DNA of 64,000 bases from IMG/VR virus record IMGVR_UViG_3300017780_002571, positions 38,277 to 102,276 of that record. The stretch is one strand, 5' to 3'. The translations under genes were made by a program, and so were the position numbers. This DNA is from a virus. Within the stretch, counting starts at the first letter, position 1; the number at the start of each line of letters is the position of its first letter. Of the stretch, positions 1-64,000 are shown in pieces. The notes below the pieces were generated by a model that did not search any database, was not told where the DNA came from, and worked only from the letters and a program-made list of their open reading frames with translations.

Positions 1-386
1 GCGGTCAAGGTTTGGGAGTACAGCGTGTCAGTGCCCGTCAAGGCGTGGCTCCACGTGGCAATAGTCGTGCCCCCTTGCCGTAGAGTTACGGTCAGGCCGT
101 TCCCGGAGCTGGAACTGGCACGGTACCTAAGCACCTGAATGGCACTCCCCGGATGGGAGGTCTCCGATAAGGCCACCTCACAAGTGCTGAGGGACCTAAC
201 GTAGATGTAGTCCGCATCATTAGGGGTCTCCTCGTCCAACATGGAATAGAGGTCGGTACCAGTGCTTGGTAGCCACTCCCCCAACCCCACATCAGTAGAG
301 GGTCTGCCAAGGGTACCAACAGAGACAACTGAGCCCCAGAATCCTGCGGACCAGAAGCCGGGAGCCCAGAAGCCGGGAGCCCACAT
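1..386 (-). CDS. Partial virion structural protein (runs off window edge; not in ORF track)
   Basis: ATG at 384-386 overlaps the upstream TAA (TAATG). Manual translation MWAPGFWAPGFWSAGFWGSVVSVG...TLYSQTLT is open to the window edge. Confidence 0.75.
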   Translation of the reverse strand, partial: MWAPGFWAPGFWSAGFWGSVVSVGTLGRPSTDVGLGEWLPSTGTDLYSMLDEETPNDADYIYVRSLSTCEVALSETSHPGSAIQVLRYRASSSSGNGLTVTLRQGGTTIATWSHALTGTDTLYSQTLT

Positions 387-3300
387 TATGAAGGCCTCAT
401 TGGGTCAAGGGTGGTACCGGAGCCCTGCAGGTCCACCCCGTTCACCTCTCGCACGTCTGATGCAATGGGGTTAGCGTTAGCTGCAGTCAGCACGTTAGCA
501 GGTACGTTCCCCACTGCGGTCAACACGGCTGAGATGTCTCCGGTAATGACAGGGGAGCCCAGTGTCTGGTAGGCCACCACGTGGTCAGGGGCTAGGAAGA
601 TGTTACCAGTGCTTCCCGCTGTGTCGATGATGTCCCGGCTGGACAACGTAGTGGCGTCCCGTCCGTACCCACCAGTGACCAACAGGTCCACCGCACTCAC
701 GTTTCTGATCTTCATGCTGGACAACAAGTAGTTGGCTGGGTCTGGGGCAGAGATGTACGTGAAGTCGTTGGCGATACCTGCCGCAGTGTAGGTCCAGTAC
801 GCAAACGCAGCATAGATTTCACCCCACGTGACCAAGCCTCCAGCGATGTTGCAGTTTACGAGGTCCACCGCGTTGTCAGTGAATGTGATCCCCGTAATCG
901 AGGAGCCAACCAAGCCATTGGCGTTGTAGGTCGCATCCGGCACCTGTGACACGATGTACTCCCGGGCACAGGTCTCGGCGGTGATCCCGCAGGTACCAGC
1001 CAAGTATTCCTTGAACTGATCTGCGTCAGCGCCATTCACTCTGGCCACTCGAACACGGATGTCACGGGAGAGGACTGCAGGCGCTGGGTCTACCCAAGAG
1101 TACCCGGATATGCCGTTGAATAGTTCAACGTCATTTTTGTAGTCGTAAATCTGGACTCGACTAGCCGGAGGAACCCCAAGCAAAGTCACGGACTGAGTGA
1201 CTGAAGGGGTCTGCACCGTGATGCTCGGGCCAGTGTTCACGAACGACACTCCGACTGGTGCCTCCACGATCACAGCCCCGCCAGACGTGTTCACCAGCGT
1301 GACCGTGCCCGAGAAGACGGTAAGGCCCATGGCGTAGGTGCCAGCGGCTTCAAAGCGGATGGTGCACCCAGACAGTCGGTACGTGTGCACTCCCGGTGCC
1401 GCCAACCGCAGAATGCCTCCAGAAAGGGTGCCATCCGTGCTCATTCCCGGCCACGAGACTTCGCAGTTAGTGGGGACAGTAAACGTGATGTCATCCGTGG
1501 TGGTGAGCAGCACTGGGGAGTCTACGTTCAAGCAGGCCCAAGCCTGAATGTAGTCATACACCTTGTGGAACGTGTTGGCCGTACCCGCCCCGATGGTAAT
1601 GCTGGGCGTAACGGTGTTTAGGGTCACACCTGTGTATGCAATGGCCTCGGCCTCCAACACCCCCACGAACGGGTTTACTTCCTGTGTCGTGGAAGTCTCA
1701 TTGATCTTGTACCCGTAGTGGCGGGACCGTTGGATCATGTTCCCGATAACCGTACCGGACAACCAGCACTTGCCAGTTACGGAGGTGGTCTGATGCTCAA
1801 ACCGGAATTCCACGGGTCCTGTCTGGCCTGAACTTTGAACGTAGTCCAAGGTGAAGTCCCACCACGTGTCAGTGACATCTGGCATGGTCTGAGTGACTGT
1901 GACTCCGAATCCGACAATGCTTACGGTTGGACGGGTCCCAGAGCCATACGCAGCGTCCTTGCGCAGACTCCCCTTCACGCGGATAGGCACCCCGGATATC
2001 GTCTGGATGGTTTGAACTCTGGCCATGACGTAGGTGTGCGAGAACCTACCAACCAAGCTGCTTGGGGAATTCTTGGCCAACACGTTGTCTCTCGACCATA
2101 GCGGTACAGAGCTATTCAAGTGGGCGGAGTACACCTGTTGAATGGTGGGGTCGCCGTTCACGCCATTCACCGTGTAAAACGTCTGCAAGGGTGCAGCTTG
2201 CAGGTACACGTTCTCTAACCAAGAAACAGGCCACGAGTGGGCATTAGGGAACGGCGTGTCACAGTTCACGTACTCAACCTCGCCAGACCCAGAAGCACGC
2301 CCTATGGAGCGGCGGTTACCTGAGAACCCAGTCACGAACTTAGCGAACGAGGAATCTACAAATTTCGTAATGCCAGTGCCGTAGGCTACTAGCTCGTAAC
2401 CGTAGGTCTCCAGACCATAGTGAGTTAAATACCCCCCCGAGTTTATCCACATAGGGATGGTAGTCCCGGATAGGTGAAGGTTTCGAGTCACGCACTTCAG
2501 GTTACCTCTGAAATCTGCACCCTGATCTGGCCGAGACCAAACTGAGGCCCATCCCGTTATCTCCTCTGGGGCGCTATACCCGCTAATCTCAAAAGCATGA
2601 CCTCCAATCAGGGTTTGGTAGAACACATTTTCAAAGTTAGGAAAAGTGGTGGAGGTACCGCCCGTAACTCGAAGGCCCCTGCTGTGCTCAAAAAAAGCAT
2701 TGGAGTTGATCCCCCCAATAGAGTGGTCGATACGGTCCCCGCCCATCATAATGTCGAGGCTGTAGGCCCAACCAACCCCCAGACTATCAAATAGGACGTT
2801 TTCCACAAAAGTGGATCGAACCGCATCGGTAGAGCCTGTCAGGTACTGCTCACTGTTGTTGAACCCGTCTTGGCGGCTTAGATGTATGTGACCTCGCTGC
2901 CCGTCCGCCTTGTTGAAACTCTCAAAGATCACGTTGGAAGTAAAGTTACAGACAAGACCTCCCACCAAATGCGGGTTGTTAGTGGTGTTGCCTCCAGCCC
3001 CACTTCCAGTGAACGTGATAGTGGCAATAGTGCCTGCCCCGGGGGTGATGCTGGCAATGAAGACCGTACTGGCCCGGAGGGCAGTGGAGCCATTGCGAGG
3101 TTGAGTGGCGGAGAAGATCAGGCGGTCGCCAACTTCCCACCCAGTGGCGTCGGACACTTGAAAAGAGGTGGACACGTCTTGGGTAAGCGTGGTCAACAGG
3201 TTTGCTCTGCGCTTACGAAACTTCCCACGAAGGACGTGATAGTTAGAGTCCTGCTGAATCCGCAGACTTTGGGACCCCCACCCGCCTAGCCCGGGAAGTA

Positions 3301-3865
3301 ACCACTTAAACGTGCGAGTTGGATGGGCTAGAAGATCAACGGCCAGCTTACCCCCTCCGTAGCAGGTGGAGACCGCGATAGTACGGAGCTGGGTGGACAT
3401 CGTGGTGGCCGCTTGGAACGTGGCACCAACGTGAACAAACAGCGCGTCTACCACAGTATCGGCCATGTCAAAGACCATCACATAGGGGCGGGCAATAAAC
3501 ACCCCCGCGCCAGAACCTCCAAAGTAGCCTCCTTGGTCCACCAGAGGAGTGCCTCCGGGGGTTCTCGCAATTTGAAAAGTATTAGCCGTCACGTTCCTCA
3601 TGTAGTACACGTTGCTGTACATGAGTGGGGCACGCACCTGAGCCCCGGTAGGGCAGCCGAGTACAAAGGGCTCGTCATTAACGTACCCGTGGGCGTTTGA
3701 GGTGACGGTGAGGATGGACCCCGGTGCTTGGGGAATGGCCGTGATCAGAGTCCGAGGGTTGCCAATCGTCACCTGATCTAGGGAGTCGGGTACAAGACCC
3801 GTAGACCAAGCGGATGGGTTGGACCAATTCCCACCTGTACCCGGCACCGTTGTGACTGCTGGCAT
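386..3865 (-). CDS. Large virion fibre/adhesin-like protein (1159 aa)
   Basis: G/T/S/V-rich; N-terminal WSNPSAWSTGLVP and DATGWEVGDRLI segments resemble G8-associated adhesins; lies in tail-fibre region. Confidence 0.6.
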   Translation of the reverse strand: MPAVTTVPGTGGNWSNPSAWSTGLVPDSLDQVTIGNPRTLITAIPQAPGSILTVTSNAHGYVNDEPFVLGCPTGAQVRAPLMYSNVYYMRNVTANTFQIARTPGGTPLVDQGGYFGGSGAGVFIARPYVMVFDMADTVVDALFVHVGATFQAATTMSTQLRTIAVSTCYGGGKLAVDLLAHPTRTFKWLLPGLGGWGSQSLRIQQDSNYHVLRGKFRKRRANLLTTLTQDVSTSFQVSDATGWEVGDRLIFSATQPRNGSTALRASTVFIASITPGAGTIATITFTGSGAGGNTTNNPHLVGGLVCNFTSNVIFESFNKADGQRGHIHLSRQDGFNNSEQYLTGSTDAVRSTFVENVLFDSLGVGWAYSLDIMMGGDRIDHSIGGINSNAFFEHSRGLRVTGGTSTTFPNFENVFYQTLIGGHAFEISGYSAPEEITGWASVWSRPDQGADFRGNLKCVTRNLHLSGTTIPMWINSGGYLTHYGLETYGYELVAYGTGITKFVDSSFAKFVTGFSGNRRSIGRASGSGEVEYVNCDTPFPNAHSWPVSWLENVYLQAAPLQTFYTVNGVNGDPTIQQVYSAHLNSSVPLWSRDNVLAKNSPSSLVGRFSHTYVMARVQTIQTISGVPIRVKGSLRKDAAYGSGTRPTVSIVGFGVTVTQTMPDVTDTWWDFTLDYVQSSGQTGPVEFRFEHQTTSVTGKCWLSGTVIGNMIQRSRHYGYKINETSTTQEVNPFVGVLEAEAIAYTGVTLNTVTPSITIGAGTANTFHKVYDYIQAWACLNVDSPVLLTTTDDITFTVPTNCEVSWPGMSTDGTLSGGILRLAAPGVHTYRLSGCTIRFEAAGTYAMGLTVFSGTVTLVNTSGGAVIVEAPVGVSFVNTGPSITVQTPSVTQSVTLLGVPPASRVQIYDYKNDVELFNGISGYSWVDPAPAVLSRDIRVRVARVNGADADQFKEYLAGTCGITAETCAREYIVSQVPDATYNANGLVGSSITGITFTDNAVDLVNCNIAGGLVTWGEIYAAFAYWTYTAAGIANDFTYISAPDPANYLLSSMKIRNVSAVDLLVTGGYGRDATTLSSRDIIDTAGSTGNIFLAPDHVVAYQTLGSPVITGDISAVLTAVGNVPANVLTAANANPIASDVREVNGVDLQGSGTTLDPMRPS

Positions 3866-3973
3866 GCTGACCTCTATTTGATTGATTTCAAGATAGGCAG
3901 TCTACCAGACTCACACCTGTGAGGGCTCGAACTGCCCTAGCTAGAGGGGCAACAAGGCCCCTCCCGTAGTCAC

Positions 3974-4444
3974 TTAGTTGTCCAGTTGGAAAGACAAGCT
4001 GGAGATGGGGAATGTCACGGCATCCCCGGAGTTGATCACCTTGGTAGCAGTCAGGGCGGAGTACACCAACAGGTTACCGCCAGTCAGGGCGTCATAGATG
4101 CCCACACCTGTGAGAGTGCCCCAGCCAGAGGGGGTAGGGGTTGGGAAAGTGATCACTGCATTGTTGCTGGTGGTCCCAGTGTTCCCGGAGGATGCAACCG
4201 TGGTCGTAGGGCCTTGAGTACCAGCCCAATTGGCCATGGAGGAGGCCACGGACACCCGGGCGTAGGCGTTACCAGCCACCTCAGTACCCGCAGTGGAGTC
4301 GGTTGGGTTGGCAGTCAACAAGCCAATGAACAAGGCGGTTGGGCCGGAGCCTGCGCCAGCACTGCCACCAGTGATGCCCAAGGCCTGACCGCGAAACAGC
4401 CAGTCGATCAATTTGTTTTCAGCGAAATCGGAAAAGGCAGACAT
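3974..4444 (-). CDS. Small tail-fibre-associated structural protein
   Basis: MSAFSDFAENKLIDW...EVAGNAYARV...FPTPTPSGWGT...IYDALTGGNLL pattern typical of small phage fibre proteins; AGGAG RBS upstream. Confidence 0.7.
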   Translation of the reverse strand: MSAFSDFAENKLIDWLFRGQALGITGGSAGAGSGPTALFIGLLTANPTDSTAGTEVAGNAYARVSVASSMANWAGTQGPTTTVASSGNTGTTSNNAVITFPTPTPSGWGTLTGVGIYDALTGGNLLVYSALTATKVINSGDAVTFPISSLSFQLDN

Positions 4445-4484
4445 GAAATTCTCCTAGGTGGATAAAGTTAAACCAAACACCCCT

Positions 4485-5090
4485 CTAGGAGGTGACTTCT
4501 TTCGTAACGGACACGGGGCCAGTCAGAATGCACGTAACCACGCCAGTTGGAGATTCTACCTCCAGATCGTACACCCCGGAAGTAAAACTCAGGGCTGCAG
4601 TCTCAGTGGCGGTTAGCTGAATGGTGATGGTGAAGCCTGATACGTCCAGAGCGATCCGTCCATCAACGGAGCCCAAGGATAGGAGCAGGTCTCCATCCAC
4701 CTTTCGCTTGATGTGCATTCGAGCCACGTAACCTGTAAGGTCCACGGGACTGTAGAACTGGAGGAACCCGCCGCCAGCGTAAGACTTGGAGGCTGCAGTG
4801 CTAACCCCGTTGAGCTCCACCGAAGTAGAGGAGACCACCGTAGCTTTCTTGAAGTCCTTGGGGGCTGGAGGACTCTTCGAGGCATTGAGCTCAGAAGGCC
4901 CTTTAACGCCCACCAGAGCCACTCTCCAGCCGTTGGGAATACCATGGGGTAGGGCAGTGCTAATAACCGCTGAGGCGGCATTAGATATGCCTGATACCGG
5001 AACTGAGAGGAATGGCTCAGCCTCCCAGCGCACGGCTTGAGATAAGGTGCGACCCTTCTCAATCACTAACGGGAAGAGAGTACCGGGCAT
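4485..5090 (-). CDS. Virion structural protein (fibre/baseplate adaptor-like)
   Basis: Start reassigned to MPGTLF (TAATG coupling); PVDLTGYVARMHI...GVYDLEVESPTG Ig-like adaptor pattern with an inserted STALPHGIPNG domain. Confidence 0.6.
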   Translation of the reverse strand: MPGTLFPLVIEKGRTLSQAVRWEAEPFLSVPVSGISNAASAVISTALPHGIPNGWRVALVGVKGPSELNASKSPPAPKDFKKATVVSSTSVELNGVSTAASKSYAGGGFLQFYSPVDLTGYVARMHIKRKVDGDLLLSLGSVDGRIALDVSGFTITIQLTATETAALSFTSGVYDLEVESPTGVVTCILTGPVSVTKEVTS

Positions 5091-5407
5091 TAAAGGCCCC
5101 CATGAGTGATAGTCACGGATTGGGTAGCGCCAGCCGACAGCAAGGCTACACAATCATGGCTGCTATGGCGCTTGAAGTGTCGAACTGTGCCGGGTGGGAC
5201 GTACTGGGAGGCTGGAGTAGCCACGGGAGACGAGGCAAACGGGCCACTCGTGATGTAGACCCCAACAGGTCCGGGGTTGGACACCGACAGGATACTACTG
5301 GTAGTGGCAGCGTTGGCTTGAGCCCCTGCGGACCACTGAGTAATGGCGGAGGCTCCCGTGGCTGAAATGACTTGGCCAACTGCGTGGAGGGAAAAAATGT
5401 GTGACAC
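5090..5407 (-). CDS. Small hypothetical virion protein
   Basis: 105-aa ORF with AAGGAG RBS, downstream of a predicted promoter, coupled to the next gene. Confidence 0.55.
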   Translation of the reverse strand: MSHIFSLHAVGQVISATGASAITQWSAGAQANAATTSSILSVSNPGPVGVYITSGPFASSPVATPASQYVPPGTVRHFKRHSSHDCVALLSAGATQSVTITHGGL

Positions 5408-5431
5408 GATGGGCTCCTTAATTACGTGGCG

Positions 5432-5460
5432 AGTTTACAGATTCAAACATTGGTGGTCAA
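5432..5460 (-). promoter_or_regulatory. Sigma70-like promoter TTGACC-17-TAAACT
   Basis: Hexamers with 17-bp spacer; palindrome copy at 5477 just upstream. Confidence 0.55.
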
Positions 5461-5481
5461 GGTGAGAGATGGGGTTTGCAG

Positions 5482-6036
5482 TTAATTGCACAGAACCTGA
5501 TCCGGCTCATACTTATGACTTCTGCCAGAGAACTTACGGTGGCTCAGCCCCCTGTCTATGTTCCAGCGGTACCCTACCCAGTCCATGTGCACATAGGGTA
5601 ACAGAGACTGAAGTCCATAACTACTAAGGGCTATCTTGTCTAACCCCTGAATGATGTCCTGATGCTGTGGAATCAAGGGCATGAGTAGCTCCCGTCTCGC
5701 CACCCACAGGTGGTGGAATGGCCTAGCCGCCTGCACCTGACCGTCCTTGCACGCATGCTCCATGGTGAAGAGAGAGGAATGCCCTCCCCGCTCCATCTCC
5801 TCTACCACCTTCTCCATGGTATTAGGGGTCACGGTGTCATCGTCATCCAAGAAGGTCACGTACTTAGCAGTGCCCATCTGGAAGCCTTCCATGCGACCCC
5901 TCGTGATGTCCCCACGATACCCGGGGAGCACGAACACGTTGCAGGCCTGCCCTTGCAAAGACTCCAAAGCCTCATCAAGCCAAGCCTGATTGAGGTCCGG
6001 GTTAGTCAGGACGTGGCAGTCTATATCGTAGGTCAC
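5482..6036 (-). CDS. GT-A fold (GT2-like) glycosyltransferase
   Basis: WLDEALESLQGQ, GRMEGFQMGTAKYVTFLDDDD (DxD motif). Confidence 0.8.
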   Translation of the reverse strand: MTYDIDCHVLTNPDLNQAWLDEALESLQGQACNVFVLPGYRGDITRGRMEGFQMGTAKYVTFLDDDDTVTPNTMEKVVEEMERGGHSSLFTMEHACKDGQVQAARPFHHLWVARRELLMPLIPQHQDIIQGLDKIALSSYGLQSLLPYVHMDWVGYRWNIDRGLSHRKFSGRSHKYEPDQVLCN

Positions 6037-7043
6037 GCAAATCCCTTGTCTAACCTGCAGAGGAACACGGCCAGCTCAGCATCGTAGGTGCAAGACAATA
6101 GGTCTACAGAGTTGGGAGCGGTACTGAGGACCTTGCTCATACCTGTTGGAAAGACATAGACCGGATCAAACGTAATGACTCGGTTGCCAGTGGCATCTTG
6201 GCGAATACGAACGAAGAACTCCTGACCATCTAGGGGGTTGGTGAATGGGGCCAACGATCCGTTTTGAATCATGGTTAGGCGGTACTTAGAGCCCAGCCCA
6301 GACCCCAGCGCGCTCATGGCACCTGAGGAGGGTATGACCACCATGGGGTTGCCATGTACGATATCCCCGGTGGAGCGCTGATGATATACCACTCGCCAGT
6401 TACTACCGCCTGTGCAAATTACGAGCATCAGGTCATTGATGTAGGGGCGTCGGTTCACGGCCCCGGGGATATCTAGGGCCGCGCTGTGGGTCATGATCGG
6501 AGCCCCGGTAAACCACAAGATGCGCATGGCCCCACTAGTGGCTCCTCCAAGGTTGTTGATGGTCGTGGAGCCGGAAACAACAACGAAATTAGAGGAGACA
6601 GCCCCCAAAAACATATTACCTGCGGAGGCCACTGTAGGCGCATCGGCAAAGTCCAAGGGGGTAGTAAGCTTTCCTCCACCGAACTTGCCGAAGATACCTC
6701 CCGGGCTAGAGCGCCAGTCCGTGATAGAGCTCACCCCTCCAGCGTTCGTAACCACGAGGTACAGCCTAGCGTACCCGTTCCCGTTATTCCAGTTAGTGGT
6801 GCTGTTGGAGCTAGACACCACACCTGTAACGAGGTCCAAGACGATGTAGTTGTTGTTCAGAGAAAGGAGGGTCACAGTTCCATTTGGAACCACAACCCCG
6901 GCCCATGTTCCGCCCCAGAACCCCCAAGTAAGCCCTGCGGAAGTGGCAGGGTTTCTAGCGCCCATCTCGAAAGGCAGCAAGGCGGTAAAGTTGGCGTTGA
7001 TTGGCAGCTCTGGGCTTACCTGATTGGACAAGACGTTTAGCAT
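6033..7043 (-). CDS. Tail fibre / receptor-binding protein
   Basis: N-terminal ATSAGLTWGFWGG tail-anchor pattern; C-terminal IRQDATGNRVITF...LSTAPNSVDLL fibre-tip pattern; follows the tip protein. Confidence 0.7.
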   Translation of the reverse strand: MLNVLSNQVSPELPINANFTALLPFEMGARNPATSAGLTWGFWGGTWAGVVVPNGTVTLLSLNNNYIVLDLVTGVVSSSNSTTNWNNGNGYARLYLVVTNAGGVSSITDWRSSPGGIFGKFGGGKLTTPLDFADAPTVASAGNMFLGAVSSNFVVVSGSTTINNLGGATSGAMRILWFTGAPIMTHSAALDIPGAVNRRPYINDLMLVICTGGSNWRVVYHQRSTGDIVHGNPMVVIPSSGAMSALGSGLGSKYRLTMIQNGSLAPFTNPLDGQEFFVRIRQDATGNRVITFDPVYVFPTGMSKVLSTAPNSVDLLSCTYDAELAVFLCRLDKGFA

Positions 7044-7054
7044 GTTGTTAGTAC

Positions 7055-8875
7055 CTAAGAAAAGAACATGGAGCCCTGCAGGGCATGACCCCTACCGACC
7101 ACTGAAGACATTTGATACACGCGAATGTACACCCGACTCTGGACCCCGCCAAACAACGTAGTCTGCTGGGCCAACGTGAGTGTGAAGTTAGGAACTGAAA
7201 CGGTAAAGGTTGCCAACACTGTGGAGTACGCACTGGAAGAGTACACCTCAACTTGGTAGCTCTCACTGGTCTCCCCCAGAGGGGTTAGCCAGCCCGTAGT
7301 CCCAACCCACCGGGAGGACAGTCTGGTCCGTCTAGACCAACTGCAAGAATGAGTACCGTTAGCCTCGTCTGGAATGTTGGTAAGGCCAACTGGCGCATAC
7401 GGGCGTAATGTGTTGCCTGTGAGCGTTATAGAAGCCTGCGCACGGGTACTAACCGCCTCGGCAGTCTGCAGGCCAGTGGTGATAGATTTGTAGTGCCTAG
7501 TGGTCCCTAGCAGCGAGGTCTGCAGCTTGGAGAACTTCATGGTCGGCTCTAGAAACACCAAGACCTCGTTGTTGGCGTGGGTGGTCATCCGGTGCCCAGT
7601 ACCATAGCAGCCTCGAATCAAGCCACTAAGGATGTACACGGTTGGGCTGTACAACACCGCGCTTCTAAACCTGATTATCTCGCCCCCAGTAACCAGCATA
7701 TTCAAAGTGGCGTTCAGGGTCAGACGCTCGAAGGTAACCCCCTCAGGCACGGTGCCCGGGTTATCCACTCGGACAATGATGGCAAGCTCTTCGAAATTCT
7801 CCACCCCGGATTTGGAGGCGTTCAATAAGGCATGAGTATTATCCACCAGTAGCCCACTTGGAACCTTGCCTGTGGCTGGTCCGTTCGTACCCCAGTTGAT
7901 AGGCACTGCGGAGCTGTTCGTCTCGCTGGTCTCGTAGATAGTGGCCGAGTTCCAAGAGCCCCAAGGGGAGGCACCGTACATCGGATCGTCTACGCCACAA
8001 GCAAGGTACACCCCCGGGTAATCGTCCACGTCTCGCAGCATCGGCAGGTCTAGCGGGAACATCAAGGTCATGCACTTGGGGATTTGGGCGGACTCCGGGT
8101 AGTACGACTGATCCGTACTGGACGTGGAAGTGGCTAAGGTCAGGGCAGAGTCTTGCACGCACTCCAACTCAATAATCGACCCGGAATCCATACGAGACAA
8201 GACCCTGAGACGGTAAGTCTTACCCGGAACAACAGTGGGAACCTCTCCCACCATGACCACACGAGACTTGTCCGTCACTTGGATGATGTCTGAAGGTTCA
8301 ACCCCTGCGTACTTGAGGCCTACTCGAATGGTCGCAGTCAGTCTGGAGAATACCTTCTCCCGCACGATGGCGTCTGCGATCTGCTTGGCGTCCCTCGGGT
8401 GTAGTAGGAGAGGCAGGGAGACCACCTTGGCAGCGGAGTGGGTGCCAGTCAATGCCTGAGACATCTGAGAGTCGGTCTGCTGATCATCCAAGATATTGGA
8501 GTACGTGACGTTGACTGCTGTGTTTGTCTCCAACCCGGAAGCCACTACCAAGGGCAAGGCGTCCGCCTCTTGCCCACCTAGGCTCACGAACCCTAGGTCT
8601 TCGTAAGGGATCGTGACCACTGAGTTAGGCGCAAACTCACGGTACCGAAAATACAGCTTGTCGCTAAGCCTAGTCTCGAAGTAGTAGGCCGTGGCCAAGA
8701 TGTCGAGGGCAGATCGAGAGGAGCTAAGAGTGGACAGGGCGAGGGCACTCACACCAGAGTACTGTGAGTAGATGCCTGCGGTGTCTATGTCATCGTCGGC
8801 CATTCCCGCACGGCGACACAGACCACGTACCACGGACCATAGAGGCTCGTTGCTGGAGTCAGACTGGAAGTCCAT
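7055..8875 (-). CDS. Tail tip/host-specificity protein, C-terminal part (GTA g15/gpJ-like)
   Basis: LDLPMLRD, GGEIIRFRSA, LSGLIRGCYGT, LRPYAPV, SWSRRTR, PLGETSESYQVEV, VYQMSSVVGRG motifs. Confidence 0.85.
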   Translation of the reverse strand: MDFQSDSSNEPLWSVVRGLCRRAGMADDDIDTAGIYSQYSGVSALALSTLSSSRSALDILATAYYFETRLSDKLYFRYREFAPNSVVTIPYEDLGFVSLGGQEADALPLVVASGLETNTAVNVTYSNILDDQQTDSQMSQALTGTHSAAKVVSLPLLLHPRDAKQIADAIVREKVFSRLTATIRVGLKYAGVEPSDIIQVTDKSRVVMVGEVPTVVPGKTYRLRVLSRMDSGSIIELECVQDSALTLATSTSSTDQSYYPESAQIPKCMTLMFPLDLPMLRDVDDYPGVYLACGVDDPMYGASPWGSWNSATIYETSETNSSAVPINWGTNGPATGKVPSGLLVDNTHALLNASKSGVENFEELAIIVRVDNPGTVPEGVTFERLTLNATLNMLVTGGEIIRFRSAVLYSPTVYILSGLIRGCYGTGHRMTTHANNEVLVFLEPTMKFSKLQTSLLGTTRHYKSITTGLQTAEAVSTRAQASITLTGNTLRPYAPVGLTNIPDEANGTHSCSWSRRTRLSSRWVGTTGWLTPLGETSESYQVEVYSSSAYSTVLATFTVSVPNFTLTLAQQTTLFGGVQSRVYIRVYQMSSVVGRGHALQGSMFFS

Positions 8876-9522
8876 TAGTTACTCGCGTAGTGAGAAATTT
8901 CAAACTGCAGATTAGGGATACTGCCAGACTCCCCGAGGTCCAAGTTCTCGATGAACACGGTGGTACGTCCTCGATAGGCAACCGCGTTGGCTATCCCCAC
9001 AGCCGCCTCGTACACAGGGTCAGGCATTTGGCTGGGGTCCCCGTTGTACATGGTCATCCGAGTCCATGGCCCCGGGCCTCCGAATGTGGACACTACCTTA
9101 TTGTTAGACCACACCTTCCTCAGGCTAGAGGATATCCGGCAGTCCAAAAGGTACAGCACGTCAATAGCGTAGGTGTAGGACGTAACCGTCTGGGCTGGGG
9201 CTGGGGGAGCTCCTCCGCCTTTACCCCCGCCGCCACCACTGGTGGAAGTGTGGGCAGTCTCTTTTTTGTTGGAAGACCACACAACGTTCCCGGCTGAGCG
9301 TGGGTGCCCAATCAGGTAGGGAATGACAGCCCCGTAACTGCTCGTACCACTGGACAGGTCTCGAAGCCGGGGACCTTCGCTTTTCTGCGGAGACCCACTG
9401 GCCTCTGGGGCCACGACCCCAGCTACCACGCCACCCAAGGCCCAACCAAGCTGAGCCCCGGCAGGTCCACCAAAGGCGCCCCCTACGGCAGCCCCGGCAA
9501 CTCTCAATACCATTTGTGCCAT
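8875..9522 (-). CDS. Tail tip protein, N-terminal part
   Basis: Start MAQMVL at 9522; EGPRLRDL, SYGAVIP, AGNVVWS, AYRG...IPNLQFEI motifs of the GTA-type tip N-terminus. Confidence 0.85.
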   Translation of the reverse strand: MAQMVLRVAGAAVGGAFGGPAGAQLGWALGGVVAGVVAPEASGSPQKSEGPRLRDLSSGTSSYGAVIPYLIGHPRSAGNVVWSSNKKETAHTSTSGGGGGKGGGAPPAPAQTVTSYTYAIDVLYLLDCRISSSLRKVWSNNKVVSTFGGPGPWTRMTMYNGDPSQMPDPVYEAAVGIANAVAYRGRTTVFIENLDLGESGSIPNLQFEISHYASN

Positions 9523-9523
9523 A

Positions 9524-9955
9524 TCAGACTCCGTGGTATCGGAACATGCCAACCAGCTTGATGGTGGACAGAAACACCAGACGTTGCTCCACCACTTTCC
9601 CGGAACCACTGGAGGAGTGGATCAGGCTGCAGCGACCACCGGGATAGTCCCCGACGATGCCTACATGCTGAGGGTCAGACTCAATGGCGATGCAACACAC
9701 GTCCCCAAGCTGAGCATCCTCAAATGGGACCTCTCTCAGATTCTGTGCAATTAGTTGCAGAAAGCTAGTCCCATCTGGCACTCTGGGATAGCAGTTGACA
9801 TCGAAGTTCGGATCAACAAGACCAAGATTTCTGGCCACCCCAATTACCAACCCCACGCAGTCCACACCCACCCCCTTCACCCGTGCTTGATGGTGAAAGG
9901 GAGTACCAAGCCAGCTTCTTGCCTCGGTAACAATGGATTCTTTTGAAACGGTCAT
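9524..9955 (-). CDS. NlpC/P60 tail-associated peptidase (GTA g14-like)
   Basis: ARSWLGTPFHHQARVKGVGVDCVGLV with catalytic Cys; QHVGI His. Confidence 0.92.
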   Translation of the reverse strand: MTVSKESIVTEARSWLGTPFHHQARVKGVGVDCVGLVIGVARNLGLVDPNFDVNCYPRVPDGTSFLQLIAQNLREVPFEDAQLGDVCCIAIESDPQHVGIVGDYPGGRCSLIHSSSGSGKVVEQRLVFLSTIKLVGMFRYHGV

Positions 9956-10815
9956 ACAGCGGACCTCGTTTGTTTGTCTATTCCCGGAATATGTGGCTCA
10001 CCTTGAAAGTTGAGCACATTGTTCCATTTTACACGGCACTCCTCCAAGGTTTTCTTACACCCTGCAGTCAGATGCACCAACTCCCCCGGGGACACCGTGA
10101 AGTGCATTGGGAAGTCCAGAGTGATAGTTCCATAATTGAAGCCACGTATGGTGGCAGACAGGCCGATGTTAGGTCCAGAGAGGAATCGAATCACCCCGTT
10201 GGTAAACCAGTCATACGGGTAGATGTAGTAGTCGTCAAGGACCATGAAATACAAGCTGGTCTGAGAGCCAACAGTAGTCACAGCAACAGACGGCACTACC
10301 CGATTCACATGAGAAGCTGAACATGGCGTGCTGTTGAACACGGCCCTGCAGGTCTTGGAGGTGATAGGCCCCACCGCTTGTTGCAGCTTCTGCTGTAAGC
10401 CTCGAAGCTCCACAGTGATAGTAGCCCCCTTCACCTGAATCTCCCCGAGGTGCCCGGTCAACAGGACCTCGGAGCCCCAACTGGGGTTCTCCCAACAGTA
10501 CCTGCGTAGAGAGAACCTTGCACTGGTCCACCGCCCACAAAGGATATCGTCCTGAGTGAACACGGACCCATCATCGAAGGTGGTCAGCTCCATGTTATCC
10601 ACGGATAACGTGTTGGTTGTCTTGACCCCGGTAACGTCTAGCCCTACTGTGGCGCTCAGGGCCGGGAGGCCCGATATTACTCCGGCAGCTACCCCTTCGG
10701 CAGCGGAGGTGAATCCATAGACCGTACCGTCTTGACGTGTGATTACCAGCGCGTGGGCGACCTTCAGGTTCCCTGAGGCGTAATGCGCGAGTAGGGGGGC
10801 TGGGATGAATTTCAT
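9952..10815 (-). CDS. Baseplate hub protein (DUF2163/BR0599, GTA g13-like)
   Basis: ITRQDGTVYGFTS N-terminus; AGCKKTLEECRVKWNNVLNFQGEPHIPG C-terminus. Confidence 0.92.
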   Translation of the reverse strand: MKFIPAPLLAHYASGNLKVAHALVITRQDGTVYGFTSAAEGVAAGVISGLPALSATVGLDVTGVKTTNTLSVDNMELTTFDDGSVFTQDDILCGRWTSARFSLRRYCWENPSWGSEVLLTGHLGEIQVKGATITVELRGLQQKLQQAVGPITSKTCRAVFNSTPCSASHVNRVVPSVAVTTVGSQTSLYFMVLDDYYIYPYDWFTNGVIRFLSGPNIGLSATIRGFNYGTITLDFPMHFTVSPGELVHLTAGCKKTLEECRVKWNNVLNFQGEPHIPGIDKQTRSAV

Positions 10816-13800
10816 TGGCGAATCTCACGAATACCTAAACCGGAAATACTGAACAGGCGCTCACCGTCTTCTTCTCGGAAGTTAACGAACTCACACGGCA
10901 GATGGTCCGTAGTGAACTTCACCCACTTATCGAAGGTGCCAGTCCAACGAAGGTTCGGAGCATCTGCGTCCGTGCGCCCAGTGATGAGCCCTGTCTCAAA
11001 GTCGATGTTGTAATCCGTTTCACGTACCAAAAGAGTGCGTGCAAGTGTCGTTGGGTCCTGTGACCAAAGCTGAAACCCTAAGGGAACTGGCCTGCGAATA
11101 GGTACATCTACCATCGCCGCAACTACTTGGTACCGCTTGAATAGCTGCAGAACGTTGGCAGTGGCAGTCAGAGAGGTTCGGCCCTCATCCCCAGAAGCCT
11201 CAAAGTCCTCCCAAGCCTTGAACCTAAAGGCTTGGGCTTGCCCTCTGCAAATCATAAAGAAGTTGTAGATGTCCACCAGCTCCAGACGGGTGTAGAGGTC
11301 CGGCCCCGTGGTCCACTTCCCAAGAGGGATACTCCAGTGAGAGTTACTGCTCTCGTGCCCGGAAACGCTGGTCACAACGGTGGTGCTGAACCCGGGTCCC
11401 CCAGAGAGGCCGTACCTGAATTCGGTGTTGAACCGAGGAGTGGTCGTAGGCAGCGGTATAGGCTCTGGATCAGGGGGATCAATAGTGGGCAGGGTGGTGA
11501 GAACCCCCACGGTACCGCGCTCACTAACGAATACCCCGGCCACGGTCCCGGTGCCTATCCATGGTCCATTCACCAGCGTGGGGGTAAGGTTGTTGGTAGT
11601 CAGGCCATTACCTATGCCACCCTTAGACCCGTTACCCCAAACAAACACCTCTCCACTGGCGTTGTAGGCTGCTGCGTTCCAATCCCCCATAGCCACGCCA
11701 ACCCAGTTGGTTGCCGTACCAATCTGTGCTGGTGCAGATAATGCGGAGGTGGTGTTTCCGTTACCGAGCACTCCAAGGGCGTTATTGCCCCATGTCCATA
11801 ACGTACCGTCAGTCTTTACGCCAATGGCGTTAGTCCCGTTCACCTGAACATCAAGCCATGGCCCCGCTGCAGCCAGCGTGAACATGCCGTCCTGAACACT
11901 CGTCGGAACTCCGTCTAGATATGGATTCCCGGCGTAGTACAAGGCCCCGCCAACACGAAGGGCGAAAGTGGCACCAGAGGCTGGTTGGCGGCTTACAACC
12001 TTAGACCAATTGGTGTACGCCCGGGACTCCTGAGTTAGGACCGACTTGGAAGTGAAGTCACCCACTCCAAGTTGTCCCGCTGTGTTGAATCCGGTGGACC
12101 ACAGCGTCCCGTTAGTACGGATGCCTGTAGTTCTGGCACTTCCTGTAGAGACACTAGCCCAAGGCCCTGCGTCGATAAGGGCAGGGGTGGGTCCTCCGGG
12201 AAGCTGAGCCATGTTCCCGTTCGAAGTACTGCCGAAGCCATACATGGCCCCATTAGCCTTTAGGGCAATGGAGTATCCATTGCCTGCAGCTACCTTGGCC
12301 CAGTCTGTGTCTGTACCGACTTGGACAGGAGACGGGAATCGGTCCACCCCGGACTGACCACACTGGCTTGAGAAGTTCTCTCCCCAAGCCCACAAGGTAC
12401 CATCTGCCCGGACAGCGAGAGAATGCTCTGACCCCATGCTGAGGTCTCTCCAACTCCCGGTGATTTGAGTAGGGGACAACACGTCCACCAGCGTCCCCAC
12501 TCCAGCCTCCCCGCTCGTATTCTCGCCCCATGTGTACAAGGCCTTGGGGGCTGGTGGTGTTGGCGGTGCTACTGGAGGGGCTGCGAGTATCCCCACTGCC
12601 CCGTACCCGCTAAGAGCGACTTGAACTGCCGTACCCCATGGCCCTGTCACTTTTTTAGGGGTGTAGGAGTTAGCAGTCAGCCCGTCCCCAAGCCCACCAC
12701 TGGACCCGTCGCCCCAAACAAATATCTCCCCATCGGAGTTGATGGCCGCCGCATTTTGCCCAGCCACAGCCACCATAACCCAATTCGTAGCCGTGCCTAC
12801 CTGAGTAGGGGTACTTATGTTGGGGGTGGTGGTCCCGTTGCCAAGTTTCCCGTAAGCGTTCTCCCCCCAAGCCCACAAGGTACCATCAGTTTTGACACCC
12901 AGTACGTCTTCTCCGTTCGTGCGAACGTGCAGCCATGGACCCGGAGCTGATAGGTTGTACCTCGCCTCATCTAAAGCCCCCGCCACGCCGTCAAGGTAGG
13001 GGCTCCCGGTGTAGTACAGAGCTCCACCTGATCGCATGGCGAAGATGCTGCCCCCAGATTGACCCGTGGTACATAGGTCTACCCAGTCTGTGTACCCTCG
13101 GGACTCAGCCGTAAACGAAGTCTTTTGGGAGTAGTCGTTGTATATCCCTAGTTCGCCGCTTCCGTTACCGCCCGTGCTCCACAGCGTCCCGTTAGTTCTG
13201 AGACCAACGGTAATGTCATAGGCAGAAATAACCTTGGCCCATGGACCTGCGTGTATCAGAAGAGGGGTTGTCCCGCTAGCGATCCCGGCCATCCGACCAC
13301 CGACGTTAAATCCGAATCCGTATAGGGCTCCGTTAGCCTTGATGGCAAGAGAGTAGCCGTTCCCGGCTGCCACTTTGGACCAATCTGTGTCCGTCCCAAC
13401 TTGGGTTGGGGAGGTGCGCCGAAAAGGGGACACTGCAGGGGTGCCGCACTGACCGTAGTTGTTATCTCCCCAAGCCCACAGAGTGCCATCAACAGCTACC
13501 GCTAGGGAGTGATTAATCCCCATGCTTAGAGCAATCCAAGCCCCTGCCACCTGCGTGGGGGACAAGACATCCACCGTGCCCCCCTGCCCAGTCTCCCCGG
13601 AAGAGCTCTCACCCCACGTGTACAACACACGGGAGGTTGGGAGCACCACGGGGGGTTGAGGGGTAAACGGCTGAGAGGTTAAGGTTAGCCCAGACCCACT
13701 CTTACTGATGGTCAGGGTGTTACTCGGCTGCCCATCGTAGAACGTATTGATGGTTGCGACCTGAAGACCAGATGGGAAGGCTGCCTCGTTTATGGATACG

Positions 13801-14795
13801 ATCCTAGCGCCTGCCACATCTGCAACTATGGTGTTTGGATTCGCAAAGGGATTAGCCAGAGCCCCTGCGGACCATGAGGTCGTCCATGTGAACGTAGTAA
13901 ACGGCCCTGTTGGGCCAAAGCACATGGCGGTGCCATCTACCGACTGATCCCAGAACGCGTTTATTGGGCTGTTCTCTCGGGCGAAGTACCCGTTGCGAAT
14001 TCCACCCCAACCGACGCCCCAGCCAACTAATCCAGTAGGGCTGGCTGGTGGAGTAAATGCCGGAGGTGCTGGCCAATCATCCAGACCGGGGAATGCCGTT
14101 GTGTAGATTGAGGCTGGGGGTGGGGTTGCATACCGCTCAGCACCATCGGTGATCCGGTACTGACAGAAGTTTCCGATCATCCGCTGCATGGTCCCAGCGG
14201 CACCAATGACTAACGGGGTAGCGGTGTACGGCACGTATGGGTTGGCCAGACTGTCCTCTATGAACGGAGTCATCTGGCGGTCTACCATCAGCCGGAATCC
14301 GAAGCGCCCGCCTTGCGTGGTTCGGATGATGGCGATGTGAGTCCACGTCCACGCTTGGAACTCCCAGTCCGTAGTAATGGTCAGATCGTTGCCGTACCCA
14401 AAAGTCCTGAATCGCACATTCCCGTTGGAGGTCAGGCTTAGCACCCATCCGTTCGTCAGGTTCTCGTCACAGCAAGAGGCTATGGCGTAGTTATTCCAGC
14501 TCTCGCAGTTCACGAACAGCTCGTGGGTGTGGTGGCCCGTGGCCGGGAACGTGCGGGACGCCACACCGTTGACAGGGCAGAGCGGTACGTTAATCTGAGT
14601 TGGTGGGTTCCCGGACATCCCAATACTGGTATCCGCCCATGTAGGGTCCCACTGAAGCACTACGCTGCTCTCTGACACAGCCCCCTGCTTTTGGGGGGCG
14701 GCCATGTAGAACTTGGAGTGGTCCCGAGTCTGGTTGTCGTCGTAGGCCGTACCCTTGATCAACAGGGTAACGTTATTAAATAGTGAATCTGGCAT
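10812..14795 (-). CDS. Extended distal tail protein: LamG-like + two RCC1-repeat propellers + C-terminal DUF2460
   Basis: WTHIAIIR / YRITDGAERY (LamG-like); repeated HSLAV-DGTLWAWG-N--GQ-G (RCC1); YGLSGGPGFSTTVV...FFMICRGQAQAFRFKAWED (DUF2460). Confidence 0.85.
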   Translation of the reverse strand: MPDSLFNNVTLLIKGTAYDDNQTRDHSKFYMAAPQKQGAVSESSVVLQWDPTWADTSIGMSGNPPTQINVPLCPVNGVASRTFPATGHHTHELFVNCESWNNYAIASCCDENLTNGWVLSLTSNGNVRFRTFGYGNDLTITTDWEFQAWTWTHIAIIRTTQGGRFGFRLMVDRQMTPFIEDSLANPYVPYTATPLVIGAAGTMQRMIGNFCQYRITDGAERYATPPPASIYTTAFPGLDDWPAPPAFTPPASPTGLVGWGVGWGGIRNGYFARENSPINAFWDQSVDGTAMCFGPTGPFTTFTWTTSWSAGALANPFANPNTIVADVAGARIVSINEAAFPSGLQVATINTFYDGQPSNTLTISKSGSGLTLTSQPFTPQPPVVLPTSRVLYTWGESSSGETGQGGTVDVLSPTQVAGAWIALSMGINHSLAVAVDGTLWAWGDNNYGQCGTPAVSPFRRTSPTQVGTDTDWSKVAAGNGYSLAIKANGALYGFGFNVGGRMAGIASGTTPLLIHAGPWAKVISAYDITVGLRTNGTLWSTGGNGSGELGIYNDYSQKTSFTAESRGYTDWVDLCTTGQSGGSIFAMRSGGALYYTGSPYLDGVAGALDEARYNLSAPGPWLHVRTNGEDVLGVKTDGTLWAWGENAYGKLGNGTTTPNISTPTQVGTATNWVMVAVAGQNAAAINSDGEIFVWGDGSSGGLGDGLTANSYTPKKVTGPWGTAVQVALSGYGAVGILAAPPVAPPTPPAPKALYTWGENTSGEAGVGTLVDVLSPTQITGSWRDLSMGSEHSLAVRADGTLWAWGENFSSQCGQSGVDRFPSPVQVGTDTDWAKVAAGNGYSIALKANGAMYGFGSTSNGNMAQLPGGPTPALIDAGPWASVSTGSARTTGIRTNGTLWSTGFNTAGQLGVGDFTSKSVLTQESRAYTNWSKVVSRQPASGATFALRVGGALYYAGNPYLDGVPTSVQDGMFTLAAAGPWLDVQVNGTNAIGVKTDGTLWTWGNNALGVLGNGNTTSALSAPAQIGTATNWVGVAMGDWNAAAYNASGEVFVWGNGSKGGIGNGLTTNNLTPTLVNGPWIGTGTVAGVFVSERGTVGVLTTLPTIDPPDPEPIPLPTTTPRFNTEFRYGLSGGPGFSTTVVTSVSGHESSNSHWSIPLGKWTTGPDLYTRLELVDIYNFFMICRGQAQAFRFKAWEDFEASGDEGRTSLTATANVLQLFKRYQVVAAMVDVPIRRPVPLGFQLWSQDPTTLARTLLVRETDYNIDFETGLITGRTDADAPNLRWTGTFDKWVKFTTDHLPCEFVNFREEDGERLFSISGLGIREIRQ

Positions 14796-17700
14796 TACGA
14801 ATTCCTAGATGTGGCGCGATCTGCAGAGCGCATAGCCTCTTCCTGCAGTTGGGCTTGAGATTTACGGAAACTGTTTGCGTCAGGGGTTGTGATGTTCTGC
14901 ACCACGGTAACACTCGGCCTTTGACCTTGTGCAATTGATTGCACTGGGGACCCCCGAGCTGGCATGACTGAGCCCCCGGATGCGAAGTGAGTACGCCCGG
15001 GGAAGTTGACCGCACTGGGAGTCATCTTCCCGAAGTTGATTGCGTTCAGGAACGGTAGCCATGCAGCGGTTGACTTGGCATTCACCACGTACTCACCAGC
15101 GGAACCCCAGATGGGAACACTGTCACTGGTGCCTGTGCCGGGGCCGTTGATCGGGCCGCCTTCAGCAAAGAATGAAGCAGCGAGATTGAACAGGCTACCC
15201 ACTCCACCATCACCCCCACCAGAGCCACCAGAACTGCTTGTAAGGCTACTAAAAATGCTGGTTAGGGTGTTGCCTAGGGAACTGGCCAACTCGCCTAATC
15301 CAAGGCCCCCACCGCTAGCCTGCCCAGATAAGCTGGAGAACACCCCAGACAGAGACTCGGACATGGAAGAGAACAGACCAGAGATGCCGCCACCCTCAGC
15401 CGTCAGGGACTCGCTGATACCAGAGAAGGCTTCCCCGATGCCAGTGCCCAACCCCTTGATGGAATCAAAGACCGTACCACCAACACCTTGGAAGACTGCA
15501 CCAACGCTGCTTAGAGCCTCTCTGGACACGTCTTCGAAGCCCTTGAAGGCCTCCCCAGCCTGCTCCTTGATGTAGGCCAGCGCGGTGCCTGCAGGGTCTT
15601 GGGCGGCAGCCTCCAAGTTAATGCCAGCGCCGTCACCCCCGGCACCACCTGCGCCACCTGCAGCCCCGGGCGCAGCGGGTAGGCCCTTCACCACGTTAAC
15701 GAAGAGAGGATCGGTAGGCTTCTCGCCCCGGGTCTTGGTCTTTTGGCCGGAGAACAAGGAACCCAAGGATGCAAAGATGCCACCGCCCCCATCCTTGGAG
15801 GATGCACTGGTGAGTGCCCCAGCGGCGGTCTCTGCGAGGTTGCGGCTGATGTTCTGGTTCACAGACTTGATCAGATCGTTCTGCACTCCCTTGAGCACCT
15901 GTCCGATGTTCTGAGTGCCGTCAAGCAGCTTCTCAATGCCGGAGGACAGACTGTCGGTGAACACCTGTTGCAAGGTGTCGCCAAAGTCCTTCAGACTGCC
16001 CTTCAACTGGGCGATCTGGGTCTCGAACTGCAGGACCTGTGCCTGAGCATCAGCCGCAGTGGTGGCGTTGTCCTTGTTGTCCTTGTTCTGATCGTAGATG
16101 GCCTGCTGAGCAGCTTGCTGCCTGCGTAGTAGCTCAACCCGAGCAAGGATCAACCGATTACGAATGTCTTCCGCCTGATTGCTGGTCAGGGCGGAGGAGC
16201 GGCGCTGCAAGTTGACCGTGGCCTCTGTGAGGTCCAGTAGGCTGGTCTCCAGCGATATGCGCTTGGTCAGAAGCTCATTAGCCTGCGATAGCTTCAAAGC
16301 CTCAACGTCCCGGACTTGCAACGAGCGAAGTGCTGCAGCCTCATCTGTGCTACCAGCCTTACGAATCTTCTCTTCGTACTGAGCATTCAGAGTGGCTATG
16401 GCGGCGGCCTCCCGGTCCACACTGGTGGATAGGAGGTCTCGCTTTAGCTGTGCCACTCGAAGTTCGACATCCTTGCGCTGATTCTCTTGCTCCCGGAGCG
16501 TGGCTCTTTCAACCCCAGTCTCCCGGGCTAGAACCTCTTGGCGTCTAGCAGACAGGGCTTGGATTTCCGCTTTCTTGGAGTCCCGCTCAGCCTGAGTCCC
16601 GCTAGGAGCAGATTCGGCTTTCTTCAAGTCTGCAGCGATGTCCTTCAGCTCCAAAGCGGATTCACGCTTGGCAAGGTCCCGCTTACGGGCATAGTACTCA
16701 GACGCTGATATCAGGTTATCTGCATAGGCATTCTCATTGATGGCTGCAGCCTCGGCCACAGCGATGCGGCTCAGGGAGTTCTCCTCCTTGGCAGTCTGGG
16801 CGGTAAGTGCCACTACCGCTGCAGCATGTGCCTTTCTCTGGGCAATGATTTGGGCATTCCCGGCTTTATTGACGGCTTGACGTTCCTTGAGCTGAGCGGC
16901 GGCGGTAGCCTTGCCAGCATTAAGGGTGGCGTCTATGCTGGGCAGTCCCAGCTCAGTGTTCTTGCCAGACAGCGCTGCTGACAATGCGTTGAATCGTGCA
17001 AGGGCCTCAGGCGAAGAGATGTCATTGGCCAGCTTGTTGTACTCCACGAGGAGTAGGGTCATGGTCCTGCGTGCTTCGTCAGTACCCTTGGTCAGGCCAG
17101 TAAGACCGGACTCAATGCCGTTCAGGATGGTATTCGTCTTCTCGTCTATACCCGTGGCGATGACCCCAACATCAATCCCGATTGCCTTCAAGGCATCAGT
17201 ACGCGCTTGAATCCTAGCGGCGTCAGCGATGTCGGAAGCCCTCTTTGCCGCGTCGGCCTTCTCCAAGTCCTCTCGCTGCTTCTTTAGGCCCTCATTACCG
17301 GGAGCCTTGTCGAGAGCCTCCCCTGCTTTCTTGAGCTGGGCGTCCAGAACCTTACGCTGCTCAGACAAGTCTTTCTGCTCTGCAGTGAGCTGGGCCTTCT
17401 GCGCGGCAAGCTGTGCCTTCTGAGCATCCGTAGTGGCCCCGAATTCCTTGGACTGCACGTCCCGCAATTCTTCACTTACTTTCTTGAGCCGAATAGAGAC
17501 CGCAGTGGACTCTTCCATGGCCTTGGAATATGCCTTGAACGCTGCAGCCCCATCCAAGATCGTATCCGATGGGATGGCATCCTTGGACTTGTTGAAGTAC
17601 TCATAGAGCTTGTAGGCTCCGAAACCCAGCGCAGCTATAGCGGCCACAGCCAAGGTCACAGGTGCGAAGAGGGTAGCTAGGGTCCCGATGAATGCCACGA

Positions 17701-18901
17701 GGCCGCCAGTCCCTAGGGCCAGCAACCCCGTAAACGTGGCCACGGCCCCGCTCACCACCCCGAATGCCGCGATAGCCCCGGTGATCAGGGATGTGACTAC
17801 CCCGATTACCTTTAGGGCTACCCAAGCTGTTGCAAGTAATTGCAATGCATCCACTACCAACAGGATGATGTTTTTGTTCCTCTCCATCCATTTGATGAAG
17901 TCCACGATCTTCCCGGACACCGAAGTGATTGCGTCCGCAAGAGTGAACATCCCTGTGGCGGAGTCCCCTGTCGCGCTTTTCACCCCGGCAAAGGTGTTCA
18001 TCATCGAGTTGATGGCCTTGAGGATATCCCCTGTGGCCTGCACCAGTGCGGCATACGCGGGAAGTAGCAAGTTCCCGATAGAGAGTTGAATTTCCTTGAT
18101 GATCCGAGGCAGGGAGCTAAGCTGCTTCCCGGCGCTAGACATGGAGGCCTCATAGGTCCCGGTAAGACCTGCGGCAGCGGCCAAGGTGGCATTACCGAAC
18201 GCGATTACTTGCTCAGTCTTGGTCAGCTCCCTGCCAGCCAAAGCTGCGGCTCTAGCCAGCGCAGCCTCCCGATCCACGATCAGGCCCATGAACTTCAGGC
18301 CTTGGGTATCCATCTGTTGGACGTTGGTGACCAACCGCTGCATGGTCTCGGAAGAGCCCTCCCCAGACACCACGGCCAAGTCTTGGGCGGCCCGTGCGAA
18401 GGGTGCCGCGAAGTCCAAGGGTATCTTAGCCTGCAACAGACGGGTCAGAGACTCCCGGCTAGCGTCTGCGGTGATGCCGAGTCGCTGAACCGCCTTGTCC
18501 GCTTTAGTGAGTTCGTCCCGCGTGTACCCTGCGTTCTTACCTACGACCCCCAGAACAATGTCGAGAGTCTCAGCCCGAGCTGCAACGTCAGCCAGACTCT
18601 TGACAAAGCCCACGGCCTGAATGGCAAGGAAGCCCCCGGCTAGGAACTTAGCGCCCCTAACCGCACCTGCGAAAGCCCCCTCCAGTTGAGAGGCAGTATC
18701 CTTGAGGCCCCCCATGGTAGCGGCTGCGGCCTTGGCGTTAGCTCCGAGGCCCCCTAGCTGCTTCTCTAAGCCGCCAAGGTTCACCCCACCGACTCCGGCT
18801 ATGGCTTCCTTGGTTTGAGAAAAGTCCCTCCGAATATCCGTCAGGGTTTTCCCAACCGTGTTTACGGCGGAGATGACTATCTGCAGATTATTCGTTGCCA
18901 T
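14795..18901 (-). CDS. Tape measure protein
   Basis: 1368 aa, Ala-rich and helical; C-terminal FAEGGPINGPGTGTSDSVP...GEYVVNA and TPDANSFRKSQAQ motifs; follows chaperones. Confidence 0.95.
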   Translation of the reverse strand: MATNNLQIVISAVNTVGKTLTDIRRDFSQTKEAIAGVGGVNLGGLEKQLGGLGANAKAAAATMGGLKDTASQLEGAFAGAVRGAKFLAGGFLAIQAVGFVKSLADVAARAETLDIVLGVVGKNAGYTRDELTKADKAVQRLGITADASRESLTRLLQAKIPLDFAAPFARAAQDLAVVSGEGSSETMQRLVTNVQQMDTQGLKFMGLIVDREAALARAAALAGRELTKTEQVIAFGNATLAAAAGLTGTYEASMSSAGKQLSSLPRIIKEIQLSIGNLLLPAYAALVQATGDILKAINSMMNTFAGVKSATGDSATGMFTLADAITSVSGKIVDFIKWMERNKNIILLVVDALQLLATAWVALKVIGVVTSLITGAIAAFGVVSGAVATFTGLLALGTGGLVAFIGTLATLFAPVTLAVAAIAALGFGAYKLYEYFNKSKDAIPSDTILDGAAAFKAYSKAMEESTAVSIRLKKVSEELRDVQSKEFGATTDAQKAQLAAQKAQLTAEQKDLSEQRKVLDAQLKKAGEALDKAPGNEGLKKQREDLEKADAAKRASDIADAARIQARTDALKAIGIDVGVIATGIDEKTNTILNGIESGLTGLTKGTDEARRTMTLLLVEYNKLANDISSPEALARFNALSAALSGKNTELGLPSIDATLNAGKATAAAQLKERQAVNKAGNAQIIAQRKAHAAAVVALTAQTAKEENSLSRIAVAEAAAINENAYADNLISASEYYARKRDLAKRESALELKDIAADLKKAESAPSGTQAERDSKKAEIQALSARRQEVLARETGVERATLREQENQRKDVELRVAQLKRDLLSTSVDREAAAIATLNAQYEEKIRKAGSTDEAAALRSLQVRDVEALKLSQANELLTKRISLETSLLDLTEATVNLQRRSSALTSNQAEDIRNRLILARVELLRRQQAAQQAIYDQNKDNKDNATTAADAQAQVLQFETQIAQLKGSLKDFGDTLQQVFTDSLSSGIEKLLDGTQNIGQVLKGVQNDLIKSVNQNISRNLAETAAGALTSASSKDGGGGIFASLGSLFSGQKTKTRGEKPTDPLFVNVVKGLPAAPGAAGGAGGAGGDGAGINLEAAAQDPAGTALAYIKEQAGEAFKGFEDVSREALSSVGAVFQGVGGTVFDSIKGLGTGIGEAFSGISESLTAEGGGISGLFSSMSESLSGVFSSLSGQASGGGLGLGELASSLGNTLTSIFSSLTSSSGGSGGGDGGVGSLFNLAASFFAEGGPINGPGTGTSDSVPIWGSAGEYVVNAKSTAAWLPFLNAINFGKMTPSAVNFPGRTHFASGGSVMPARGSPVQSIAQGQRPSVTVVQNITTPDANSFRKSQAQLQEEAMRSADRATSRNS

Positions 18902-18903
18902 AA

Positions 18904-19239
18904 TCAGTCCAATGATTCCATGTATTTGGTGAAGTCTTTCCCATCCGCATGATACACGCTACGCATCGTATAGGCTAGGTCCCGGAGGTCCCGGGCACTA
19001 CGTTTGTGAGCCATCTCTAAGAAGGCTTGAACCCTAGGCATGGGGTACCTAAGGATGGCGTCATAGGAGTGCCCAGCGCCCACTAGGGCATCCACGCACT
19101 CCACCAGCTCATAGTGGAACCGCTCTACTGGGGTCAGCTTTGCGAGGTGCTTTGGGAGTTTTGGGGAACCGGATTTTCCGAGGGTGCGAGCCGCTTGACC
19201 TGTTCCATCAATTTTGATAGCGACTCTAGCAGCTTTTTT
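18904..19239 (-). CDS. Tail assembly chaperone frameshift extension (gpGT-like)
   Basis: The -1 frame from A AAA AAG is open and in frame with the 66-aa ORF 18904-19104. Confidence 0.85.
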   Translation of the reverse strand, partial: KKAARVAIKIDGTGQAARTLGKSGSPKLPKHLAKLTPVERFHYELVECVDALVGAGHSYDAILRYPMPRVQAFLEMAHKRSARDLRDLAYTMRSVYHADGKDFTKYMESLD

Positions 19240-19568
19240 GCGTCAGGCACCGAGATGGACCAAATCGCTTCGAGCAACTGAATCTGGGTTCCCGGGGCCA
19301 ATTTGAGGATGGTGTCTTTCTGGTCTTCCAGATCAGCCCCGTAGGCGATGATATCCGCCACTAGGAGGGGCAGAGCAGCTAAGACTAGGGGGTAGTTAGG
19401 TACTTCGGACTTTGCTTCGTTAAACAGGTTTATGGCTGCTTCACGGTAGGAGATGACCAACTGGGCTATCTCGTTCAAAGTAAGGGCTCGGATGGGTAGC
19501 TCTTTACCGGGAGCAATTTCCACATTCGTAGTCACGGCGATCAGATCACTCAGCACAATTTTAGACAC
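19134..19568 (-). CDS. Tail assembly chaperone (gpG-like)
   Basis: Lies between tail tube and tape measure; slippery site near its 3' end. Confidence 0.85.
   Translation of the reverse strand: MSKIVLSDLIAVTTNVEIAPGKELPIRALTLNEIAQLVISYREAAINLFNEAKSEVPNYPLVLAALPLLVADIIAYGADLEDQKDTILKLAPGTQIQLLEAIWSISVPDAKKLLESLSKLMEQVKRLAPSENPVPQNSQSTSQS
19233..19239 (-). other. -1 ribosomal frameshift site A AAA AAG
   Basis: GCA AAA AAG CTG in PDAKKL. Confidence 0.85.
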
Positions 19569-19587
19569 AACACATCTCCTATAAACC

Positions 19588-19615
19588 TAAACAACAAAGG
19601 GGCCGAAGCCCCTTT
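19588..19615 (-). terminator. Intrinsic terminator after tail tube gene
   Basis: AAAGGGGC-TTCG-GCCCCTTT followed by GTTGTTT. Confidence 0.85.
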
Positions 19616-19632
19616 ACTCATGACGTTAGCAG

Positions 19633-20649
19633 TTAGCGAACCATCATCTGGCGGAAGAACTTGCTTCCGTCAGCACGGCCAGCGTCTGCCAACACGTTTC
19701 CTTCCAAGGCGAAGTTGTTGATGGTATCACCAATCAACGCCATTTCCTTCAGAGGATCGGTCAGGAATCGGAAGATGTCCACAACCACTGGGTTGTTGTT
19801 GTCCGCAGTGTTCAGACCCTCGAAGCGCATCCAGCGCTCTTGAGAACCGTACACCAATGGGTTCACGATGAACTGACTGATGTGGGTGTAATCCACTGCC
19901 AGAGCTGCACCATCAAACACTGCCAGAGGCGTGCCTATGGTGATTGTGCGACCAAAAGTGTTGGTAGCCAGAACCACACCAGTGGGGGTGGCAGACACCA
20001 CGAGGTGGGTTTTTCCGTTCAGGTAGGCTGCATCCGCACCAGAGAAGCCAGCCAAGGCCACGCGGCTGCCAGCCACAGCGGTGTTAGCCACGGTGACGGA
20101 GGTAGTAGCGCCGACCACAACTGCGGTAGGAACCACGCCACCCACGGTACCGTTCGTGGAAATTGGAGTGACAGCACCATCGTTGAACATGATGGACCCG
20201 CCCTCAGGGTTCACCTTGAAGTCGTAGGGGGTAGCGTTGTTCGTGAACGCGGTCAGGGCTTGAGCCCCACGACGAACGGCAACAGCGGATACGCCCAAGG
20301 CACCCAGAGGTGTGACCTTGCCAAAGTAAATCTTGTGAACCTCACCCACTACCGCAGTGGAGGGGCGCTCAGTGCTGCTACCGCGAAGGGCGATAGCCAA
20401 ACCATTGGAGTCAAAGTGCTCCACGGTCATGCTCAAGTTAGCCTTGGTTTCAGTGGTCATGCGCAAGTCGATAGCGCGTGCGCCAGTCTTCGACTCTTTG
20501 TGCTCGATGACCGAGGTAGCCACGGTGATCTTCAGGTCCGACACGTTGCCCACGGGCACTAGGCCTGCAGGGTTGCCAGCCGCATCGCGCATGCCAATAA
20601 GCACAACGCCCTGTCCAGAAAAGTAGTAGTCAGTATTGTCCCATGCCAT
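19633..20649 (-). CDS. Major tail tube protein
   Basis: YFSGQGVVLIG, VGNVSDLKI, RFEGLNTADNNNPVVVDIFR; upstream of chaperones. Confidence 0.88.
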   Translation of the reverse strand: MAWDNTDYYFSGQGVVLIGMRDAAGNPAGLVPVGNVSDLKITVATSVIEHKESKTGARAIDLRMTTETKANLSMTVEHFDSNGLAIALRGSSTERPSTAVVGEVHKIYFGKVTPLGALGVSAVAVRRGAQALTAFTNNATPYDFKVNPEGGSIMFNDGAVTPISTNGTVGGVVPTAVVVGATTSVTVANTAVAGSRVALAGFSGADAAYLNGKTHLVVSATPTGVVLATNTFGRTITIGTPLAVFDGAALAVDYTHISQFIVNPLVYGSQERWMRFEGLNTADNNNPVVVDIFRFLTDPLKEMALIGDTINNFALEGNVLADAGRADGSKFFRQMMVR

Positions 20650-20704
20650 GATGATTCTCCTAAAAAGATGAGTGCAGAGGGGCGCTAGGCCCCCCGAGAG
20701 TTAA

Positions 20705-21718
20705 TTACTTCTTGTTGGTCCAGAAGAGGATCAACGTGGCGGCGGCCAAGTTGGTGGTGGAGCGGATGGCACCAGTGTTAGTGCCGCCAGCCAGAAAAGC
20801 GCCAGACACCCCAACGTTGGTGCAAGCTTCGGCCACTGCAATGGCGTTACCAGTGGCAGGGGACATATGGCTCAGAGTCACCACACCAGTGGTTGGGTGA
20901 GCAGTAGCCACCACATCCAAAGTGCCGAACTTGAACTGGTAGGCGTTGATCAGCTTGGCGAGGTACTGGCCGCAAGCCAAGTCTGAACCCGCTGCGCCAC
21001 CACCGGGGAATGCGGGAGCGGCTGCGCGGGTGTAGAACTGAACGTCACCTGTGGGTGTCGCAGAAGCAGTGAAAGTCACGCCGTTGATTACGGCAGTGTT
21101 AGTCGCCACCACGCTGACGGGGGTCAGGGTTGCAGTGCCAGTGTTGGTGCCTGCAGCAGCCAGAACCGTAACGGTACCAGTCACTTGAATGGCGTTGCCG
21201 GGACCTTCCACGGTTGCAGTCAAGGTAACCACGTTGGCTGCTACCGAAGCCACCACTGCGGATTGACGTTGGCCGTCACCATTCAGTTGAGACTCGTAGC
21301 GGTTCTCGTAGGCATTGATGGCTGCAGCCAAAGATGCGGCCATTGCGTTGTTGTTGCCTGCAGAAATCAGGACATCGTTAGCCTTGGTAGGCACGGCACG
21401 CCATGTGTAGGTGCTACCTTCGATGGTGAGAGTCTCACCCGCTACTGGGTTACCCGAGATGGTGAATGTGGCGGTGGCCTTCACTGGCTGGATAGTGATG
21501 TTGGCGCGGTCACTGACGGGGGGTGCCCAAGTGTCGGCCAGCACGATAGCTTGGATGATCGTGTCTTCAGGACGGATCAAAGCCACGGGCATGTTGGTGC
21601 CAGCGGCTACGCCGTCGATCACTTCAACTTGTGCGCCTTGCATTTCTTGCAGAGCGGCACGCAGCAACTGAGGATTCGCCAACAGGGCGTGAGATTGAGG
21701 AAGGGTATTCAAGGGCAT
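20705..21718 (-). CDS. Virion structural protein with internal duplication
   Basis: A/T/G-rich; two similar blocks ending AAAINAY / AKLINAY; own promoter and AGGAG RBS. Confidence 0.6.
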   Translation of the reverse strand: MPLNTLPQSHALLANPQLLRAALQEMQGAQVEVIDGVAAGTNMPVALIRPEDTIIQAIVLADTWAPPVSDRANITIQPVKATATFTISGNPVAGETLTIEGSTYTWRAVPTKANDVLISAGNNNAMAASLAAAINAYENRYESQLNGDGQRQSAVVASVAANVVTLTATVEGPGNAIQVTGTVTVLAAAGTNTGTATLTPVSVVATNTAVINGVTFTASATPTGDVQFYTRAAAPAFPGGGAAGSDLACGQYLAKLINAYQFKFGTLDVVATAHPTTGVVTLSHMSPATGNAIAVAEACTNVGVSGAFLAGGTNTGAIRSTTNLAAATLILFWTNKK

Positions 21719-21762
21719 GAAAATCTCCTAAAAAATAGGGGTTTAAGATTGAGGACAGGTGG

Positions 21763-21791
21763 ACTCTACCAGATCAAACCGCTGTTTGCAA
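21763..21791 (-). promoter_or_regulatory. Promoter TTGCAA-17-TAGAGT (extended -10) overlapped by palindrome
   Basis: The -35 hexamer overlaps the 21787-21800 palindrome. Confidence 0.55.
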
Positions 21792-21800
21792 TTAATTGCA

Positions 21801-22247
21801 CTAGTCGGATTTCACTGGAACCAGTTGGGCGGCGGTGGTCCACCGTTGCACCCATAGCTGAGAAGTACCCTTCTGAGCTGCAGGGGCCTCTAACTGCCAC
21901 TTCCAAGCATGGCCAGTGGGGGATCGGGTCCCATGAATGGCCGTACGAATGGAATCCAGAAGCTTGTGAGCCACCGTGGTCATATCCACCTGCTTGGATA
22001 CCACGGAGGTCTCACAGAGGAGCAGGATGGAGAAGACGACTTCCGCGCTTATGACGACCTGCTTCCCAGCGTCGGAGGCTGCAGGCCTTGACCCTTCGTA
22101 AAGGACCCCAGCCACAGGCTTCACCGCAGTGGTCATGGACGCCACAAGATCGTCCACGGACAGAACCTTGACGGTCTTGCCAGTCAAGGCTGCTACTGAT
22201 CTAACTTTGGCCTCTAGGTCTAAGGCGCAAGGGGAGACGTAATTCAT
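21801..22247 (-). CDS. Tail terminator (Mu gp37-like)
   Basis: Size and position; AHKLLDSIRTAIHG pattern. Confidence 0.65.
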   Translation of the reverse strand: MNYVSPCALDLEAKVRSVAALTGKTVKVLSVDDLVASMTTAVKPVAGVLYEGSRPAASDAGKQVVISAEVVFSILLLCETSVVSKQVDMTTVAHKLLDSIRTAIHGTRSPTGHAWKWQLEAPAAQKGTSQLWVQRWTTAAQLVPVKSD

Positions 22248-22675
22248 GATTCAAGGGCCTCTGAAATTTTCTTAAAAAACACCTTCAGGGCCAAGTCTGA
22301 ATCGGCGGCGCTGAAGCCAAGGAACTCCCGGCGCTCTTGACCTATTCCAAGCTGGTGCGACTTTGCGTAGGGCACATCGGTACCTATCGCGCCCTCCAAG
22401 GGACTGACGCTGAATAGCTGAATGCTGTGAAACAGAGTACCCGTATCAAACAGGGTACCACCACCCCGCCCAGAGAAGGATCGCTTAAAGGCGGCGAAGG
22501 ATGGGTCCCATGCAACCCCATCTGGAGATACCTGATCTAGGAACCGGGTTCGTGTACGGTTCAATAGGAGGGCCGTAGACTCGGTTACAGCCTCCCGCAG
22601 GGCGTCATCCAGCCCAGCCCCTTCTAAGACGGATAAGACCCCTTCAAGGCCGTCCAGAGAGACTTGTAGGCGCAT
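22244..22675 (-). CDS. Tail completion / virion morphogenesis protein (Mu gpG/P2 gpS-like)
   Basis: RFLDQVSPDGVAW, LFDTGTLFHSI, IGTDVPYAKSHQLG, RREFLGFS. Confidence 0.9.
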   Translation of the reverse strand: MRLQVSLDGLEGVLSVLEGAGLDDALREAVTESTALLLNRTRTRFLDQVSPDGVAWDPSFAAFKRSFSGRGGGTLFDTGTLFHSIQLFSVSPLEGAIGTDVPYAKSHQLGIGQERREFLGFSAADSDLALKVFFKKISEALES

Positions 22676-22676
22676 G

Positions 22677-23351
22677 CTACTCCACGAGTATGGAGCTGAC
22701 AGGCTTCAGGACGTTACCCACCAAGCGCAGGTACAAGGACACCATGTCGGTGCTCAGGGCGTCCAAGGAAGCAGACTTGGAGGCTGCGGCCTGTTGTTGC
22801 TTAGGGTCAGTCACGGCTTGACTGGTGCTGAGCAACATAGATGGCACCAAGCACAGGATAGCTTGCTGCACTTCCATGGGGGTCTTCTCTTGGGAGTCAA
22901 ACCCGGAGCTGTAAGCCACACGGATATGCTTACCTAAAAGGTAGTCGGTGGTGGAGCCTACGCGGCCACGCAGGACCTGAGGCTCTGCAAAGGTGCTGGC
23001 CACCACAGAAACTATTCCCTTGTCGTAATCCACAGAGAAGCCCGAAGTCATAGACTCTTCGCGCCCGTTGGAGTCTATGAGACTCACCGACACTGCAGGG
23101 TCGGCGGCAACCACGCCGTTGGTCAGGCGCAGCTTGTACCGGGTGTTGATCGGGGACCCATCCAGCCCACTGACGTAGAAGGTGTCAACCCGGGACTGAG
23201 GCCGGAGGCACGTCTTGAGGACGGTCTCCAGCTTCAGAGTTGCCCTGACGATGGCGCTGGCGATGGCTGGAGTGGACTCCTCCATCAAGTCTGGATTCTG
23301 CCCCATGGCTTCAAGGGCGTCCGACACTGAAACCAATAGGGGGAATGCCAT
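22677..23351 (-). CDS. Head-tail adaptor
   Basis: IRVAYSSGF...TPMEVQQAIL adaptor motif; position after capsid. Confidence 0.75.
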   Translation of the reverse strand: MAFPLLVSVSDALEAMGQNPDLMEESTPAIASAIVRATLKLETVLKTCLRPQSRVDTFYVSGLDGSPINTRYKLRLTNGVVAADPAVSVSLIDSNGREESMTSGFSVDYDKGIVSVVASTFAEPQVLRGRVGSTTDYLLGKHIRVAYSSGFDSQEKTPMEVQQAILCLVPSMLLSTSQAVTDPKQQQAAASKSASLDALSTDMVSLYLRLVGNVLKPVSSILVE

Positions 23352-23353
23352 GC

Positions 23354-23833
23354 TTACACCGTGACTGGCTTGCTACCCTTGCCGCCCAGAGTTACCTTCT
23401 TGGGAGCAGTGGTGGTAGCTGTGTCGCCCTCAGTTGTAGGGGTCGTTTCACCAGTGGATTCGCCCTCAGCCAATTGGCGCTCAATCTCTGCCTCTTCAGC
23501 AGCCAGACGGGCAGCCTCGACTTCATCCAGTGCAGCAATGCTGTCCAATGTGTGCTCCACGGCACCCGTATCCACCTCACCAGAGAGGCCGGAATCGCGC
23601 AGATCAGAGGCCTGCATGTCGCCGCGAGAGGTGTCCACCTTAGGGGGCAAGTCTGCGGTCAAGCAGAAAAGCTTGGCCCCGGTGGCGATGTTCTTTTCTT
23701 TCTTCAGCTCTGCCCATGCGCTATGCGTCACAGGGTAGCTGCGGTCCTGCTCAAATACGCGAGTCAGTGTGCCGTAGGTCTTCGCACCCACCAAAGAAAT
23801 TTCAACGGTATCAGTCATGTCGGTCTCCATCAC
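23354..23833 (-). CDS. Hypothetical head-associated protein
   Basis: Acidic ORF directly after capsid gene; start may be the internal MTDT. Confidence 0.55.
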   Translation of the reverse strand: MMETDMTDTVEISLVGAKTYGTLTRVFEQDRSYPVTHSAWAELKKEKNIATGAKLFCLTADLPPKVDTSRGDMQASDLRDSGLSGEVDTGAVEHTLDSIAALDEVEAARLAAEEAEIERQLAEGESTGETTPTTEGDTATTTAPKKVTLGGKGSKPVTV

Positions 23834-23844
23834 AAAAAAGTACT

Positions 23845-23882
23845 AAAAAAGAAGAGGGGACTAGCATAACACCAGCCCCCTC
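23845..23882 (-). terminator. Intrinsic terminator after capsid gene
   Basis: GAGGGGGCTGG...CTAGTCCCCTC followed by TTCTTTTTT. Confidence 0.75.
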
Positions 23883-23907
23883 AAGGATCAACTCAGTCCA
23901 CAGACCC

Positions 23908-24843
23908 TTAGGTCATGTTGGTGATCTGAACAATCGCGTCGGCCTCTTCCACTTGGAAGTCCACACGAGCGGTGACCACCACGATGAACTTACGGGCACG
24001 AATGTTCTTGTCGTACTCGATGTTCACTTTGCGCTGGATACCGAACACCAAGTTCTTGGGGTTGGTATAGATGCCACGAGAGTTAGGCATCAGAGGCGCA
24101 GCGTTCACGGCAGAGCCGAACACGGACAGGCTGTTGGCCGACACGAGAGCCGAGTCACCCAGACCAGTCACGCGGTTAGCGATGGTGTCACGGTATTCGG
24201 TTTCGTTGTCCACGGAGACGAAGAACTGGTTGTCACTACGGACGCGCAGGTACTTGTCTGGCATGGTCTTAACGGCGGCCTTGAAGATGTCCTTGCTGAT
24301 GGTTGCGCCTTGAGCGTTCAACACACGAACAGAAGCACGCTTCAGGAAGCCATCGCACAGGGCCAAGTAGGAGTCACCAGACGAGGTGTCACCCAACAAA
24401 GCGAGTTCTTCCAAGTCCAGAGCAACACGCTGACCCACGAGAGTCAGGATGGTGTCATGCAGACCGCCAGCGGACGAGCCCATGGGGGCGTTGATGTTGC
24501 CGCCTTCGATGTTGTCCTCAAACACATCGTAAGGAATGTGGATTTCAGCAATGACTTCCTTGGTAGTCATCATGATGTTGCCCAAGTCAGGACGGGCGCG
24601 GTCAGCATCAGCCAACTCAGTACCGCTGACAGCCGCACGCAGAATGCGAGAGCCAAAGCCGATCTTGTTGATCTTCTTTTGGGGGGCATTCATGGTGACC
24701 ACACGGGCCGCATTGATGATGGTTGGGCTGTCCATCAGGGTTTGGATAAACGAATCGGTCTGCTCGGGCAACAAGAGACCGCCGTTTGCCGACAGGTCCG
24801 CTAGTGCCAGATCAGCCTTTTTCACGAGGGCTTGGTTCTGCAT
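23908..24843 (-). CDS. Major capsid protein (HK97 fold)
   Basis: GGLLLPEQTDSFI, EDNIEG, DLEELALLGDT, NPKNLVFGIQR, ARVDFQVEEADAIV. Confidence 0.93.
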   Translation of the reverse strand: MQNQALVKKADLALADLSANGGLLLPEQTDSFIQTLMDSPTIINAARVVTMNAPQKKINKIGFGSRILRAAVSGTELADADRARPDLGNIMMTTKEVIAEIHIPYDVFEDNIEGGNINAPMGSSAGGLHDTILTLVGQRVALDLEELALLGDTSSGDSYLALCDGFLKRASVRVLNAQGATISKDIFKAAVKTMPDKYLRVRSDNQFFVSVDNETEYRDTIANRVTGLGDSALVSANSLSVFGSAVNAAPLMPNSRGIYTNPKNLVFGIQRKVNIEYDKNIRARKFIVVVTARVDFQVEEADAIVQITNMT

Positions 24844-24876
24844 TTGATACTCCTAGAAAAAGAGATTGATTAAGAC

Positions 24877-26115
24877 TTAGCGGCGACCAGTGCTATTACG
24901 GAGGCCGCGAGGCAAGTACGCTGTGTCGATTTCCCGACCAGACGAACGTGCTTCGGACTTGGTAACTTGCGCGGAGTCCCCAACTTCACTACCCAACACA
25001 ACTGTCCCAGACACAGCTTCGGATGCGGCCTTAGCCACGCCCTCTGCAGTGTCCACGCGAGAAGACAACGCTTTCACGGTGTCACCTACGCTAGCCAAAC
25101 TTCCGGTGAGGGAAGTCAGCATGGATTCCATTTTTGAGGCCATTTCCTCAATCTGCTTACTGACCATTTCGGCAACTGCTTCAGAGGTCACGGCAGCCAC
25201 GGCAGCCACGGGGGCAGCGGTGGCGTTCTGAGTGGCGTCAGCAGCGGGGGCTGTGCCAGCGTCTGCAGCGGGGTCTGCAACGTCAGATTTCTTTGTGTCC
25301 ATAGGCTTCATGGCTTTGGCGCGGTCTTCGCTGCTCATAGTCATGAAATCCATTTTGGCCTTGCCGCTCAAGGTAGCCATGTGGGTCTTCTCTGCATCAG
25401 ACATGGAGGCCTTCAGCACCTCTTCAGCCTCAGCAGCCAGCTCGGCTTCAGTCTTCTCGACTGTGGCTGGGCCTTCATACACGATGCTCTCCAGCTTGAA
25501 GGCTTTGGAGGGTAGACCGGAGACCATGGCCATAGCGTACTGCTTGGCTTCGTCAAACATCTTGCCGACTTGAACCGAGGCAGACTGAGGATTGTCAGAC
25601 TTCTCAGCCAACTGCAGTACGCCAGAGCGGAGCACGTCCACCATGGTGCCTACGCCGGGGTAGAAGCCTTGAGCTTTGCAGGACTCGGCAAAGGAGGTGC
25701 CGTCCGACATGCTCATAGAGATGTTGTAGGGGGAGAAGCTTTTCACAGCCATGACAGCGTGCTCAGACAGGCGGATCAGGACGTGACCCTCAGCCACACC
25801 CTCGCCCTGACCAAAGACCACCGAGCCGTCTTCCAGCTCATCGGCCTTCTCAACAGAGAAGCCTGCCTCAGCGATTTGACCCTTGACGGATTCAAATGCC
25901 TCGGACTTCAGGGTAATTACCCCGGTGATTTCTGGACTAGCTACCACTTTCTCTTTTTTGAAAACGGATGCGAGGTCGAGATGTTTGAGTACGCTCATGG
26001 GTTTCTCCTGCTTGATGACCTTGAACGGGATACGAGTGGCCGCACGGTCAACGAGGGAGATGATCTGCACTTTGGCGTCTTTCATCTCGGTAGCTTTGAA
26101 CGTAAGAGTCGGCAC
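24877..26115 (-). CDS. Capsid scaffold protein with N-terminal protease-type ISLVD segment
   Basis: GTG start; VQIISLVDRAA...FKVIK N-terminus; low-complexity coiled-coil C-terminus; precedes capsid gene. Confidence 0.75.
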   Translation of the reverse strand: MPTLTFKATEMKDAKVQIISLVDRAATRIPFKVIKQEKPMSVLKHLDLASVFKKEKVVASPEITGVITLKSEAFESVKGQIAEAGFSVEKADELEDGSVVFGQGEGVAEGHVLIRLSEHAVMAVKSFSPYNISMSMSDGTSFAESCKAQGFYPGVGTMVDVLRSGVLQLAEKSDNPQSASVQVGKMFDEAKQYAMAMVSGLPSKAFKLESIVYEGPATVEKTEAELAAEAEEVLKASMSDAEKTHMATLSGKAKMDFMTMSSEDRAKAMKPMDTKKSDVADPAADAGTAPAADATQNATAAPVAAVAAVTSEAVAEMVSKQIEEMASKMESMLTSLTGSLASVGDTVKALSSRVDTAEGVAKAASEAVSGTVVLGSEVGDSAQVTKSEARSSGREIDTAYLPRGLRNSTGRR

Positions 26116-26144
26116 TTAGTGATCCCGTGTGAATTGATGGCTGG

Positions 26145-26173
26145 ACTTTATCAGAACCTATTTCTCGCTGCAA
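26145..26173 (-). promoter_or_regulatory. Promoter TTGCAG-17-TAAAGT (extended -10)
   Basis: TGn before the -10; palindrome variant at 26184 just upstream. Confidence 0.5.
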
Positions 26174-26219
26174 CAACTTCTTTTGAAATTAATTGCACTG
26201 AGACGAAATGTACCACAAC

Positions 26220-26810
26220 TTAGCGTATGGACAATTCCTCGACGTGAGAGAAGCGGTGGCTGTGCCCGTCTGCGTCCTCAGTCACGGTACCGCGCTTGAT
26301 GGTGTGGAAGTGATCATTGGTCACGGTAGTCTTCCCGCCAAGGAACGTCCCGTCCTTGTCATACGCCACAAGGAAGTCATGCGTGTGGTCTTCTGCCTTC
26401 TGAGTGAGACCCGAGAGGACGGGCGGAATGTCCATCTCCACAGTCTGGGCGTCTTTGATAACCATGGCCTCGATACTGAAGCCATTGATTTCCCCTTTCT
26501 TCACCTTACCCCACATATCATCGTTGTCGATGTGCATGCCGACAACCCATGCACCTTCGATGAAGTCTGGGTCCCCTTTCCGGGCGATGAAAGATTCAAC
26601 CACGCAGCAACCCTCCACCATGACGTTATCGTGCTGAGAGTCCACGGAGTCCAGCTTCATGGAGCGCAGGAACCCATGAGCCATCTTCTCAATCTCCAGA
26701 GGGCGCATAAACTCCTTGTCCGAGTCTGGGCGCATGGGGGCATAGACCTCTGCGAACACGAGGCGCTTGTCCTCTTCTACGGTTTTGAAGACTGCTTGAT
26801 GAGTTGGCAT
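26220..26810 (-). CDS. Prohead protease, XkdF family
   Basis: Start MPTHQ; RLVFAEVYAP, EIEKMAHGF, VDSQH, VVESFIA, GAWVVG, GEINGFSIEA; C-terminal HxH repeats. Confidence 0.9.
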   Translation of the reverse strand: MPTHQAVFKTVEEDKRLVFAEVYAPMRPDSDKEFMRPLEIEKMAHGFLRSMKLDSVDSQHDNVMVEGCCVVESFIARKGDPDFIEGAWVVGMHIDNDDMWGKVKKGEINGFSIEAMVIKDAQTVEMDIPPVLSGLTQKAEDHTHDFLVAYDKDGTFLGGKTTVTNDHFHTIKRGTVTEDADGHSHRFSHVEELSIR

Positions 26811-26825
26811 ACGCGCTCCACAAAT

Positions 26826-26853
26826 AAAAAAGGGCCGGGAATTAGTCCGGCCC
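26826..26853 (-). terminator. Intrinsic terminator
   Basis: GGGCCGG-N8-CCGGCCC followed by TTTTTT. Confidence 0.8.
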
Positions 26854-26885
26854 AATTATATGGCTGTAATCCAGTTGTGTGCGAC

Positions 26886-27050
26886 CTAGCCTAGCAACGA
26901 GGTAGCCTCCTCAATGGATAGCCCTAGGGCAACCAGTCGCTTTAAAGCCACCTCATACGCGGGGGTTCCCTTGAACTTCGCCCCCGCTAGGATCGGAGCA
27001 TGAGCCTTCGAGGAGGACTTGGGACTTCCAGAAACTGAAATGGTAGGCAT
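26886..27050 (-). CDS. 54-aa protein coupled to MuF gene (not in ORF track)
   Basis: TGATG overlap; MPTISVSGSPKSSSKAHAPILAGAKFKGTPAYEVALKRLVALGLSIEEATSLLG. Confidence 0.6.
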   Translation of the reverse strand: MPTISVSGSPKSSSKAHAPILAGAKFKGTPAYEVALKRLVALGLSIEEATSLLG

Positions 27051-28699
27051 CACTTCCCCATCGCGGCTATAAATCGAGTAACAGACTCGGCATCATCAAA
27101 ATCAAGAGTCCCGGCCCATGTGGTGTCGGACAGCAGGGCCTTCCCTAACTTCAGGTCCGCCAAGGCAAAGATGTTCTTCGGGTCGTTTGAATCCAAGATC
27201 AGGGAGACAGCTTTCTGCTCCACCGGAGAGGCTGAGGTTACCGCTGCCATCTTCTCGACAGAGCGCTTAATCTGAGCCTTCACGAGGCCCCACTGGCGAG
27301 GGCTGAGACTGAATCCGTACTTAGCCCATGCGTAGCCGCTGATGTCGTCGTCAGCCACCATTTGAATGGACTTCATGGAAGTGGACTTGGCGGTTCGGAA
27401 GAGGGCCTTCAGTAACTTCTTGCCAATCCCAACATCGTCCTTGTGTAGCTTAATCAAGCCAACGTAGAGGCTCTGGTTTTTGCGAAAGTAGTAATCCTGA
27501 ACTACTGGATGCTTCGATCCGAATGCTGTGCTCTGGAGCTCTACGTTGACTCCCGTTCGAGTCACTGTCAGATTGCTTAGGCCGATTGCTTTCTGAGGGT
27601 TGGGTGCCTGAGATTCGACCAGTAGTTGATCCGAGGTGGAGCCCGTGAGATTGGCTATGAGTTCGGCTGGTGATGTTTGAATTAGAGTGTTCCATATGCC
27701 TATCTTGTGGTTGGAAAGGTTGATACCCAATTGGAGGAAGTCTTCCTTGGTGGAAACGTACTTCTCCGCAGGGGTGGTGGTAGTCGCTAAGGCGGAAAGG
27801 GCTGGGACGGTGCCCACTTTGGAGAGGAGCCCACGACATCTTGGGTGGAATGGCGGGACATGCCATCCGCGAGACACTAGCTCTGATTCAGTCAGGGTGC
27901 TCATCTCTGCAAGGGCCTGAGAGGACTGGCTAGGCCACGGCTGCAAGCTCTTCAGCTCATCCGGGTCTTGGGTTCGAATAACCGTGTCCAGTAAGGCCCG
28001 GGCGTCAGACACCTTGAAAGTCTTCTTGTGCATCAGAGAACACACCGGGCAGGTGCGCCCATCTAGCTGCTCGTTGATCTGGTAGGTAGTGATCCCAAGG
28101 TACTCAGCCTCAGCGGTGTACCCGAAGGCAGACAGGCGCGAGGTGTGAAGACTGGAAGCTACGTTAAACAGGGCGGACCCCTCGGCGGTCATGAAGCTGG
28201 CGAAGGGTAGTAGGGCACTGGGCTTCTTGGCTGCCTTCAGTACCGAGCCCAAGTAGTCCGAGTCAGCCTTGAGAATGATTGCGAACTTTTCTTCCGGGGC
28301 TGATGCCTTCTCTTTGGCTTGTGCAATTAGCTGCAATCCGGTGGCAATCAGACGCTCCTGTAAGTTGTACTCAATGCCAAGCCTGAAAGACTCTACCCAC
28401 TGGCGAATAGCGCTGCTCTCGAACCCGAGGCCCACTGCGGACGTGCCGGGAGTGCTAGTGACCCGGCTAGCTCCGAACAGAATGGCCACCTTACTGATGT
28501 ACCTGATGTACTCCTCATTCTCAGAGAACACTGAGGACAGCTTCAGGCCGCGTACTAACCCCTCTGCCTCTTCCCAGTTTCCGTCCTCAATGGCCGCCTG
28601 CGCAGCCTTGTAAACCTTGGAGGTTAGGGCCTCCAAGGCGGTAGACATCCGCAGCGACAACGAAGCCTCTAAAGCCAAAAAGGCTGATGGTTTTACCAT
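27050..28699 (-). CDS. MuF/gp7-like minor head protein with C-terminal GNAT-like extension
   Basis: LDGRTCPVC and PPFHPRCR MuF motifs; DVGIGKKLL...GYAWAKYGF. Confidence 0.85.
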   Translation of the reverse strand: MVKPSAFLALEASLSLRMSTALEALTSKVYKAAQAAIEDGNWEEAEGLVRGLKLSSVFSENEEYIRYISKVAILFGASRVTSTPGTSAVGLGFESSAIRQWVESFRLGIEYNLQERLIATGLQLIAQAKEKASAPEEKFAIILKADSDYLGSVLKAAKKPSALLPFASFMTAEGSALFNVASSLHTSRLSAFGYTAEAEYLGITTYQINEQLDGRTCPVCSLMHKKTFKVSDARALLDTVIRTQDPDELKSLQPWPSQSSQALAEMSTLTESELVSRGWHVPPFHPRCRGLLSKVGTVPALSALATTTTPAEKYVSTKEDFLQLGINLSNHKIGIWNTLIQTSPAELIANLTGSTSDQLLVESQAPNPQKAIGLSNLTVTRTGVNVELQSTAFGSKHPVVQDYYFRKNQSLYVGLIKLHKDDVGIGKKLLKALFRTAKSTSMKSIQMVADDDISGYAWAKYGFSLSPRQWGLVKAQIKRSVEKMAAVTSASPVEQKAVSLILDSNDPKNIFALADLKLGKALLSDTTWAGTLDFDDAESVTRFIAAMGK

Positions 28700-28719
28700 G
28701 AGTAGTCTCTTTGGGGGTC

Positions 28720-30528
28720 TTAGCTAGCCATGCCATGCGCAACACCACAAAGCTGGGAGAGGCCTTCGAAGTCAGCTTGCACGCCCACCATGTTCTTAGA
28801 GGCCATGATTTCGGTGAACATCTTCAGGTCCTCTGATTCAAGGGCAGAGACCTCGCCCTTCACCACAATAATCTCCTTGGGAGTCAAGAGGCAAGGCCCC
28901 GAGAGGCCCAAGGCGTTAGCCCACTGATCTGCAAGCTGCACCAGCCCCACAGAAGCACTCTTCCGAGCATTGACAGCCACTGGGTCCGCTGGAGGCTTCA
29001 CAGCCCCGGCAGGCACCTTAGGCTTGGGTTCGGAGTCATCCTCTAGGTCTGGGTCTTGGACTTGAGCAGGATTACTTGGAGCACCGGGCACGATTGGCGG
29101 CATCTCAGGCTCGTCGGACTCTTCCAAGTGCAGTCCAGTCAGAGTGTTTAGCTCCTTCACGGCACTTTCGTTGCTCACCACCTTAGCCGTGATAGCCATC
29201 TGGAGGCCCTTCAACTGATTGTCCACGTTGGTCAGGACCATGGGCTTGGACTTGAACTCGTAGCTCTTCACTCCAAGCGCCTTCACGATCCAGCGCATCC
29301 GCTCATCGAACTCAACCCGCTCTGGTGCGAACACCTGAGCCTCGGCAGTCATGTACCCGGTCAGGGCCGTGGCAAAGTTGTAGTCCTGTGCGCGTCCTGT
29401 GAACAGAGGCGGAAGCCTGAAGGACGCACGAACGTGGTCCTCTGCATTCTTGTCGTACTGCTGGAACATGGCGTCTTGCATACGCTCCGCTCCGAAGCGC
29501 TCCAGTGTCACTTTCACAGAGCCTGCAGAATCCAAGGACCCTGAGGAGGAGATGGCTTCCACGATGGCTGCCCGATGCTTGCTCCCAGAACCGCTTAGAT
29601 GGGCCTGCAAGGAATCTTTCACGCCATCCCCTAGGTAACCCCCTTGCACCACCACCAAGACGGGTGGTAGGCCTCCAGAATCAAAGAACTCTAGGTTGAA
29701 CTCTTCAGCCTTACGAGAGCCAAGGATAGATGGGAGCTGATTTATCCAGCGTGGAGAGCCGTAGGGAGTCTTAGCCTCCTTGGTAAGGGTGAAGTGCAAT
29801 ATCTCACTCGCACGCTTCTCGATGGGAAGAGTAGCCCCTGCCGGAGCCCAAGTACCCGTGTCTCGATCCAGATCACGAGAGGCTTGAAACTCCTTGAAGT
29901 ACACCTTCTTCCCGTTGATCAATTGCACGTATCGGCGTTCCCGGGTTCGAACCGACACAGGAATCTCAGCACCTCCACGAGACAGAGTGCGGGTTACCTG
30001 TACAGGTTCGTCCAACACGACTAGACGAAGGTCTGTTGCGAACACGTTGTTCAGCATCATGACTTCCCCCTTGAGATTCTTGATCACCTCAAGGTACCCA
30101 TTCCCAGTGCTCTCAAGGTCGGAACGAAGCTCCCGGCGAATGGCCACCATGGATTTATTGGGGTAGGGTTCAGAAAAGAAATCCTCCAGAATCTTCTTTT
30201 CTTTCGCGTTCTCAGGCTTGCCCTCGATCAGCTCAATGCTGTGGCCCGTACCATCAACGTTGACCTCCATAATCTCAATACACTGGGCCAAGATGTTGTT
30301 GGCAGTGGTCAGAGCTTGAAGGACCCCCGGCTTGAACGTAGGCTCAATGATGACCACCCCCGCATTGTTGCCTTGAGTAGTGTAGGACCCCGCAAAGGTG
30401 TCCTCCGGGGAGGCGTCCACCCCGTTGGTGATCAGAGCTGCGGTGTCTCCGGCCTTACGCACGGAAACCCCGGTGAACGAGGCCTTGTGATTCTGCGGGG
30501 CTAGGTGCGGTGGCTTAACGTTGCTCAT
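28720..30528 (-). CDS. Portal protein (PBSX/P2-like)
   Basis: DLESTGNGYLEV, EILHF, PYGSPRW, FNLEFFDSGGLP, FRLPPLFTGRAQDYNFATA. Confidence 0.93.
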   Translation of the reverse strand: MSNVKPPHLAPQNHKASFTGVSVRKAGDTAALITNGVDASPEDTFAGSYTTQGNNAGVVIIEPTFKPGVLQALTTANNILAQCIEIMEVNVDGTGHSIELIEGKPENAKEKKILEDFFSEPYPNKSMVAIRRELRSDLESTGNGYLEVIKNLKGEVMMLNNVFATDLRLVVLDEPVQVTRTLSRGGAEIPVSVRTRERRYVQLINGKKVYFKEFQASRDLDRDTGTWAPAGATLPIEKRASEILHFTLTKEAKTPYGSPRWINQLPSILGSRKAEEFNLEFFDSGGLPPVLVVVQGGYLGDGVKDSLQAHLSGSGSKHRAAIVEAISSSGSLDSAGSVKVTLERFGAERMQDAMFQQYDKNAEDHVRASFRLPPLFTGRAQDYNFATALTGYMTAEAQVFAPERVEFDERMRWIVKALGVKSYEFKSKPMVLTNVDNQLKGLQMAITAKVVSNESAVKELNTLTGLHLEESDEPEMPPIVPGAPSNPAQVQDPDLEDDSEPKPKVPAGAVKPPADPVAVNARKSASVGLVQLADQWANALGLSGPCLLTPKEIIVVKGEVSALESEDLKMFTEIMASKNMVGVQADFEGLSQLCGVAHGMAS

Positions 30529-30536
30529 GGTAGTCC

Positions 30537-32921
30537 TTAAAGGCCCTTCATCTTCTTGAGGTAAGCGAAGCTCAACACCCCCTCAGGATCAGGGATGCAG
30601 CACTCTGCGTCGGTGGTGAATTGTAACTGGTGATCCCATCCAAACATAGCCTTCAGAGGTAAGTTGTCCATGATGGCTTTTAGACGTTTAGCCCAGAGAA
30701 CCTCATCCCCCAGTGGCACGTAGAAAGCGCATGCGTCATGAGTCATCATGAACATATCTACCTGATCCCCGTACTCCTTGTCGATCAAGATCATAGCCAA
30801 CTGCATCATGTCTGACAAGCAGGACTGCACCGGACTGTTAACCGCTTGACGCTCAGCTTGTGCCTGTGCTTCCCGGTCACGAGAAGTGATCAGAGGTAGG
30901 TGCCGGACTCGGCCCAATGGGGAGCGGATAAACCCGGTCCTCTTGGCGATATTCTTGTACTCATTGTGCCACCCGGGAAGGCGGCTGTACAGGTCAAAGA
31001 ATGCTACCCGCTTTTGACCCGCCTCCGCGAGGGTGTACTTCACCCCATAGGTGGAGAATGCGTAGTCCATAAACCCAGTCTCACCCATGCCGTAGATCAA
31101 GCCGAAGTTGCCAGCCTTTCCACCAGACCGCAGCTCATCGCGGAGGTCGTCTGGTAGGAGCATGAAATCCTCATACTTGTAGCCGTTGATCTGGGCCGCC
31201 GTAATGGCGTGCAGGTCCGCCCCATTCTTGTAGGCCTGCAGCATCACAGGCTCCTCCGCCAAGCATGCCGCAATCTTCAACTCCCCTTGAGAGTAGTCAA
31301 TCTGCAGGATGGTCTTCCCGGGGGGCGGGACCATGGCGCGGCGAAGCTTCTTGCTCCACTTGGTATGTTTGGGCGTAGTCTGTACGGCTGGGTCCGACGC
31401 GGAGGTGCGTCCCGTGACGGTACCACTATCCTTGTTGCCTCCCTCAAAGCCACCGCGTGCTAAGCGGTAGGACGGATGAAACTTCCCATCGCTGCGAAGG
31501 TGCTTCAGGAACCCCACCACAAAAGTGCTCAAGGTCTTGCTGGCGCTGTTGCTCTCCTTGAGCAGGTCCACAAACGCCTTAGCCTCGGGCACGTCAGAGA
31601 ACGTTAGCAAGTGGTCAATCGCGGTGGAGGCCTCCTTAGCCTTCTCTGTGTACTGGGTGGCTTTTAGGTTCAAACCCGCTGGGGTGAACAGGAACTCCCG
31701 CATGAGCGCTGGACGGGATAGGCTGAAGTTGTCTTGGTACTTGATAGCCAGCTTGCGAGGGATCATCTTTTTCATGAGCCCATCAAGCCTAGCAATCTCA
31801 GTCTCCAACTCAGCCTGCAGTTTGTGGTAGTAGGGGATGTCAAGGCACACCCCGGTACGCTCCATCTTCTCGAATACCTTGGAGGATGGGTGGAGCACCT
31901 TGACGTAGAAATTGGCAAGCTGTCGATCTTTCACCAGCTCCTCTTTCATCACCTCCGCTACTTGGTAGGTGGCGTCGGTGTCTCCGCCAACGTAGGGCAG
32001 AAGCTTAGGCTTGGGCAGCTTTTCCAATTCACCCATGGTGATGCCCAGCCTTGCCAGCTCCTGCTTCATGTCGTCCTCATACCCGCCCATGGGGGTGTAC
32101 ACCTTCGCATGTAGCTTGAGGCTGTTGGACCTGTTCTCGTCCAGAAGGGACCCTACAAGCAGGGTGTCCATTTTCAGGTTGGTGACATCAATCTCCCACT
32201 TCCGAAATATCCAGCGAGAGTCGTACTTGAAGTTGGCTCCTCGGAGGGTGATCTTGGGGCTGGTAAACATCCAGTGAAGCTGATCCCATAAACCCTCCCA
32301 GTAGGACTGGGCTTCATTGTGCCAAGGGTCCTTAGATCGCGTAGGCACCTCCCCCTTGTCGAAGTACAACACGTCCGCCATGCCCTTGGAGTCGGTAAAG
32401 GAGCAGGCGATGATCCATGCATCAGGGTTGTACTCGTCTAGGCCCTTGGTCTCCAAGTCAGCAGTGACTACCACTGCCGTACCAGTGGCCTCGTACTTAG
32501 CGTCAATCCGTTCGATCATCTCATGCAGGGACTCCACGTACCGATACGTGCCTATCGGTGGCTTGGTGGAGCCTGTAGCGTGCATGCGGATAGCGAGTTG
32601 CACGTCCCATTGAATCTCTGGCAGGCGCTCGTACTCTTTCTGCACCATCACAGGGTCAAAGGTAACGAACACAGACCCCTTGGAGGCAGGGATAGCCCGA
32701 TCCCGGAGGCTGGTTATCGTGCGCCCTTTGGGGACTAGCCCTTGGCTGAGGAGAGTGGCTAGGGCCTTGCCTCCACATGCAAGTAAGACATCTCCGTCAG
32801 CCAAGAAAGGCATCTTGGAGATGTCCGAATCCACCCGGTGATCCACTTTCTGTCTTGCAACTATCGGCCCTATGACTTTGCGAATTAACTGCGCGTCCGC
32901 AGTTGTCCAGATGATTAGCAT
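30537..32921 (-). CDS. Family A DNA polymerase with 3'-5' exonuclease
   Basis: ADLETKG (exo I), ANFKYD, TVTGRTS, DYSQGELK (motif A), KAGNFGLIYG (motif B), THDA (motif C). Confidence 0.97.
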   Translation of the reverse strand: MLIIWTTADAQLIRKVIGPIVARQKVDHRVDSDISKMPFLADGDVLLACGGKALATLLSQGLVPKGRTITSLRDRAIPASKGSVFVTFDPVMVQKEYERLPEIQWDVQLAIRMHATGSTKPPIGTYRYVESLHEMIERIDAKYEATGTAVVVTADLETKGLDEYNPDAWIIACSFTDSKGMADVLYFDKGEVPTRSKDPWHNEAQSYWEGLWDQLHWMFTSPKITLRGANFKYDSRWIFRKWEIDVTNLKMDTLLVGSLLDENRSNSLKLHAKVYTPMGGYEDDMKQELARLGITMGELEKLPKPKLLPYVGGDTDATYQVAEVMKEELVKDRQLANFYVKVLHPSSKVFEKMERTGVCLDIPYYHKLQAELETEIARLDGLMKKMIPRKLAIKYQDNFSLSRPALMREFLFTPAGLNLKATQYTEKAKEASTAIDHLLTFSDVPEAKAFVDLLKESNSASKTLSTFVVGFLKHLRSDGKFHPSYRLARGGFEGGNKDSGTVTGRTSASDPAVQTTPKHTKWSKKLRRAMVPPPGKTILQIDYSQGELKIAACLAEEPVMLQAYKNGADLHAITAAQINGYKYEDFMLLPDDLRDELRSGGKAGNFGLIYGMGETGFMDYAFSTYGVKYTLAEAGQKRVAFFDLYSRLPGWHNEYKNIAKRTGFIRSPLGRVRHLPLITSRDREAQAQAERQAVNSPVQSCLSDMMQLAMILIDKEYGDQVDMFMMTHDACAFYVPLGDEVLWAKRLKAIMDNLPLKAMFGWDHQLQFTTDAECCIPDPEGVLSFAYLKKMKGL

Positions 32922-32928
32922 TGATGCC

Positions 32929-33342
32929 TTATGACGGTAGGTTTAATACGGACCAACGGCGGTCCTTCCACAGGTAAGACTTGATGATAGCGCCTCTCAG
33001 AGCTGCCACCACTTGCTTGATCCCCATGGTCTTCGATATCAACGCCTCTGGGGGGGTCCTCACACCGACTACTTCAAGTCGGCTGCCGTCAATCAGGAAG
33101 ACGTTCACCACGCCTGTCTGGTTGAGATGGGAGGCCACAATGTACAGGTTCCCGATCACGTGAGCCACTACCCCCACAGTCTCATTCGCAAAGAACTTTT
33201 GGAGTGTAAGTTTCACTGGAATGGAGAGCCCGGGTAGTGGGCAGTACAGCATGTCGGTGACGCCGGAGACCTTGCCGTCTTCGTAGTTGATATTGATCTG
33301 CAGGGTGTCCGCGATCTTGTTCAGGCTAGTTGCTACATCCAT
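32929..33342 (-). CDS. Hypothetical protein
   Basis: Start MDVATS with GAAGGGG RBS. Confidence 0.6.
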   Translation of the reverse strand: MDVATSLNKIADTLQININYEDGKVSGVTDMLYCPLPGLSIPVKLTLQKFFANETVGVVAHVIGNLYIVASHLNQTGVVNVFLIDGSRLEVVGVRTPPEALISKTMGIKQVVAALRGAIIKSYLWKDRRWSVLNLPS

Positions 33343-33545
33343 ACAATCCCCTTCTTTGTTTTCTTCAGAACAGCCTTGGTCATATAGATGCCATGGCACA
33401 TGACTCGAAAGGTCACTGAGGTTCCATCCGTGGCCTCCACTTGGAATAGCGCTGCCTCAGTGCACAGGCCCCCCAGAGGGCTGGGAGTCTCCACAATGTC
33501 GCCCACCGACAAAGCCAGCAGGGCGTTCAGATCAATAGTGCTCAT
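33333..33545 (-). CDS. Hypothetical protein
   Basis: TAATG-coupled 70-aa ORF. Confidence 0.6.
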   Translation of the reverse strand: MSTIDLNALLALSVGDIVETPSPLGGLCTEAALFQVEATDGTSVTFRVMCHGIYMTKAVLKKTKKGIVWM

Positions 33546-34339
33546 TACTGTCCCCCAATGAATTTGGAGATGTCTGCCACCTCTTTCACCCTATCAAACC
33601 CGATGCGACCTACCAAGGCCCCCAATGATTTGATCATGAGCCCAGTGTTCGACACATCGTAGTGGCCGGAGCTGTAGCCGCCCTTGGCATCCATGCCGAA
33701 GTCCTCTAGGGCCTCTTGGAATTCGTTAAGGTTAGGACCCTCTGCTCGAAGACTCAGCTTGGAGCCTTGGACCCGGGCCGCCACGTTCAGGCCGTCAAAC
33801 ACGGCCAACACGAAGTACACGGAGCCCCCGGTGGTCCCGGTCACTGGGGTGTACACCTTGGTGGCCTTGTACAAGGGGCACGGGTCCTGCTTAGAGAACT
33901 TCCCCGTTGGGGCCTTGGGTACGCTAGGGTAAATCCCTGTGAGGTTAGGCGAGGGAGTAGTCATCTGAACCTTGCCCGGTTTCGGAGTAGCGTGTGCTGG
34001 GTGTGGGGGAGGACTCCCGTTCTTGTTAACGGACAGGCCATCCCACATTGCCGTGTCTGCTCCTGCGATGGCTTTCTTCAGGGCGGACTCAAATTGGAAC
34101 TGCAAGGCTTCCTTGGAGGCGGGTCCAAGGGTCTTGGATTTTGCCAAGCTGATAGCGGAGCCCTTTACGGGCACTGAGCCGTAAACCAGTTCCCCCAACT
34201 TGATTACGAATGTGCCCGGGCTGGATTGGTCCACCGTGACCCCGGCGGTCTGAGCCGTCTGGATCAGGGAGGGATTCACCCCGAATAACGGGAGTAGGCT
34301 GTACCCGTAGTCTTTGTCTGCTTTGAATGAAATTGCCAT
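33545..34339 (-). CDS. Hypothetical protein (264 aa)
   Basis: Own promoter and CCAAGAAGGGG leader; two apparent domains joined by a Pro-rich linker. Confidence 0.7.
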   Translation of the reverse strand: MAISFKADKDYGYSLLPLFGVNPSLIQTAQTAGVTVDQSSPGTFVIKLGELVYGSVPVKGSAISLAKSKTLGPASKEALQFQFESALKKAIAGADTAMWDGLSVNKNGSPPPHPAHATPKPGKVQMTTPSPNLTGIYPSVPKAPTGKFSKQDPCPLYKATKVYTPVTGTTGGSVYFVLAVFDGLNVAARVQGSKLSLRAEGPNLNEFQEALEDFGMDAKGGYSSGHYDVSNTGLMIKSLGALVGRIGFDRVKEVADISKFIGGQ

Positions 34340-34341
34340 TT

Positions 34342-35070
34342 TTATACCCCTTCTTGGATTGAGTCAATTATATCATGTTTTTTAGGTTTGACAAATGTAA
34401 TTGACTCACCCCAGATGTTCAATGGATTCTTCGTCGCGTACGCGGTCAGCTTACCCTTAGGTATCGCCTGCGGCACCTTGTCCAGAGGGGAGGGGTTCGA
34501 CGCAGTAGGGTACCCCTTCGCCGCGTACCAGTCCTTGGACCCATGGCCCCCGGTGTACTCTTTGGCCCCGGATATCTCTTTGATGCCGTAGTGCGTATTC
34601 AGAAACTTCACCTGTGTGTGGGACTCGACTGCCTTCTCGCAGTAGTGCTTGCGTACATAGGTAATGGAATCCAGCTCCCCGGTCATGTGGGTGACAAGGG
34701 CGGCAAGCACGGTACCAGTACGACCATGACCACCGATGCAGCCGATATGGACCAACTTCAGTGCAGTTAATTGCACAGCTATCCATGCAATCATCTTTTT
34801 GAATTCCTCAGGGTCAGCAGGAACCCCCATGTCTGGGATGTAGAAAAGAATCTCCTCCACTTTCTGCTCGTTCCATGGGAACCGTGAAGCAGTCTCCCGC
34901 ATGCTGCGATCAAACCCAATGTAGATATCGGCATTGGACACCATTGGGCTGGAACAGGAACCTCCATAAATCAAGTACTCCCCGATAGGTAGAGGCTTGT
35001 GAGATTCGAAGCACCGTGCGTAGCCTGTAGTGCCAGCACGTTTCTGGGTATGGGTATGGTGTTTGCTCAT
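34342..35070 (-). CDS. Cys-based (PTP/DSP-like) phosphatase
   Basis: IPDMGVP acid loop, HIGCIGGHGRTG (CX5R), AVESHTQ. Confidence 0.9.
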   Translation of the reverse strand: MSKHHTHTQKRAGTTGYARCFESHKPLPIGEYLIYGGSCSSPMVSNADIYIGFDRSMRETASRFPWNEQKVEEILFYIPDMGVPADPEEFKKMIAWIAVQLTALKLVHIGCIGGHGRTGTVLAALVTHMTGELDSITYVRKHYCEKAVESHTQVKFLNTHYGIKEISGAKEYTGGHGSKDWYAAKGYPTASNPSPLDKVPQAIPKGKLTAYATKNPLNIWGESITFVKPKKHDIIDSIQEGV

Positions 35071-36173
35071 GCTGACCTCGTAACTTTCTTGATAAATTGG
35101 CCGGGAAAGATTTCCACATTGGCCTTCATTGCCTTCAGAGCCTCAACCGCCTTGAGCTCAGCCTTAGCCTCCTCTGCCGCTTTCTTCGCCTTGAACTTGG
35201 ACGGATACCCGTGCTTGGCTATCTGCTTGGTCTTTTGGTCCGGGTAGGTCTTCAGAGCTCCAAGCTCTTCCACGAGGAACCAGTCCACGTGGCCTATGAA
35301 CTCGTCTCCTAGAACTTTGTAGCAGTCAGCCCACACCTGTTTCACCTTAGGGTCCGAGCTAACGGCTGCTTGATTGTCTGCCACCAACTGAGGAATCTGA
35401 CCACTGCGCTGCACGTCCAGAATCTTGTAAATCTCGTGGCCGTAGGAGTCGAACAACATGCCCTTGTTGAAAATCGGGCCGTTGTTGTGGCACAGGGTGA
35501 AGCTGGTATCCATCATCATCTCTGCCGTGATCTTCCCATGCACGAAGTCTCTCAGCACATCCGCCACCGCGCCCCATGCTGGGCCTCCGTACCCGCCCGG
35601 GTACTTCCCTTGGTAGAAGATGTCCGACAGAAAGCTCGTGTACTTTCCGAGGGTTGTGATCGGAGCCTTGTCCTGAAACATCTGGGCTGCTTGCAACGAA
35701 CCGTTGCCCTTCAAAGTCTTGTGGAAGTTCGTGACCTCTACCCCGTACTTGTGAGTCATGGCCAGATAGGCGCTGCCAGACTTGTCGCAGTTGTCATGCC
35801 GAGATTCACGGGTACAGATCAGGAGCATGTAGGCAAACATCCGAGAGGCTCTGGCTGCCAGTTCCACGTGGTACGCCTCCATGATGGGCAGGTACTTGCC
35901 TAGGGGCTCATACACGTGAACCCGCTGGCGTACCAGAGTAGCGGCATGGTTCAGCATGTAGAACATCACTGCATCCTTCTCAGGGATGCCGCTAACTTTC
36001 TCAGTGTCTGTGCCTGCGTCTCCGATAGCCTCGTACAGGTTGGTCAGAGTTAGCAGCCGCTTAATCGCCGCCACCGCTGGCCCTAAAGGCAAGGCACTCA
36101 TGTCCCGATGTTGCAGGGCTGGCCGCATACCGACTTGGTACGCTAGCGTGTCCTGATTCAAACTTTGCTTCAT
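35067..36173 (-). CDS. Uncharacterised helical protein with GGYGGxxW and HNNG motifs
   Basis: 368 aa; ICTRESRH, YPGGYGGPAWGAVAD, LCHNNGPIFNKG look like catalytic motifs; ATGA-coupled to the phosphatase. Confidence 0.75.
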   Translation of the reverse strand: MKQSLNQDTLAYQVGMRPALQHRDMSALPLGPAVAAIKRLLTLTNLYEAIGDAGTDTEKVSGIPEKDAVMFYMLNHAATLVRQRVHVYEPLGKYLPIMEAYHVELAARASRMFAYMLLICTRESRHDNCDKSGSAYLAMTHKYGVEVTNFHKTLKGNGSLQAAQMFQDKAPITTLGKYTSFLSDIFYQGKYPGGYGGPAWGAVADVLRDFVHGKITAEMMMDTSFTLCHNNGPIFNKGMLFDSYGHEIYKILDVQRSGQIPQLVADNQAAVSSDPKVKQVWADCYKVLGDEFIGHVDWFLVEELGALKTYPDQKTKQIAKHGYPSKFKAKKAAEEAKAELKAVEALKAMKANVEIFPGQFIKKVTRSA

Positions 36174-36237
36174 TACCCCTCCTAGGTTTCGCTGCTTGTA
36201 TGAATTATATCATAAAAGTGAGTTTGTCAAATATAAA

Positions 36238-36263
36238 TTTAACCGCGTTTTAAGGCGGTTAAA
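36238..36263. terminator. Hairpin between phosphatase gene and next promoter
   Basis: TTTAACCGC-N8-GCGGTTAAA. Confidence 0.5.
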
Positions 36264-36282
36264 CCGTCCGGTAGGGGGTAGG

Positions 36283-36858
36283 TCAGGGCACGGCTTTGAA
36301 AGCGGCTTGTAGGCTGTGTAGGACCCACGAGACAGGCCCTAGGTACACAACCTTCTCTACAGTCTGCACTTGAGGCTGGTGGTAGTGACCCAACCACGCC
36401 AACATGGGACTGGTATCAAACCGAGCCACAAAGTTCTGTTGGCTTGCGGTCTCCACTGCATGCCCAAGGTAGTGAGCTCGAACGTACGCCACTGGGGTGT
36501 TTGGGACGGGCAAGTCCGCCCCAGTCGCCTCAGCGTACTGGATCATCACTTTGGCCATGCAAGCCATGTACAGCCCAGTACGACCAATTCCGCCCATGCA
36601 CCCAGCGTACACGTCATTACCCTTGCTCAATGCCTGCAGGCCGAACAGGATGCCTCGCTGCATATCGGACTGCTCTGGTATGGAGAAGTCTTCGGTGTCC
36701 ACCTTGAAGTCGTACGGGTGGTCAATCTCCGCTGCCATCTTCACACCCACAAGGCGTCGAGTGCCCTTCAGGTATCGGCGGAATGGTCCGCCGTAGATGT
36801 TGCCCTCAATGGTGCCAAAGGACACAGGGATGTTTTTTTCTAAAGTCATTTGTTGCAT
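36283..36858 (-). CDS. Second Cys-based (PTP/DSP-like) phosphatase
   Basis: TEDFSIP, AGCMGGIGRTG (CX5R), AVETASQQNFV. Confidence 0.9.
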   Translation of the reverse strand: MQQMTLEKNIPVSFGTIEGNIYGGPFRRYLKGTRRLVGVKMAAEIDHPYDFKVDTEDFSIPEQSDMQRGILFGLQALSKGNDVYAGCMGGIGRTGLYMACMAKVMIQYAEATGADLPVPNTPVAYVRAHYLGHAVETASQQNFVARFDTSPMLAWLGHYHQPQVQTVEKVVYLGPVSWVLHSLQAAFKAVP

Positions 36859-37121
36859 TACGCTCTCCTAGTTCTGGTTACAAAAAAGTCTGGTGCCTCG
36901 ATCTGCACACGTACCCGGTGCAGGTGCCCCTCTTGTGGGAACGGTGCTCGGAGCTGAATCCCCTTAGCTATCGTCACCCACGAATCTTCATTCACAGCAA
37001 AAAGCTGGTCATTCGCCCTCACCACAAAATCGGAGGAGCTGTGCACCGTGGTGACACAAACCTCAAGGTCTCCGACTTTGAATGTGGCCCCTTCTCCGAG
37101 GAGAGTTATGGTCAAGGCCAT
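36858..37121 (-). CDS. Small beta-rich protein, CsrA-like
   Basis: LTITLLGEGATFKVGDLEVCV and VRVQIEAP...VTR resemble the two ends of CsrA. Confidence 0.45.
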   Translation of the reverse strand: MALTITLLGEGATFKVGDLEVCVTTVHSSSDFVVRANDQLFAVNEDSWVTIAKGIQLRAPFPQEGHLHRVRVQIEAPDFFVTRTRRA

Positions 37122-39346
37122 TACGCCTCCTTAGTGGTTATGGCCTCGTACCAGTAGGCTGGTGTCGGCAATGGCTGGATATCTTTCTTCCCCTGCAGCT
37201 TCTCAATAGCCTGCTTGGCAACCTCGTACGCAGCCTTACTGCCGAACACTGATGCAATCACCGAGTCAGACACTAGCATGGGGCCTGTAGCATCCAACAG
37301 GTCTGCAAAGGTAGTCACGTGGCCTGAGACCTTGAACCCAGCAGCCTTCAGGGCGGCGGAGTGCTTAGGGTTGACCCCATCCCCGAGGTTCACAGTGGTA
37401 CGCTTGCGCACACTCAAATCCCAATTCAGCAGGGGGGCAACCTTTGTTTCAAGCAGCACAGCCCTGTACTGCTCCGACATCCCGAACATGATTTCAAAAG
37501 CCTTGTCCCCTCTGGAATAGTGACCCTCAGCGCCCACCAAATCGACAATGATCTGAGTAGCACTCGACTTGATCAAGCCAGCCCCTACCGCGTGCATGCG
37601 AGTGCTCAGGCTCACAGGATTTACGAACCTGTCCACCCCCTCAAGCAGAACGGTATCCACGTACACGGCATCAGAGGTGCATGCCGCGATCATCTTCTCG
37701 AATTCGGTAAGGGCCATGGAGGCTGAGAGCTCCAATCGGTCAGCGTTAGCCACTCCAGCGCCCCAGCTAATCACAGTCTTGACCACGGGAGAGGCTCCAC
37801 CTGCGATCAGAGGCACGTTAGTCTTCACCCACACATTTCCAGTTGCCCCGTCAATGGTGAGCATGTCACCCTCCTGAAAGGCTGGGCCGTTAGGGGCAAT
37901 GCAGGCAATCACCTTGGCCGTGGCATCTCCTATCTTCAAATCAGTAGCCCCAACCACACAGGACTTATTCATGCCCCGGGCCACCACGGCTGCATGAGAA
38001 GTCAAGCCCCCTGTCGCTGTCAGGATGCCCACACTGGCATTCATCCCGGCAATGTCATCCGGGTTGGTTTCCTTGGTAACCAGAATGCAAGGGACTTTGC
38101 AATTAACTGCACTCTCAGCGGTGAACATGACCACCCCCTTGACAATGCCGCCCCCGGCTGCAATGCCCTTCAGGTCTGGCGCCCCCTTGAATGTCGGGTT
38201 AATACTGTCCTGCATGACGCTGAACAACTGGGCCGCGCTCACCCTGCTTGCCGCTACTTCCTTGGAAATAAGGCCTTCATTGGCTAGGTCATAGGCTACT
38301 TGGAAAGCTGCCATGGCTGACCGCTTAGCGTTGCGAGTCTGCAAGATGTAGAGCTTCCCGTTCTCGACGGTGAACTCGATGTCCTGCATGTCCTTATAGC
38401 GCTTTTCGAGCTTAGCAACTACCATCCCCAAGTCGAAGGCTACGTCTGGATTCCACTTTTCCAAGGATTCAAGATTCTCAGGGGTGCGAATACCTGCCAC
38501 CACGTCCTCACCCTGCGCATTCACAAGGTACTCGCCAGTGATTACGTTCTCCCCAGTCGAGGGGTTCCGGCTGAACAAAACGCCTGTGGCGGACTGATCA
38601 TTCAGGTTACCGAACACCATGCTCTGCACAGTCACCGCAGTGCCCCAGCTATCCGGGATGTTGTTGATCTTGCGGTACTCAATGGCCCGGGGGTTGTTCC
38701 AAGACCGAAACACTGCCGCCACGGCCCCCATGACCTGCTCCATGGGAGTGTCTGGGAATTCAAAGCCTTGGGCGTTCACGATCTTCATATACCGGGTTAC
38801 CAGTCTGGACAACTGGTCCACGTTCAATTCACTGTCCAGAGTTACCCCCGCCTCATGACGCATGGTCTCAAGGGCATCCTCAAAAAACTGAAGGTCAACC
38901 CCGAGGGCCACGCTGGAATACATTTGGATCAGGCGACGGTAGGAGTCCAGAGCAGGGGCCTCGCCTAGTTGCTCTTTCCAGTATGGAAGAGTCTTGCTAG
39001 TCAGCCCCACGTTGAGAATCGTATCCATCATCCCGGGCATCGAGACCCGAGCCCCAGAGCGAACAGACATCAGGGGAGACTTCTTGCCCTTACCCACGAG
39101 GTACTTGATGCCGCTCTCTACGAGAGTCTGAATCTCGGTGTGGAACTCTGCAGCCTCGTCAACGTTGGCGTTGCATGCCACCTCGTACATAACTGAAGCT
39201 GCACATGGAATGGTAAAGCCCGGTGGCACTGGGAGCCCGAGGCTGGACATCTCTGCGAGATTGGCACCCTTACCGCCCAACACGTCCTTCATGGATGCAT
39301 TGCCGTCAGTAATGGAACCGAATTTGTAAATCTGGAGGCTTGACAT
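37121..39346 (-). CDS. PPDK-derived dikinase (ATP-grasp + phosphohistidine domains, no PEP/pyruvate barrel)
   Basis: LGGKGANLAEM, SVRSGARVSMPGMMDT, QGEDVVAGIRTP, DMQDIEFT, LQTR, GGLTSHAAVVARGM; last ~220 aa lack PPDK barrel motifs. Confidence 0.92.
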   Translation of the reverse strand: MSSLQIYKFGSITDGNASMKDVLGGKGANLAEMSSLGLPVPPGFTIPCAASVMYEVACNANVDEAAEFHTEIQTLVESGIKYLVGKGKKSPLMSVRSGARVSMPGMMDTILNVGLTSKTLPYWKEQLGEAPALDSYRRLIQMYSSVALGVDLQFFEDALETMRHEAGVTLDSELNVDQLSRLVTRYMKIVNAQGFEFPDTPMEQVMGAVAAVFRSWNNPRAIEYRKINNIPDSWGTAVTVQSMVFGNLNDQSATGVLFSRNPSTGENVITGEYLVNAQGEDVVAGIRTPENLESLEKWNPDVAFDLGMVVAKLEKRYKDMQDIEFTVENGKLYILQTRNAKRSAMAAFQVAYDLANEGLISKEVAASRVSAAQLFSVMQDSINPTFKGAPDLKGIAAGGGIVKGVVMFTAESAVNCKVPCILVTKETNPDDIAGMNASVGILTATGGLTSHAAVVARGMNKSCVVGATDLKIGDATAKVIACIAPNGPAFQEGDMLTIDGATGNVWVKTNVPLIAGGASPVVKTVISWGAGVANADRLELSASMALTEFEKMIAACTSDAVYVDTVLLEGVDRFVNPVSLSTRMHAVGAGLIKSSATQIIVDLVGAEGHYSRGDKAFEIMFGMSEQYRAVLLETKVAPLLNWDLSVRKRTTVNLGDGVNPKHSAALKAAGFKVSGHVTTFADLLDATGPMLVSDSVIASVFGSKAAYEVAKQAIEKLQGKKDIQPLPTPAYWYEAITTKEA

Positions 39347-39412
39347 ATGCGCCCTTTCTTGGCATTTCTTTCTATGATTGAATTATATCATAGATTTTTA
39401 GGGTTTGACTAA

Positions 39413-40018
39413 TTAAAATTCGGAGGCTTCGGCATTGGTGAACGGATACGATTTGAGTGCGTCATCACCCCAGATCTCCTCCACCACTGCCCTAACCTGT
39501 CGAATCAGGTAGAACTTGTCCTCTGGGTTGAGTAGAAGGAAATCTGACTCCCTCACTGGTAACCCTCGCTCAGACACGTGGGAGAAGTTCGAATACAGGG
39601 GATTGTTTGGGCGATCCACCTTGAGCACACTGGCACCCAACTCCCGGCAAATCGCCATCTCAACCGGGAACCGAAGATCGGTCACTATGAGACTCAACTC
39701 TAAAGCCTTAGCCTTTGCCCAAGCCTCACGAAGAATGGCAGCAAAAAAGTCATCTCCGAAGGCGTCCTTCACCGGGCCTTGAAGCCCAGTCATCATGGCT
39801 CTCGGAGTTAGTCCGTTTGGAAGTGGCTTCTCCTTGAGAGTCTCATCGTGGAAGTTCCCGAGAGGTACGTCCCATGCCACAGAGCACATCTGCTTCAGCC
39901 TGTCACCGAATGCAAACTTGAGAGAGTTAGGCACGTACTTGCGCAGCATGGAGGCGGTCAGGTCTTTACCCGACCCCTTCAGCCCGTGGATAGCTATGAG
40001 CTTAGGGGATGTCTTCAT
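39413..40018 (-). CDS. Deoxynucleoside monophosphate kinase
   Basis: IAIHGLKGSGKD P-loop, FGDRLK, TPR, IVTDLRFPVE, HVSE. Confidence 0.92.
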   Translation of the reverse strand: MKTSPKLIAIHGLKGSGKDLTASMLRKYVPNSLKFAFGDRLKQMCSVAWDVPLGNFHDETLKEKPLPNGLTPRAMMTGLQGPVKDAFGDDFFAAILREAWAKAKALELSLIVTDLRFPVEMAICRELGASVLKVDRPNNPLYSNFSHVSERGLPVRESDFLLLNPEDKFYLIRQVRAVVEEIWGDDALKSYPFTNAEASEF

Positions 40019-40020
40019 GA

Positions 40021-40338
40021 TTACGTCCCCACCTTCTCATCCGTACCTTCCCACACGAACTCACCATGCTCCCCAACCGGAAAGTGAGTGCCGCAAACTA
40101 CGCAGAAAGTCCCGCTGTAAAAACTTGGGTCACGGGCATAAGTCTCTGCTAAAGATAGCCCCATGTGAGTCACCCCGCCACACTTCTGGTGGACGTACTT
40201 TTGTCGTACGGGCCTCACGAAGCCTTTGCTCCTCTCTTCTTCACTCAAGACAACGTAGGCCTTCTGCATTCCAGTTGAGTGGTCAATCTCCCGGTGATCG
40301 GGGGTTACGGGGGACCCGTCAGTCAAAGTAGTTTTCAT
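40021..40338 (-). CDS. Hypothetical Zn-binding protein
   Basis: HQKCG and FCVVCGTH motifs. Confidence 0.7.
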   Translation of the reverse strand: MKTTLTDGSPVTPDHREIDHSTGMQKAYVVLSEEERSKGFVRPVRQKYVHQKCGGVTHMGLSLAETYARDPSFYSGTFCVVCGTHFPVGEHGEFVWEGTDEKVGT

Positions 40339-40538
40339 GGTTGCTTTCCTGTTTTCTTAGCTTCAATATTGGCGGCAAGTACAACCTGAGCCAACGCCTG
40401 CCCATTATCCGTAGTCACCGACAGCATCAATGTGCCATCAGTGATCGGGCCAATGCTCTGGTACGTGTACCCAGCCTTGGTCAGATGCCGTTCAAAGATC
40501 GGCAACTTCCAAGCATCAATGGCGATAGCGGCCTTCAT
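40335..40538 (-). CDS. Hypothetical protein
   Basis: Coupled 67-aa ORF. Confidence 0.65.
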   Translation of the reverse strand: MKAAIAIDAWKLPIFERHLTKAGYTYQSIGPITDGTLMLSVTTDNGQALAQVVLAANIEAKKTGKQP

Positions 40539-41050
40539 TACTTGAACACTGGTTGACGGTAGCCCAGAGCCTTCAGGAACTTGCCCTTAGGGTACTCCCA
40601 CACATCTTGACCATCGACCATAGAGTAGCCTTGATCCTTGGAAGACTTCAAGCACTTACGGGGGAACTCGCCCTCGTAGTAGTGCTCAACGCCCTTGGCA
40701 AAGTAATGATCGGAGGTTGCCTTTAGGTGTGCCTCATCGGTGCAGAATCGGCTGTACAGGGCACCCACGACTTCGGCCATGTCTTCGTTGGCATCAATGC
40801 CCATGAGATGGTGGGCTCCGAGACTGAACACATTGATGTCACACAGCGCATCCCGGACATCTGCCAAGTTGCGATCCGCAAGCGCGTTTTGCAGCTCTTG
40901 GTACTCCGCCAAGATATTCTTGCACTGCTTCTCAAGGCGCTGCCACGCCGCTGTGTACTCCTCCGTGGAGTATGCGTCCAAGAGAGCTGGGTTGCCTTTG
41001 GGATTACCAAAGGCCGTGTTCATTTCTGATACCTGTTCAAACATTCCCAT
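40538..41050 (-). CDS. MazG-like all-alpha NTP pyrophosphohydrolase
   Basis: EMNTAFG, AEYQEL, DVRDALCD, GKFLK. Confidence 0.8.
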   Translation of the reverse strand: MGMFEQVSEMNTAFGNPKGNPALLDAYSTEEYTAAWQRLEKQCKNILAEYQELQNALADRNLADVRDALCDINVFSLGAHHLMGIDANEDMAEVVGALYSRFCTDEAHLKATSDHYFAKGVEHYYEGEFPRKCLKSSKDQGYSMVDGQDVWEYPKGKFLKALGYRQPVFK

Positions 41051-41052
41051 GG

Positions 41053-41850
41053 TTACACCTTTTCGTTTGTGAAGTTAATTTCAAAATGCCCGTCCACCAT
41101 CTCACGCTGAGCATCAGCGTAAATCGCAGGGTAACGATCTGCCAGTTGGTCAAACAGCAGATTGAACCCAATGCGAATTTCTTCCTCGGCATGGCGAGAT
41201 GTACGGATTGAGCAGAGGTGGCGCAAGGCACGATGGTTGTACGTGGCCATGATGTTGTTGGCCACACCGTTGCCCACGATTCGCCGGAATGCAGAGGTCA
41301 GTTTTTTCTTCTTGTCGAAGTCTTCCTTGCTCTTCATGCGATTGATCCCGGAGACCTCTTCCATCCGCTTGATGATGTTCTCTTGATGGATGATGGCTTC
41401 CTCGAACAGACCTGCCAATTCGATGTTCTCCCGGATCACCTGAGGCATCCAGAAGCTCAGTTCGTCGGTACGCACATAGCGGCCTGAGGTTTGGGAGTAC
41501 GCAGCCCCGGCACGGTGGCGGACCAGCTCATGGGTGAACACACGGCTCACGTTGATGAAGGCAATATTCACGGCCACGTGTTCCAGCACAGAGCCATGCT
41601 TGGTGGCAATGATTCCGTCTTGGATGTAGTCGAAGTTACTGCGACCACCTGTCTTGGTCAGGTTCGAATTCAGCTTGGTGTCAAAGCTCATGTAGCACAG
41701 CTTCCCAGCGGTCTCTACAAGCACCTCTGCGCTGCTCTCCCCATCAGAATGCCACTCAGGCACCCCAATCTCTTCCAGCATGGCCTTCAGGCCAGCCTCA
41801 TCCACTTTGGTCTCTCCAACAATGAAGACGCTCGGCGTAACTAATTTCAT
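41053..41850 (-). CDS. thyX: Flavin-dependent thymidylate synthase
   Basis: HGSVLEH, SRVFTHELVRHRAGAAYSQTSGRY (RHRx7-8S), HAEEEIR. Confidence 0.96.
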   Translation of the reverse strand: MKLVTPSVFIVGETKVDEAGLKAMLEEIGVPEWHSDGESSAEVLVETAGKLCYMSFDTKLNSNLTKTGGRSNFDYIQDGIIATKHGSVLEHVAVNIAFINVSRVFTHELVRHRAGAAYSQTSGRYVRTDELSFWMPQVIRENIELAGLFEEAIIHQENIIKRMEEVSGINRMKSKEDFDKKKKLTSAFRRIVGNGVANNIMATYNHRALRHLCSIRTSRHAEEEIRIGFNLLFDQLADRYPAIYADAQREMVDGHFEINFTNEKV

Positions 41851-41863
41851 ACTTTCTCCTTGG

Positions 41864-42485
41864 TTAAATTGCAGTTAATTGCACAGGTGCGAGGGCTTTG
41901 TAAACCCTCCCCTTCAACGCCGTTAGGGCGTCCCGTTCCGCTTCAAGCGCAGCGAGTTCTTTTGCATAGTGCTCGGGCTCTGGGCAAGTCACTATTTCGT
42001 TATGCACTTCGGCTATCTTGGTCCCCAAGGCGATGTAGACCATAAGCAGGTTCTTCCCGGTGAATCTCATGGCTGGCTCCTATGTTTGAACTCAAACGCC
42101 TCGACCAGTCCAGTGGGGCGCAGCTCCACATAGATTCGAGTCTTGCCATGGGAGACCACACTCACGAACTCCGCTTCATGGCCTGTCTTCTTTTTAACGT
42201 AGTCAGCCAGCGCCTCTTGCAGCTCCAATAGCGTCAGATCAACATCCTTTAGGATCATTTCAGCTCCTTGAGGTGGTACCACTGGTTGTCGTAGTACTTG
42301 GCATGGGTGATTCGACCCCCACCACTCAGCACATGGGCTGGAAGGTCGGGGCAGTAGGGTGACTTCTCGTCTACACCTTGAGCCAACAACTCTTCCCGGG
42401 TGGGCTTTCTGTCCCATGCATACACGAAGTACTCCCCATGCTGGTCGTAGTCGTTGTACTCCTCGGTCAAGGCCCAGATGGTCAT
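41864..42485 (-). CDS. Three small hypothetical genes (41864-42070, 42067-42258, 42255-42485)
   Basis: Chain of ATGA-coupled ORFs. Confidence 0.6.
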
Positions 42486-43480
42486 GCTACGTCTCCCATG
42501 TTGATTGGGTCAATCCACCCAAAGAAGGACGGAAAGCGTGGCAGAGTCTTGCCACCCAGCTTCTGAGACTTGACCCGCATGGGACGGCCAATCAGGCTGG
42601 CTCTGGTAAGCCACAAGGCCTTGAGCTCTTCTTGGGTAAGGAATCCGGGGCCGCAGTTGAATCGCATGCCGAAGTAGACGGACTCGGGTTCAATGCATTC
42701 AACCAAGAAGCCTCCGACCTCTTCAATGGGAACTTTGCCTGCTTTAGCAGTGCTACGCTTTGCTCTTCCCAGTTCGTCAAGTTTTTTCTCATTCGTGTTG
42801 GTCTTTCCTTGCTTGACTTCTCGAATCACGCAGTTGTAGTCAATGAACTCTTTCCACTTCATGGCTTGCCCACCGAGGATGGTGGACCGCCCAAACTTGT
42901 ACGCAGCATGCGGAGACTTGAGGATCAGCCCCTCGTACCCGAGGTCCAAGGCCTCCTTGTAGTACGCCTTCAACTCTTCCATGTTGTAGATCAGTTGCTG
43001 GTGCACCAGAACTATTCGCTGCTTCACAACAAAGGGCAGTGCGGTGATGTACTTCGACAGAAACTCATGCCGATCCTTCGCCACACAGGTACCCATGTTC
43101 CAGTGCTCGAAAACGTAGAACCTGAAGTCTGGCTCCCCGTCTGAGGACATCACCCCTGAGGTGGTTGTATTGAAGGTGGTCGTGAGATTAGGCTCCCCCA
43201 CAATCATCTCTCCGTCTAACCCTTGCAGGTACTGCCCGTGATCCCCTACCCACTTTTGGAGGTACCTGTTAGGCAGAGGCAGCATCTTTCGGCTCATGGC
43301 CGTACTGTTAAGAATCGGGCTACGAATGCCGTCCAATTTATAGGAGGCGTACACAGGGAATTTTATCTGATCTTCAGTTGGAATTTCAGATGCAGCTAGC
43401 ATGCATGAGAATTTACTGCCAGCTTCTACAGCACTTGGAGTGCTTGGCGTGGCTGCTATCTTTTTAATAGTTACTGGCAT
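42482..43480 (-). CDS. ATP-dependent DNA ligase
   Basis: YKLDGIR (motif I), LDGEM, FYVFE, YEGLILK, KWK, PRFP. Confidence 0.95.
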   Translation of the reverse strand: MPVTIKKIAATPSTPSAVEAGSKFSCMLAASEIPTEDQIKFPVYASYKLDGIRSPILNSTAMSRKMLPLPNRYLQKWVGDHGQYLQGLDGEMIVGEPNLTTTFNTTTSGVMSSDGEPDFRFYVFEHWNMGTCVAKDRHEFLSKYITALPFVVKQRIVLVHQQLIYNMEELKAYYKEALDLGYEGLILKSPHAAYKFGRSTILGGQAMKWKEFIDYNCVIREVKQGKTNTNEKKLDELGRAKRSTAKAGKVPIEEVGGFLVECIEPESVYFGMRFNCGPGFLTQEELKALWLTRASLIGRPMRVKSQKLGGKTLPRFPSFFGWIDPINMGDVA

Positions 43481-43546
43481 GGATACCCTTCTTGGTGGTC
43501 AGATTGAATTCAGCTAATGCATTATACATTAGATTTTGGGGGTTTG

Positions 43547-43825
43547 TCAAAATGGGCATTCTTGAGAGGAAACCCTTCGAGGGGGAGGGGCGTCCCACGC
43601 AATGTCCAGAGCAATGTCCTCTATCTCTTCGTCTGTGAGCTCGGAGCATCGCATAGCCCTATGCAGTCCGGCCATTGGGTGGGAGTCACAAAACTTGGTC
43701 CCGGGCCTGTGCGGATAAAGTAGGCCGCCACAGGTGCAGAGCTTGTGCCCCGACTTCTGGTAGTGGTCCTGCATGGCTGCATAGGTGGTGCGCCTAGTCC
43801 GACACTCTACGCACCTCAAGGTCAT
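43547..43825 (-). CDS. Small Cys/His-rich Zn-finger protein
   Basis: CVEC...H...H and CTCGG..YPHRPG..C. Confidence 0.65.
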   Translation of the reverse strand: MTLRCVECRTRRTTYAAMQDHYQKSGHKLCTCGGLLYPHRPGTKFCDSHPMAGLHRAMRCSELTDEEIEDIALDIAWDAPPPRRVSSQECPF

Positions 43826-44418
43826 GCACGCACCCGGTGGTGGTCGTCGGAGTGCCCAGATTTCCTGCCCGACAGCAGGGCTTTAATCTCCGACCACTCC
43901 AAGGGGCGGTACTCCCCTGTCAACTTGGCTATGTGATCCACCCCCACGTCGAGGATGCGAGTTTGAGCAAGCTCTCCCGGGTAGCGCATGGAACCATGGC
44001 AGTGCCCGTGCAGGTGGTAGGCCCCCCGGTGCTGTTGGTGCCAAGACATGAATGGGAAGTGACTCAAGACCACTCGATCCTCGTCCAGCTTCTGCTCATG
44101 GTAGGTCATCACTCGATTCCAGCCAATCACCTTGCTGGTGTCTTTGCCGTGGTCGTGGTTGCCCTTCACCAAGGTCTTCTGTCCATTCATGGCGCGGAGG
44201 ATCGCGGTGGTTCGGTCTGGCTGGTAGAAACTGAAGTCCCCAAGGATGAACGCGATGTCCTGAGGCTTCACGTACTTGTTCCATGTAGACACCAGTTCTT
44301 CATCTTGATGGTCCGAGTCCCGAAATGGGCGAGAACAATACTGAATCACATTGCTGTGGCCGTGGTGGAGGTCACTGCCAAACCAGTACTTCGCGGGGGT
44401 GTGTGGTTGTCGTTCCAT
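43822..44418 (-). CDS. Calcineurin-like metallophosphoesterase
   Basis: SDLHHGH, LGDFS, KGNHD, SHFP, HLHGHCH, DVGVD; start MERQ. Confidence 0.93.
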   Translation of the reverse strand: MERQPHTPAKYWFGSDLHHGHSNVIQYCSRPFRDSDHQDEELVSTWNKYVKPQDIAFILGDFSFYQPDRTTAILRAMNGQKTLVKGNHDHGKDTSKVIGWNRVMTYHEQKLDEDRVVLSHFPFMSWHQQHRGAYHLHGHCHGSMRYPGELAQTRILDVGVDHIAKLTGEYRPLEWSEIKALLSGRKSGHSDDHHRVRA

Positions 44419-44420
44419 AT

Positions 44421-45579
44421 CTACTTCTCTAAACTTTCTATCTCTTTTGCGGCTAGGTGAATAGCCTTGGGGCTGATCTTGGGAGTCACCAAGAGAACTG
44501 CATCCATGGCATCGTCCACGATTAGTGCGTAATCTGTGCGCCAACGAAACTCATCATCAGCTACCTTAGTCAGCAGAAACAAAGCCTCATCCATGAGGTT
44601 CACGAACTCAGTAACCTTGTCTACCCTGCAGGCCAGCAAGGTAATGGCTAAGAGGCGGGATATCTCTTGGACTACGGACTGAATCTGCTCACCCTCTTGC
44701 GTGAAAAACAGCTTGATCTTCACGTCCACCATGCTCTTCATCAGCTTCTGTCTGGCGATGGCCTTTGCTATAGGATTCATAGCTACGTTCTTACTCACCG
44801 TGCGGATTCCGAGAGGATTTACCATGGTCTCGCCCTCACGTGCCGTTCAGCTACAAACCCGGGAATGGGCTGATCGTCTCCCGTCTGCAGAGCTAGGCAA
44901 GCAACCGTGGCTAATGACCTATCTTTGTAGCAGTACCGATGCCCCCATCCGTTCCAATCAAGGTCCACTACAAGACCTCGGGTGAACATGAGGTCAATGG
45001 TCCCGATGATGGTCCCGTCAGGCAGGACTCGAAGGTCCTTGTAGTGGCTGTCCTTGAGATGCTCCAACATCTCCGCCAACGCAAGGAGCGGTTCCGAGGG
45101 CTCACTCTTTTGAGTGTTCATGGTTACTTTCAAAGGTGCAAAGAAGGGACAACCCAGTCTATGGGCTCGATAGACTCCCCGCGATTCAGATGGTGCGGGT
45201 GCCCATACCGATCTACGACCATGATGGATTCGTCATGCTGAGTGAACATGCACTGGAAGTGCCGCTTATCGCTGTCAAGTGGACGAAGGCGCTTAGGCCA
45301 CGCCAGCTTCCATTCCTCAGTCTCGAACATATCCTGAGTCAGGATGGCCCCCATGTAAACCAGTGGCTGGTGGTCATGCAGGTTCTCGTAGGCCCTGCCC
45401 CAACCACCATACGCCTTGCAGTACTGGTAGGCGTAAGCCTCTCCAGCTAGGGCGGCCCCCAGATCAAAGCTGTACGCTGGGATAACTAGGTTACGGTTGG
45501 TTCCGCGTCTGCTTTTGGGCAATAGCAGGTACACAACATCTATGGACTGAGAGCTCATACTTGGCTTAGAGATTGACAT
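44421..45579 (-). CDS. Three hypothetical genes (44421-44825, 44819-45133, 45130-45579)
   Basis: Contiguous, overlapping minus-strand ORFs. Confidence 0.6.
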
Positions 45580-45582
45580 GGA

Positions 45583-46050
45583 CTAATCCTCCACCTTGAA
45601 TTGCACGTTCGACTGTCGCAGTAACTGCCTGCGCAATAGCGCTTCTGGAGGAGTGGCTTTCAGGAATGCGACGGCATACCCAAGGCTCATCCTAGTGTGG
45701 TAGGCAAGGAATTCTGCAGAGGTTGCAAACACTCGCTCCCTATCCGCTGGGAGCTTGTGAATGACATCAGGCATAAACTTATCCACACCAATGTTCGCCC
45801 GAAAGATCGCAGCCCCGGCGCACTGAGGCGTGTTGATAGCCTTGAGCTTCCAGTTCGGGTCATCAAAGTCGCAATGCTTGTGGCAAGGCAGGACGAATGG
45901 CCCCGCAGCCTGACCAATGTAGATCAGAGGACTAGAGCCTCCCAGTGCCCCCGGAGCTACCTCCCGAGAATAGGGGCAGTCCGGGCATGGCGCTTTTACG
46001 TGAGTGCAATTAATTGCAGAGGATACGATTTCGGTGGGGGTGCTACTCAT
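45583..46050 (-). CDS. Cys-rich phage protein (DUF6283-like)
   Basis: PCPDCPY...LPCHK...QCAGAA. Confidence 0.6.
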   Translation of the reverse strand: MSSTPTEIVSSAINCTHVKAPCPDCPYSREVAPGALGGSSPLIYIGQAAGPFVLPCHKHCDFDDPNWKLKAINTPQCAGAAIFRANIGVDKFMPDVIHKLPADRERVFATSAEFLAYHTRMSLGYAVAFLKATPPEALLRRQLLRQSNVQFKVED

Positions 46051-46093
46051 AGCGGTCTCCGGTGGTTTTGGTTATTGTAACAGATTTTGACCG

Positions 46094-47305
46094 TTAGTCA
46101 AATTGGGACTTCGCCCCCGTGATCCGGTAAATCATCGACGTAAGGTTTCGAACTTGCACTGGGTGCAGGTACGTCTCAGGCAGCACTAGGTGGGACTTCA
46201 ACCCCTCGAATCTCGCCATCAGCAACATCAGGATCATGCCCACAGAGTGACGCACACCAATGGCTGATTTCTTCAAGTCCTTCGGAGGGTCTGCCTGCCA
46301 CAGCTCCCGGTATATTCTCAGGAAGTTGGCAGTGACTAGAAGGCCAGCCCACTCCTCCTCTGACAAGTTCTTTGCGGTCTCCAAGGTCCTTTCAGGGTCA
46401 ATCAGGTAACGGCCCGGGGCCTCGATCACCATGTCACCGGGAGCCACCATGGCAGTTATGCCGCCCTTCTCATTCAGCTCTATCTCTTGCCCGTCTGCAA
46501 TAATGATAGACATGGCTACCCCCTGTTGCTATGGCGAAGGACTCCGCGCCACTGGTGGGTATGGTGTGAGCCAAAGATGCTTGGGCTGTCGAATACCCAC
46601 CCACCGCGCCAGCTCTTGCCGTCCCACCATCTCCGGGTTCCTGTCAGCTTGAACTTGCTGTGGTGGTGCACATACTCAGAATGCCCCACCTCGTACATCC
46701 CCTTACGCACGGGGTTAACCGTGGCCGGGAACCATGGTGTCAGGACTAGCGGTTTCTTACGGAGGTACATCACAGCTCCTCTTGGCAGGTTCTGGCCAAA
46801 ACGTCACTCACCAATTTCTCGGTGAAGTGCTCACCCATCCAAACGATGTACTGAGGGTCATGCTCCGCGATCTGCGAAGGGGTCTGCCCCTTGTACTTGC
46901 CTTGCTTCAAAGGCGTATGGTCAAGCTCTTCATCACTCATCATTGGGTTCTCCTTTAATGTTCAAGTTCTCAATTTGCAGGGACCACTCCCGATTCAGTT
47001 CTCGCAGCTTGGAGTAAAAAGCCAGCAAGGCGTACTCGGAATAGAACCCGGTCAGGGTGGGGTTAGGTAGGAAGACATAGAAGCCGTCAATCTCCATGTA
47101 CATGGTCCCGGCGTCCACACCGTTCTTAGCTCGAACCTTGAAGGCCTTACCCTCCAAAGCTTCGTAGGTGAACAGGTCAACGCTGGCCATCACCCCACCC
47201 CTCTCTGGTAGCGTTCCAGATAGCAGACACAGCGAAGGCTGCTACATACGCGATAGCACTGGGGCCAATGGCTAGGAGGGCTGCGACTACTTTTAGGGTT
47301 GCCAT
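46094..47305 (-). CDS. Cluster of small hypothetical genes (46094-46513, 46516-46773, 46933-47193 and shorter ORFs)
   Basis: Closely packed minus-strand ORFs with RBSs. Confidence 0.55.
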
Positions 47306-47307
47306 GA

Positions 47308-47739
47308 TTATTCGTTGCATGTTGTTAGTCCTTTGGGAACGTAAATCTCTCGCGGGATGTCCACCCCTGTAACGAGGAATGGCTCCCACTGGCCGGGTTT
47401 GAAGATGGCGGCAGGGACGGTTTTGAGGCCCAACCGCCAGCGCTTAACTACTCGGTGATTCCCGTCTACTACGAGATTATCCCCGTCAGGAAACTCTACA
47501 ACGATTATCGGGTTGTTTATCGAAGAGCCCAAATTGGCCAAGTGAGGCTCCTCCACCCCGTGGAACTTCTCGATGTGAGCCACTAGATCGTCGTATAAGG
47601 CCAGTGTTTCGAAAACTGGGGTCACGGTATTGGCAAGCACTGCTCGGGTCATTGCTGAGGCGTTAAAGTGCCTTGTTGCCCCATGGAGGTCTTCATGGCT
47701 AAACAGCTCATCCGTGGGTAGGCAGTCATAGATCAGCAT
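47308..47739 (-). CDS. ParB/Srx-like N-terminal domain protein
   Basis: NPIIVV...VVDGNHRV; start MLIYD. Confidence 0.7.
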   Translation of the reverse strand: MLIYDCLPTDELFSHEDLHGATRHFNASAMTRAVLANTVTPVFETLALYDDLVAHIEKFHGVEEPHLANLGSSINNPIIVVEFPDGDNLVVDGNHRVVKRWRLGLKTVPAAIFKPGQWEPFLVTGVDIPREIYVPKGLTTCNE

Positions 47740-47962
47740 GGCGGCTCCTAATGAACTTTTGCACCAAGTTCTCCATAGGCCCGGGAACCGTGTAGTGCTC
47801 TGGGGCCTTGATGCGGTCATACACCACTTGCCACCCAGAGCGAGGCACCAGTACCTGCAGGACTTGGAAGTCTCCCCGGGCAGGGCGGTGTTCAATGTTT
47901 TGGGTTTCAAGCCACATCTTGAAGGCGTCCAGCTTGGTCTTGTGTAACAGGTTCCGGCTCAT
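47726..47962 (-). CDS. Hypothetical protein
   Basis: Coupled 78-aa ORF. Confidence 0.6.
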   Translation of the reverse strand: MSRNLLHKTKLDAFKMWLETQNIEHRPARGDFQVLQVLVPRSGWQVVYDRIKAPEHYTVPGPMENLVQKFIRSRHADL

Positions 47963-48633
47963 AGTAGTCCCTTGTCTTTCATTTCAATCCTAACTTTCTC
48001 GTAATCCTGCCCAGCCGCCTCACACAGGAGGACAAGGGTTTGGTGCATCTTCTTGCACTCATCCTCCGCCCAGCAAAGCTGAAGCTTGGCACGCTTAGCG
48101 TACTTCAATCGCAGCTTGAGCATTTCGTAGGTGTTCTCATCCGAGATGGTGTCCCAGATATCGTGCCACACAACATCGTACTTCTCCCCGCGTGGTGGGC
48201 GATGCTTGAAGGCGTCTGCATGAACAATCGTCAGCCTACCTGATGCAAGATGGTCCCGGAAGTGAGGGGCTGTGAGGGCGATAACGTCGAGTTCCCGCTC
48301 CACCACTACCACTCTGGTAACTTCAGCCTTATCCATGATGGCGTGGAGCACCATCCCTAGGCCTAGGCCGTTGATCAGGACAACCCCTTTCGCTGCCTTG
48401 ATGAAATCAGAATTGGTCCAAACCTCCATTGGAGTGTTCGACATTACAGTGCCTCGCTTATCATGAATCAATCGCTTGTACTTCCCGGGGACTACGAAGA
48501 ACGCCGGGTCTGTGCCCTTCCTTGCCAGCCTAGCATTGAACATGGCAGCCCCGTGAGGGTCTACCTCGAATGTCTGAATGGCCCAAGGACCGCACCGACC
48601 ATCTGGAGTAGTGACGTTAATTGCACTGAGCAT
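47959..48633 (-). CDS. Class I SAM-dependent methyltransferase (spermidine-synthase-like)
   Basis: VMSNTPME, VLINGLGLGM, VVVVERE, HADAF, YDVVWHDIW. Confidence 0.85.
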   Translation of the reverse strand: MLSAINVTTPDGRCGPWAIQTFEVDPHGAAMFNARLARKGTDPAFFVVPGKYKRLIHDKRGTVMSNTPMEVWTNSDFIKAAKGVVLINGLGLGMVLHAIMDKAEVTRVVVVERELDVIALTAPHFRDHLASGRLTIVHADAFKHRPPRGEKYDVVWHDIWDTISDENTYEMLKLRLKYAKRAKLQLCWAEDECKKMHQTLVLLCEAAGQDYEKVRIEMKDKGLL

Positions 48634-48759
48634 TGTGACCCCCCGACATAGCCGACTTCTCCAAGCACAAAATGAGCACTGCAGTGCCTGTGCCCGTGAA
48701 CAGGCAGAAGACCACTGCCCACAGTAGGACCTTTGCCCCGAGGGATATCTTGCCCCGCA

Positions 48760-50184
48760 TTACCGTACGAGCCCGTAGATCATGACGTACGCCTGACGCT
48801 TTGCGTACTCCCGTTGTTGAGGAGTCACATCCGCCTCGGGCACCATGAAAATCTTGGAAGCCTCCACCTTATAGATGTCAGTCGGCTTGCCGTCTGTCAG
48901 AGAATTTTGAGCCTGCTCCAAGGCTGCAAGGTCAACTTGCACGAGGGGGTGATTAGACATTTCCGCATCCTTCATGTTTTAAATCTTTGCCTATCCGAGG
49001 GATCAGGCCGCCAAATGGCTTTGCCAAGTACTGGCACCCGGTTTTGTGATCCGTGTAGAGGCCCATTCCACTGCGCCCTTCTGCAGGATCAGTATCGTCC
49101 TTTGGCACACAGCGGCCCAAGGCCCACAAGGCTAGTAGTACCAGCAAAACTTTAGTCACAGTAGTCATTCGAAATCCTCCACGAAAATAGGCTCTGCGTT
49201 GGGCACTGCCCGGTATAGGCTTAGCGGTACGCCCCCCAGTATGTTGGACACCTGCCAAGCCCACTTCACGGCGTCGGCCTTGTCGAAGTAGTAGCCGTCA
49301 GCAAAGCAGCTAAAACCACTCACAGGGTAGAACTCCTTATCTCCGTTGCACACAGTCACCTTCCATGCTGGAGACTTGGAGGTGGCGCGGTCCCCACGAG
49401 GGTGGGAAGTCTCCAACACCTTTATGAACACTACAGGCAAGATCATGCTGCCACCTCTTTACGAGTCAAATCCCTAGCGGCATTGGCTGCCCGGGCAACG
49501 CGGAGAGCGTCATTCATCTCTGCCACCTCAATGAGCTGCTTCCAGTACTTGGGCATGCACTTCATGGCAATGGCCGTCTGCTTGGCACTCAGGGTCCGGT
49601 AGGAGTGAGGTCCGCCTAGAAGCTGCAGGGCAAAGCTAGACAGGATGGCGGCATCCACCCCAGTGAAGCCTCGCCCGTTAGCTTCCTTGGTAGTCCCTGC
49701 AGATTGCTCCGCGTCGGTCTGGCGCTTGTAGATGGCTACCACGCCCCGGGCCAATGCCCGTGGGTTTGTCAGGAGCAGCTCTTGGATCATCTCTTTCGAG
49801 TACTTGGATTGTTTCTTGGCCATGTTGCCTCCTAAGCAGGTAATCCGCCGACCACGACAGCCACCAGAGCAGCTACGAAGAGCAGTATGTACATCACCGC
49901 AACCCGGTTGTTGTTGCGCAGTTGCTTCGCTGGGATGTTCAGGCTTGGACGATTCTTCATTTGGACACCTCCCCTTCTACGATTCTTACGGACTTGCATT
50001 TGCCGTAGTTGATAAAACTGATACGCATGGATGTGGCCTCCCAAAGAGAGATGCAATGCACGTACCCAAGTCCATCGTGGTACTCGACCACCACGGTATG
50101 GGTGATCGGATGTTGAAGCACTCCCATAGAACGGTAGTACTCCTCCGAGGTCAGGTTGTGCTCCCGAGGGATTCCGCTGGTCAT
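48760..50184 (-). CDS. Small hypothetical genes (48760-48960, 48953-49168, 49165-49446, 49443-49823, 49957-50184)
   Basis: Coupled ORFs; 49443-49823 has IYKRQT..EQ...NGRGFTGVD; 48953-49168 has a hydrophobic N-terminus and DHKTGCQYL. Confidence 0.6.
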
Positions 50185-50498
50185 AAGCCGGACACCTGCA
50201 CTTCCTGATTCGCCTGCTCCACCTTAGGGGCCTTGGCTTTCTCTTGGAAGTCGATTTCTGCGGCCTCGATCAGTTGCTTGAAGCCGAGGGCACTCAGGTG
50301 CTTGCAAATGGCGCGGGTCTCGCCCACCTTAGCCTTTTGGAATATCCAAGCAGGGCAAGAGCACCGACCATGGGTCATGTCCACCCGATAGGTCTTGCCA
50401 GTCTTGCTGGATTGAGACTTGACTTCAACAATGTCCCAACCGTGAGCGGTAGGAGTGCCGAGGACCCGGCTCAGTGGAGATGATGCGTGAACTTGCAT
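50181..50498 (-). CDS. SWIM zinc-finger protein
   Basis: CSCPAW...CKH. Confidence 0.8.
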   Translation of the reverse strand: MQVHASSPLSRVLGTPTAHGWDIVEVKSQSSKTGKTYRVDMTHGRCSCPAWIFQKAKVGETRAICKHLSALGFKQLIEAAEIDFQEKAKAPKVEQANQEVQVSGL

Positions 50499-50613
50499 GA
50501 TGTGCCCTTTCTTGGCTGGTATAGATTCCGTCTCTATGAGTTAATTATACATCAGATTTTGCCAGTTTGTACAATTTATTTTCTGGTCTAAAAATAAATT
50601 TAGACCCGTACAC

Positions 50614-52560
50614 CTATAGGTCCCCGCTAGAGCTGAAGGTTAGGCCGGGTACGTTGGGAAAGATGCCCATGATCTTCTCCACCTCACAGGTCAAGTTCTG
50701 CATCACTGCGATGGGGTCGATGTCCCCCACAAGCGAATACACATCCTGCTCGGAGATGGCGGCATTCTCCCCTTTGTCGGCCTCCTCGCTCAGCGTAGCA
50801 TTCGGCTGCACAGGCTCAAGGGTCCCCTCCTTGTAGTACGGATGGCTCTTGATCAGTGCTCGGATGTAGCAGTCTCGCAAGTCCCGCATGGTTACCCCTG
50901 CAATCAGAGTAGCCCCACGAATACCTGTGTCCGTATGAGCCTGCCCAGAGTACGGACGGTCCCGGCGCATGTTGTGATCGTGCCAGCCTAGGTCGTGAGC
51001 CACTTGGCCCATTAAGGCCTCGAAGTTGTTTGTAGTGTTTTCCATGTCGTTCAATCCTTAGTGGTTGGTTCAAATTCCCAGCGAAACAGCATGGCGGTCT
51101 GGCCCTTACGAGAGGCCTCCAGAGGCTTGTCAATCGCAATGATGTGGCTCAGGTACCGCCCCGACTTGTCCATGTTGGCGGAATCCTTTGGATGAATGCT
51201 CTTCACCACGCCTTGGTCTCCCGGCTTGTAATGCTTCACCCATGGAAACAGGTTGTTGGTAATCGTCACCCGAGTCCCAATGGGTACAGGTGCCCACCGC
51301 ACCTCCTCGACGTCCAGTAGGCCGGAGTCAACCAGCTTCTGTTGCTGCCGGGGGCTCATAGAGTCGGCTGCAGTCTCGGCAGGCTTAGCCCCGCCAAACT
51401 TCAGGACCACCTTGGGCTTTGGAAGTACCACATCCACCTTAACGGGGTCTGGTACAGGGGTCTTGCGCTTGATAATCAGGGCCATCGTGAGTCCTTGTTG
51501 TTAATGTAAAAAACTGCCCTCTTGAGGGGCCTCTTCTAGCGTCATCCACTCCCCGTCTTCAGGCCCCTTGGAGGCAGCCACGAAATCCACCTTGGACCCT
51601 AAGGACACGGCGATTGCGCGAGACTGGTTCATGGCCTGCCGCACCAAATCGTGAAGCACATCAGCGCTTATCTGAGTGAGCATGTCAGACAGGACGGCTA
51701 TCCGCTGAGGTGGGAACTGAACGTTAGACTCCCGCACCGTCTTCAAGAGCGTATCAATGTAGGAGGTGGTTGGGGCTTGAAGCCCTTCAGCTCGGATGCA
51801 GGCACTCAGGCGCATGAATAGGATGTCGTCCTCGGAGGACAGGTCTGTCATGGCCGTCGAGAAGTACTGAGCCACCCCGGCTACGCCCTCTTGGGCGTAG
51901 GTGTTCCTAGCCGCTAGGTAGATGGCATCGTAAGTGTGCTGACGCTGTGTCGAAGTTTGCATATGGGTCCAGAGTTTTTCAGAATTCTAATGTAGGCTAG
52001 GCTGGTAGGCCTTGCTCTTGCATGTACTTCTTGTAGGCGGCGTAGGTGTCGTTCCACTTCTCTCTCGTGGTCATGGATTCGTAGTTCGGAGACCTGTACT
52101 TTAGGTACGCCTTCTTTGGCACCTGAACGACCTTAGGAGCACTAACTGGGGCTGGAACGGTGTCTAGGAACGGGTCTCCGTAAGAGCCCACATTGAGGTC
52201 CACGTACCAGCCAACGTCGAAGTAGTCTGTCTGGATATCACTGTTGTCGTGGTTCCCAGTATTCAAGGCCTCGTCAATCTTTTGAAACACTGCCAACACA
52301 TCTCCAGAAAATTGAGAATCAATGTAGTGAGTGTTTACCCTCCAATACAAACCCACTTCGGGAGCCTTGTGGCCGTACCCGAATTGCTTAGCCTCAATAG
52401 CCTCCCGGATGTTTCCCAAAATGTCTACGGGGGCCTGACGCAAAGTGAACACAATGGTCGAATGGTTGCGCACCGCCAAGGTGTACTTCCAGCCTGCAGG
52501 AACCACCTTCTTTAAGGCGGCTGCGATAACCGATTTCTTCTCTTGATTCATGTATGCCAT
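50614..52560 (-). CDS. Four hypothetical genes (50614-51054, 51051-51485, 51501-51962, 51997-52560)
   Basis: ORFs with RBSs; 51997-52560 has an NHDNSDIQTDYFDVGWY pattern seen in phage early proteins. Confidence 0.65.
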
Positions 52561-52651
52561 GGTGAGTGCCCTTTCTTGGCTGGTAGAAAATTTATCCTAT
52601 GTAGAGATTATAACATAGGTTTTTCTAGTTTGTACAATTATTTCAGTGCAA

Positions 52652-53685
52652 TTAACTGCAATTTTTACGAGGCTGATCCCACTTGGATGGCAGAGAGGCG
52701 GCCTCAGTCCACGTGCGGCATTGAAGTGCCCTATCAAAGGCTATCAGGCTACGAGTCTTAAATCCCATATCGTCGTGCTCTTTGGAAAGGATGTGCCACC
52801 CTTCGGAAACGTACAGGGCGGCTAGGGTGCGCTCTAAGTGGGTCATGTGGGCTCCCCTTCGGCTTTCGGAGATGGCTTGTCTACCCCCTCCCGGTAGCCC
52901 ATGTACCATGCGGCGTGCTCGTCTGTGCCCTCTGCGTAGGGGTTGGTGTTCTTACGCTGGATGCCCTTCCCCACCCCCTGCTCGTAGGCAGTGGTGATCA
53001 TGAGGAGCTTCAGCTCTGGCAGTCTGAAGGGCGTGGCAGGGTGGTGACCTAGTGGAGGCTTCCAGAGCTCACCCCCATGGTAGGTGTACCCGAGGGCTTT
53101 AAGAGTCTCCTTGGCTGCAACATCCTTCATTGCAGGCGCTGAGGGTGCCTCCCCCATCGGAAGCCAGCCAATGGGCTTGCCATGCCCCTCAGTGAAGCAA
53201 TCATGCGTCCAGTTCCAGCCAGCGAATTGCCACGCATCAATCCCATCATTGTCAAAGCAATTGGTCCCGATAGTCCACACTGGTTCTGAGGTGTCCTCTA
53301 GGGAGTTGTCGCTGAATTCGACAAGCAAACGAAGCACAGTGCTATCGCGTGGAGCCGTTTCAATCGGCTGCCATTGGGGCGAAGGTGCGGACTGCGGTAG
53401 CAGGGCAACAAGGCGCACCACAGCCCTGCGAACGTGTGCAATATCCATCGGGTCTGAGTGCAGGGCCTTACTTAGGGCGAGGGCTGTGATCCGCACCATT
53501 GACCCTGAGAGTGTTGTTAATCCGCAGTTGCAATAAGGCAGACCGCATTGAGCGCAGTTCCTGCTTGGAGGGACTGCCACGGCCTCATTGAGGGCCTTCG
53601 CAATGGGGGTACCATTGCCGCCCACAAAATCACAGAACTGCGCCGCCTGCCCTATCAGGTCAAGGTCAATCAATACTTTGGTCAT
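52652..53685 (-). CDS. Two hypothetical genes (52652-52846; 52843-53685 containing a WQPIETAP DUF551-like module)
   Basis: ATGA coupling; WQPIETAPRD...PIGWLPM. Confidence 0.65.
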
Positions 53686-55391
53686 TTGGCTTCTCCTGTT
53701 GGTGCTTGGGGTGTTGTTGGCGGGTTGGCAGACTCTTGGCACGAGTAGCAGACTGCATACTTCCGCAATGGGACGTTTTTCGGTAGGTCTGTATTACCCA
53801 TAGGGTTGCCGCACTTGGCGCAGTCGTAAGGTGTCTGGAACGCGCTAGAAACCGAGTTGTCGTGCCCGTAGTCAGCCACCTCGTTTGGGCGCTCTACGTT
53901 GTGGGGGTTGTCCTGTTTAGTCGGTGCTGGTGCTTGGGTGGCCAGCCAACGTCCCCTTGGTGTGCATGGTCTGCCGCAGTTTGCATAGTCCTCGCAGCAA
54001 ACTTGTGCTTCAGGTGGCAGTGCTGGTGCTTGTGGTGCTGTGATGAACTTGTGCTGGAGTCCATAGTCAACGGCTGACAACACATGCTCAATAGCCTTGC
54101 GATAGCCTCCACACGGCAGTCCACTGCTTGGGCAAACTCCATTCTCGTCAGCACAATCGCGGCACCCACCGCCGTACTGGGCCACGTACTCAACAATCTC
54201 GGAGGTGTTCAAGACTCCAACAACTTGACATCCGTCCTTGGCCGCCTTCATCATGGCAATTTGGCTGCGCAACGACTGCACTGTCTGCTTGTCGTAGTTC
54301 CATCCGTGCCTTCCCCGCAGGTCGTTGGACAACTCTGGGTGCGTTTCTTCACACGCCACTGCATATGCTTGCAACGCTGCCTTTGCATGCGGGTCGTGGT
54401 CCACGTCCAGCACAAAGTATTCGCAGCCGTGATGCTTGCCACCGGGTGCACTGCTTCCATCGGTGCGGGTGACGATGAATTTGCGAAACAGCCCCTGCGC
54501 CTCTGCTGGCTTGCTGAGGTCTCGCTCTGGTAATCTATTGGTTGCTGGTGCTTGTGGTGCTGCGAGGGGGACCACACAAAGGCCGCGAATTTCATAGGCG
54601 TCGGGAAACTTTGATACCCTCTCTTGCCAACGAGGGAGGTCGATAGGGTCTATGTCGCGCCAGTCGCTCCAGCCTTCCTTGGCATCACTCAAGTCGAACC
54701 AGCGCCCTTGATGCGCAACAGGCTCCACTGGTGCTTGTGGTGCTACAAACAGCTTGCACAATGGATGGTGGTGCTTTGGTCCGCAAAGAGGTCCACCGCA
54801 TGAAAGAGGGATACCCATGCTGTTCGTCTCGCGTGCTGGCTCACTTGCTTGTGGTGTTGCGTTATCGCAGACACCTTGAGCAGAGAAGCATGCAGGGCAC
54901 ATTCGTTCATCTGTGCATTTTTCTTTCTGTGCGTGGCGATAGCCCTCATTCATAAGCACCAACTCACGAGGTGTAAATGGCTCTTCCTTGGGTGCTTGAG
55001 GAGTGCACAGCTTATTCAGGGAGCTGATGGCGGAGTCCACGATGTCCCGGTCTGCCTGTGACCCGTGTATCTCACAAGCCCCATGGGACCCACATAGTAC
55101 GGAGGATAGGGCCTCTACCGCTGCAGGGATTTGAGCAAGCTGGTCTCGGAGGGCTGCGCTCTCTTTCAGGACGTTACTATGAGCATTGGCCAACGCGGCG
55201 TGCATGTCACTTAGGCGCAGGTACTGCACCCGGTAACCAGCTTGCTCAGCTTTGACTCGAAGGGAAGTCTCCTCGGCTAGGCGAATCTGCAGTTGCCGAA
55301 TGCACTGGAGGGCTATATCGAGAAGGTCTAGTTCCTTCTCAGGTTTGCCCCCGGCAAGATAGCCTCTCAGTAGTTCAATTGGATTTTTCAT
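53682..55391 (-). CDS. Mosaic multi-module hypothetical protein (569 aa)
   Basis: Short Cys-rich and other modules separated by PQAP linkers. Confidence 0.7.
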   Translation of the reverse strand: MKNPIELLRGYLAGGKPEKELDLLDIALQCIRQLQIRLAEETSLRVKAEQAGYRVQYLRLSDMHAALANAHSNVLKESAALRDQLAQIPAAVEALSSVLCGSHGACEIHGSQADRDIVDSAISSLNKLCTPQAPKEEPFTPRELVLMNEGYRHAQKEKCTDERMCPACFSAQGVCDNATPQASEPARETNSMGIPLSCGGPLCGPKHHHPLCKLFVAPQAPVEPVAHQGRWFDLSDAKEGWSDWRDIDPIDLPRWQERVSKFPDAYEIRGLCVVPLAAPQAPATNRLPERDLSKPAEAQGLFRKFIVTRTDGSSAPGGKHHGCEYFVLDVDHDPHAKAALQAYAVACEETHPELSNDLRGRHGWNYDKQTVQSLRSQIAMMKAAKDGCQVVGVLNTSEIVEYVAQYGGGCRDCADENGVCPSSGLPCGGYRKAIEHVLSAVDYGLQHKFITAPQAPALPPEAQVCCEDYANCGRPCTPRGRWLATQAPAPTKQDNPHNVERPNEVADYGHDNSVSSAFQTPYDCAKCGNPMGNTDLPKNVPLRKYAVCYSCQESANPPTTPQAPTGEAK

Positions 55392-56693
55392 AAGTCTTTA
55401 CCTCTTCCTTCAATGTTGTCGATAAACAGTTTGAGAGCATGGTACCTCCCGGTAAAGAAGGCCTCCTTGCCAACTTGGTACAGGAACCCCAACGCTATCA
55501 TGGGGAAGCCGATCAGGCCGTACACGAGAATGAAGTACAGCTTCGTCTCAAGGGATGCAGTTTTCTTGATCATGATTTCTCCCCAAGTGCTTTGTAGTGC
55601 CAGAAGATGTGCAAGGAAATTTGCACTCCAGCGATGAGGTACAGGCCTACCACAACCCAAGGGCGAACCCCCTGAAGCTCGGATAGGGACGCGATAATGA
55701 GGAGGCTCCAAGAAGACACGGAGCTCACCACGGCTAGGTATTGGTAATTAGTCATTTGAGCTCTCCCATGGCTTCCACCCTTTAAAAATTGCTGCGACGG
55801 CCACGGCGGCAATGGCTATCCAGAAGCCAAACCACGCGATACCCTCTGCTATGTGCTTTGCTGCTTCTGGAGTCATCCCTGCTCTCCCTTCCTAGTAAAA
55901 ACGCGGCGAACAATTGCACCAGACAAGCAACGTGACGCGCTAAAGTCAACCTCTGCACCATCGGGTTCGTCTTTGAGAAGCTGATCCCAAAATTGAACGA
56001 TGTACTTTGGCAAGCCGTTCTCGTTCATCTTATTGGCGTACTGCCTAATCTCGTCATCAGTAGCATGTACCGACAGTCCAAATTCGTTGGTCATCCCTGT
56101 GACTCCCCTGTAATCCCGTGGGCTGCTTCTACTTCACAGTCACCGTCTTCGCTGACACTGGTGATTCGATAGCGGACAGTTCTGGCAAAGATGCTGGCGC
56201 TCAGTTCATATTCATCACCCACCTTTGCATCTTCACCAAAAAGGTCGTGAATGATCTGCGCATCCGCTGGGTGTTCGTACCAGCTATCGGTGTCGGGTAT
56301 TTGCCAACAAGTGAATTCCGTCTTCGTGGGTGCTGGTGCTTGGGGTGCTGAATTTCGCATGAAGTAATCAGCTATCCATGCCATTCGACCCATATGGGGA
56401 AGGGCAGTAGGGCAAAGAGCAAATGCTCGTTGCATAACGCTTTTCGGTGTCATGTCAGTACAACCCTTGTCGTCGTAAGCAACAGGCTCCGCACCTTTCA
56501 GCGCATCTAGTTCTGCGCGTAGGGCGTCACGTTCTGCCAGTGATTCAGTAACATCGTGGTTGGCTTTCTGCACATACCCATTCAATCGCCCCACCTCTGC
56601 TTGCAGGGCTGCGTAGTCCTCCGCCACCTCGCGCAAAATGGCCTTCCCTAATCCGTGGCAAAACGATTCAAGTCGTTCTATAGCTGTACTCAT
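55388..56693 (-). CDS. Small genes (55388-55573, 55570-55755 membrane proteins; 55873-56094; 56091-56693)
   Basis: Coupled ORFs; two are hydrophobic. Confidence 0.6.
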
Positions 56694-56997
56694 TGGGCTC
56701 TCCTAGGTCGTTAAATTGCATACTCTGCTTGTATTGTAGCAGGTTAGCGGAGTTTGTCAAGTAGTAGGCTCAGCCGGGAGGATGCTCCCGTTTGCAGTTA
56801 ATTGCACTGAGGCCTACCTTCGTGGCCACCCAATAATCAGGACACAGGCCAGTAAGACTAGGAAGAAAATCAATGCGGGGATCATGTGCAACTCCTTGCG
56901 ATAAATACGACCACTGCAAGTACAGCGGTCACTTTGCCTATCGCCACTACCACAGTGGCTACGATACGAATCACGCCTACTACGAACTCTGTTGTGC

Positions 56998-57360
56998 TCA
57001 CACCAACTCCTCTGGTACTTCAACTTCCGCACCCAACTCATGCTCCACGTAGCAGCGCACGGCTGCGATCAGTGTTGTGGGGCCGTAAAACATTGGTACT
57101 GTGTCGTAGTCAGACACCGCGCCTTGCCATGCAACAGGCTGGAGTGCGTCGTTCCAGCCGACATTGATCTTCTCGCGCCAAGTGATCGGGCCACCTTGTG
57201 CCCAGTCGGTGGAGTAGTTGAAGCCATCCTCATAGAAGCCCCAGCTCTGGAACATGGACCGCCAGTAGTAGTCGTCGTGCGGCTGGTTTTTCGTACTCTC
57301 GCACTTCGCCACCAGATAGTTAAGCTGCCGTGGGGTTGCTTCGGATACTTTGATTTTCAT
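56998..57360 (-). CDS. NinX/DUF2591-like protein
   Basis: LNYLVAK...YSTDWAQGGPI...GPTTLIAAVRCYV. Confidence 0.8.
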   Translation of the reverse strand: MKIKVSEATPRQLNYLVAKCESTKNQPHDDYYWRSMFQSWGFYEDGFNYSTDWAQGGPITWREKINVGWNDALQPVAWQGAVSDYDTVPMFYGPTTLIAAVRCYVEHELGAEVEVPEELV

Positions 57361-58125
57361 GACCCCTCCGGTAAATTAACTGACACGACAAAGAACTCTG
57401 GCTTCGTCTTTGATTGTGGGTGTTCGAGTCGCCACTCTGTCTCCGTCCAGCATTTCCAAGCCTCCGCTGAGCTCTCGTCCTTGAAGGGTCGGGATAGGAC
57501 CTTCCATAGCTGTTGCTTGTCGGTGTGGCTGTACGTCCTGACTACATAAAACGCCATGGAACTTTCCTTCACGCGATTCTGGTTATGGTTCGGAAGTCGG
57601 TCTGAATACGCTTACCCCTAGAGAGGGTTAGTACGTGCTTCTCCCAGAACCAACGGTTGTCCATGGTGGACCCTCGAATGGTGTTCCTACTGGTCAGCCA
57701 ATCGGGTGCGTTCTCCGCTGAGAACACCTGAGGTTTTCCCCCACAGAAACGGTGTTGCATAACGAATCGCATCACAGCCCCTCATCAGCCAGTGCTTCGG
57801 CCAAGATCAATAGGAACAGGGAGCGGTGCAACGAATCGCTGTACCCGGAAAAGTCGTAACCAACCTCATCCTGTACCGCGCCCCATACCATGTGAGGAGT
57901 TAGCTGCTTCCCTGTTTCAGCAAACTCAAGCAACGCCGTACTGATCGGCCCGTACTGCAATGCCTCGTCGTCCGAATGGATACGGTAGTCTCGGTACTTC
58001 CGGTTGAGGTTCTGAACCCCCGTCCAAACGCCTGATGGGACCCACGAGGACGAGGCCGTGTCGTACCTTTGGCTCTGGCATTCAATCCTCGCCTCACGGG
58101 CTGCTGCAAATAGTAGTCTGCTCAT
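57357..58125 (-). CDS. Three hypothetical genes (57357-57572, 57569-57775, 57772-58125)
   Basis: Coupled ORFs. Confidence 0.6.
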
Positions 58126-58726
58126 GTCTTGGCCCCCCCAATAACCGCTAATGCTATGGCTTTCTGAGGGGTGTCTCCGAACTCGCAGTCACGGTGGCCA
58201 GCTAACCACCCTCCGACTGCCTTGTAAGGGAAACAGTCATACTTCTCCGCAATCGGGGCGATTGTTGCCCAGTTGCGGTGGTCGAAGACATACCAGCACC
58301 ATTCGTAGTCATCCTTGGACACGATGACTGGGCGGTACACCATGACGCCCCTCTTGCTGGACCTTATGTGCCGTGGCAGGTAGCCAATAGCCAAGGCCAG
58401 TGCCTTGTCGATCTTTGCGTCAGTCATTTTCTCGCTCCTAAGATGACAGCCATAGCGATGGCCTTCTGAGGAGAGTCTGCGCAAACCATAAGGTCCCCTC
58501 TGCGGATAAGCCACCGCTGCCACTTGAAAGGTGTCTCCTCTGGAAACAAGGCATACCGGGCAGCTATTGGGCCGATGACGTTCCAGTCGCAGTAGTCGAA
58601 GGAGCGCCAAGCGTTACCCCAGTCGAACAAACTCTTGAGGTTCACATACACCTTGCCTTTGCTGACGGTTACGTGAGGCCACCCAATCGCCATTGCGAGG
58701 GCTTTGGAAATTTCGAGGTCAGTCAT
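58122..58726 (-). CDS. Tandem paralogues (58122-58427, 58424-58726), NinX/DUF2591-like
   Basis: Both read MTD..I.KALA.AIG...FD...W..I.PIA..Y..FP...D.PQKAIA.AVI.GA. Confidence 0.75.
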
Positions 58727-59988
58727 TTCAAGCATCCTTGGTTTTTCACAAACCGTTGACCCGGTTTGCATGGGTATTCGCACAAGCTGTTCAGGCACCG
58801 TGCATCACGTTGTTCCTTGACTCCAGCCTTCACGTCAATGGTGACTCCCAGAACGATAGCGGCCCCAGTAAGTGCCATGACGACGAGGCAGGTAATCATC
58901 ACGCTCTGAAGCCAGTGCTTAATGCTGTCGATGTGCATGGTCATTCTCCCTTCGCTGGTATTGCAAACGCGGTGTCCTGACCCATACCTACCGCTGCCAT
59001 GTTCATGGGGGCGTTCAATCGGTCATAGGCGGCCAAGTCCTCTGGCCACTGCATGTCTCGCTCCATGTCCCGATACTCTTTCTGGGTCAGAGAGATTCGG
59101 CGGTCATGGGCTTTCTGGTTGCGGAGCACGTCAGCTTGCTGGTCCGTAAATTCCGAGAGTGACATATCAAACATGGATAACCTTTCTTGGTTGCGAACTG
59201 TCTGGCTAAACTGGCTCTCGCATCCTCCGCCTCGGAGCTAAGCCTCTACTACAGAGACCTAATGGGAAAGCCGTTTAGTCAGACCCCGTAGGGCCTAGCT
59301 ATTAGAAGTACTCCACTCGGGATGGGTCCGTATTCTTGAACCGTGCTTCATAGGGCGTGTTCTCAATCGTACCGTGAACATGCATCCCGGGAATCTGCCC
59401 CTTTGGCACCTCAATAGCCAGCAGGTACCGAAACCCTTTGTAGTTCTTGGAATCATGCAACACCTGCTCCAGCATCGCCATCTGGCCTTTGCGAATATCT
59501 GCCGAACAGGTGCTGCCCTTGAGGGATTCATTGACCATCTTTTTGAGGGTCTCCACTTGGAAGGTCTTGGTCATTTCATTGCCCTTTCTTGGCAGTGTTG
59601 AGGAATTAGGTCGGGGCTGGTTTCCCGGCCCCTTAGGAGTACTTCATTTCACCCTATGTATTAATTATAACAGGGTTTTTAGGTTTGTCAAATAAAGTTC
59701 TGAACTGTTTGCAATTAACTGCAATTATTTTTCAAACCGGAGGAGGTTATCCAAGGCCTTCTGGGCAGCGTGAAGACTGGGGCAGTCCACTTCCACAGTA
59801 AAAGAGGTGCCGAGGCCGGGAGTGCGGCGAGACACTGCAAACCTGCCTCCAGAGGGCACGATCACGTACTTGGGCAGGGCAGGCGCAGGGGTGAAGTCAA
59901 GGGCCACTTGCTGTAGCCCCATAGAGCCCCTAGGAGGCCCGTAGTGGGGCTTTGGAGGATTAACGTAGGGGGTAGTAGCCTTACGCAT
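58723..59988 (-). CDS. Four small hypothetical genes (58723-58944, 58941-59174, 59302-59574, 59725-59988)
   Basis: ORFs with RBSs or conserved leaders. Confidence 0.6.
59200..59284 (-). ncRNA. Candidate structured RNA (three-way junction)
   Basis: Long closing stem plus two internal hairpins fill the intergenic gap; G-U pairs favour the minus strand. Confidence 0.5.
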
Positions 59989-60000
59989 GAAACCTTCCTC

Positions 60001-60726
60001 CTAGGGCCGAGAATCGGAGGCCTCAGAAGACTTGGGATTTTCGAGAGGTGCGCCTTTGAAGATGTGGGAGAACCCTGCAGGTACGTGAATATCCAGCATC
60101 GTCTTGCTCACCTCAGTGAGGGAAATCAAAAGGCTGTCCATGTCGAACAGATCAGAGTCAAGGACCTCCTCATCCGCCTTTCGGGCGTAGGGGTTGGAGT
60201 TAGCCTTCTTGGGTGGCAGCTTCCCATGGAATATTTCTACACCAATAAACTTGCTGGCCTTAGACAGGCTCTGGTCCATGTGCTCCACCACAGCCAGTGC
60301 TCCATTCTTGTGCTCATACTCGGTACGCATGTCTTCCTTGCCCTCTATGCGTTGGCCCTTGGACTTGAACCCGTTCAAGGACAGCACCTGATGGATGTCC
60401 TCCTTCGCCTTGTTGAACTCCTCCTTGGACTTAGGGTTCACGTCCACGGTGTGAGACTTCATCCCCGTCACCAGCTTGTGATCCTTGTTGGGGCGAACCC
60501 CCAGTACGGAGGCTAAGCCTGCAGCTACCTTGCCTGAGTACCCTCCGCCCTTGTTCTCCCCCATGTGAGTCCCACGCACTCTCCGCAGGAAGCTGGCAAA
60601 CTTCGGCCCAGTGCTTACAAAGGCTGGCTTAGACGAATCAGTGAACCGTCCCACTTCATCATGAAACGGGTTGAACTTGGTGACTGGCTTGGCGACGGCG
60701 ACATTCTTGAAGACGTTTGAGTACAT
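60001..60726 (-). CDS. Putative capsid-internal protein
   Basis: VTKFNPFHDEVGRFT N-terminal motif; ARKAD followed by an acidic tail. Confidence 0.6.
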   Translation of the reverse strand: MYSNVFKNVAVAKPVTKFNPFHDEVGRFTDSSKPAFVSTGPKFASFLRRVRGTHMGENKGGGYSGKVAAGLASVLGVRPNKDHKLVTGMKSHTVDVNPKSKEEFNKAKEDIHQVLSLNGFKSKGQRIEGKEDMRTEYEHKNGALAVVEHMDQSLSKASKFIGVEIFHGKLPPKKANSNPYARKADEEVLDSDLFDMDSLLISLTEVSKTMLDIHVPAGFSHIFKGAPLENPKSSEASDSRP

Positions 60727-60735
60727 GATTGGTCC

Positions 60736-61914
60736 TTAAATTTGTAGTCCAGTTGCGGTAACTGGGGTCTTGCTGGTTTTTGATGGCTTGATGGGTTGGT
60801 TAGGGTACTGAGGCCCCGTGTCCTCCTCATCCCAATCCTCATCCTCAGGCTCATAGGCCTCCTCTAGGTCTTTGTTCCTTGGCAAGACGGTATTGGGGTC
60901 TCGTAGCATTCCAGAGTAGGCGGATGCCAAGTCGTCTAGGGAGTAGAAGTCTCCCTCTTGCGTGGAGGCATCAGCCTTGCGTACTGGCCCCACCATGATG
61001 GGAGGCCACACCTTCGGATTGATGTAGTCCTTGAAGGCTATGGCCGGGGTGTTGCCCAAATGCTTGGAGACTGCCACCGATACGGCCTTCTGTACCTTAG
61101 CCAGTTCGGCCTTGGTGGTGGGCACAGGGTACTTGGCCACCTCCATCTTTGCCACCGCAGTGCCGTTCCACGTGCGCAAGTCTTTGATCAGGAATTCCTT
61201 CCCGCTATTCCGCTTCAGGAAGGCCCCTGCAGAGGCCCCAGAGGACCTGAAGACCTTCTCGGAGTCCCCAAGGCTAGGCAGGCGGGTAGAGAGGTAGCTA
61301 GCCAGTTTGGCGTCCACCAGAGTCTTGGAGGTAACCTGCCCAGACTTCGATGGGAACTTGAACGTGATCTTGTTCCCGTCCAGAGACACGTGTTCCTTCT
61401 GCAGAGTGGAAGCGCCAAAGGCCTTGGTGTCGGCCTTCGTGTCCTTAGCGGACCCCGGCCTAAAGGCGGTACGGGAGATAAGGTAAACGGTAGCCGCATC
61501 GTCCCGCTCTCGGGCAGACTTGGTTGGGTCCATCATGGCCTTCACTGCAGCCCGTTGTACCTTGGAGACATGAGAGTCTAGACGCTCCACCCGCTCGTGC
61601 TTGACAGCATCAGAGTTGGCATGAAACTCCTTGGTGTAGACAGCAGTTGGGCGACCTTTCGCATCCACCCCGGACACAACCTTGGCATTGGACTGGACAT
61701 CAATAGAAACCTTGGTCCAGTTTGGAGGGATGGGTTGACTCAGGCTAGCCATCTTCCCCGTGACTTCTGGAGACAGGGCGGAGCCATCAGAGTTCACCCA
61801 CTTGCGGCCACTCAGGGTTAGGGGAATAGCCCTCCCAGAACTGAACCCATCAGCAGACGCAAATAGTCCCTTATCATCATGATGAAGGTTCATCTTCAGG
61901 ATTTTTAAGTACAT
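60736..61914 (-). CDS. DNA topoisomerase IB (bacterial/poxvirus type)
   Basis: IPPNW, GVDAKGR, FRPGS (R), FPSKSG (K), KDLRTWNGT (KxxR), LGNTPAIAFKDY (N, Y). Confidence 0.93.
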   Translation of the reverse strand: MYLKILKMNLHHDDKGLFASADGFSSGRAIPLTLSGRKWVNSDGSALSPEVTGKMASLSQPIPPNWTKVSIDVQSNAKVVSGVDAKGRPTAVYTKEFHANSDAVKHERVERLDSHVSKVQRAAVKAMMDPTKSARERDDAATVYLISRTAFRPGSAKDTKADTKAFGASTLQKEHVSLDGNKITFKFPSKSGQVTSKTLVDAKLASYLSTRLPSLGDSEKVFRSSGASAGAFLKRNSGKEFLIKDLRTWNGTAVAKMEVAKYPVPTTKAELAKVQKAVSVAVSKHLGNTPAIAFKDYINPKVWPPIMVGPVRKADASTQEGDFYSLDDLASAYSGMLRDPNTVLPRNKDLEEAYEPEDEDWDEEDTGPQYPNQPIKPSKTSKTPVTATGLQI

Positions 61915-61967
61915 AGCTTGGGTGGTAAATGTTGAACCCCCCAAGTGTACTACCTACCCAGAAAATA

Positions 61968-63752
61968 TCAATCGTTGCGCTCTGGCGGGACGTTCTCTGG
62001 GAGTAGCACTTTCACGTGCACGCGGCCCCCAACGTAATGCCAGTCATGTGGGTTCCCGGTACGCGCCGAAGCAGCAATGCAGTACGCCTCAGCCTCCTCT
62101 CTGGTGCAGTCTATGAAGCCTAGGCTGGTGCCGTACCGCATTACGTCAACATCACATTCGTCCTTGCTCATACCTTCACCTCACGAAGGTTGGTACCCAC
62201 GATGCATTTCAGCTCTCTCGCTAACCATATGCCGCCCACTGCGGTGCACTTAGCCCGACCCTCGCTTTGCATACTGAATGCAACGTATGCCACGGGAGCT
62301 GTGATCAGGAGTAGGACCACTAAACCCCACAGGATTTCTTGCTTCATACGTCCGCCTTCGGAGCCATCTGATTGATACGGATGTCGTACCAGTCGATCAC
62401 TGTACCTATGCGGGGCAGCTTGCCGTTTCCGTAGTCCTTGGCTTGGAAGATACGGCAGGTATGGAAGCACCCGTTCAAATCTTTCTTTGCCGCTTTTGGG
62501 TCCCGCGAATCGACAGGGCACAGCCACCCACTACGCAAGTACTTTGGAGCTATCCGGCCATGCTCTTCGAAGTCTTTGGGGAACAGGTGGTCTTGAGCAT
62601 CAGGCCATGCTTCCTTTGCCTCAGAGCACAGGCCCCATGTACAGGTTGTGGACTTATCCCCGGGAGTGGTGTCGTCCACGTGGCGCAGCTCGACCCCCTT
62701 GAGGATCAGACCACGAATGCGCTCAAGGGCTGCTAGGTATCGCTCTTTTGGTAGGTACAAACTCATGCTTTCGCTCCTATTTTTAAGTGTCCAGTTCTCA
62801 TCGAGCCTGCAACGTAAAGCTCGATACTGCATTCAAAGCCCTCCGCTATCAGCTCGTTTGCAGCTAATTGCATTGGGCCGTTGTTGCGTACACCACCCCA
62901 GTACACGCAGTGGTAGAGGGCATACGTGTCTAAGGCCCGGTAAACAGCGTCGTGCTTCAGAAGAAGCTCCCGGATCGCGGTCTTGGTTGGGTACCCACTA
63001 CGGGTAGATATTGGCATCTGTAATCCTTTAAGGCTTAACCACCAAGGAGGAAGGTGTCCGGTTAGATAATCCCACACTTACGGGCTTGTTCCAACATCTT
63101 CGCAGTGGTATTTGTGAGGTTGGCGGCTACGTGCGGCGCAATGCCCTCACTCGTTAACTGCTCGACCACCTCAGCCCGTAACGCGGCATCAGCGTTTTGA
63201 GTGGACGCGGCCAGTGCTGCGGCTTTTTTATCGGCTTGGATTTTGTGGTATTCCGCCTCCGTCACATAGCGCATACCTGCAGGGGCTGGGGGGCGGCGAG
63301 GGCGGCGGTGGTTCGAACCTAGCTGCCGATTGAGAGAGGTCAGCAGAGATAGAACTTGTTTGAGGCTTGGATCAATAGTAGTCATTTGAGGCCCTTTCTT
63401 GGCTGGGAGATTTCTCTCGATGAGTTATTATACCACGTTTTTAGGTTTGTACAATAACTCGATCATCCAAGTGCAATTAATTGCAATTATTTTTGGCCCA
63501 CGCTACAGCATCCTCAAACACCCTGAACCCCTCGCAGGGAGTACAGTTCCAAACGGTACCGCTATCGGTTTCATCCATCTGAAACACCCAGTACATCGGG
63601 TCCGACACTCCGGGGAGCCTAGAACCGATATCCGACAGCGACACCTCAAAATGGGCCTTGAATTTTCCATCCTTACCGCAGTCGATGGTGAAGGTTTCAG
63701 ATTTGAATTCCTGATTAACAAAAATAGTTCGGACTTGGGGGCTTTTTGACAT
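61968..63752 (-). CDS. Six small hypothetical genes (61968-62171, 62168-62347, 62344-62766, 62763-63017, 63062-63385, 63477-63752)
   Basis: Coupled or promoter-led ORFs; 62344-62766 is Cys-rich. Confidence 0.6.
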
Positions 63753-63864
63753 TTTGACCCTTTCATGGTCTTTGAGTACTGGAAACTACTCCAGCGCCTG
63801 TATTATAGCACGCTGGATAGTTTGTCCAATAGCCCCCATGCAATTAGCTGCAATACTTTTTGGG

Positions 63865-64000
63865 CTAACGAATAACTACCCAGCCTATGAACTCCCCGAA
63901 CCGGAACATGACCTCTGCGTGAGTGGCGCACATAAAGGTCGCAGGCAAGGGCCTCTGAACCCCTTCCAACGATAGCTCTTTCTTGATGATGTTATCGGAG
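63865..64000 (-). CDS. 3' end of a gene entering from beyond the window
   Basis: Open frame SDNIIKKELSL...FIGWVVIR ending in TAG. Confidence 0.4.
   Translation of the reverse strand, partial: SDNIIKKELSLEGVQRPLPATFMCATHAEVMFRFGEFIGWVVIR

Follow-up and report, generated by a model that had tools for sequence, protein, structure and literature searches.

Which protein reads the short palindrome that recurs along this viral genome, and what does the array of sites do? The window analyzed here is a 64-kb stretch (genome 38277-102276) of a circular assembly of 102,276 bp (G000), in which a reading of the sequence alone had listed 10 exact copies of TGCARTTAAYTGCA, 7 with one mismatch, and 2 with two. 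Our recount matched these numbers and positions exactly, giving 19 copies at ≤2 mismatches, compared with 0.00 exact copies and 0.57 at ≤2 mismatches (maximum 4) in the dinucleotide-shuffled window. The scan of the full genome that this reading had called for revealed 15 exact copies, rising to 29 with one mismatch allowed and to 31 with two, and the reversed sequence of the whole genome contained 0 copies as a control. These counts are far above chance and confirm that the palindrome array is real. The copies in the window and the promoters paired with some of them are as follows (window coordinates).

5477-5490: exact palindrome, TGCAGTTAATTGCA, overlapping the stop of gene 5482-6036 (minus strand); next start codon 97 nt downstream.
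9746-9759: palindrome with one mismatch, between called genes or within the alternative ORF 9524-9955 (minus strand).
14930-14943: palindrome with one mismatch, TGCAATTGATTGCA (DLP5-type centre), in the 1368-aa tail gene 14795-18901 (minus strand), 135 nt from its stop.
17831-17844: palindrome with one mismatch, deep within the same tail gene.
21787-21800: exact, fully symmetric palindrome, immediately after the stop of gene 21801-22247; gene 20705-21718 starts 68 nt downstream.
26184-26197: palindrome with one mismatch in the head-gene region, intergenic, 22 nt past the head protease gene, with gene 24877-26115 starting 68 nt beyond it.
28322-28335: palindrome with one mismatch, within the 549-aa gene 27050-28699 (minus strand).
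34762-34775: exact intragenic palindrome, in the phosphatase-like gene 34342-35070.
38098-38111: exact intragenic palindrome, in the PPDK-like gene 37121-39346.
41070-41083: palindrome with two mismatches (weakest copy class); it begins 17 nt before the ThyX gene (41053-41850) ends.
41870-41883: exact palindrome at the 3' end of a 68-aa ORF; ThyX starts 19 nt downstream.
46005-46018: exact, fully symmetric palindrome, 32 nt inside the called start of ORF 45583-46050; it may lie upstream of the true start.
48612-48625: palindrome with two mismatches, at the 5' end of ORF 47959-48633.
52647-52660: exact promoter-paired palindrome, overlapping the stop of gene 52652-52909; the -35 of the promoter listed next is 9 nt downstream.
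52607-52637, minus strand: sigma-70-type promoter, TTGTACAAAC...TGTTATAAT.
56793-56806: exact promoter-paired palindrome, 7 nt past a stop codon; promoter begins 32 nt downstream.
56733-56760, minus strand: sigma-70-type promoter, TTGACAAAC...TGCTACAAT, 11/12 consensus positions.
59710-59723: exact promoter-paired palindrome, 1 nt past a stop codon; promoter begins 17 nt downstream.
59664-59692, minus strand: sigma-70-type promoter, TTGACAAAC...TGTTATAAT, 12/12 consensus positions.
62859-62872: palindrome with one mismatch, intergenic, 26 nt upstream of gene 62344-62832.
63472-63485: exact, fully symmetric, promoter-paired palindrome, overlapping the stop of gene 63477-63752; promoter begins 17 nt downstream.
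63427-63454, minus strand: sigma-70-type promoter, TTGTACAAAC...TGGTATAAT.
63839-63852: promoter-paired palindrome with one mismatch; promoter begins 9 nt downstream.
63802-63829, minus strand: sigma-70-type promoter, TTGGACAAAC...TGCTATAAT.

The two half-sites are one helical turn apart. Because the G..C combination, which changes both halves, never occurs among the copies, one half-site is always perfect. The symmetry of the site, its invariably perfect half, and the lack of any bias toward an RNA hairpin (see below) support the earlier proposal that a dimeric protein is the likely reader. The flanking W-K...M-W extension that had been described is present in the sites but carries merely 0.5-0.9 bit per position, and asymmetric palindrome centres show a 2:1 strand bias.

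The palindrome recurs about every 3 kb in this genome and its relatives. Tested against random placement, the claim of regular spacing held: the coefficient of variation for 29 sites in the whole genome was 0.51 versus 0.95 (P=1.5e-4), the largest gap was 7.4 kb versus 13.9 kb expected (P=9e-4), and 284 intervals pooled from 8 related genomes gave a gamma shape of 2.5, with short and long gaps both depleted.

The sequence-only reading had placed about half of the copies inside genes, in different frames, and had argued that selection acts on the DNA. The proportion was correct, but the array is not blind to genes: roughly half of the sites are intergenic or ≤25 nt from a stop codon, a 4-fold enrichment. 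Frame 0 is ruled out by a TAA in the motif, and the remaining two frames encode the xQLIA and AINC peptides. We counted 16 copies within called genes, compared with 0.94 ± 0.91 in 300 synonymous-codon shuffles, indicating that the intragenic copies are real and not a by-product of the encoded proteins. A comparison of phages DLP5 and DLP3 (82% nucleotide identity) showed purifying selection on the sites directly. Across 17 shared sites there were 0 changes in 170 outer positions (ten per site), and all 5 changes fell in the central 4 bp, whereas the flanks were 70-97% identical. In the relative G002 (~47% protein identity) the site density is retained and only 3 sites are positionally conserved. 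The phosphatase-like and PPDK-like genes carry sites at homologous positions in G002 (residue about 99 versus 109 and residue 412 versus 420, respectively), and relatives keep a site adjoining the head protease gene (5/6 genomes).

The scan of relatives, also suggested by the sequence-only reading, showed that the general form TGCAA-N4-TTGCA is present clade-wide with local variants, both in uncultured relatives and in the cultured phages DLP5, DLP3, and RcZahn, the last of which carries 26-28 sites. The half-site variants, seen in 8 genomes and 62 loci, were TGCAAT, TGCAAC, TGCACT, TGACAT, GGCAAT, and CGCAAT. The palindrome goes unmentioned in the papers on DLP5, DLP3, and RcZahn.

At about a quarter of the sites the -35 of a sigma-70-type promoter follows after 7-12 bp, a fixed arrangement that the sequence-only reading overlooked. 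In the genome under study 8/13 promoters are preceded by a site 8-32 nt from the -35, and in G003 7/18 promoters by one at 7-12 nt. The promoter-paired site is centred at about -51, away from the classical positions of repressors and activators, and 70% of sites have no promoter.

On balance, we lean toward the view that the palindromes are double-stranded DNA docking sites for a phage-encoded symmetric homodimer, most probably the product of the following gene, whose naming as the candidate binder is new here.

Genome 12198-13133, minus strand (locus L040:12198-13133:-), 25 kb outside the window: candidate binder of 302-311 aa; PHROG 17202; counterparts DLP05_067 in DLP5 and gp66 in RcZahn.

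All complete genomes examined that bear the motif have the gene, and both near-complete relatives without the motif lack it; this co-occurrence is confounded by shared ancestry. A site lies within 200 nt upstream of it in 36/44 non-redundant related loci (82%), whereas each of the other 200-nt bins within ±10 kb contains one in ≤23% of loci; it is the sole universal gene with an upstream site in 7/7 genomes. In 22 of these 36 loci, including all variants, a -35 follows after 5-9 nt. This arrangement resembles autoregulation, although the site could simply mark a conserved promoter without it. Covariation between protein and site was weak: a single column, where K becomes R as TGCAAT becomes TGCACT, showed it in two lineages, with ~0.5 expected by chance.

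The candidate matches no Pfam family, and no sequence-level link to ParB or KorB was found. Its AlphaFold model has a pLDDT above 90 for residues 65-200, and the central domain moderately resembles the helix-turn-helix fold of ParB/KorB DNA-binding domains. It aligned with the parS-bound ParB DNA-binding domain (6s6h, Z 7.7 over 119 residues), Spo0J (1vz0, Z 7.2), and the operator-bound KorB domain (1r71, Z 6.8, 106/114 residues), a moderate fold match given that a Z of 7-8 is common for helical domains. SopB, P1 ParB, and VirB were also among the matches, the best match was the unrelated Raf1 N-domain (Z 9.3), and Foldseek gave no match at E≤0.001. The protein is also predicted to form a symmetric homodimer, scoring 0.73 against 0.00 for the best control; that mark is reached by 20/30 proteins solved as pairs and by 1/23 solved as single chains. 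At least 67% of contacts agreed between runs, at a pLDDT of ~70, and the predicted dimer leaves the putative DNA-contact helices mostly free.

According to the model and the structural alignment, the candidate has no ParB_N CTPase clamp domain and would therefore be expected to stay at its sites rather than slide. At the other sigma-70-type early promoters with equally placed sites, about a quarter of the array, it presumably tunes initiation; that it represses is our guess. The remaining sites, every 2-5 kb and within genes where intergenic space is missing, may let the candidate cover all of the 100-kb chromosome, whose transcription runs in a single direction. There they might serve as roadblocks or as insulators that separate transcription units. 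Alternatively, they might anchor a protein-DNA scaffold, such as one in the reported plasmid-prophage state of DLP5. A protein with neither clamp nor spreading domain does not by itself explain the even spacing.

Even spacing would be explained directly by a sliding clamp that needs regular loading sites. The binder would then be a ParB_N-domain protein encoded beside the terminase genes, loaded at the palindromes in a CTP-dependent manner and sliding 1-2 kb like KorB, which we consider unlikely.

Genome 5099-5890: 263-aa ParB_N-domain protein, with an adjoining ParB-methyltransferase fusion.

KorB moves as far as 1.5 kb away from its sites by sliding (PMC11790492), and this range fits a palindrome spacing of 2-4 kb. 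The ParB_N domain contains a GxxRxxA-like motif (GHTRRLAA), the annotations of DLP5 and RcZahn place the gene next to those for terminase, and BLAST found ParB_N-type proteins in other genomes. In G004, G007, and G008 the palindrome overlaps the start codon of the ParB_N gene, but no site lies there in the genome under study, DLP5, or G003. Furthermore, neither the alignment nor a low-confidence model (pLDDT 61) showed a conserved helix-turn-helix region after the ParB_N domain, the C-terminal halves are unrelated between genomes, and BLAST gave no link between the protein studied here and its DLP5 and RcZahn counterparts. The two readings could be compatible, with a clamp-domain protein working alongside the separate DNA-binding candidate. 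Another ParB-like product, ORF 47308-47910 in the window, had been put forward earlier as one candidate for the binder. This proposal is not supported: the product has a weak BLAST link to ParB_N-type proteins and no Pfam or PHROG match, and it is missing from DLP5 and G002, both motif-bearing.

It is similarly doubtful, and a shade more so, that the sites are cis signals for DNA transactions rather than gene control, for example RuvC-type resolvase cuts on branched replication intermediates, a two-way Chi-like signal for a helicase/Cas4-nuclease/RecA module, or T5-like nicks. A universal recombination module (SF2 helicase, RecA, two resolvases, a Cas4-like exonuclease, and an SSB-like protein) accompanies the motif, an ATP-dependent ligase is encoded in the genome, and even spacing suits a signal required near any junction or break. 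Each palindrome half contains TT↓GC, resembling the RuvC preference, (A/T)TT↓(G/C). However, RuvC requires no 14-bp palindrome, the Chi and nick sites known so far are asymmetric, and the fixed 7-9 bp distance to the -35 and the near-invariant site before one gene would be left unexplained.

We give little credence to a binder comparable to RacA at ram, a winged-helix regulator of the MerR type whose gene lies between those for the SF2 helicase and RecA.

Genome 16652-17122: MerR-type regulator; DLP5 counterpart DLP05_060.

It has a MerR_1 domain (E=3.7e-9) and the PHROG annotation "transcriptional regulator," is syntenic in G000, G002, DLP5, G003, G004, and G008, and its recognition helix differs between the TGCAAT and TGCAAC groups. 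Yet no conserved site accompanies the gene, and an HMM search did not find it in motif-bearing RcZahn (in a record without its last 1.6 kb), where other genes occupy the helicase-RecA interval, which weakens this reading.

A conserved host protein as the reader is just as improbable. The outer TGCAA/TTGCA is common to phages of very different hosts (Stenotrophomonas, Rhodobacter, and uncultured) and resembles LacI/PurR-type operators. However, these hosts span alpha- and gamma-proteobacteria, and we know of no factor common to them for this site; the variants TGCACT, TGACAT, and GGCAAT follow phage lineages, and the site before the phage DNA-binding-protein gene points to a phage reader. Many sites lie at the 3' ends of genes, but a small RNA hairpin serving as a terminator or processing site is scarcely credible, as the stem would have ≤5-6 bp and no T tract, the clade conserves the arm sequence beyond mere pairing, and the transcribed-strand variants G..T, A..C, and A..T stand at 5:6:4. 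Pair-breaking A..C thus occurs no less often than wobble-compatible G..T, and pairing in RNA is not under selection.

A dimeric phage protein docking at the palindromes would recall several known systems. Stoperators and partition sites, to which the array had been compared, are reasonable analogies, but membership fails, given that the sites are palindromic and follow no orientation rule and that the genome encodes no ParA-like ATPase (ParA/IncC partner). The stoperators of mycobacteriophage L5 and Cluster A, bound by the repressor gp71, number dozens genome-wide, many of them off promoters, and are thought to block elongating RNA polymerase. Such a block fits a genome transcribed in a single direction, but stoperators are asymmetric 13-bp sites in strict orientation to transcription. 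The Noc-NBS, RacA-ram, SlmA-SBS, and MatP-matS arrays consist of tens of 12-16-bp palindromes over the bacterial chromosome, within and between genes, whose dimeric readers organize DNA rather than controlling genes one by one; among these readers, Noc is a ParB-family protein. Such arrays are found on host chromosomes, limited to particular regions, and none is known from a phage or is known to lie at a fixed distance from promoters.

In the IncP plasmid RK2, KorB acts with 12 O_B operators (PMC11790492). Both cases involve a single 13-14-bp palindromic site recurring every few kb in a 60-100-kb mobile replicon, some copies adjoin -35 elements, including that of the regulator's own operon, and others are far from promoters; the candidate's DNA-binding domain also aligns with that of KorB (1r71, Z 6.8). 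In contrast to RK2, the phages carry 30-55 sites, many of them intragenic, with statistically even spacing, and the candidate has no ParB_N clamp, ParA/IncC partner, or sequence similarity to KorB. Cluster O mycobacteriophages contain 17-bp dyad repeats, TGTTCGG-N3-CCGAACA, with 34 copies in Corndog, and their function and binder are unknown (PMC4351075). Sequence, host phylum, and phage lineage are unrelated, and neither even spacing nor a link to a binder gene was reported for those repeats, but both arrays comprise more than 30 copies of one palindrome genome-wide, partly between and partly within ORFs, with invariant arms, a variable centre, and no orientation rule.

The 102,276-bp record, of which the window covers bases 38277–102276, carries a 123-bp repeat at its ends, indicating a circular assembly. 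The GC content is about 55% and almost all genes lie on the minus strand. A motif scan of the window for the 14-bp palindrome TGCARTTAAYTGCA (general form TGCAA-N4-TTGCA) returned 10 exact copies, 7 with one mismatch and 2 with two, in exact agreement with the counts and coordinates of the sequence-only reading. In shuffled sequence, exact copies averaged 0.00, and copies with no more than two mismatches averaged 0.57. Across the whole genome there are 15 exact copies, 29 with at most one mismatch and 31 with at most two, compared with none in the reversed sequence of the same genome. The variants found were A..T, G..T, and A..C, and never G..C, so that one half-site is always perfect.

The sites are evenly distributed. 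On the circular genome, the intervals between 29 sites had a CV of 0.51 compared with 0.95 for random placement (P = 1.5e-4), and the largest gap was 7.4 kb where 13.9 kb is expected; the regular spacing proposed earlier is thus upheld. When eight related genomes were pooled, short and long intervals were both depleted (gamma shape 2.5). Approximately half of the sites fell between genes or no more than 25 nt from a stop codon, a fourfold excess over chance, and the remainder lay deep within genes. Synonymous-codon shuffling left 0.94 ± 0.91 intragenic copies compared with the 16 observed, a number that none of 300 shuffles reached. This confirms the earlier proposal that selection acts on the DNA itself. 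Throughout the clade with TGCAA-N4-TTGCA sites, we found 25–55 copies per ~100 kb, a spacing CV below 1, intragenic copies, and conservation in relatives. The palindrome array is real and strongly selected.

The uncultured relative G002, whose proteins are ~47% identical, carries this motif at an unchanged density. Three sites alone are matched in position: one within the PPDK-like gene, one within a phosphatase-like gene, and one between genes. The others are displaced by hundreds of bases, showing that sites turn over while their density is kept. More distant uncultured relatives carry TGCAAC-NN-GTTGCA instead (47 copies in G003, 48 in G004, 37 in G007, and 24 in G008). Of the cultured phages, Stenotrophomonas phage DLP5 has 26 exact copies of TGCAATCAATTGCA and ~35 sites in total, and Rhodobacter phage RcZahn has 26–28 sites. 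Further half-sites (TGCACT, TGACAT, GGCAAT, and mixed) were found in other loci. Comparing DLP5 with the 82% identical DLP3 at 17 shared sites, we noticed no changes in 170 outer positions and five in the centers, including one CA-to-TG flip. Loci L110, L113, L121, and L124 contain the asymmetric site TGCAAC-TG-ATTGCA, composed of one TGCAAC and one TGCAAT half, an arrangement not easily reconciled with a reader that is strictly symmetric. The 31% GC relative G005 (loci L048–L053) has no TGCAA-N4-TTGCA sites; a nonpalindromic 13-mer, ATGATTCAGATGA, is repeated about eight times there. The repeat is not mentioned in the DLP5, DLP3, or RcZahn papers, and a full-text literature search for the motif strings returned unrelated primer matches only.

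The arms are conserved in sequence beyond mere pairing, and the A..C variant, which breaks a pair, is found on the transcribed strand as often as G..T. When all 31 sites were aligned together with 45 nt on either side, there was no information beyond 16–18 bp, the conserved flank being limited to 1–2 bases around the palindrome. Together, the conserved arms, the lack of an RNA-pairing bias, and the bare flanks fit a dimeric protein on duplex DNA. The half-sites lie one helical turn apart, and the center would be read indirectly. An RNA hairpin or terminator was rejected: the stem does not exceed 6 bp, is rich in AT in this genome, and lacks a T tract, pair-keeping variants are not preferred on the transcribed strand, and none of the terminator-like matches in window 44001–64000 coincides with a palindrome there. 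A fixed late promoter component is incompatible with the absence of information outside 16–18 bp across the 31 flanked sites. By our own reading of the sequence, the palindrome resembles a sigma-54 promoter (TGGCAC-N5-TTGCA) with the spacing off by one, and this was likewise rejected. A strand polarity switching along the genome, in the style of Chi, KOPS, or Ter, was not seen.

Among the genes common to all motif-bearing genomes, one stands out: the gene after RuvC, at genome 12198–13133 on the minus strand. Its product (302–311 amino acids; PHROG 17202) has more than 200 homologues, and those on long contigs occur on contigs of ~100 kb. The two near-complete relatives that are motif-free lack this gene. 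Of 44 nonredundant loci, 36 (82%) have a palindrome in the 200 nt that precede the gene, whereas any other 200-nt bin within ±10 kb contains a site in at most 23% of these loci. In 22 of the 36 site-bearing loci, a −35 element follows the upstream palindrome after 5–9 nt, regardless of the local variant. It is the only universal gene with an upstream site in all seven genomes; the head protease gene comes next, with five of six. The promoter of the candidate gene is apparently autoregulated. ParB and KorB proteins use palindromes of 13–16 bp, including one at their own promoter, and the 14-bp palindrome of the candidate corresponds to this.

A Pfam search of 49 family members gave nothing significant, a profile search of the family against PDB sequences found no match, and a Foldseek search of the model against the PDB gave no hit at E ≤ 0.001. 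The structural model is confident for residues 65–200, with the first ~60 residues disordered. Its best structural match was the unrelated Raf1 N-domain (Z 9.3). Six ParB-family entries were among the top 14 matches, and VIA-align against their DNA-binding domains gave Z scores of 7.7 (6s6h), 7.2 (1vz0), 6.8 (1r71), 5.8 (8qa8), 4.8 (3mkw), and 4.7 (1zx4), values below 8 that can reflect a common helical arrangement. The matched domains are those of ParB (6s6h), Spo0J, KorB on its operator (1r71, 106 of 114 residues), SopB, P1 ParB, and VirB. These matches span the DNA-binding domains only, and a ParB_N CTPase domain with GxxRxxA had no hit in the 49 family members. A two-copy prediction gave a symmetric dimer with a score of 0.73 (best control, 0.00). 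Among proteins of solved structure, 20 of 30 pairs attained this value, as did 1 of 23 single chains. Agreement between runs was 67% or more of the contacts, at a pLDDT of ~70. Covariation between protein residues and site variants was seen at one column, which is not significant alone and is only suggestive. The models point to a new family of proteins that combine a ParB/KorB-like DNA-binding fold with a predicted symmetric dimer and lack the clamp domain. Near the N terminus, ahead of the disordered linker, the family conserves a short peptide (KSPxMKLMK or LSLLKGGKK) that looks like a partner-binding motif.

We propose this protein as a better binder candidate than ORF 47308–47910, the ParB-like reading frame named previously. 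The results support the general idea that a dimeric protein occupies regularly placed sites. They do not support that ORF as the binder, since it matches no family and neither DLP5 nor G002 encodes it. The MerR-type regulator (genome 16652–17122) was downgraded as a binder, being syntenic in six genomes and absent from RcZahn. An HU-like protein (genome 11491–12117) is present only in G000, the genome studied here, and G002, and was rejected. The early region also encodes a topoisomerase IB of the eukaryote/poxvirus type (window 60736–61944, minus strand; Pfam Topoisom_I, E = 5e-22), which no compared relative has and which was likewise rejected as the binder.

The palindrome is linked to promoters. 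Thirteen promoters close to consensus (TTGaCAAAC-N-TATAAT) were located in the genome, every one on the strand that carries the genes, and eight of them have a palindrome 8–32 nt upstream of the −35 element, five of these at 8–12 nt. All five promoters of the early region within the window carry an upstream palindrome. In the distant G003, a palindrome lies 7–12 nt upstream in 7 of 18 conserved promoters, and several of the remaining promoters have an intrinsic terminator in its place. The geometry in both genomes places about a quarter of the sites in a fixed regulatory position centered near −51. Four strong promoters of the TTGaCAAAC...TATAAT class in the nucleotide-metabolism region lack the palindrome, which indicates that the early and middle promoter sets differ in this respect:

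Window 50544–50574, promoter without palindrome
Window 43521–43551, promoter without palindrome
Window 36204–36231, promoter without palindrome
Window 34367–34394, promoter without palindrome

A second positionally conserved site is found at the start of the head protease gene, where a palindrome overlaps or lies up to ~80 nt upstream in five of six genomes (G000, DLP5, RcZahn, G003, G004, and G008). The operon of head genes may begin at this site. Just downstream of this gene, the genome studied here has a palindrome at window 26184–26197.

By analogy with KorB, we favor repression and autoregulation by the dimer. It would occupy its ~30 sites and modulate initiation at its own promoter and at other early promoters. 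The remaining sites recur every 2–5 kb, including in stretches that consist of coding sequence alone. They would let the same protein grip the whole chromosome, which is transcribed in one direction. They could serve as insulators or roadblocks, in keeping with the occurrence of sites where relatives have terminators. Alternatively, they could anchor a scaffold while the phage persists as a plasmid prophage; DLP5 is reported to be temperate and maintained as a phagemid (PMC5834331).

A binder that does not slide leaves the even spacing unexplained, which keeps alive a rival in which ParB_N clamp proteins take part. In a further reading, the array and the clamp-less ParB/KorB-fold protein would mark the whole chromosome, a dimer every 2–4 kb making the phage DNA one organized object. 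One version of it is a "split ParB": the docking sites would recruit the ParB_N CTPase proteins, which are encoded separately and include a fusion to a DNA methyltransferase. These proteins would then spread silencing along the DNA between sites, or else the modification, which is reported to be heavy in DLP5 (only 4 of 36 restriction enzymes cut its DNA; PMC5834331, record MG189906). This would explain the need for even spacing. The ParB_N proteins adjoin the terminase, and a palindrome overlaps their start codon in three genomes of the TGCAAC type (G004 at 34468 and 34506, G007 at 6520, and G008 at 54773), with the two G004 copies 38 bp apart. No conserved helix-turn-helix region was found in them. 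A scan for the ParA-type ATPase motif KGGxxK[ST] gave no real match in the ORFs of G000, DLP5, RcZahn, G003, G004, and G008, the sole match being a low-complexity stretch of a 1466-amino acid RcZahn tail protein. We consider such marking of the whole chromosome unlikely.

We likened the array to KorB operators, stoperators, and Cluster O repeats, yet it is not a member of those families: the putative binder has neither the clamp domain nor a partner of the ParA type, and the sites have no orientation. L5-type stoperators are asymmetric, lie in one orientation relative to transcription, and are bound by the immunity repressor of a temperate phage, whereas here the arms are palindromic and asymmetric centers occur in both orientations (TCAA 21 versus TTGA 9 in DLP5; CCCG 25 versus CGGG 15 in G004). 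Strong purifying selection maintains one short palindrome at even spacing, running through genes, across an entire clade of ~100-kb phages that includes cultured Stenotrophomonas and Rhodobacter phages considered for therapy. With a candidate reader named, the question can be put to a direct test in DLP5 (DLP05_067) or RcZahn (gp66). If the candidate silences, insulates, or scaffolds the entire phage chromosome, KorB-type global control would extend from plasmids to phages, and one protein with one 14-bp site would provide a simple handle on gene expression in these phages.

Two further features were noted. A small universal protein encoded between the helicase and RecA genes (genome 16177–16650, minus strand; DLP05_061, RcZahn gp59) has a conserved C-terminal motif, NLGNYES.K..VS...PC, and may be a recombination mediator or DNA-binding protein. 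In the genome studied here it ends in a Lys/Ala/Pro-rich tail, similar to the tail of the ParB_N protein. The module at window 34342–39346 comprises a PPDK-like gene, two dual-specificity-phosphatase-like genes, and a gene of 368 amino acids. BLAST found it in G002 and DLP5 and not in G003 or G004, and the RcZahn annotation lists PPDK and two phosphatases.

Follow-up and report, generated by a model that had tools for sequence, protein, structure and literature searches.

Does a viral gene that resembles PPDK interconvert pyruvate and PEP, or does it, together with its neighbours, pass phosphate to some other acceptor? We addressed this question in a window of 64,000 nucleotides (IMG/VR virus record IMGVR_UViG_3300017780_002571, positions 38,277 to 102,276). 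The original prediction had described five genes here as a write/erase system made up of a substrate-less dikinase, a CsrA-like protein, two CX5R phosphatases and a 368-aa protein (p368). All five open reading frames were confirmed, and the region is laid out as follows, in the direction of transcription.

39382..39411, minus strand: promoter-like site upstream of the dikinase gene, TAGTCA-18-TATAAT with TG (consensus scan 10/12; a pattern match only)
37121-39346, minus strand: dikinase gene, 741 aa
38195..39346, minus strand: PPDK-type ATP-grasp nucleotide-binding domain, dikinase residues 1-384 (PPDK_N, PF01326, E 3.6e-49)
37814..38194, minus strand: swivelling phospho-histidine domain, residues 385-511, His451 in GGLTSHAAV (PEP-utilizers mobile domain, PF00391, E 3.7e-22)
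37121..37813, minus strand: probably decayed, TIM-barrel-like C-terminal domain, residues 512-741 plus stop, lacking PEP/pyruvate motifs
36858-37121, minus strand: 87-aa gene, CsrA-like by eye only
36283-36858, minus strand: phosphatase PTP1 gene, 191 aa
36236-36265, minus strand: terminator-like hairpin between the two units (putative function)
36204-36230, minus strand: near-consensus promoter TTGACA-15 nt-TGaTATAAT, read directly from the sequence, after the hairpin and splitting the two units (putative function)
35067-36173, minus strand: p368 gene, 368 aa
34342-35070, minus strand: phosphatase PTP2 gene, 242 aa
33545..34339, minus strand: p264 gene, between PTP2 and PolA, two-domain protein with a Pro-rich linker
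30537..32921, minus strand: family A DNA polymerase (PolA) gene, downstream neighbour of the module (PF00476, E 5.5e-60)

The translational coupling proposed for these genes is present in both units: TAATG overlaps at either end of the 87-aa gene join it to the dikinase and PTP1 genes, and an ATGA stop/start overlap joins p368 to PTP2. The p264 protein, which had no Pfam, NCBIfam, PADLOC or PDB match, is encoded in most loci of the lineage (tblastn).

The front of the dikinase closely resembles PPDK (EC 2.7.9.1; TIGR01828; C. symbiosum 1KBL/1DIK, 9PZL; Flaveria 5JVN). Residues 6-511 share ~50% identity with PPDKs of known structure, among them 1KBL and 9PZL (E 1e-138), with the alignment stopping at residues 511-532, and the only Pfam matches of the 741-aa protein were the two listed above. 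As predicted, the nucleotide-binding motifs and the catalytic His (GGLTSHAA, His451) are intact, followed by a vestigial ANAD, and GGKGxxL, VRSGA and GGxTSHAAV occur in the majority of 72 dikinases from the lineage. The anticipated miscall as ppdK has also occurred, since both GenBank and phage genome papers annotate a PPDK. A genuine auxiliary enzyme interconverting pyruvate and PEP would fit that annotation, the high identity over the first 510 residues and a barrel-like C-terminal domain, but we regard it as hardly credible. The dikinase scored 586.9 bits against the PPDK equivalog model TIGR01828 (cut-off 843.45 bits), matching model positions 4-525 of 865; PEP-utilizers_C gave no Pfam match at E ≤ 0.1; and GLxRTEHM, GTNDLTQ and CGEH, visible in two true PPDKs, are absent.

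The AF2 model of the remaining 230 residues (pLDDT 88.9) alternates beta and alpha elements, and all fold matches were TIM barrels (best Z 9.4–9.5), including PEP synthase 9dae (Z 9.0 over 204 aa) and PPDK 5jvn (Z 8.2 over 204 aa); the best Foldseek matches belonged to the PEP/pyruvate superfamily (E 2.5e-3 to 2e-2). Because this segment models as TIM-barrel-like, at the same C-terminal position as in PPDK, the dikinase is not domain-less at its C-terminus. The description of ~220 unrelated residues therefore holds for the sequence but not for the predicted fold, which is not foreign, and "substrate-less" is right about the lost PEP/pyruvate motifs but inexact about a domain that persists. Compared to PPDK, the phage barrel is ~110 residues shorter, has none of the PEP/pyruvate motifs (Arg, Arg, Glu, Asp and Cys) and shows no detectable sequence similarity to its counterpart, and a profile comparison with true barrels was not significant, which further counts against a metabolic enzyme. 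Homologous tails occur in 76 of the 83 dikinases of the lineage, with D602 the sole conserved residue (88%; 66 unique tails). A search of 1.84e9 representatives found only 26 relatives, each matching at the C-terminal end; most are ~620–840 aa long, one has 1159 aa, and some shorter entries are presumably incomplete. This C-terminal segment is thus probably a decayed PEP/pyruvate barrel, as judged from the model, and because almost no residue in it is conserved, a scaffold is more likely than an active site, although the barrel could hold one that varies across the lineage. We regard the 741-aa protein as a phosphate carrier that is driven by ATP and whose pyruvate domain has decayed, rather than as the PPDK of the phage literature.

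Other enzymes have put the same machinery to new use: glucan-water dikinase and rifampicin phosphotransferase combine the two-domain dikinase engine with a different acceptor part. This ATP-to-His-to-acceptor engine is common to the phage dikinase and to glucan-water dikinase, rifampicin phosphotransferase (NF041857), PEP synthase and the short PPDK-like proteins named PRK05878 (NF004531), and the phage protein weakly matches NCBIfam models of the exchanged-acceptor families (PRK05878, 412 bits where the cut-off is 456). Those enzymes carry a fused acceptor domain, whereas the phage dikinase has neither a carbohydrate-binding nor a rifampicin-binding domain, and the acceptor part seems to be encoded by a gene of its own, as a protein whose fold has no known counterpart.

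The candidate for that protein is p368. It carries FYMxNH, CTRESRH, YGGPAW, CHNNGPIFNKG and LDVQRSGQ, and the YGGxxW/HNNG signature noted earlier (YGGPAW and CHNNG) is invariant across the family. Sixteen residues are invariant in 84 sequences, among them Y72, Y115, R122, E123, R125, H126, G196, G197, W200, D222, H229, N230, N236, K237 and Q255, and D253 (98%) and E218 (95%) are nearly so. The AF2 model is all-helical (pLDDT 92.2) and found no matching fold in the PDB (Foldseek best E 0.38; VIA-wide best Z 4.2); none of 710 homologues contained a Pfam domain, and BFVD returned only unnamed members of the same family. The protein is basic (median pI 8.7) with a Lys-rich tail. These features suggest an enzyme-like protein of predicted new fold. 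Since p368 alone in the module has a dense constellation of invariant polar residues, the proposal that it binds the acceptor in trans appears reasonable at the level of sequence. A fusion search lent it no help, as no dikinase-p368 fusion was found, although this is a weak negative.

Both phosphatases carry the CX5R motif ascribed to them and are residue-complete cysteine phosphatases of the dual-specificity type. PTP1 (P-loop CMGGIGRTG) matched phrog_17568 at E 1.7e-30 and Pfam Tc-R-P at E 1.3e-5 (26.1 bits, narrowly missing the 27-bit cut-off), and D57, C87, R93, T94, G95, R127, E136, T137 and Q140 do not vary across 65 sequences. PTP2 (motif HIGCIGGHGRTG) is SsoPTP-like (E 8e-6, with IPDxGVP, P-loop and Q motif aligned) and keeps D80, C111, R117 and Q153, plus C20, H24 and C144, in 71 sequences. 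The D-loop, P-loop (HCxGGxGRTG) and Q motif of PTP2 align with those of SsoPTP 2I6I, DUSP23 and PTPMT1 (Pfam PTP-SAK, Tc-R-P), and PTP2 differs from these small atypical phosphatases in an N-terminal Cys/His pair and a ~80-residue extension. PTP1 keeps the same invariant residues, and both fall just under Pfam gathering thresholds. The general-acid Asp, CX5R-TG and water-positioning Gln, invariant in both paralogues, support active hydrolases; the water-activating Gln would fit erasers, whatever their substrate.

To our knowledge, the plant starch cycle is the only established natural system in which a PPDK-type dikinase is paired with two phosphatases of dual-specificity fold, and its writers (GWD/PWD) and erasers (SEX4, LSF2) follow the same write/erase logic. 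A comparable cycle acting on host glycogen or an envelope polysaccharide is nonetheless very unlikely: the five proteins gave no carbohydrate-binding module or glycan-related Pfam match at E ≤ 0.1, and the module lies among phage replication genes, linked to PolA, while the sugar genes present in some relatives are located far away from it. Unlike the plant cycle, the module also includes p368, with its predicted new fold, and a small CsrA-like product.

Overall, we favour, at a probability of roughly 45%, a split phospho-histidine dikinase system in which p368 holds the substrate and the two phosphatases act as erasers; the observations behind the original prediction stand, and its interpretation is partly supported. 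Judging from its conserved residues, the 741-aa enzyme would use ATP, and probably Pi as in PPDK, to place the beta-phosphate on His451, while the old pyruvate barrel, its catalytic residues lost, would persist as a scaffold. The swivel domain would then hand the phosphate over in trans to the substrate on p368, whose invariant Arg/Lys/His/Asp/Glu/Trp/Tyr cluster looks like a site for phosphate plus a polar ligand. The phosphatases may hydrolyse the product or mis-phosphorylated forms, completing a write/erase cycle, and the small CsrA-like or Zn-ribbon protein could serve as adaptor or regulator. Because the block always lies upstream of PolA on the same strand and most of the partners are basic, the most likely target would, tentatively, be the hydroxyl group of a nucleotide derivative or a nucleic-acid end that is handled during replication; a genome-wide base modification is unlikely.

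A different arrangement would make a protein the acceptor: the dikinase would phosphorylate either the small CsrA-like/Zn-ribbon protein or an invariant His or Tyr of p368, and the phosphatases would reset the modified protein. Such a switch would govern translation or RNA binding, or else a step in replication or packaging. The PTS, in which a small carrier protein receives phosphate from a His-swivel enzyme, is a precedent; proteins are the classical substrates of dual-specificity phosphatases, the TAATG overlaps couple writer, small protein and eraser, and p368 has invariant H126, H229, Y72 and Y115. Positional homologues of the 87-aa protein were linked in 68 of 75 sequences (iterated HMM; 74 loci plus the window's own). 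The CsrA label itself survives only in relatives, three of whose counterparts match PF02599 weakly (E 0.01–0.2), while the window's protein has no Pfam CsrA match. The small family is also poorly conserved, without a universally conserved phosphorylatable residue, and its common TH..GNRR motif is missing from the window's protein; in p368, roughly 17 invariant polar residues suit an enzyme more than a passive acceptor. We therefore rate a protein switch as unlikely.

Less probable still is post-replicative DNA modification, in which the dikinase would phosphorylate a base hydroxyl (e.g. hydroxymethyl) as a leaving group, p368 would substitute the phosphorylated group and the phosphatases would revert unused sites. 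Palindrome avoidance is the pattern expected of phages with restriction-sensitive DNA, and this lineage strongly avoids 6-bp palindromes, a new observation: observed/expected is ~0.6 (0.64 in the window, 0.45 in DLP3 and, across 78 cassette loci, a median of 0.615), whereas non-palindromes give 1.01. The adjacency to PolA and the basic partner proteins would suit such chemistry, and DNA of DLP3, a cassette-bearing relative, was reported uncut by 15 enzymes and claimed as "modified DNA" (PMC7326821). However, 10 of the 15 enzymes have no site in the DLP3 genome; sites exist for SmaI (68), ClaI (18), EcoRI (7), NdeI (4) and XbaI (1). DLP3 resistance is thus mostly explained by missing sites, and together with palindrome avoidance this weakens the hypermodification reading and removes the main outside support for the suggested nucleotide or DNA chemistry; blanket protection against restriction enzymes by the module looks unlikely. 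Thymidine hypermodification (5-HMUDK P-loop kinase with aGPT-Pplase/AADT; PMC8989533) does provide a chemical precedent and shares the proposed logic of a hydroxyl phosphorylated beside replication genes and then handled by an all-helical enzyme, but it uses another kinase class, and p368 has no detectable relation to AADTs, no Pfam link to aGPT-Pplase families (66 members) and no match to the helix-hairpin-helix glycosylase fold. No hydroxymethylase or dioxygenase was found, nor a Tet/JBP or TGT match in the genome, where ThyX implies ordinary dTMP; other candidate modification genes lie elsewhere in lineage genomes, and our literature search found no paper linking phage, dikinase and hypermodification.

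As the original prediction would require, the five genes travel together. The order dikinase, small protein, phosphatase, p368, phosphatase, (p264), PolA is invariant across 83 phage loci (80 from IMG/VR and 3 isolates) and in a further 10 prophage or MAG loci, and PolA follows PTP2 in every locus with enough flank. Because all occurrences fall in one lineage, of roughly 80–115 kb siphophages, this linkage may partly be inherited synteny. The placement between dNMP kinase/ThyX/MazG and DNA polymerase is true of the window, where all four neighbours are present, but lineage-wide only for PolA: MazG was in none of the compared loci, dNMP kinase only in the window's closest relatives (L004-L006, L010, L011), and ThyX in L004 and L006-L008. 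p368 occurs in 40 records of phage isolates, whose hosts (Vibrio, Stenotrophomonas, Rhizobium and Rhodobacter) are the same four genera as those of isolates with the phage-type dikinase.

Five co-directional genes took up positions 34342-39346 on the minus strand of the window. In order of transcription, these encoded the dikinase (741 aa), an 87-aa CsrA-like protein, the phosphatase PTP1 (191 aa), the 368-aa protein p368 and a second phosphatase, PTP2 (242 aa). Stop and start codons overlapped at the dikinase/87-aa and 87-aa/PTP1 junctions (TAATG in both cases) and at the p368/PTP2 junction (ATGA), and the 110-nt gap before p368 contained a hairpin as well as a promoter-like element that had been missed by the promoter scanner, which required a spacer of 16-18 nt. 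Another promoter-like site lay 5' of the dikinase gene. Based on these overlaps, the hairpin and the two promoter-like sites, the two translationally coupled units described in the original prediction are real. The module partners were basic proteins, and their genes probably share a transcript with PolA. The element before p368 and two further features near the five genes were as follows:

33545-34339, minus strand: p264, a conserved protein of two domains with a Pro-rich linker (pI 9.2), between PTP2 and PolA
36204-36230, minus strand: promoter-like element directly before p368, with a perfect -35 TTGACA, an extended -10 TGaTATAAT and a 15-nt spacer
42482-44544, minus strand: ATP-dependent DNA ligase (332 aa) and phrog_547 phosphoesterase (240 aa), a few kb upstream of the module

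The only Pfam matches of the dikinase were PPDK_N, the ATP-grasp nucleotide-binding domain (PF01326, E 3.6e-49), and the PEP-utilizers mobile domain, the swivelling phospho-histidine domain (PF00391, E 3.7e-22) that carries His451 in GGLTSHAAV. The GGxTSH-type catalytic-His motif was kept in most of 72 lineage members. Residues 6-511 were about half identical to solved PPDKs (1KBL, 9PZL; E about 1e-138), with the alignment ending at 511-532, and an ANAD remnant stood after the swivel domain. In contrast to PPDKs as defined by the NCBIfam equivalog TIGR01828, which share both of these domains, the dikinase scored below the cut-off (586.9 vs 843.45 bits, with model positions 4-525 of 865 covered) and gave no match to the PEP/pyruvate barrel PF02896 at E ≤ 0.1, and the motifs GLxRTEHM, GTNDLTQ and CGEH, visible in two genuine PPDKs, were absent. 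Thus, the barrel motifs have been lost as predicted, and the label "metabolic ppdK" is a miscall. No carbohydrate-binding or rifampicin-binding domain was found in the dikinase using Pfam and NCBIfam.

When all 1.84 billion representatives were scanned with HMMER, the C-terminal 230 residues (the tail) had only 26 relatives, all matching at the C-terminal end of proteins that were mostly ~620-840 aa long, plus shorter, presumably partial entries. The AlphaFold model of the tail, for which these 26 relatives formed the alignment, had a pLDDT of 88.9 and a regular beta/alpha alternation, and every fold match was a TIM barrel. The top Foldseek rows were the PEP/pyruvate-superfamily barrels KPHMT, citramalyl-CoA lyase, phosphonomutase and PA4872 (E 2.5e-3 to 2e-2). 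The best Z in VIA-align was 9.4-9.5, and its longest alignments (204 residues each) were to PEP synthase 9dae (Z 9.0) and PPDK 5jvn (Z 8.2), neither of which stands out among barrels. An hhalign profile comparison of the tail with true PPDK barrels, using two true PPDK sequences as the template, was not significant (E 0.13, probability 0.45%). Iterated HMMs connected 76 of 83 lineage tails, while the only conserved residue across 66 unique tails was D602 (88%). From the modelled fold and this pattern of conservation, we read the tail as a putative ancestral barrel that has shrunk, lost its active site and been retained as a scaffold or docking surface. The prediction of a "substrate-less" enzyme with an unrelated C-terminus therefore stands for the chemistry, as the PEP/pyruvate motifs are gone, but not for the architecture, since structure prediction left a TIM-barrel-like domain in place.

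Both phosphatases contained the CX5R(S/T) P-loop, general-acid Asp and Q-motif Gln of Cys-based dual-specificity/PTP phosphatases. SsoPTP-type phosphatases could be aligned with PTP2 at E 8e-6, with three elements in register: the IPDxGVP acid loop, P-loop and Q motif. Because the acid Asp, Cys, Arg, Thr-Gly and water-positioning Gln were invariant in 65 PTP1 and 71 PTP2 sequences, both proteins seem to be active hydrolases and not relays. Unlike established members, however, their Pfam scores were below the gathering threshold of 27 (26.1 and 21.5 bits for Tc-R-P; 15.0 and 21.9 bits for PTP-SAK), and by this measure they appear to be a borderline, divergent subfamily. PTP2 has been misnamed "pyruvate decarboxylase" in Vibrio phage J26 and "thymidylate synthase" in the cassette-bearing Stenotrophomonas phage DLP3 (MT110073.1), and such misannotation is spreading, as the phosphatase PHROG phrog_17568 is also named "thymidylate synthase".

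Searches of Pfam, NCBIfam, PADLOC, PDB sequences and the ESM Atlas, together with Foldseek against the PDB (best E 0.38) and VIA-wide (best Z 4.2), gave no identity and no PDB fold match for p368, whose model was all-helical (pLDDT 92). None of its 710 homologues contained a Pfam domain, and BFVD yielded unnamed family members only. The aGPT-Pplase Pfam families had no match in the 66 family members scanned, even at E ≤ 10, and the listed fold matches, with a best Z of 4.2, included no helix-hairpin-helix glycosylase, although such lists could miss a member of the family. A di-iron site of three His and three carboxylates was dropped as H76 varied among 84 sequences. Invariant over the same 84 sequences were Y72, Y115, R122, E123, R125, H126, GG196-197, W200, D222, H229, N230, N236, K237 and Q255, and no other module protein had so dense a set of residues with the look of a catalytic site. 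The search for gene fusions proposed in the original prediction found no fused form of p368 among proteins of 696-2000 aa (a weak negative). In existing records, p368 has been misnamed "putative membrane protein".

Isolates from Rhizobium, Vibrio and Stenotrophomonas had the genes arranged as dikinase, small protein(s), PTP1, p368, PTP2, (p264), PolA and portal, and the same dikinase-to-portal order was observed in prophage/MAG contigs and in every one of the 80 IMG/VR loci that had sufficient flank, confirming that these genes co-occur in other genomes. As all occurrences of the cassette belong to one old lineage, this co-occurrence is strong but not independent. p368 was present in 40 phage records with hosts from Vibrio, Stenotrophomonas, Rhizobium and Rhodobacter only, the same genera as those of isolates with the phage-type dikinase. 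Of the location between dNMP kinase/ThyX/MazG and DNA polymerase, previously taken as a hint of nucleotide or DNA chemistry, the PolA side was retained across the lineage, whereas the dNMP kinase/ThyX/MazG neighbourhood was confined to the closest relatives of the window and MazG was not detected at any locus besides that of the window. PPDK matches also came from records labelled "Enterococcus/Listeria phage" and from faecal ones labelled "Bacteriophage sp.". Two of these records were examined, OR846604.1 and MT835511.1; both encoded full-length true PPDKs with no cassette and are probably bacterial contigs. None of the seven module proteins compared with PADLOC-DB matched a defence model at E ≤ 0.1.

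The ORFs before PTP1 proved homologous in 68 of the 75 sequences compared (that of the window and those of 74 loci). The 87-aa protein had no match to CsrA (PF02599) at E ≤ 10, with a likeness visible by eye in both halves around an insertion, and weak matches were found in its positional homologues from the related phages KarBoss (E 0.01), Summit (E 0.2) and RHph_TM16 (E 0.17). No universally conserved phosphorylatable residue was found in this small protein. Stenotrophomonas relatives (Summit 10981-12105; DLP3 gp136-138) carried three small ORFs in its place, encoding a Lar-like Zn-ribbon protein (E 0.0037), a CsrA-like protein and a DnaJ-type CxxCxGxG finger protein. For p264, there was no family or PDB match, and the Atlas gave only DHHA1 domains, which residues 130-247 resembled at low TM. 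The upstream ligase and phrog_547 phosphoesterase are of end-healing type and could be related to a nucleic-acid-end substrate.

The best-supported model of the module is a split dikinase. Judging from the conserved residues, ATP would load phosphate onto His451 and the two dual-specificity phosphatases would erase the mark; the decayed barrel would serve as a scaffold, p368 would present the acceptor, with a hand-off to p368 that we infer, and a small protein of nucleic-acid-binder type would assist. GWD/RPH/PEPS-type His-swivel dikinases carry a functional acceptor-binding domain in the same chain; here the swivel is followed by a TIM-barrel-like domain in which only D602 is conserved across the lineage, and no CBM or rifampicin-binding domain was found. 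The glucan dikinase/glucan phosphatase cycle differs in that no CBM family was found in the five proteins at E ≤ 0.1. As for the target, we can only infer its nature; a bolder reading, at a probability of roughly 0.3, is that p368 takes phosphate from the PPDK-derived carrier and phosphorylates a nucleotide-derived molecule or nucleic-acid end at replication, with the two phosphatases reversing the reaction, in a previously undescribed ATP-driven phospho-histidine writer/eraser. If true, phage nucleic-acid or nucleotide chemistry would gain a new class, spread over a large siphophage lineage.

The block was present in no fewer than 40 records of sequenced phages, most of them Vibrio phages studied for aquaculture biocontrol and the others phages of Stenotrophomonas, Rhizobium or Rhodobacter, and in hundreds of relatives from metagenomes. 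The Vibrio phage papers repeat the PPDK label and no paper treats the module as a system; published work labels the block a glycolytic auxiliary metabolic gene and draws ecological conclusions from that label. The block is better described as a phosphotransfer system of several conserved proteins, one of them of unknown fold, with a fixed place next to the replicative polymerase. Identifying its substrate would reveal a new role for the PPDK engine, and a large orphan family would gain a function.

DLP3 DNA was reported to be uncut by 15 enzymes and was inferred to be modified (PMC7326821), an observation that would fit blanket hypermodification of phage DNA by the module. Sites were present in DLP3 for SmaI (68), ClaI (18), EcoRI (7), NdeI (4) and XbaI (1), and only resistance to these five enzymes still needs explanation, as the other 10 had zero recognition sites in that genome. 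Moreover, 6-bp palindromes were depleted in the whole genome studied here (1-102276; median observed/expected 0.64, 18 of 64 absent), in DLP3 (median 0.45, 25 absent) and across 78 pooled cassette loci (median 0.615 vs 1.01 for non-palindromes). The avoided sites in our genome included CAGCTG (0 vs 45 expected), GGGCCC (0 vs 27) and CTCGAG (0 vs 18.5), and GATC was depleted (307 observed vs 411 expected), while CCCGGG, CTGCAG and GAATTC were not avoided. Palindrome avoidance is a mark of phages with DNA exposed to type II enzymes and is not known from fully substituted phages such as T4. There were no DpdA/TGT or Tet/JBP genes in the genome, and ThyX implies ordinary thymidylate. Given these findings, and because any modification that is left to explain could instead come from the left-arm genes listed below, blanket hypermodification by the module is improbable; no paper joins phage, dikinase and hypermodification, and the palindrome analysis corrects the published inference of modified DNA in DLP3. 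The left-arm cluster lies outside the window:

genome 3552-10420: two ParB-like genes (513 and 263 aa) and an AsnB/QueC-like PP-loop protein (443 aa)
genome 3552-10420, same cluster: SWIM zinc-finger protein (288 aa) and radical SAM protein (261 aa)

This cluster is possibly a separate DNA-modification or partition module, and it adjoins a 630-aa ORF, probably encoding the large terminase.
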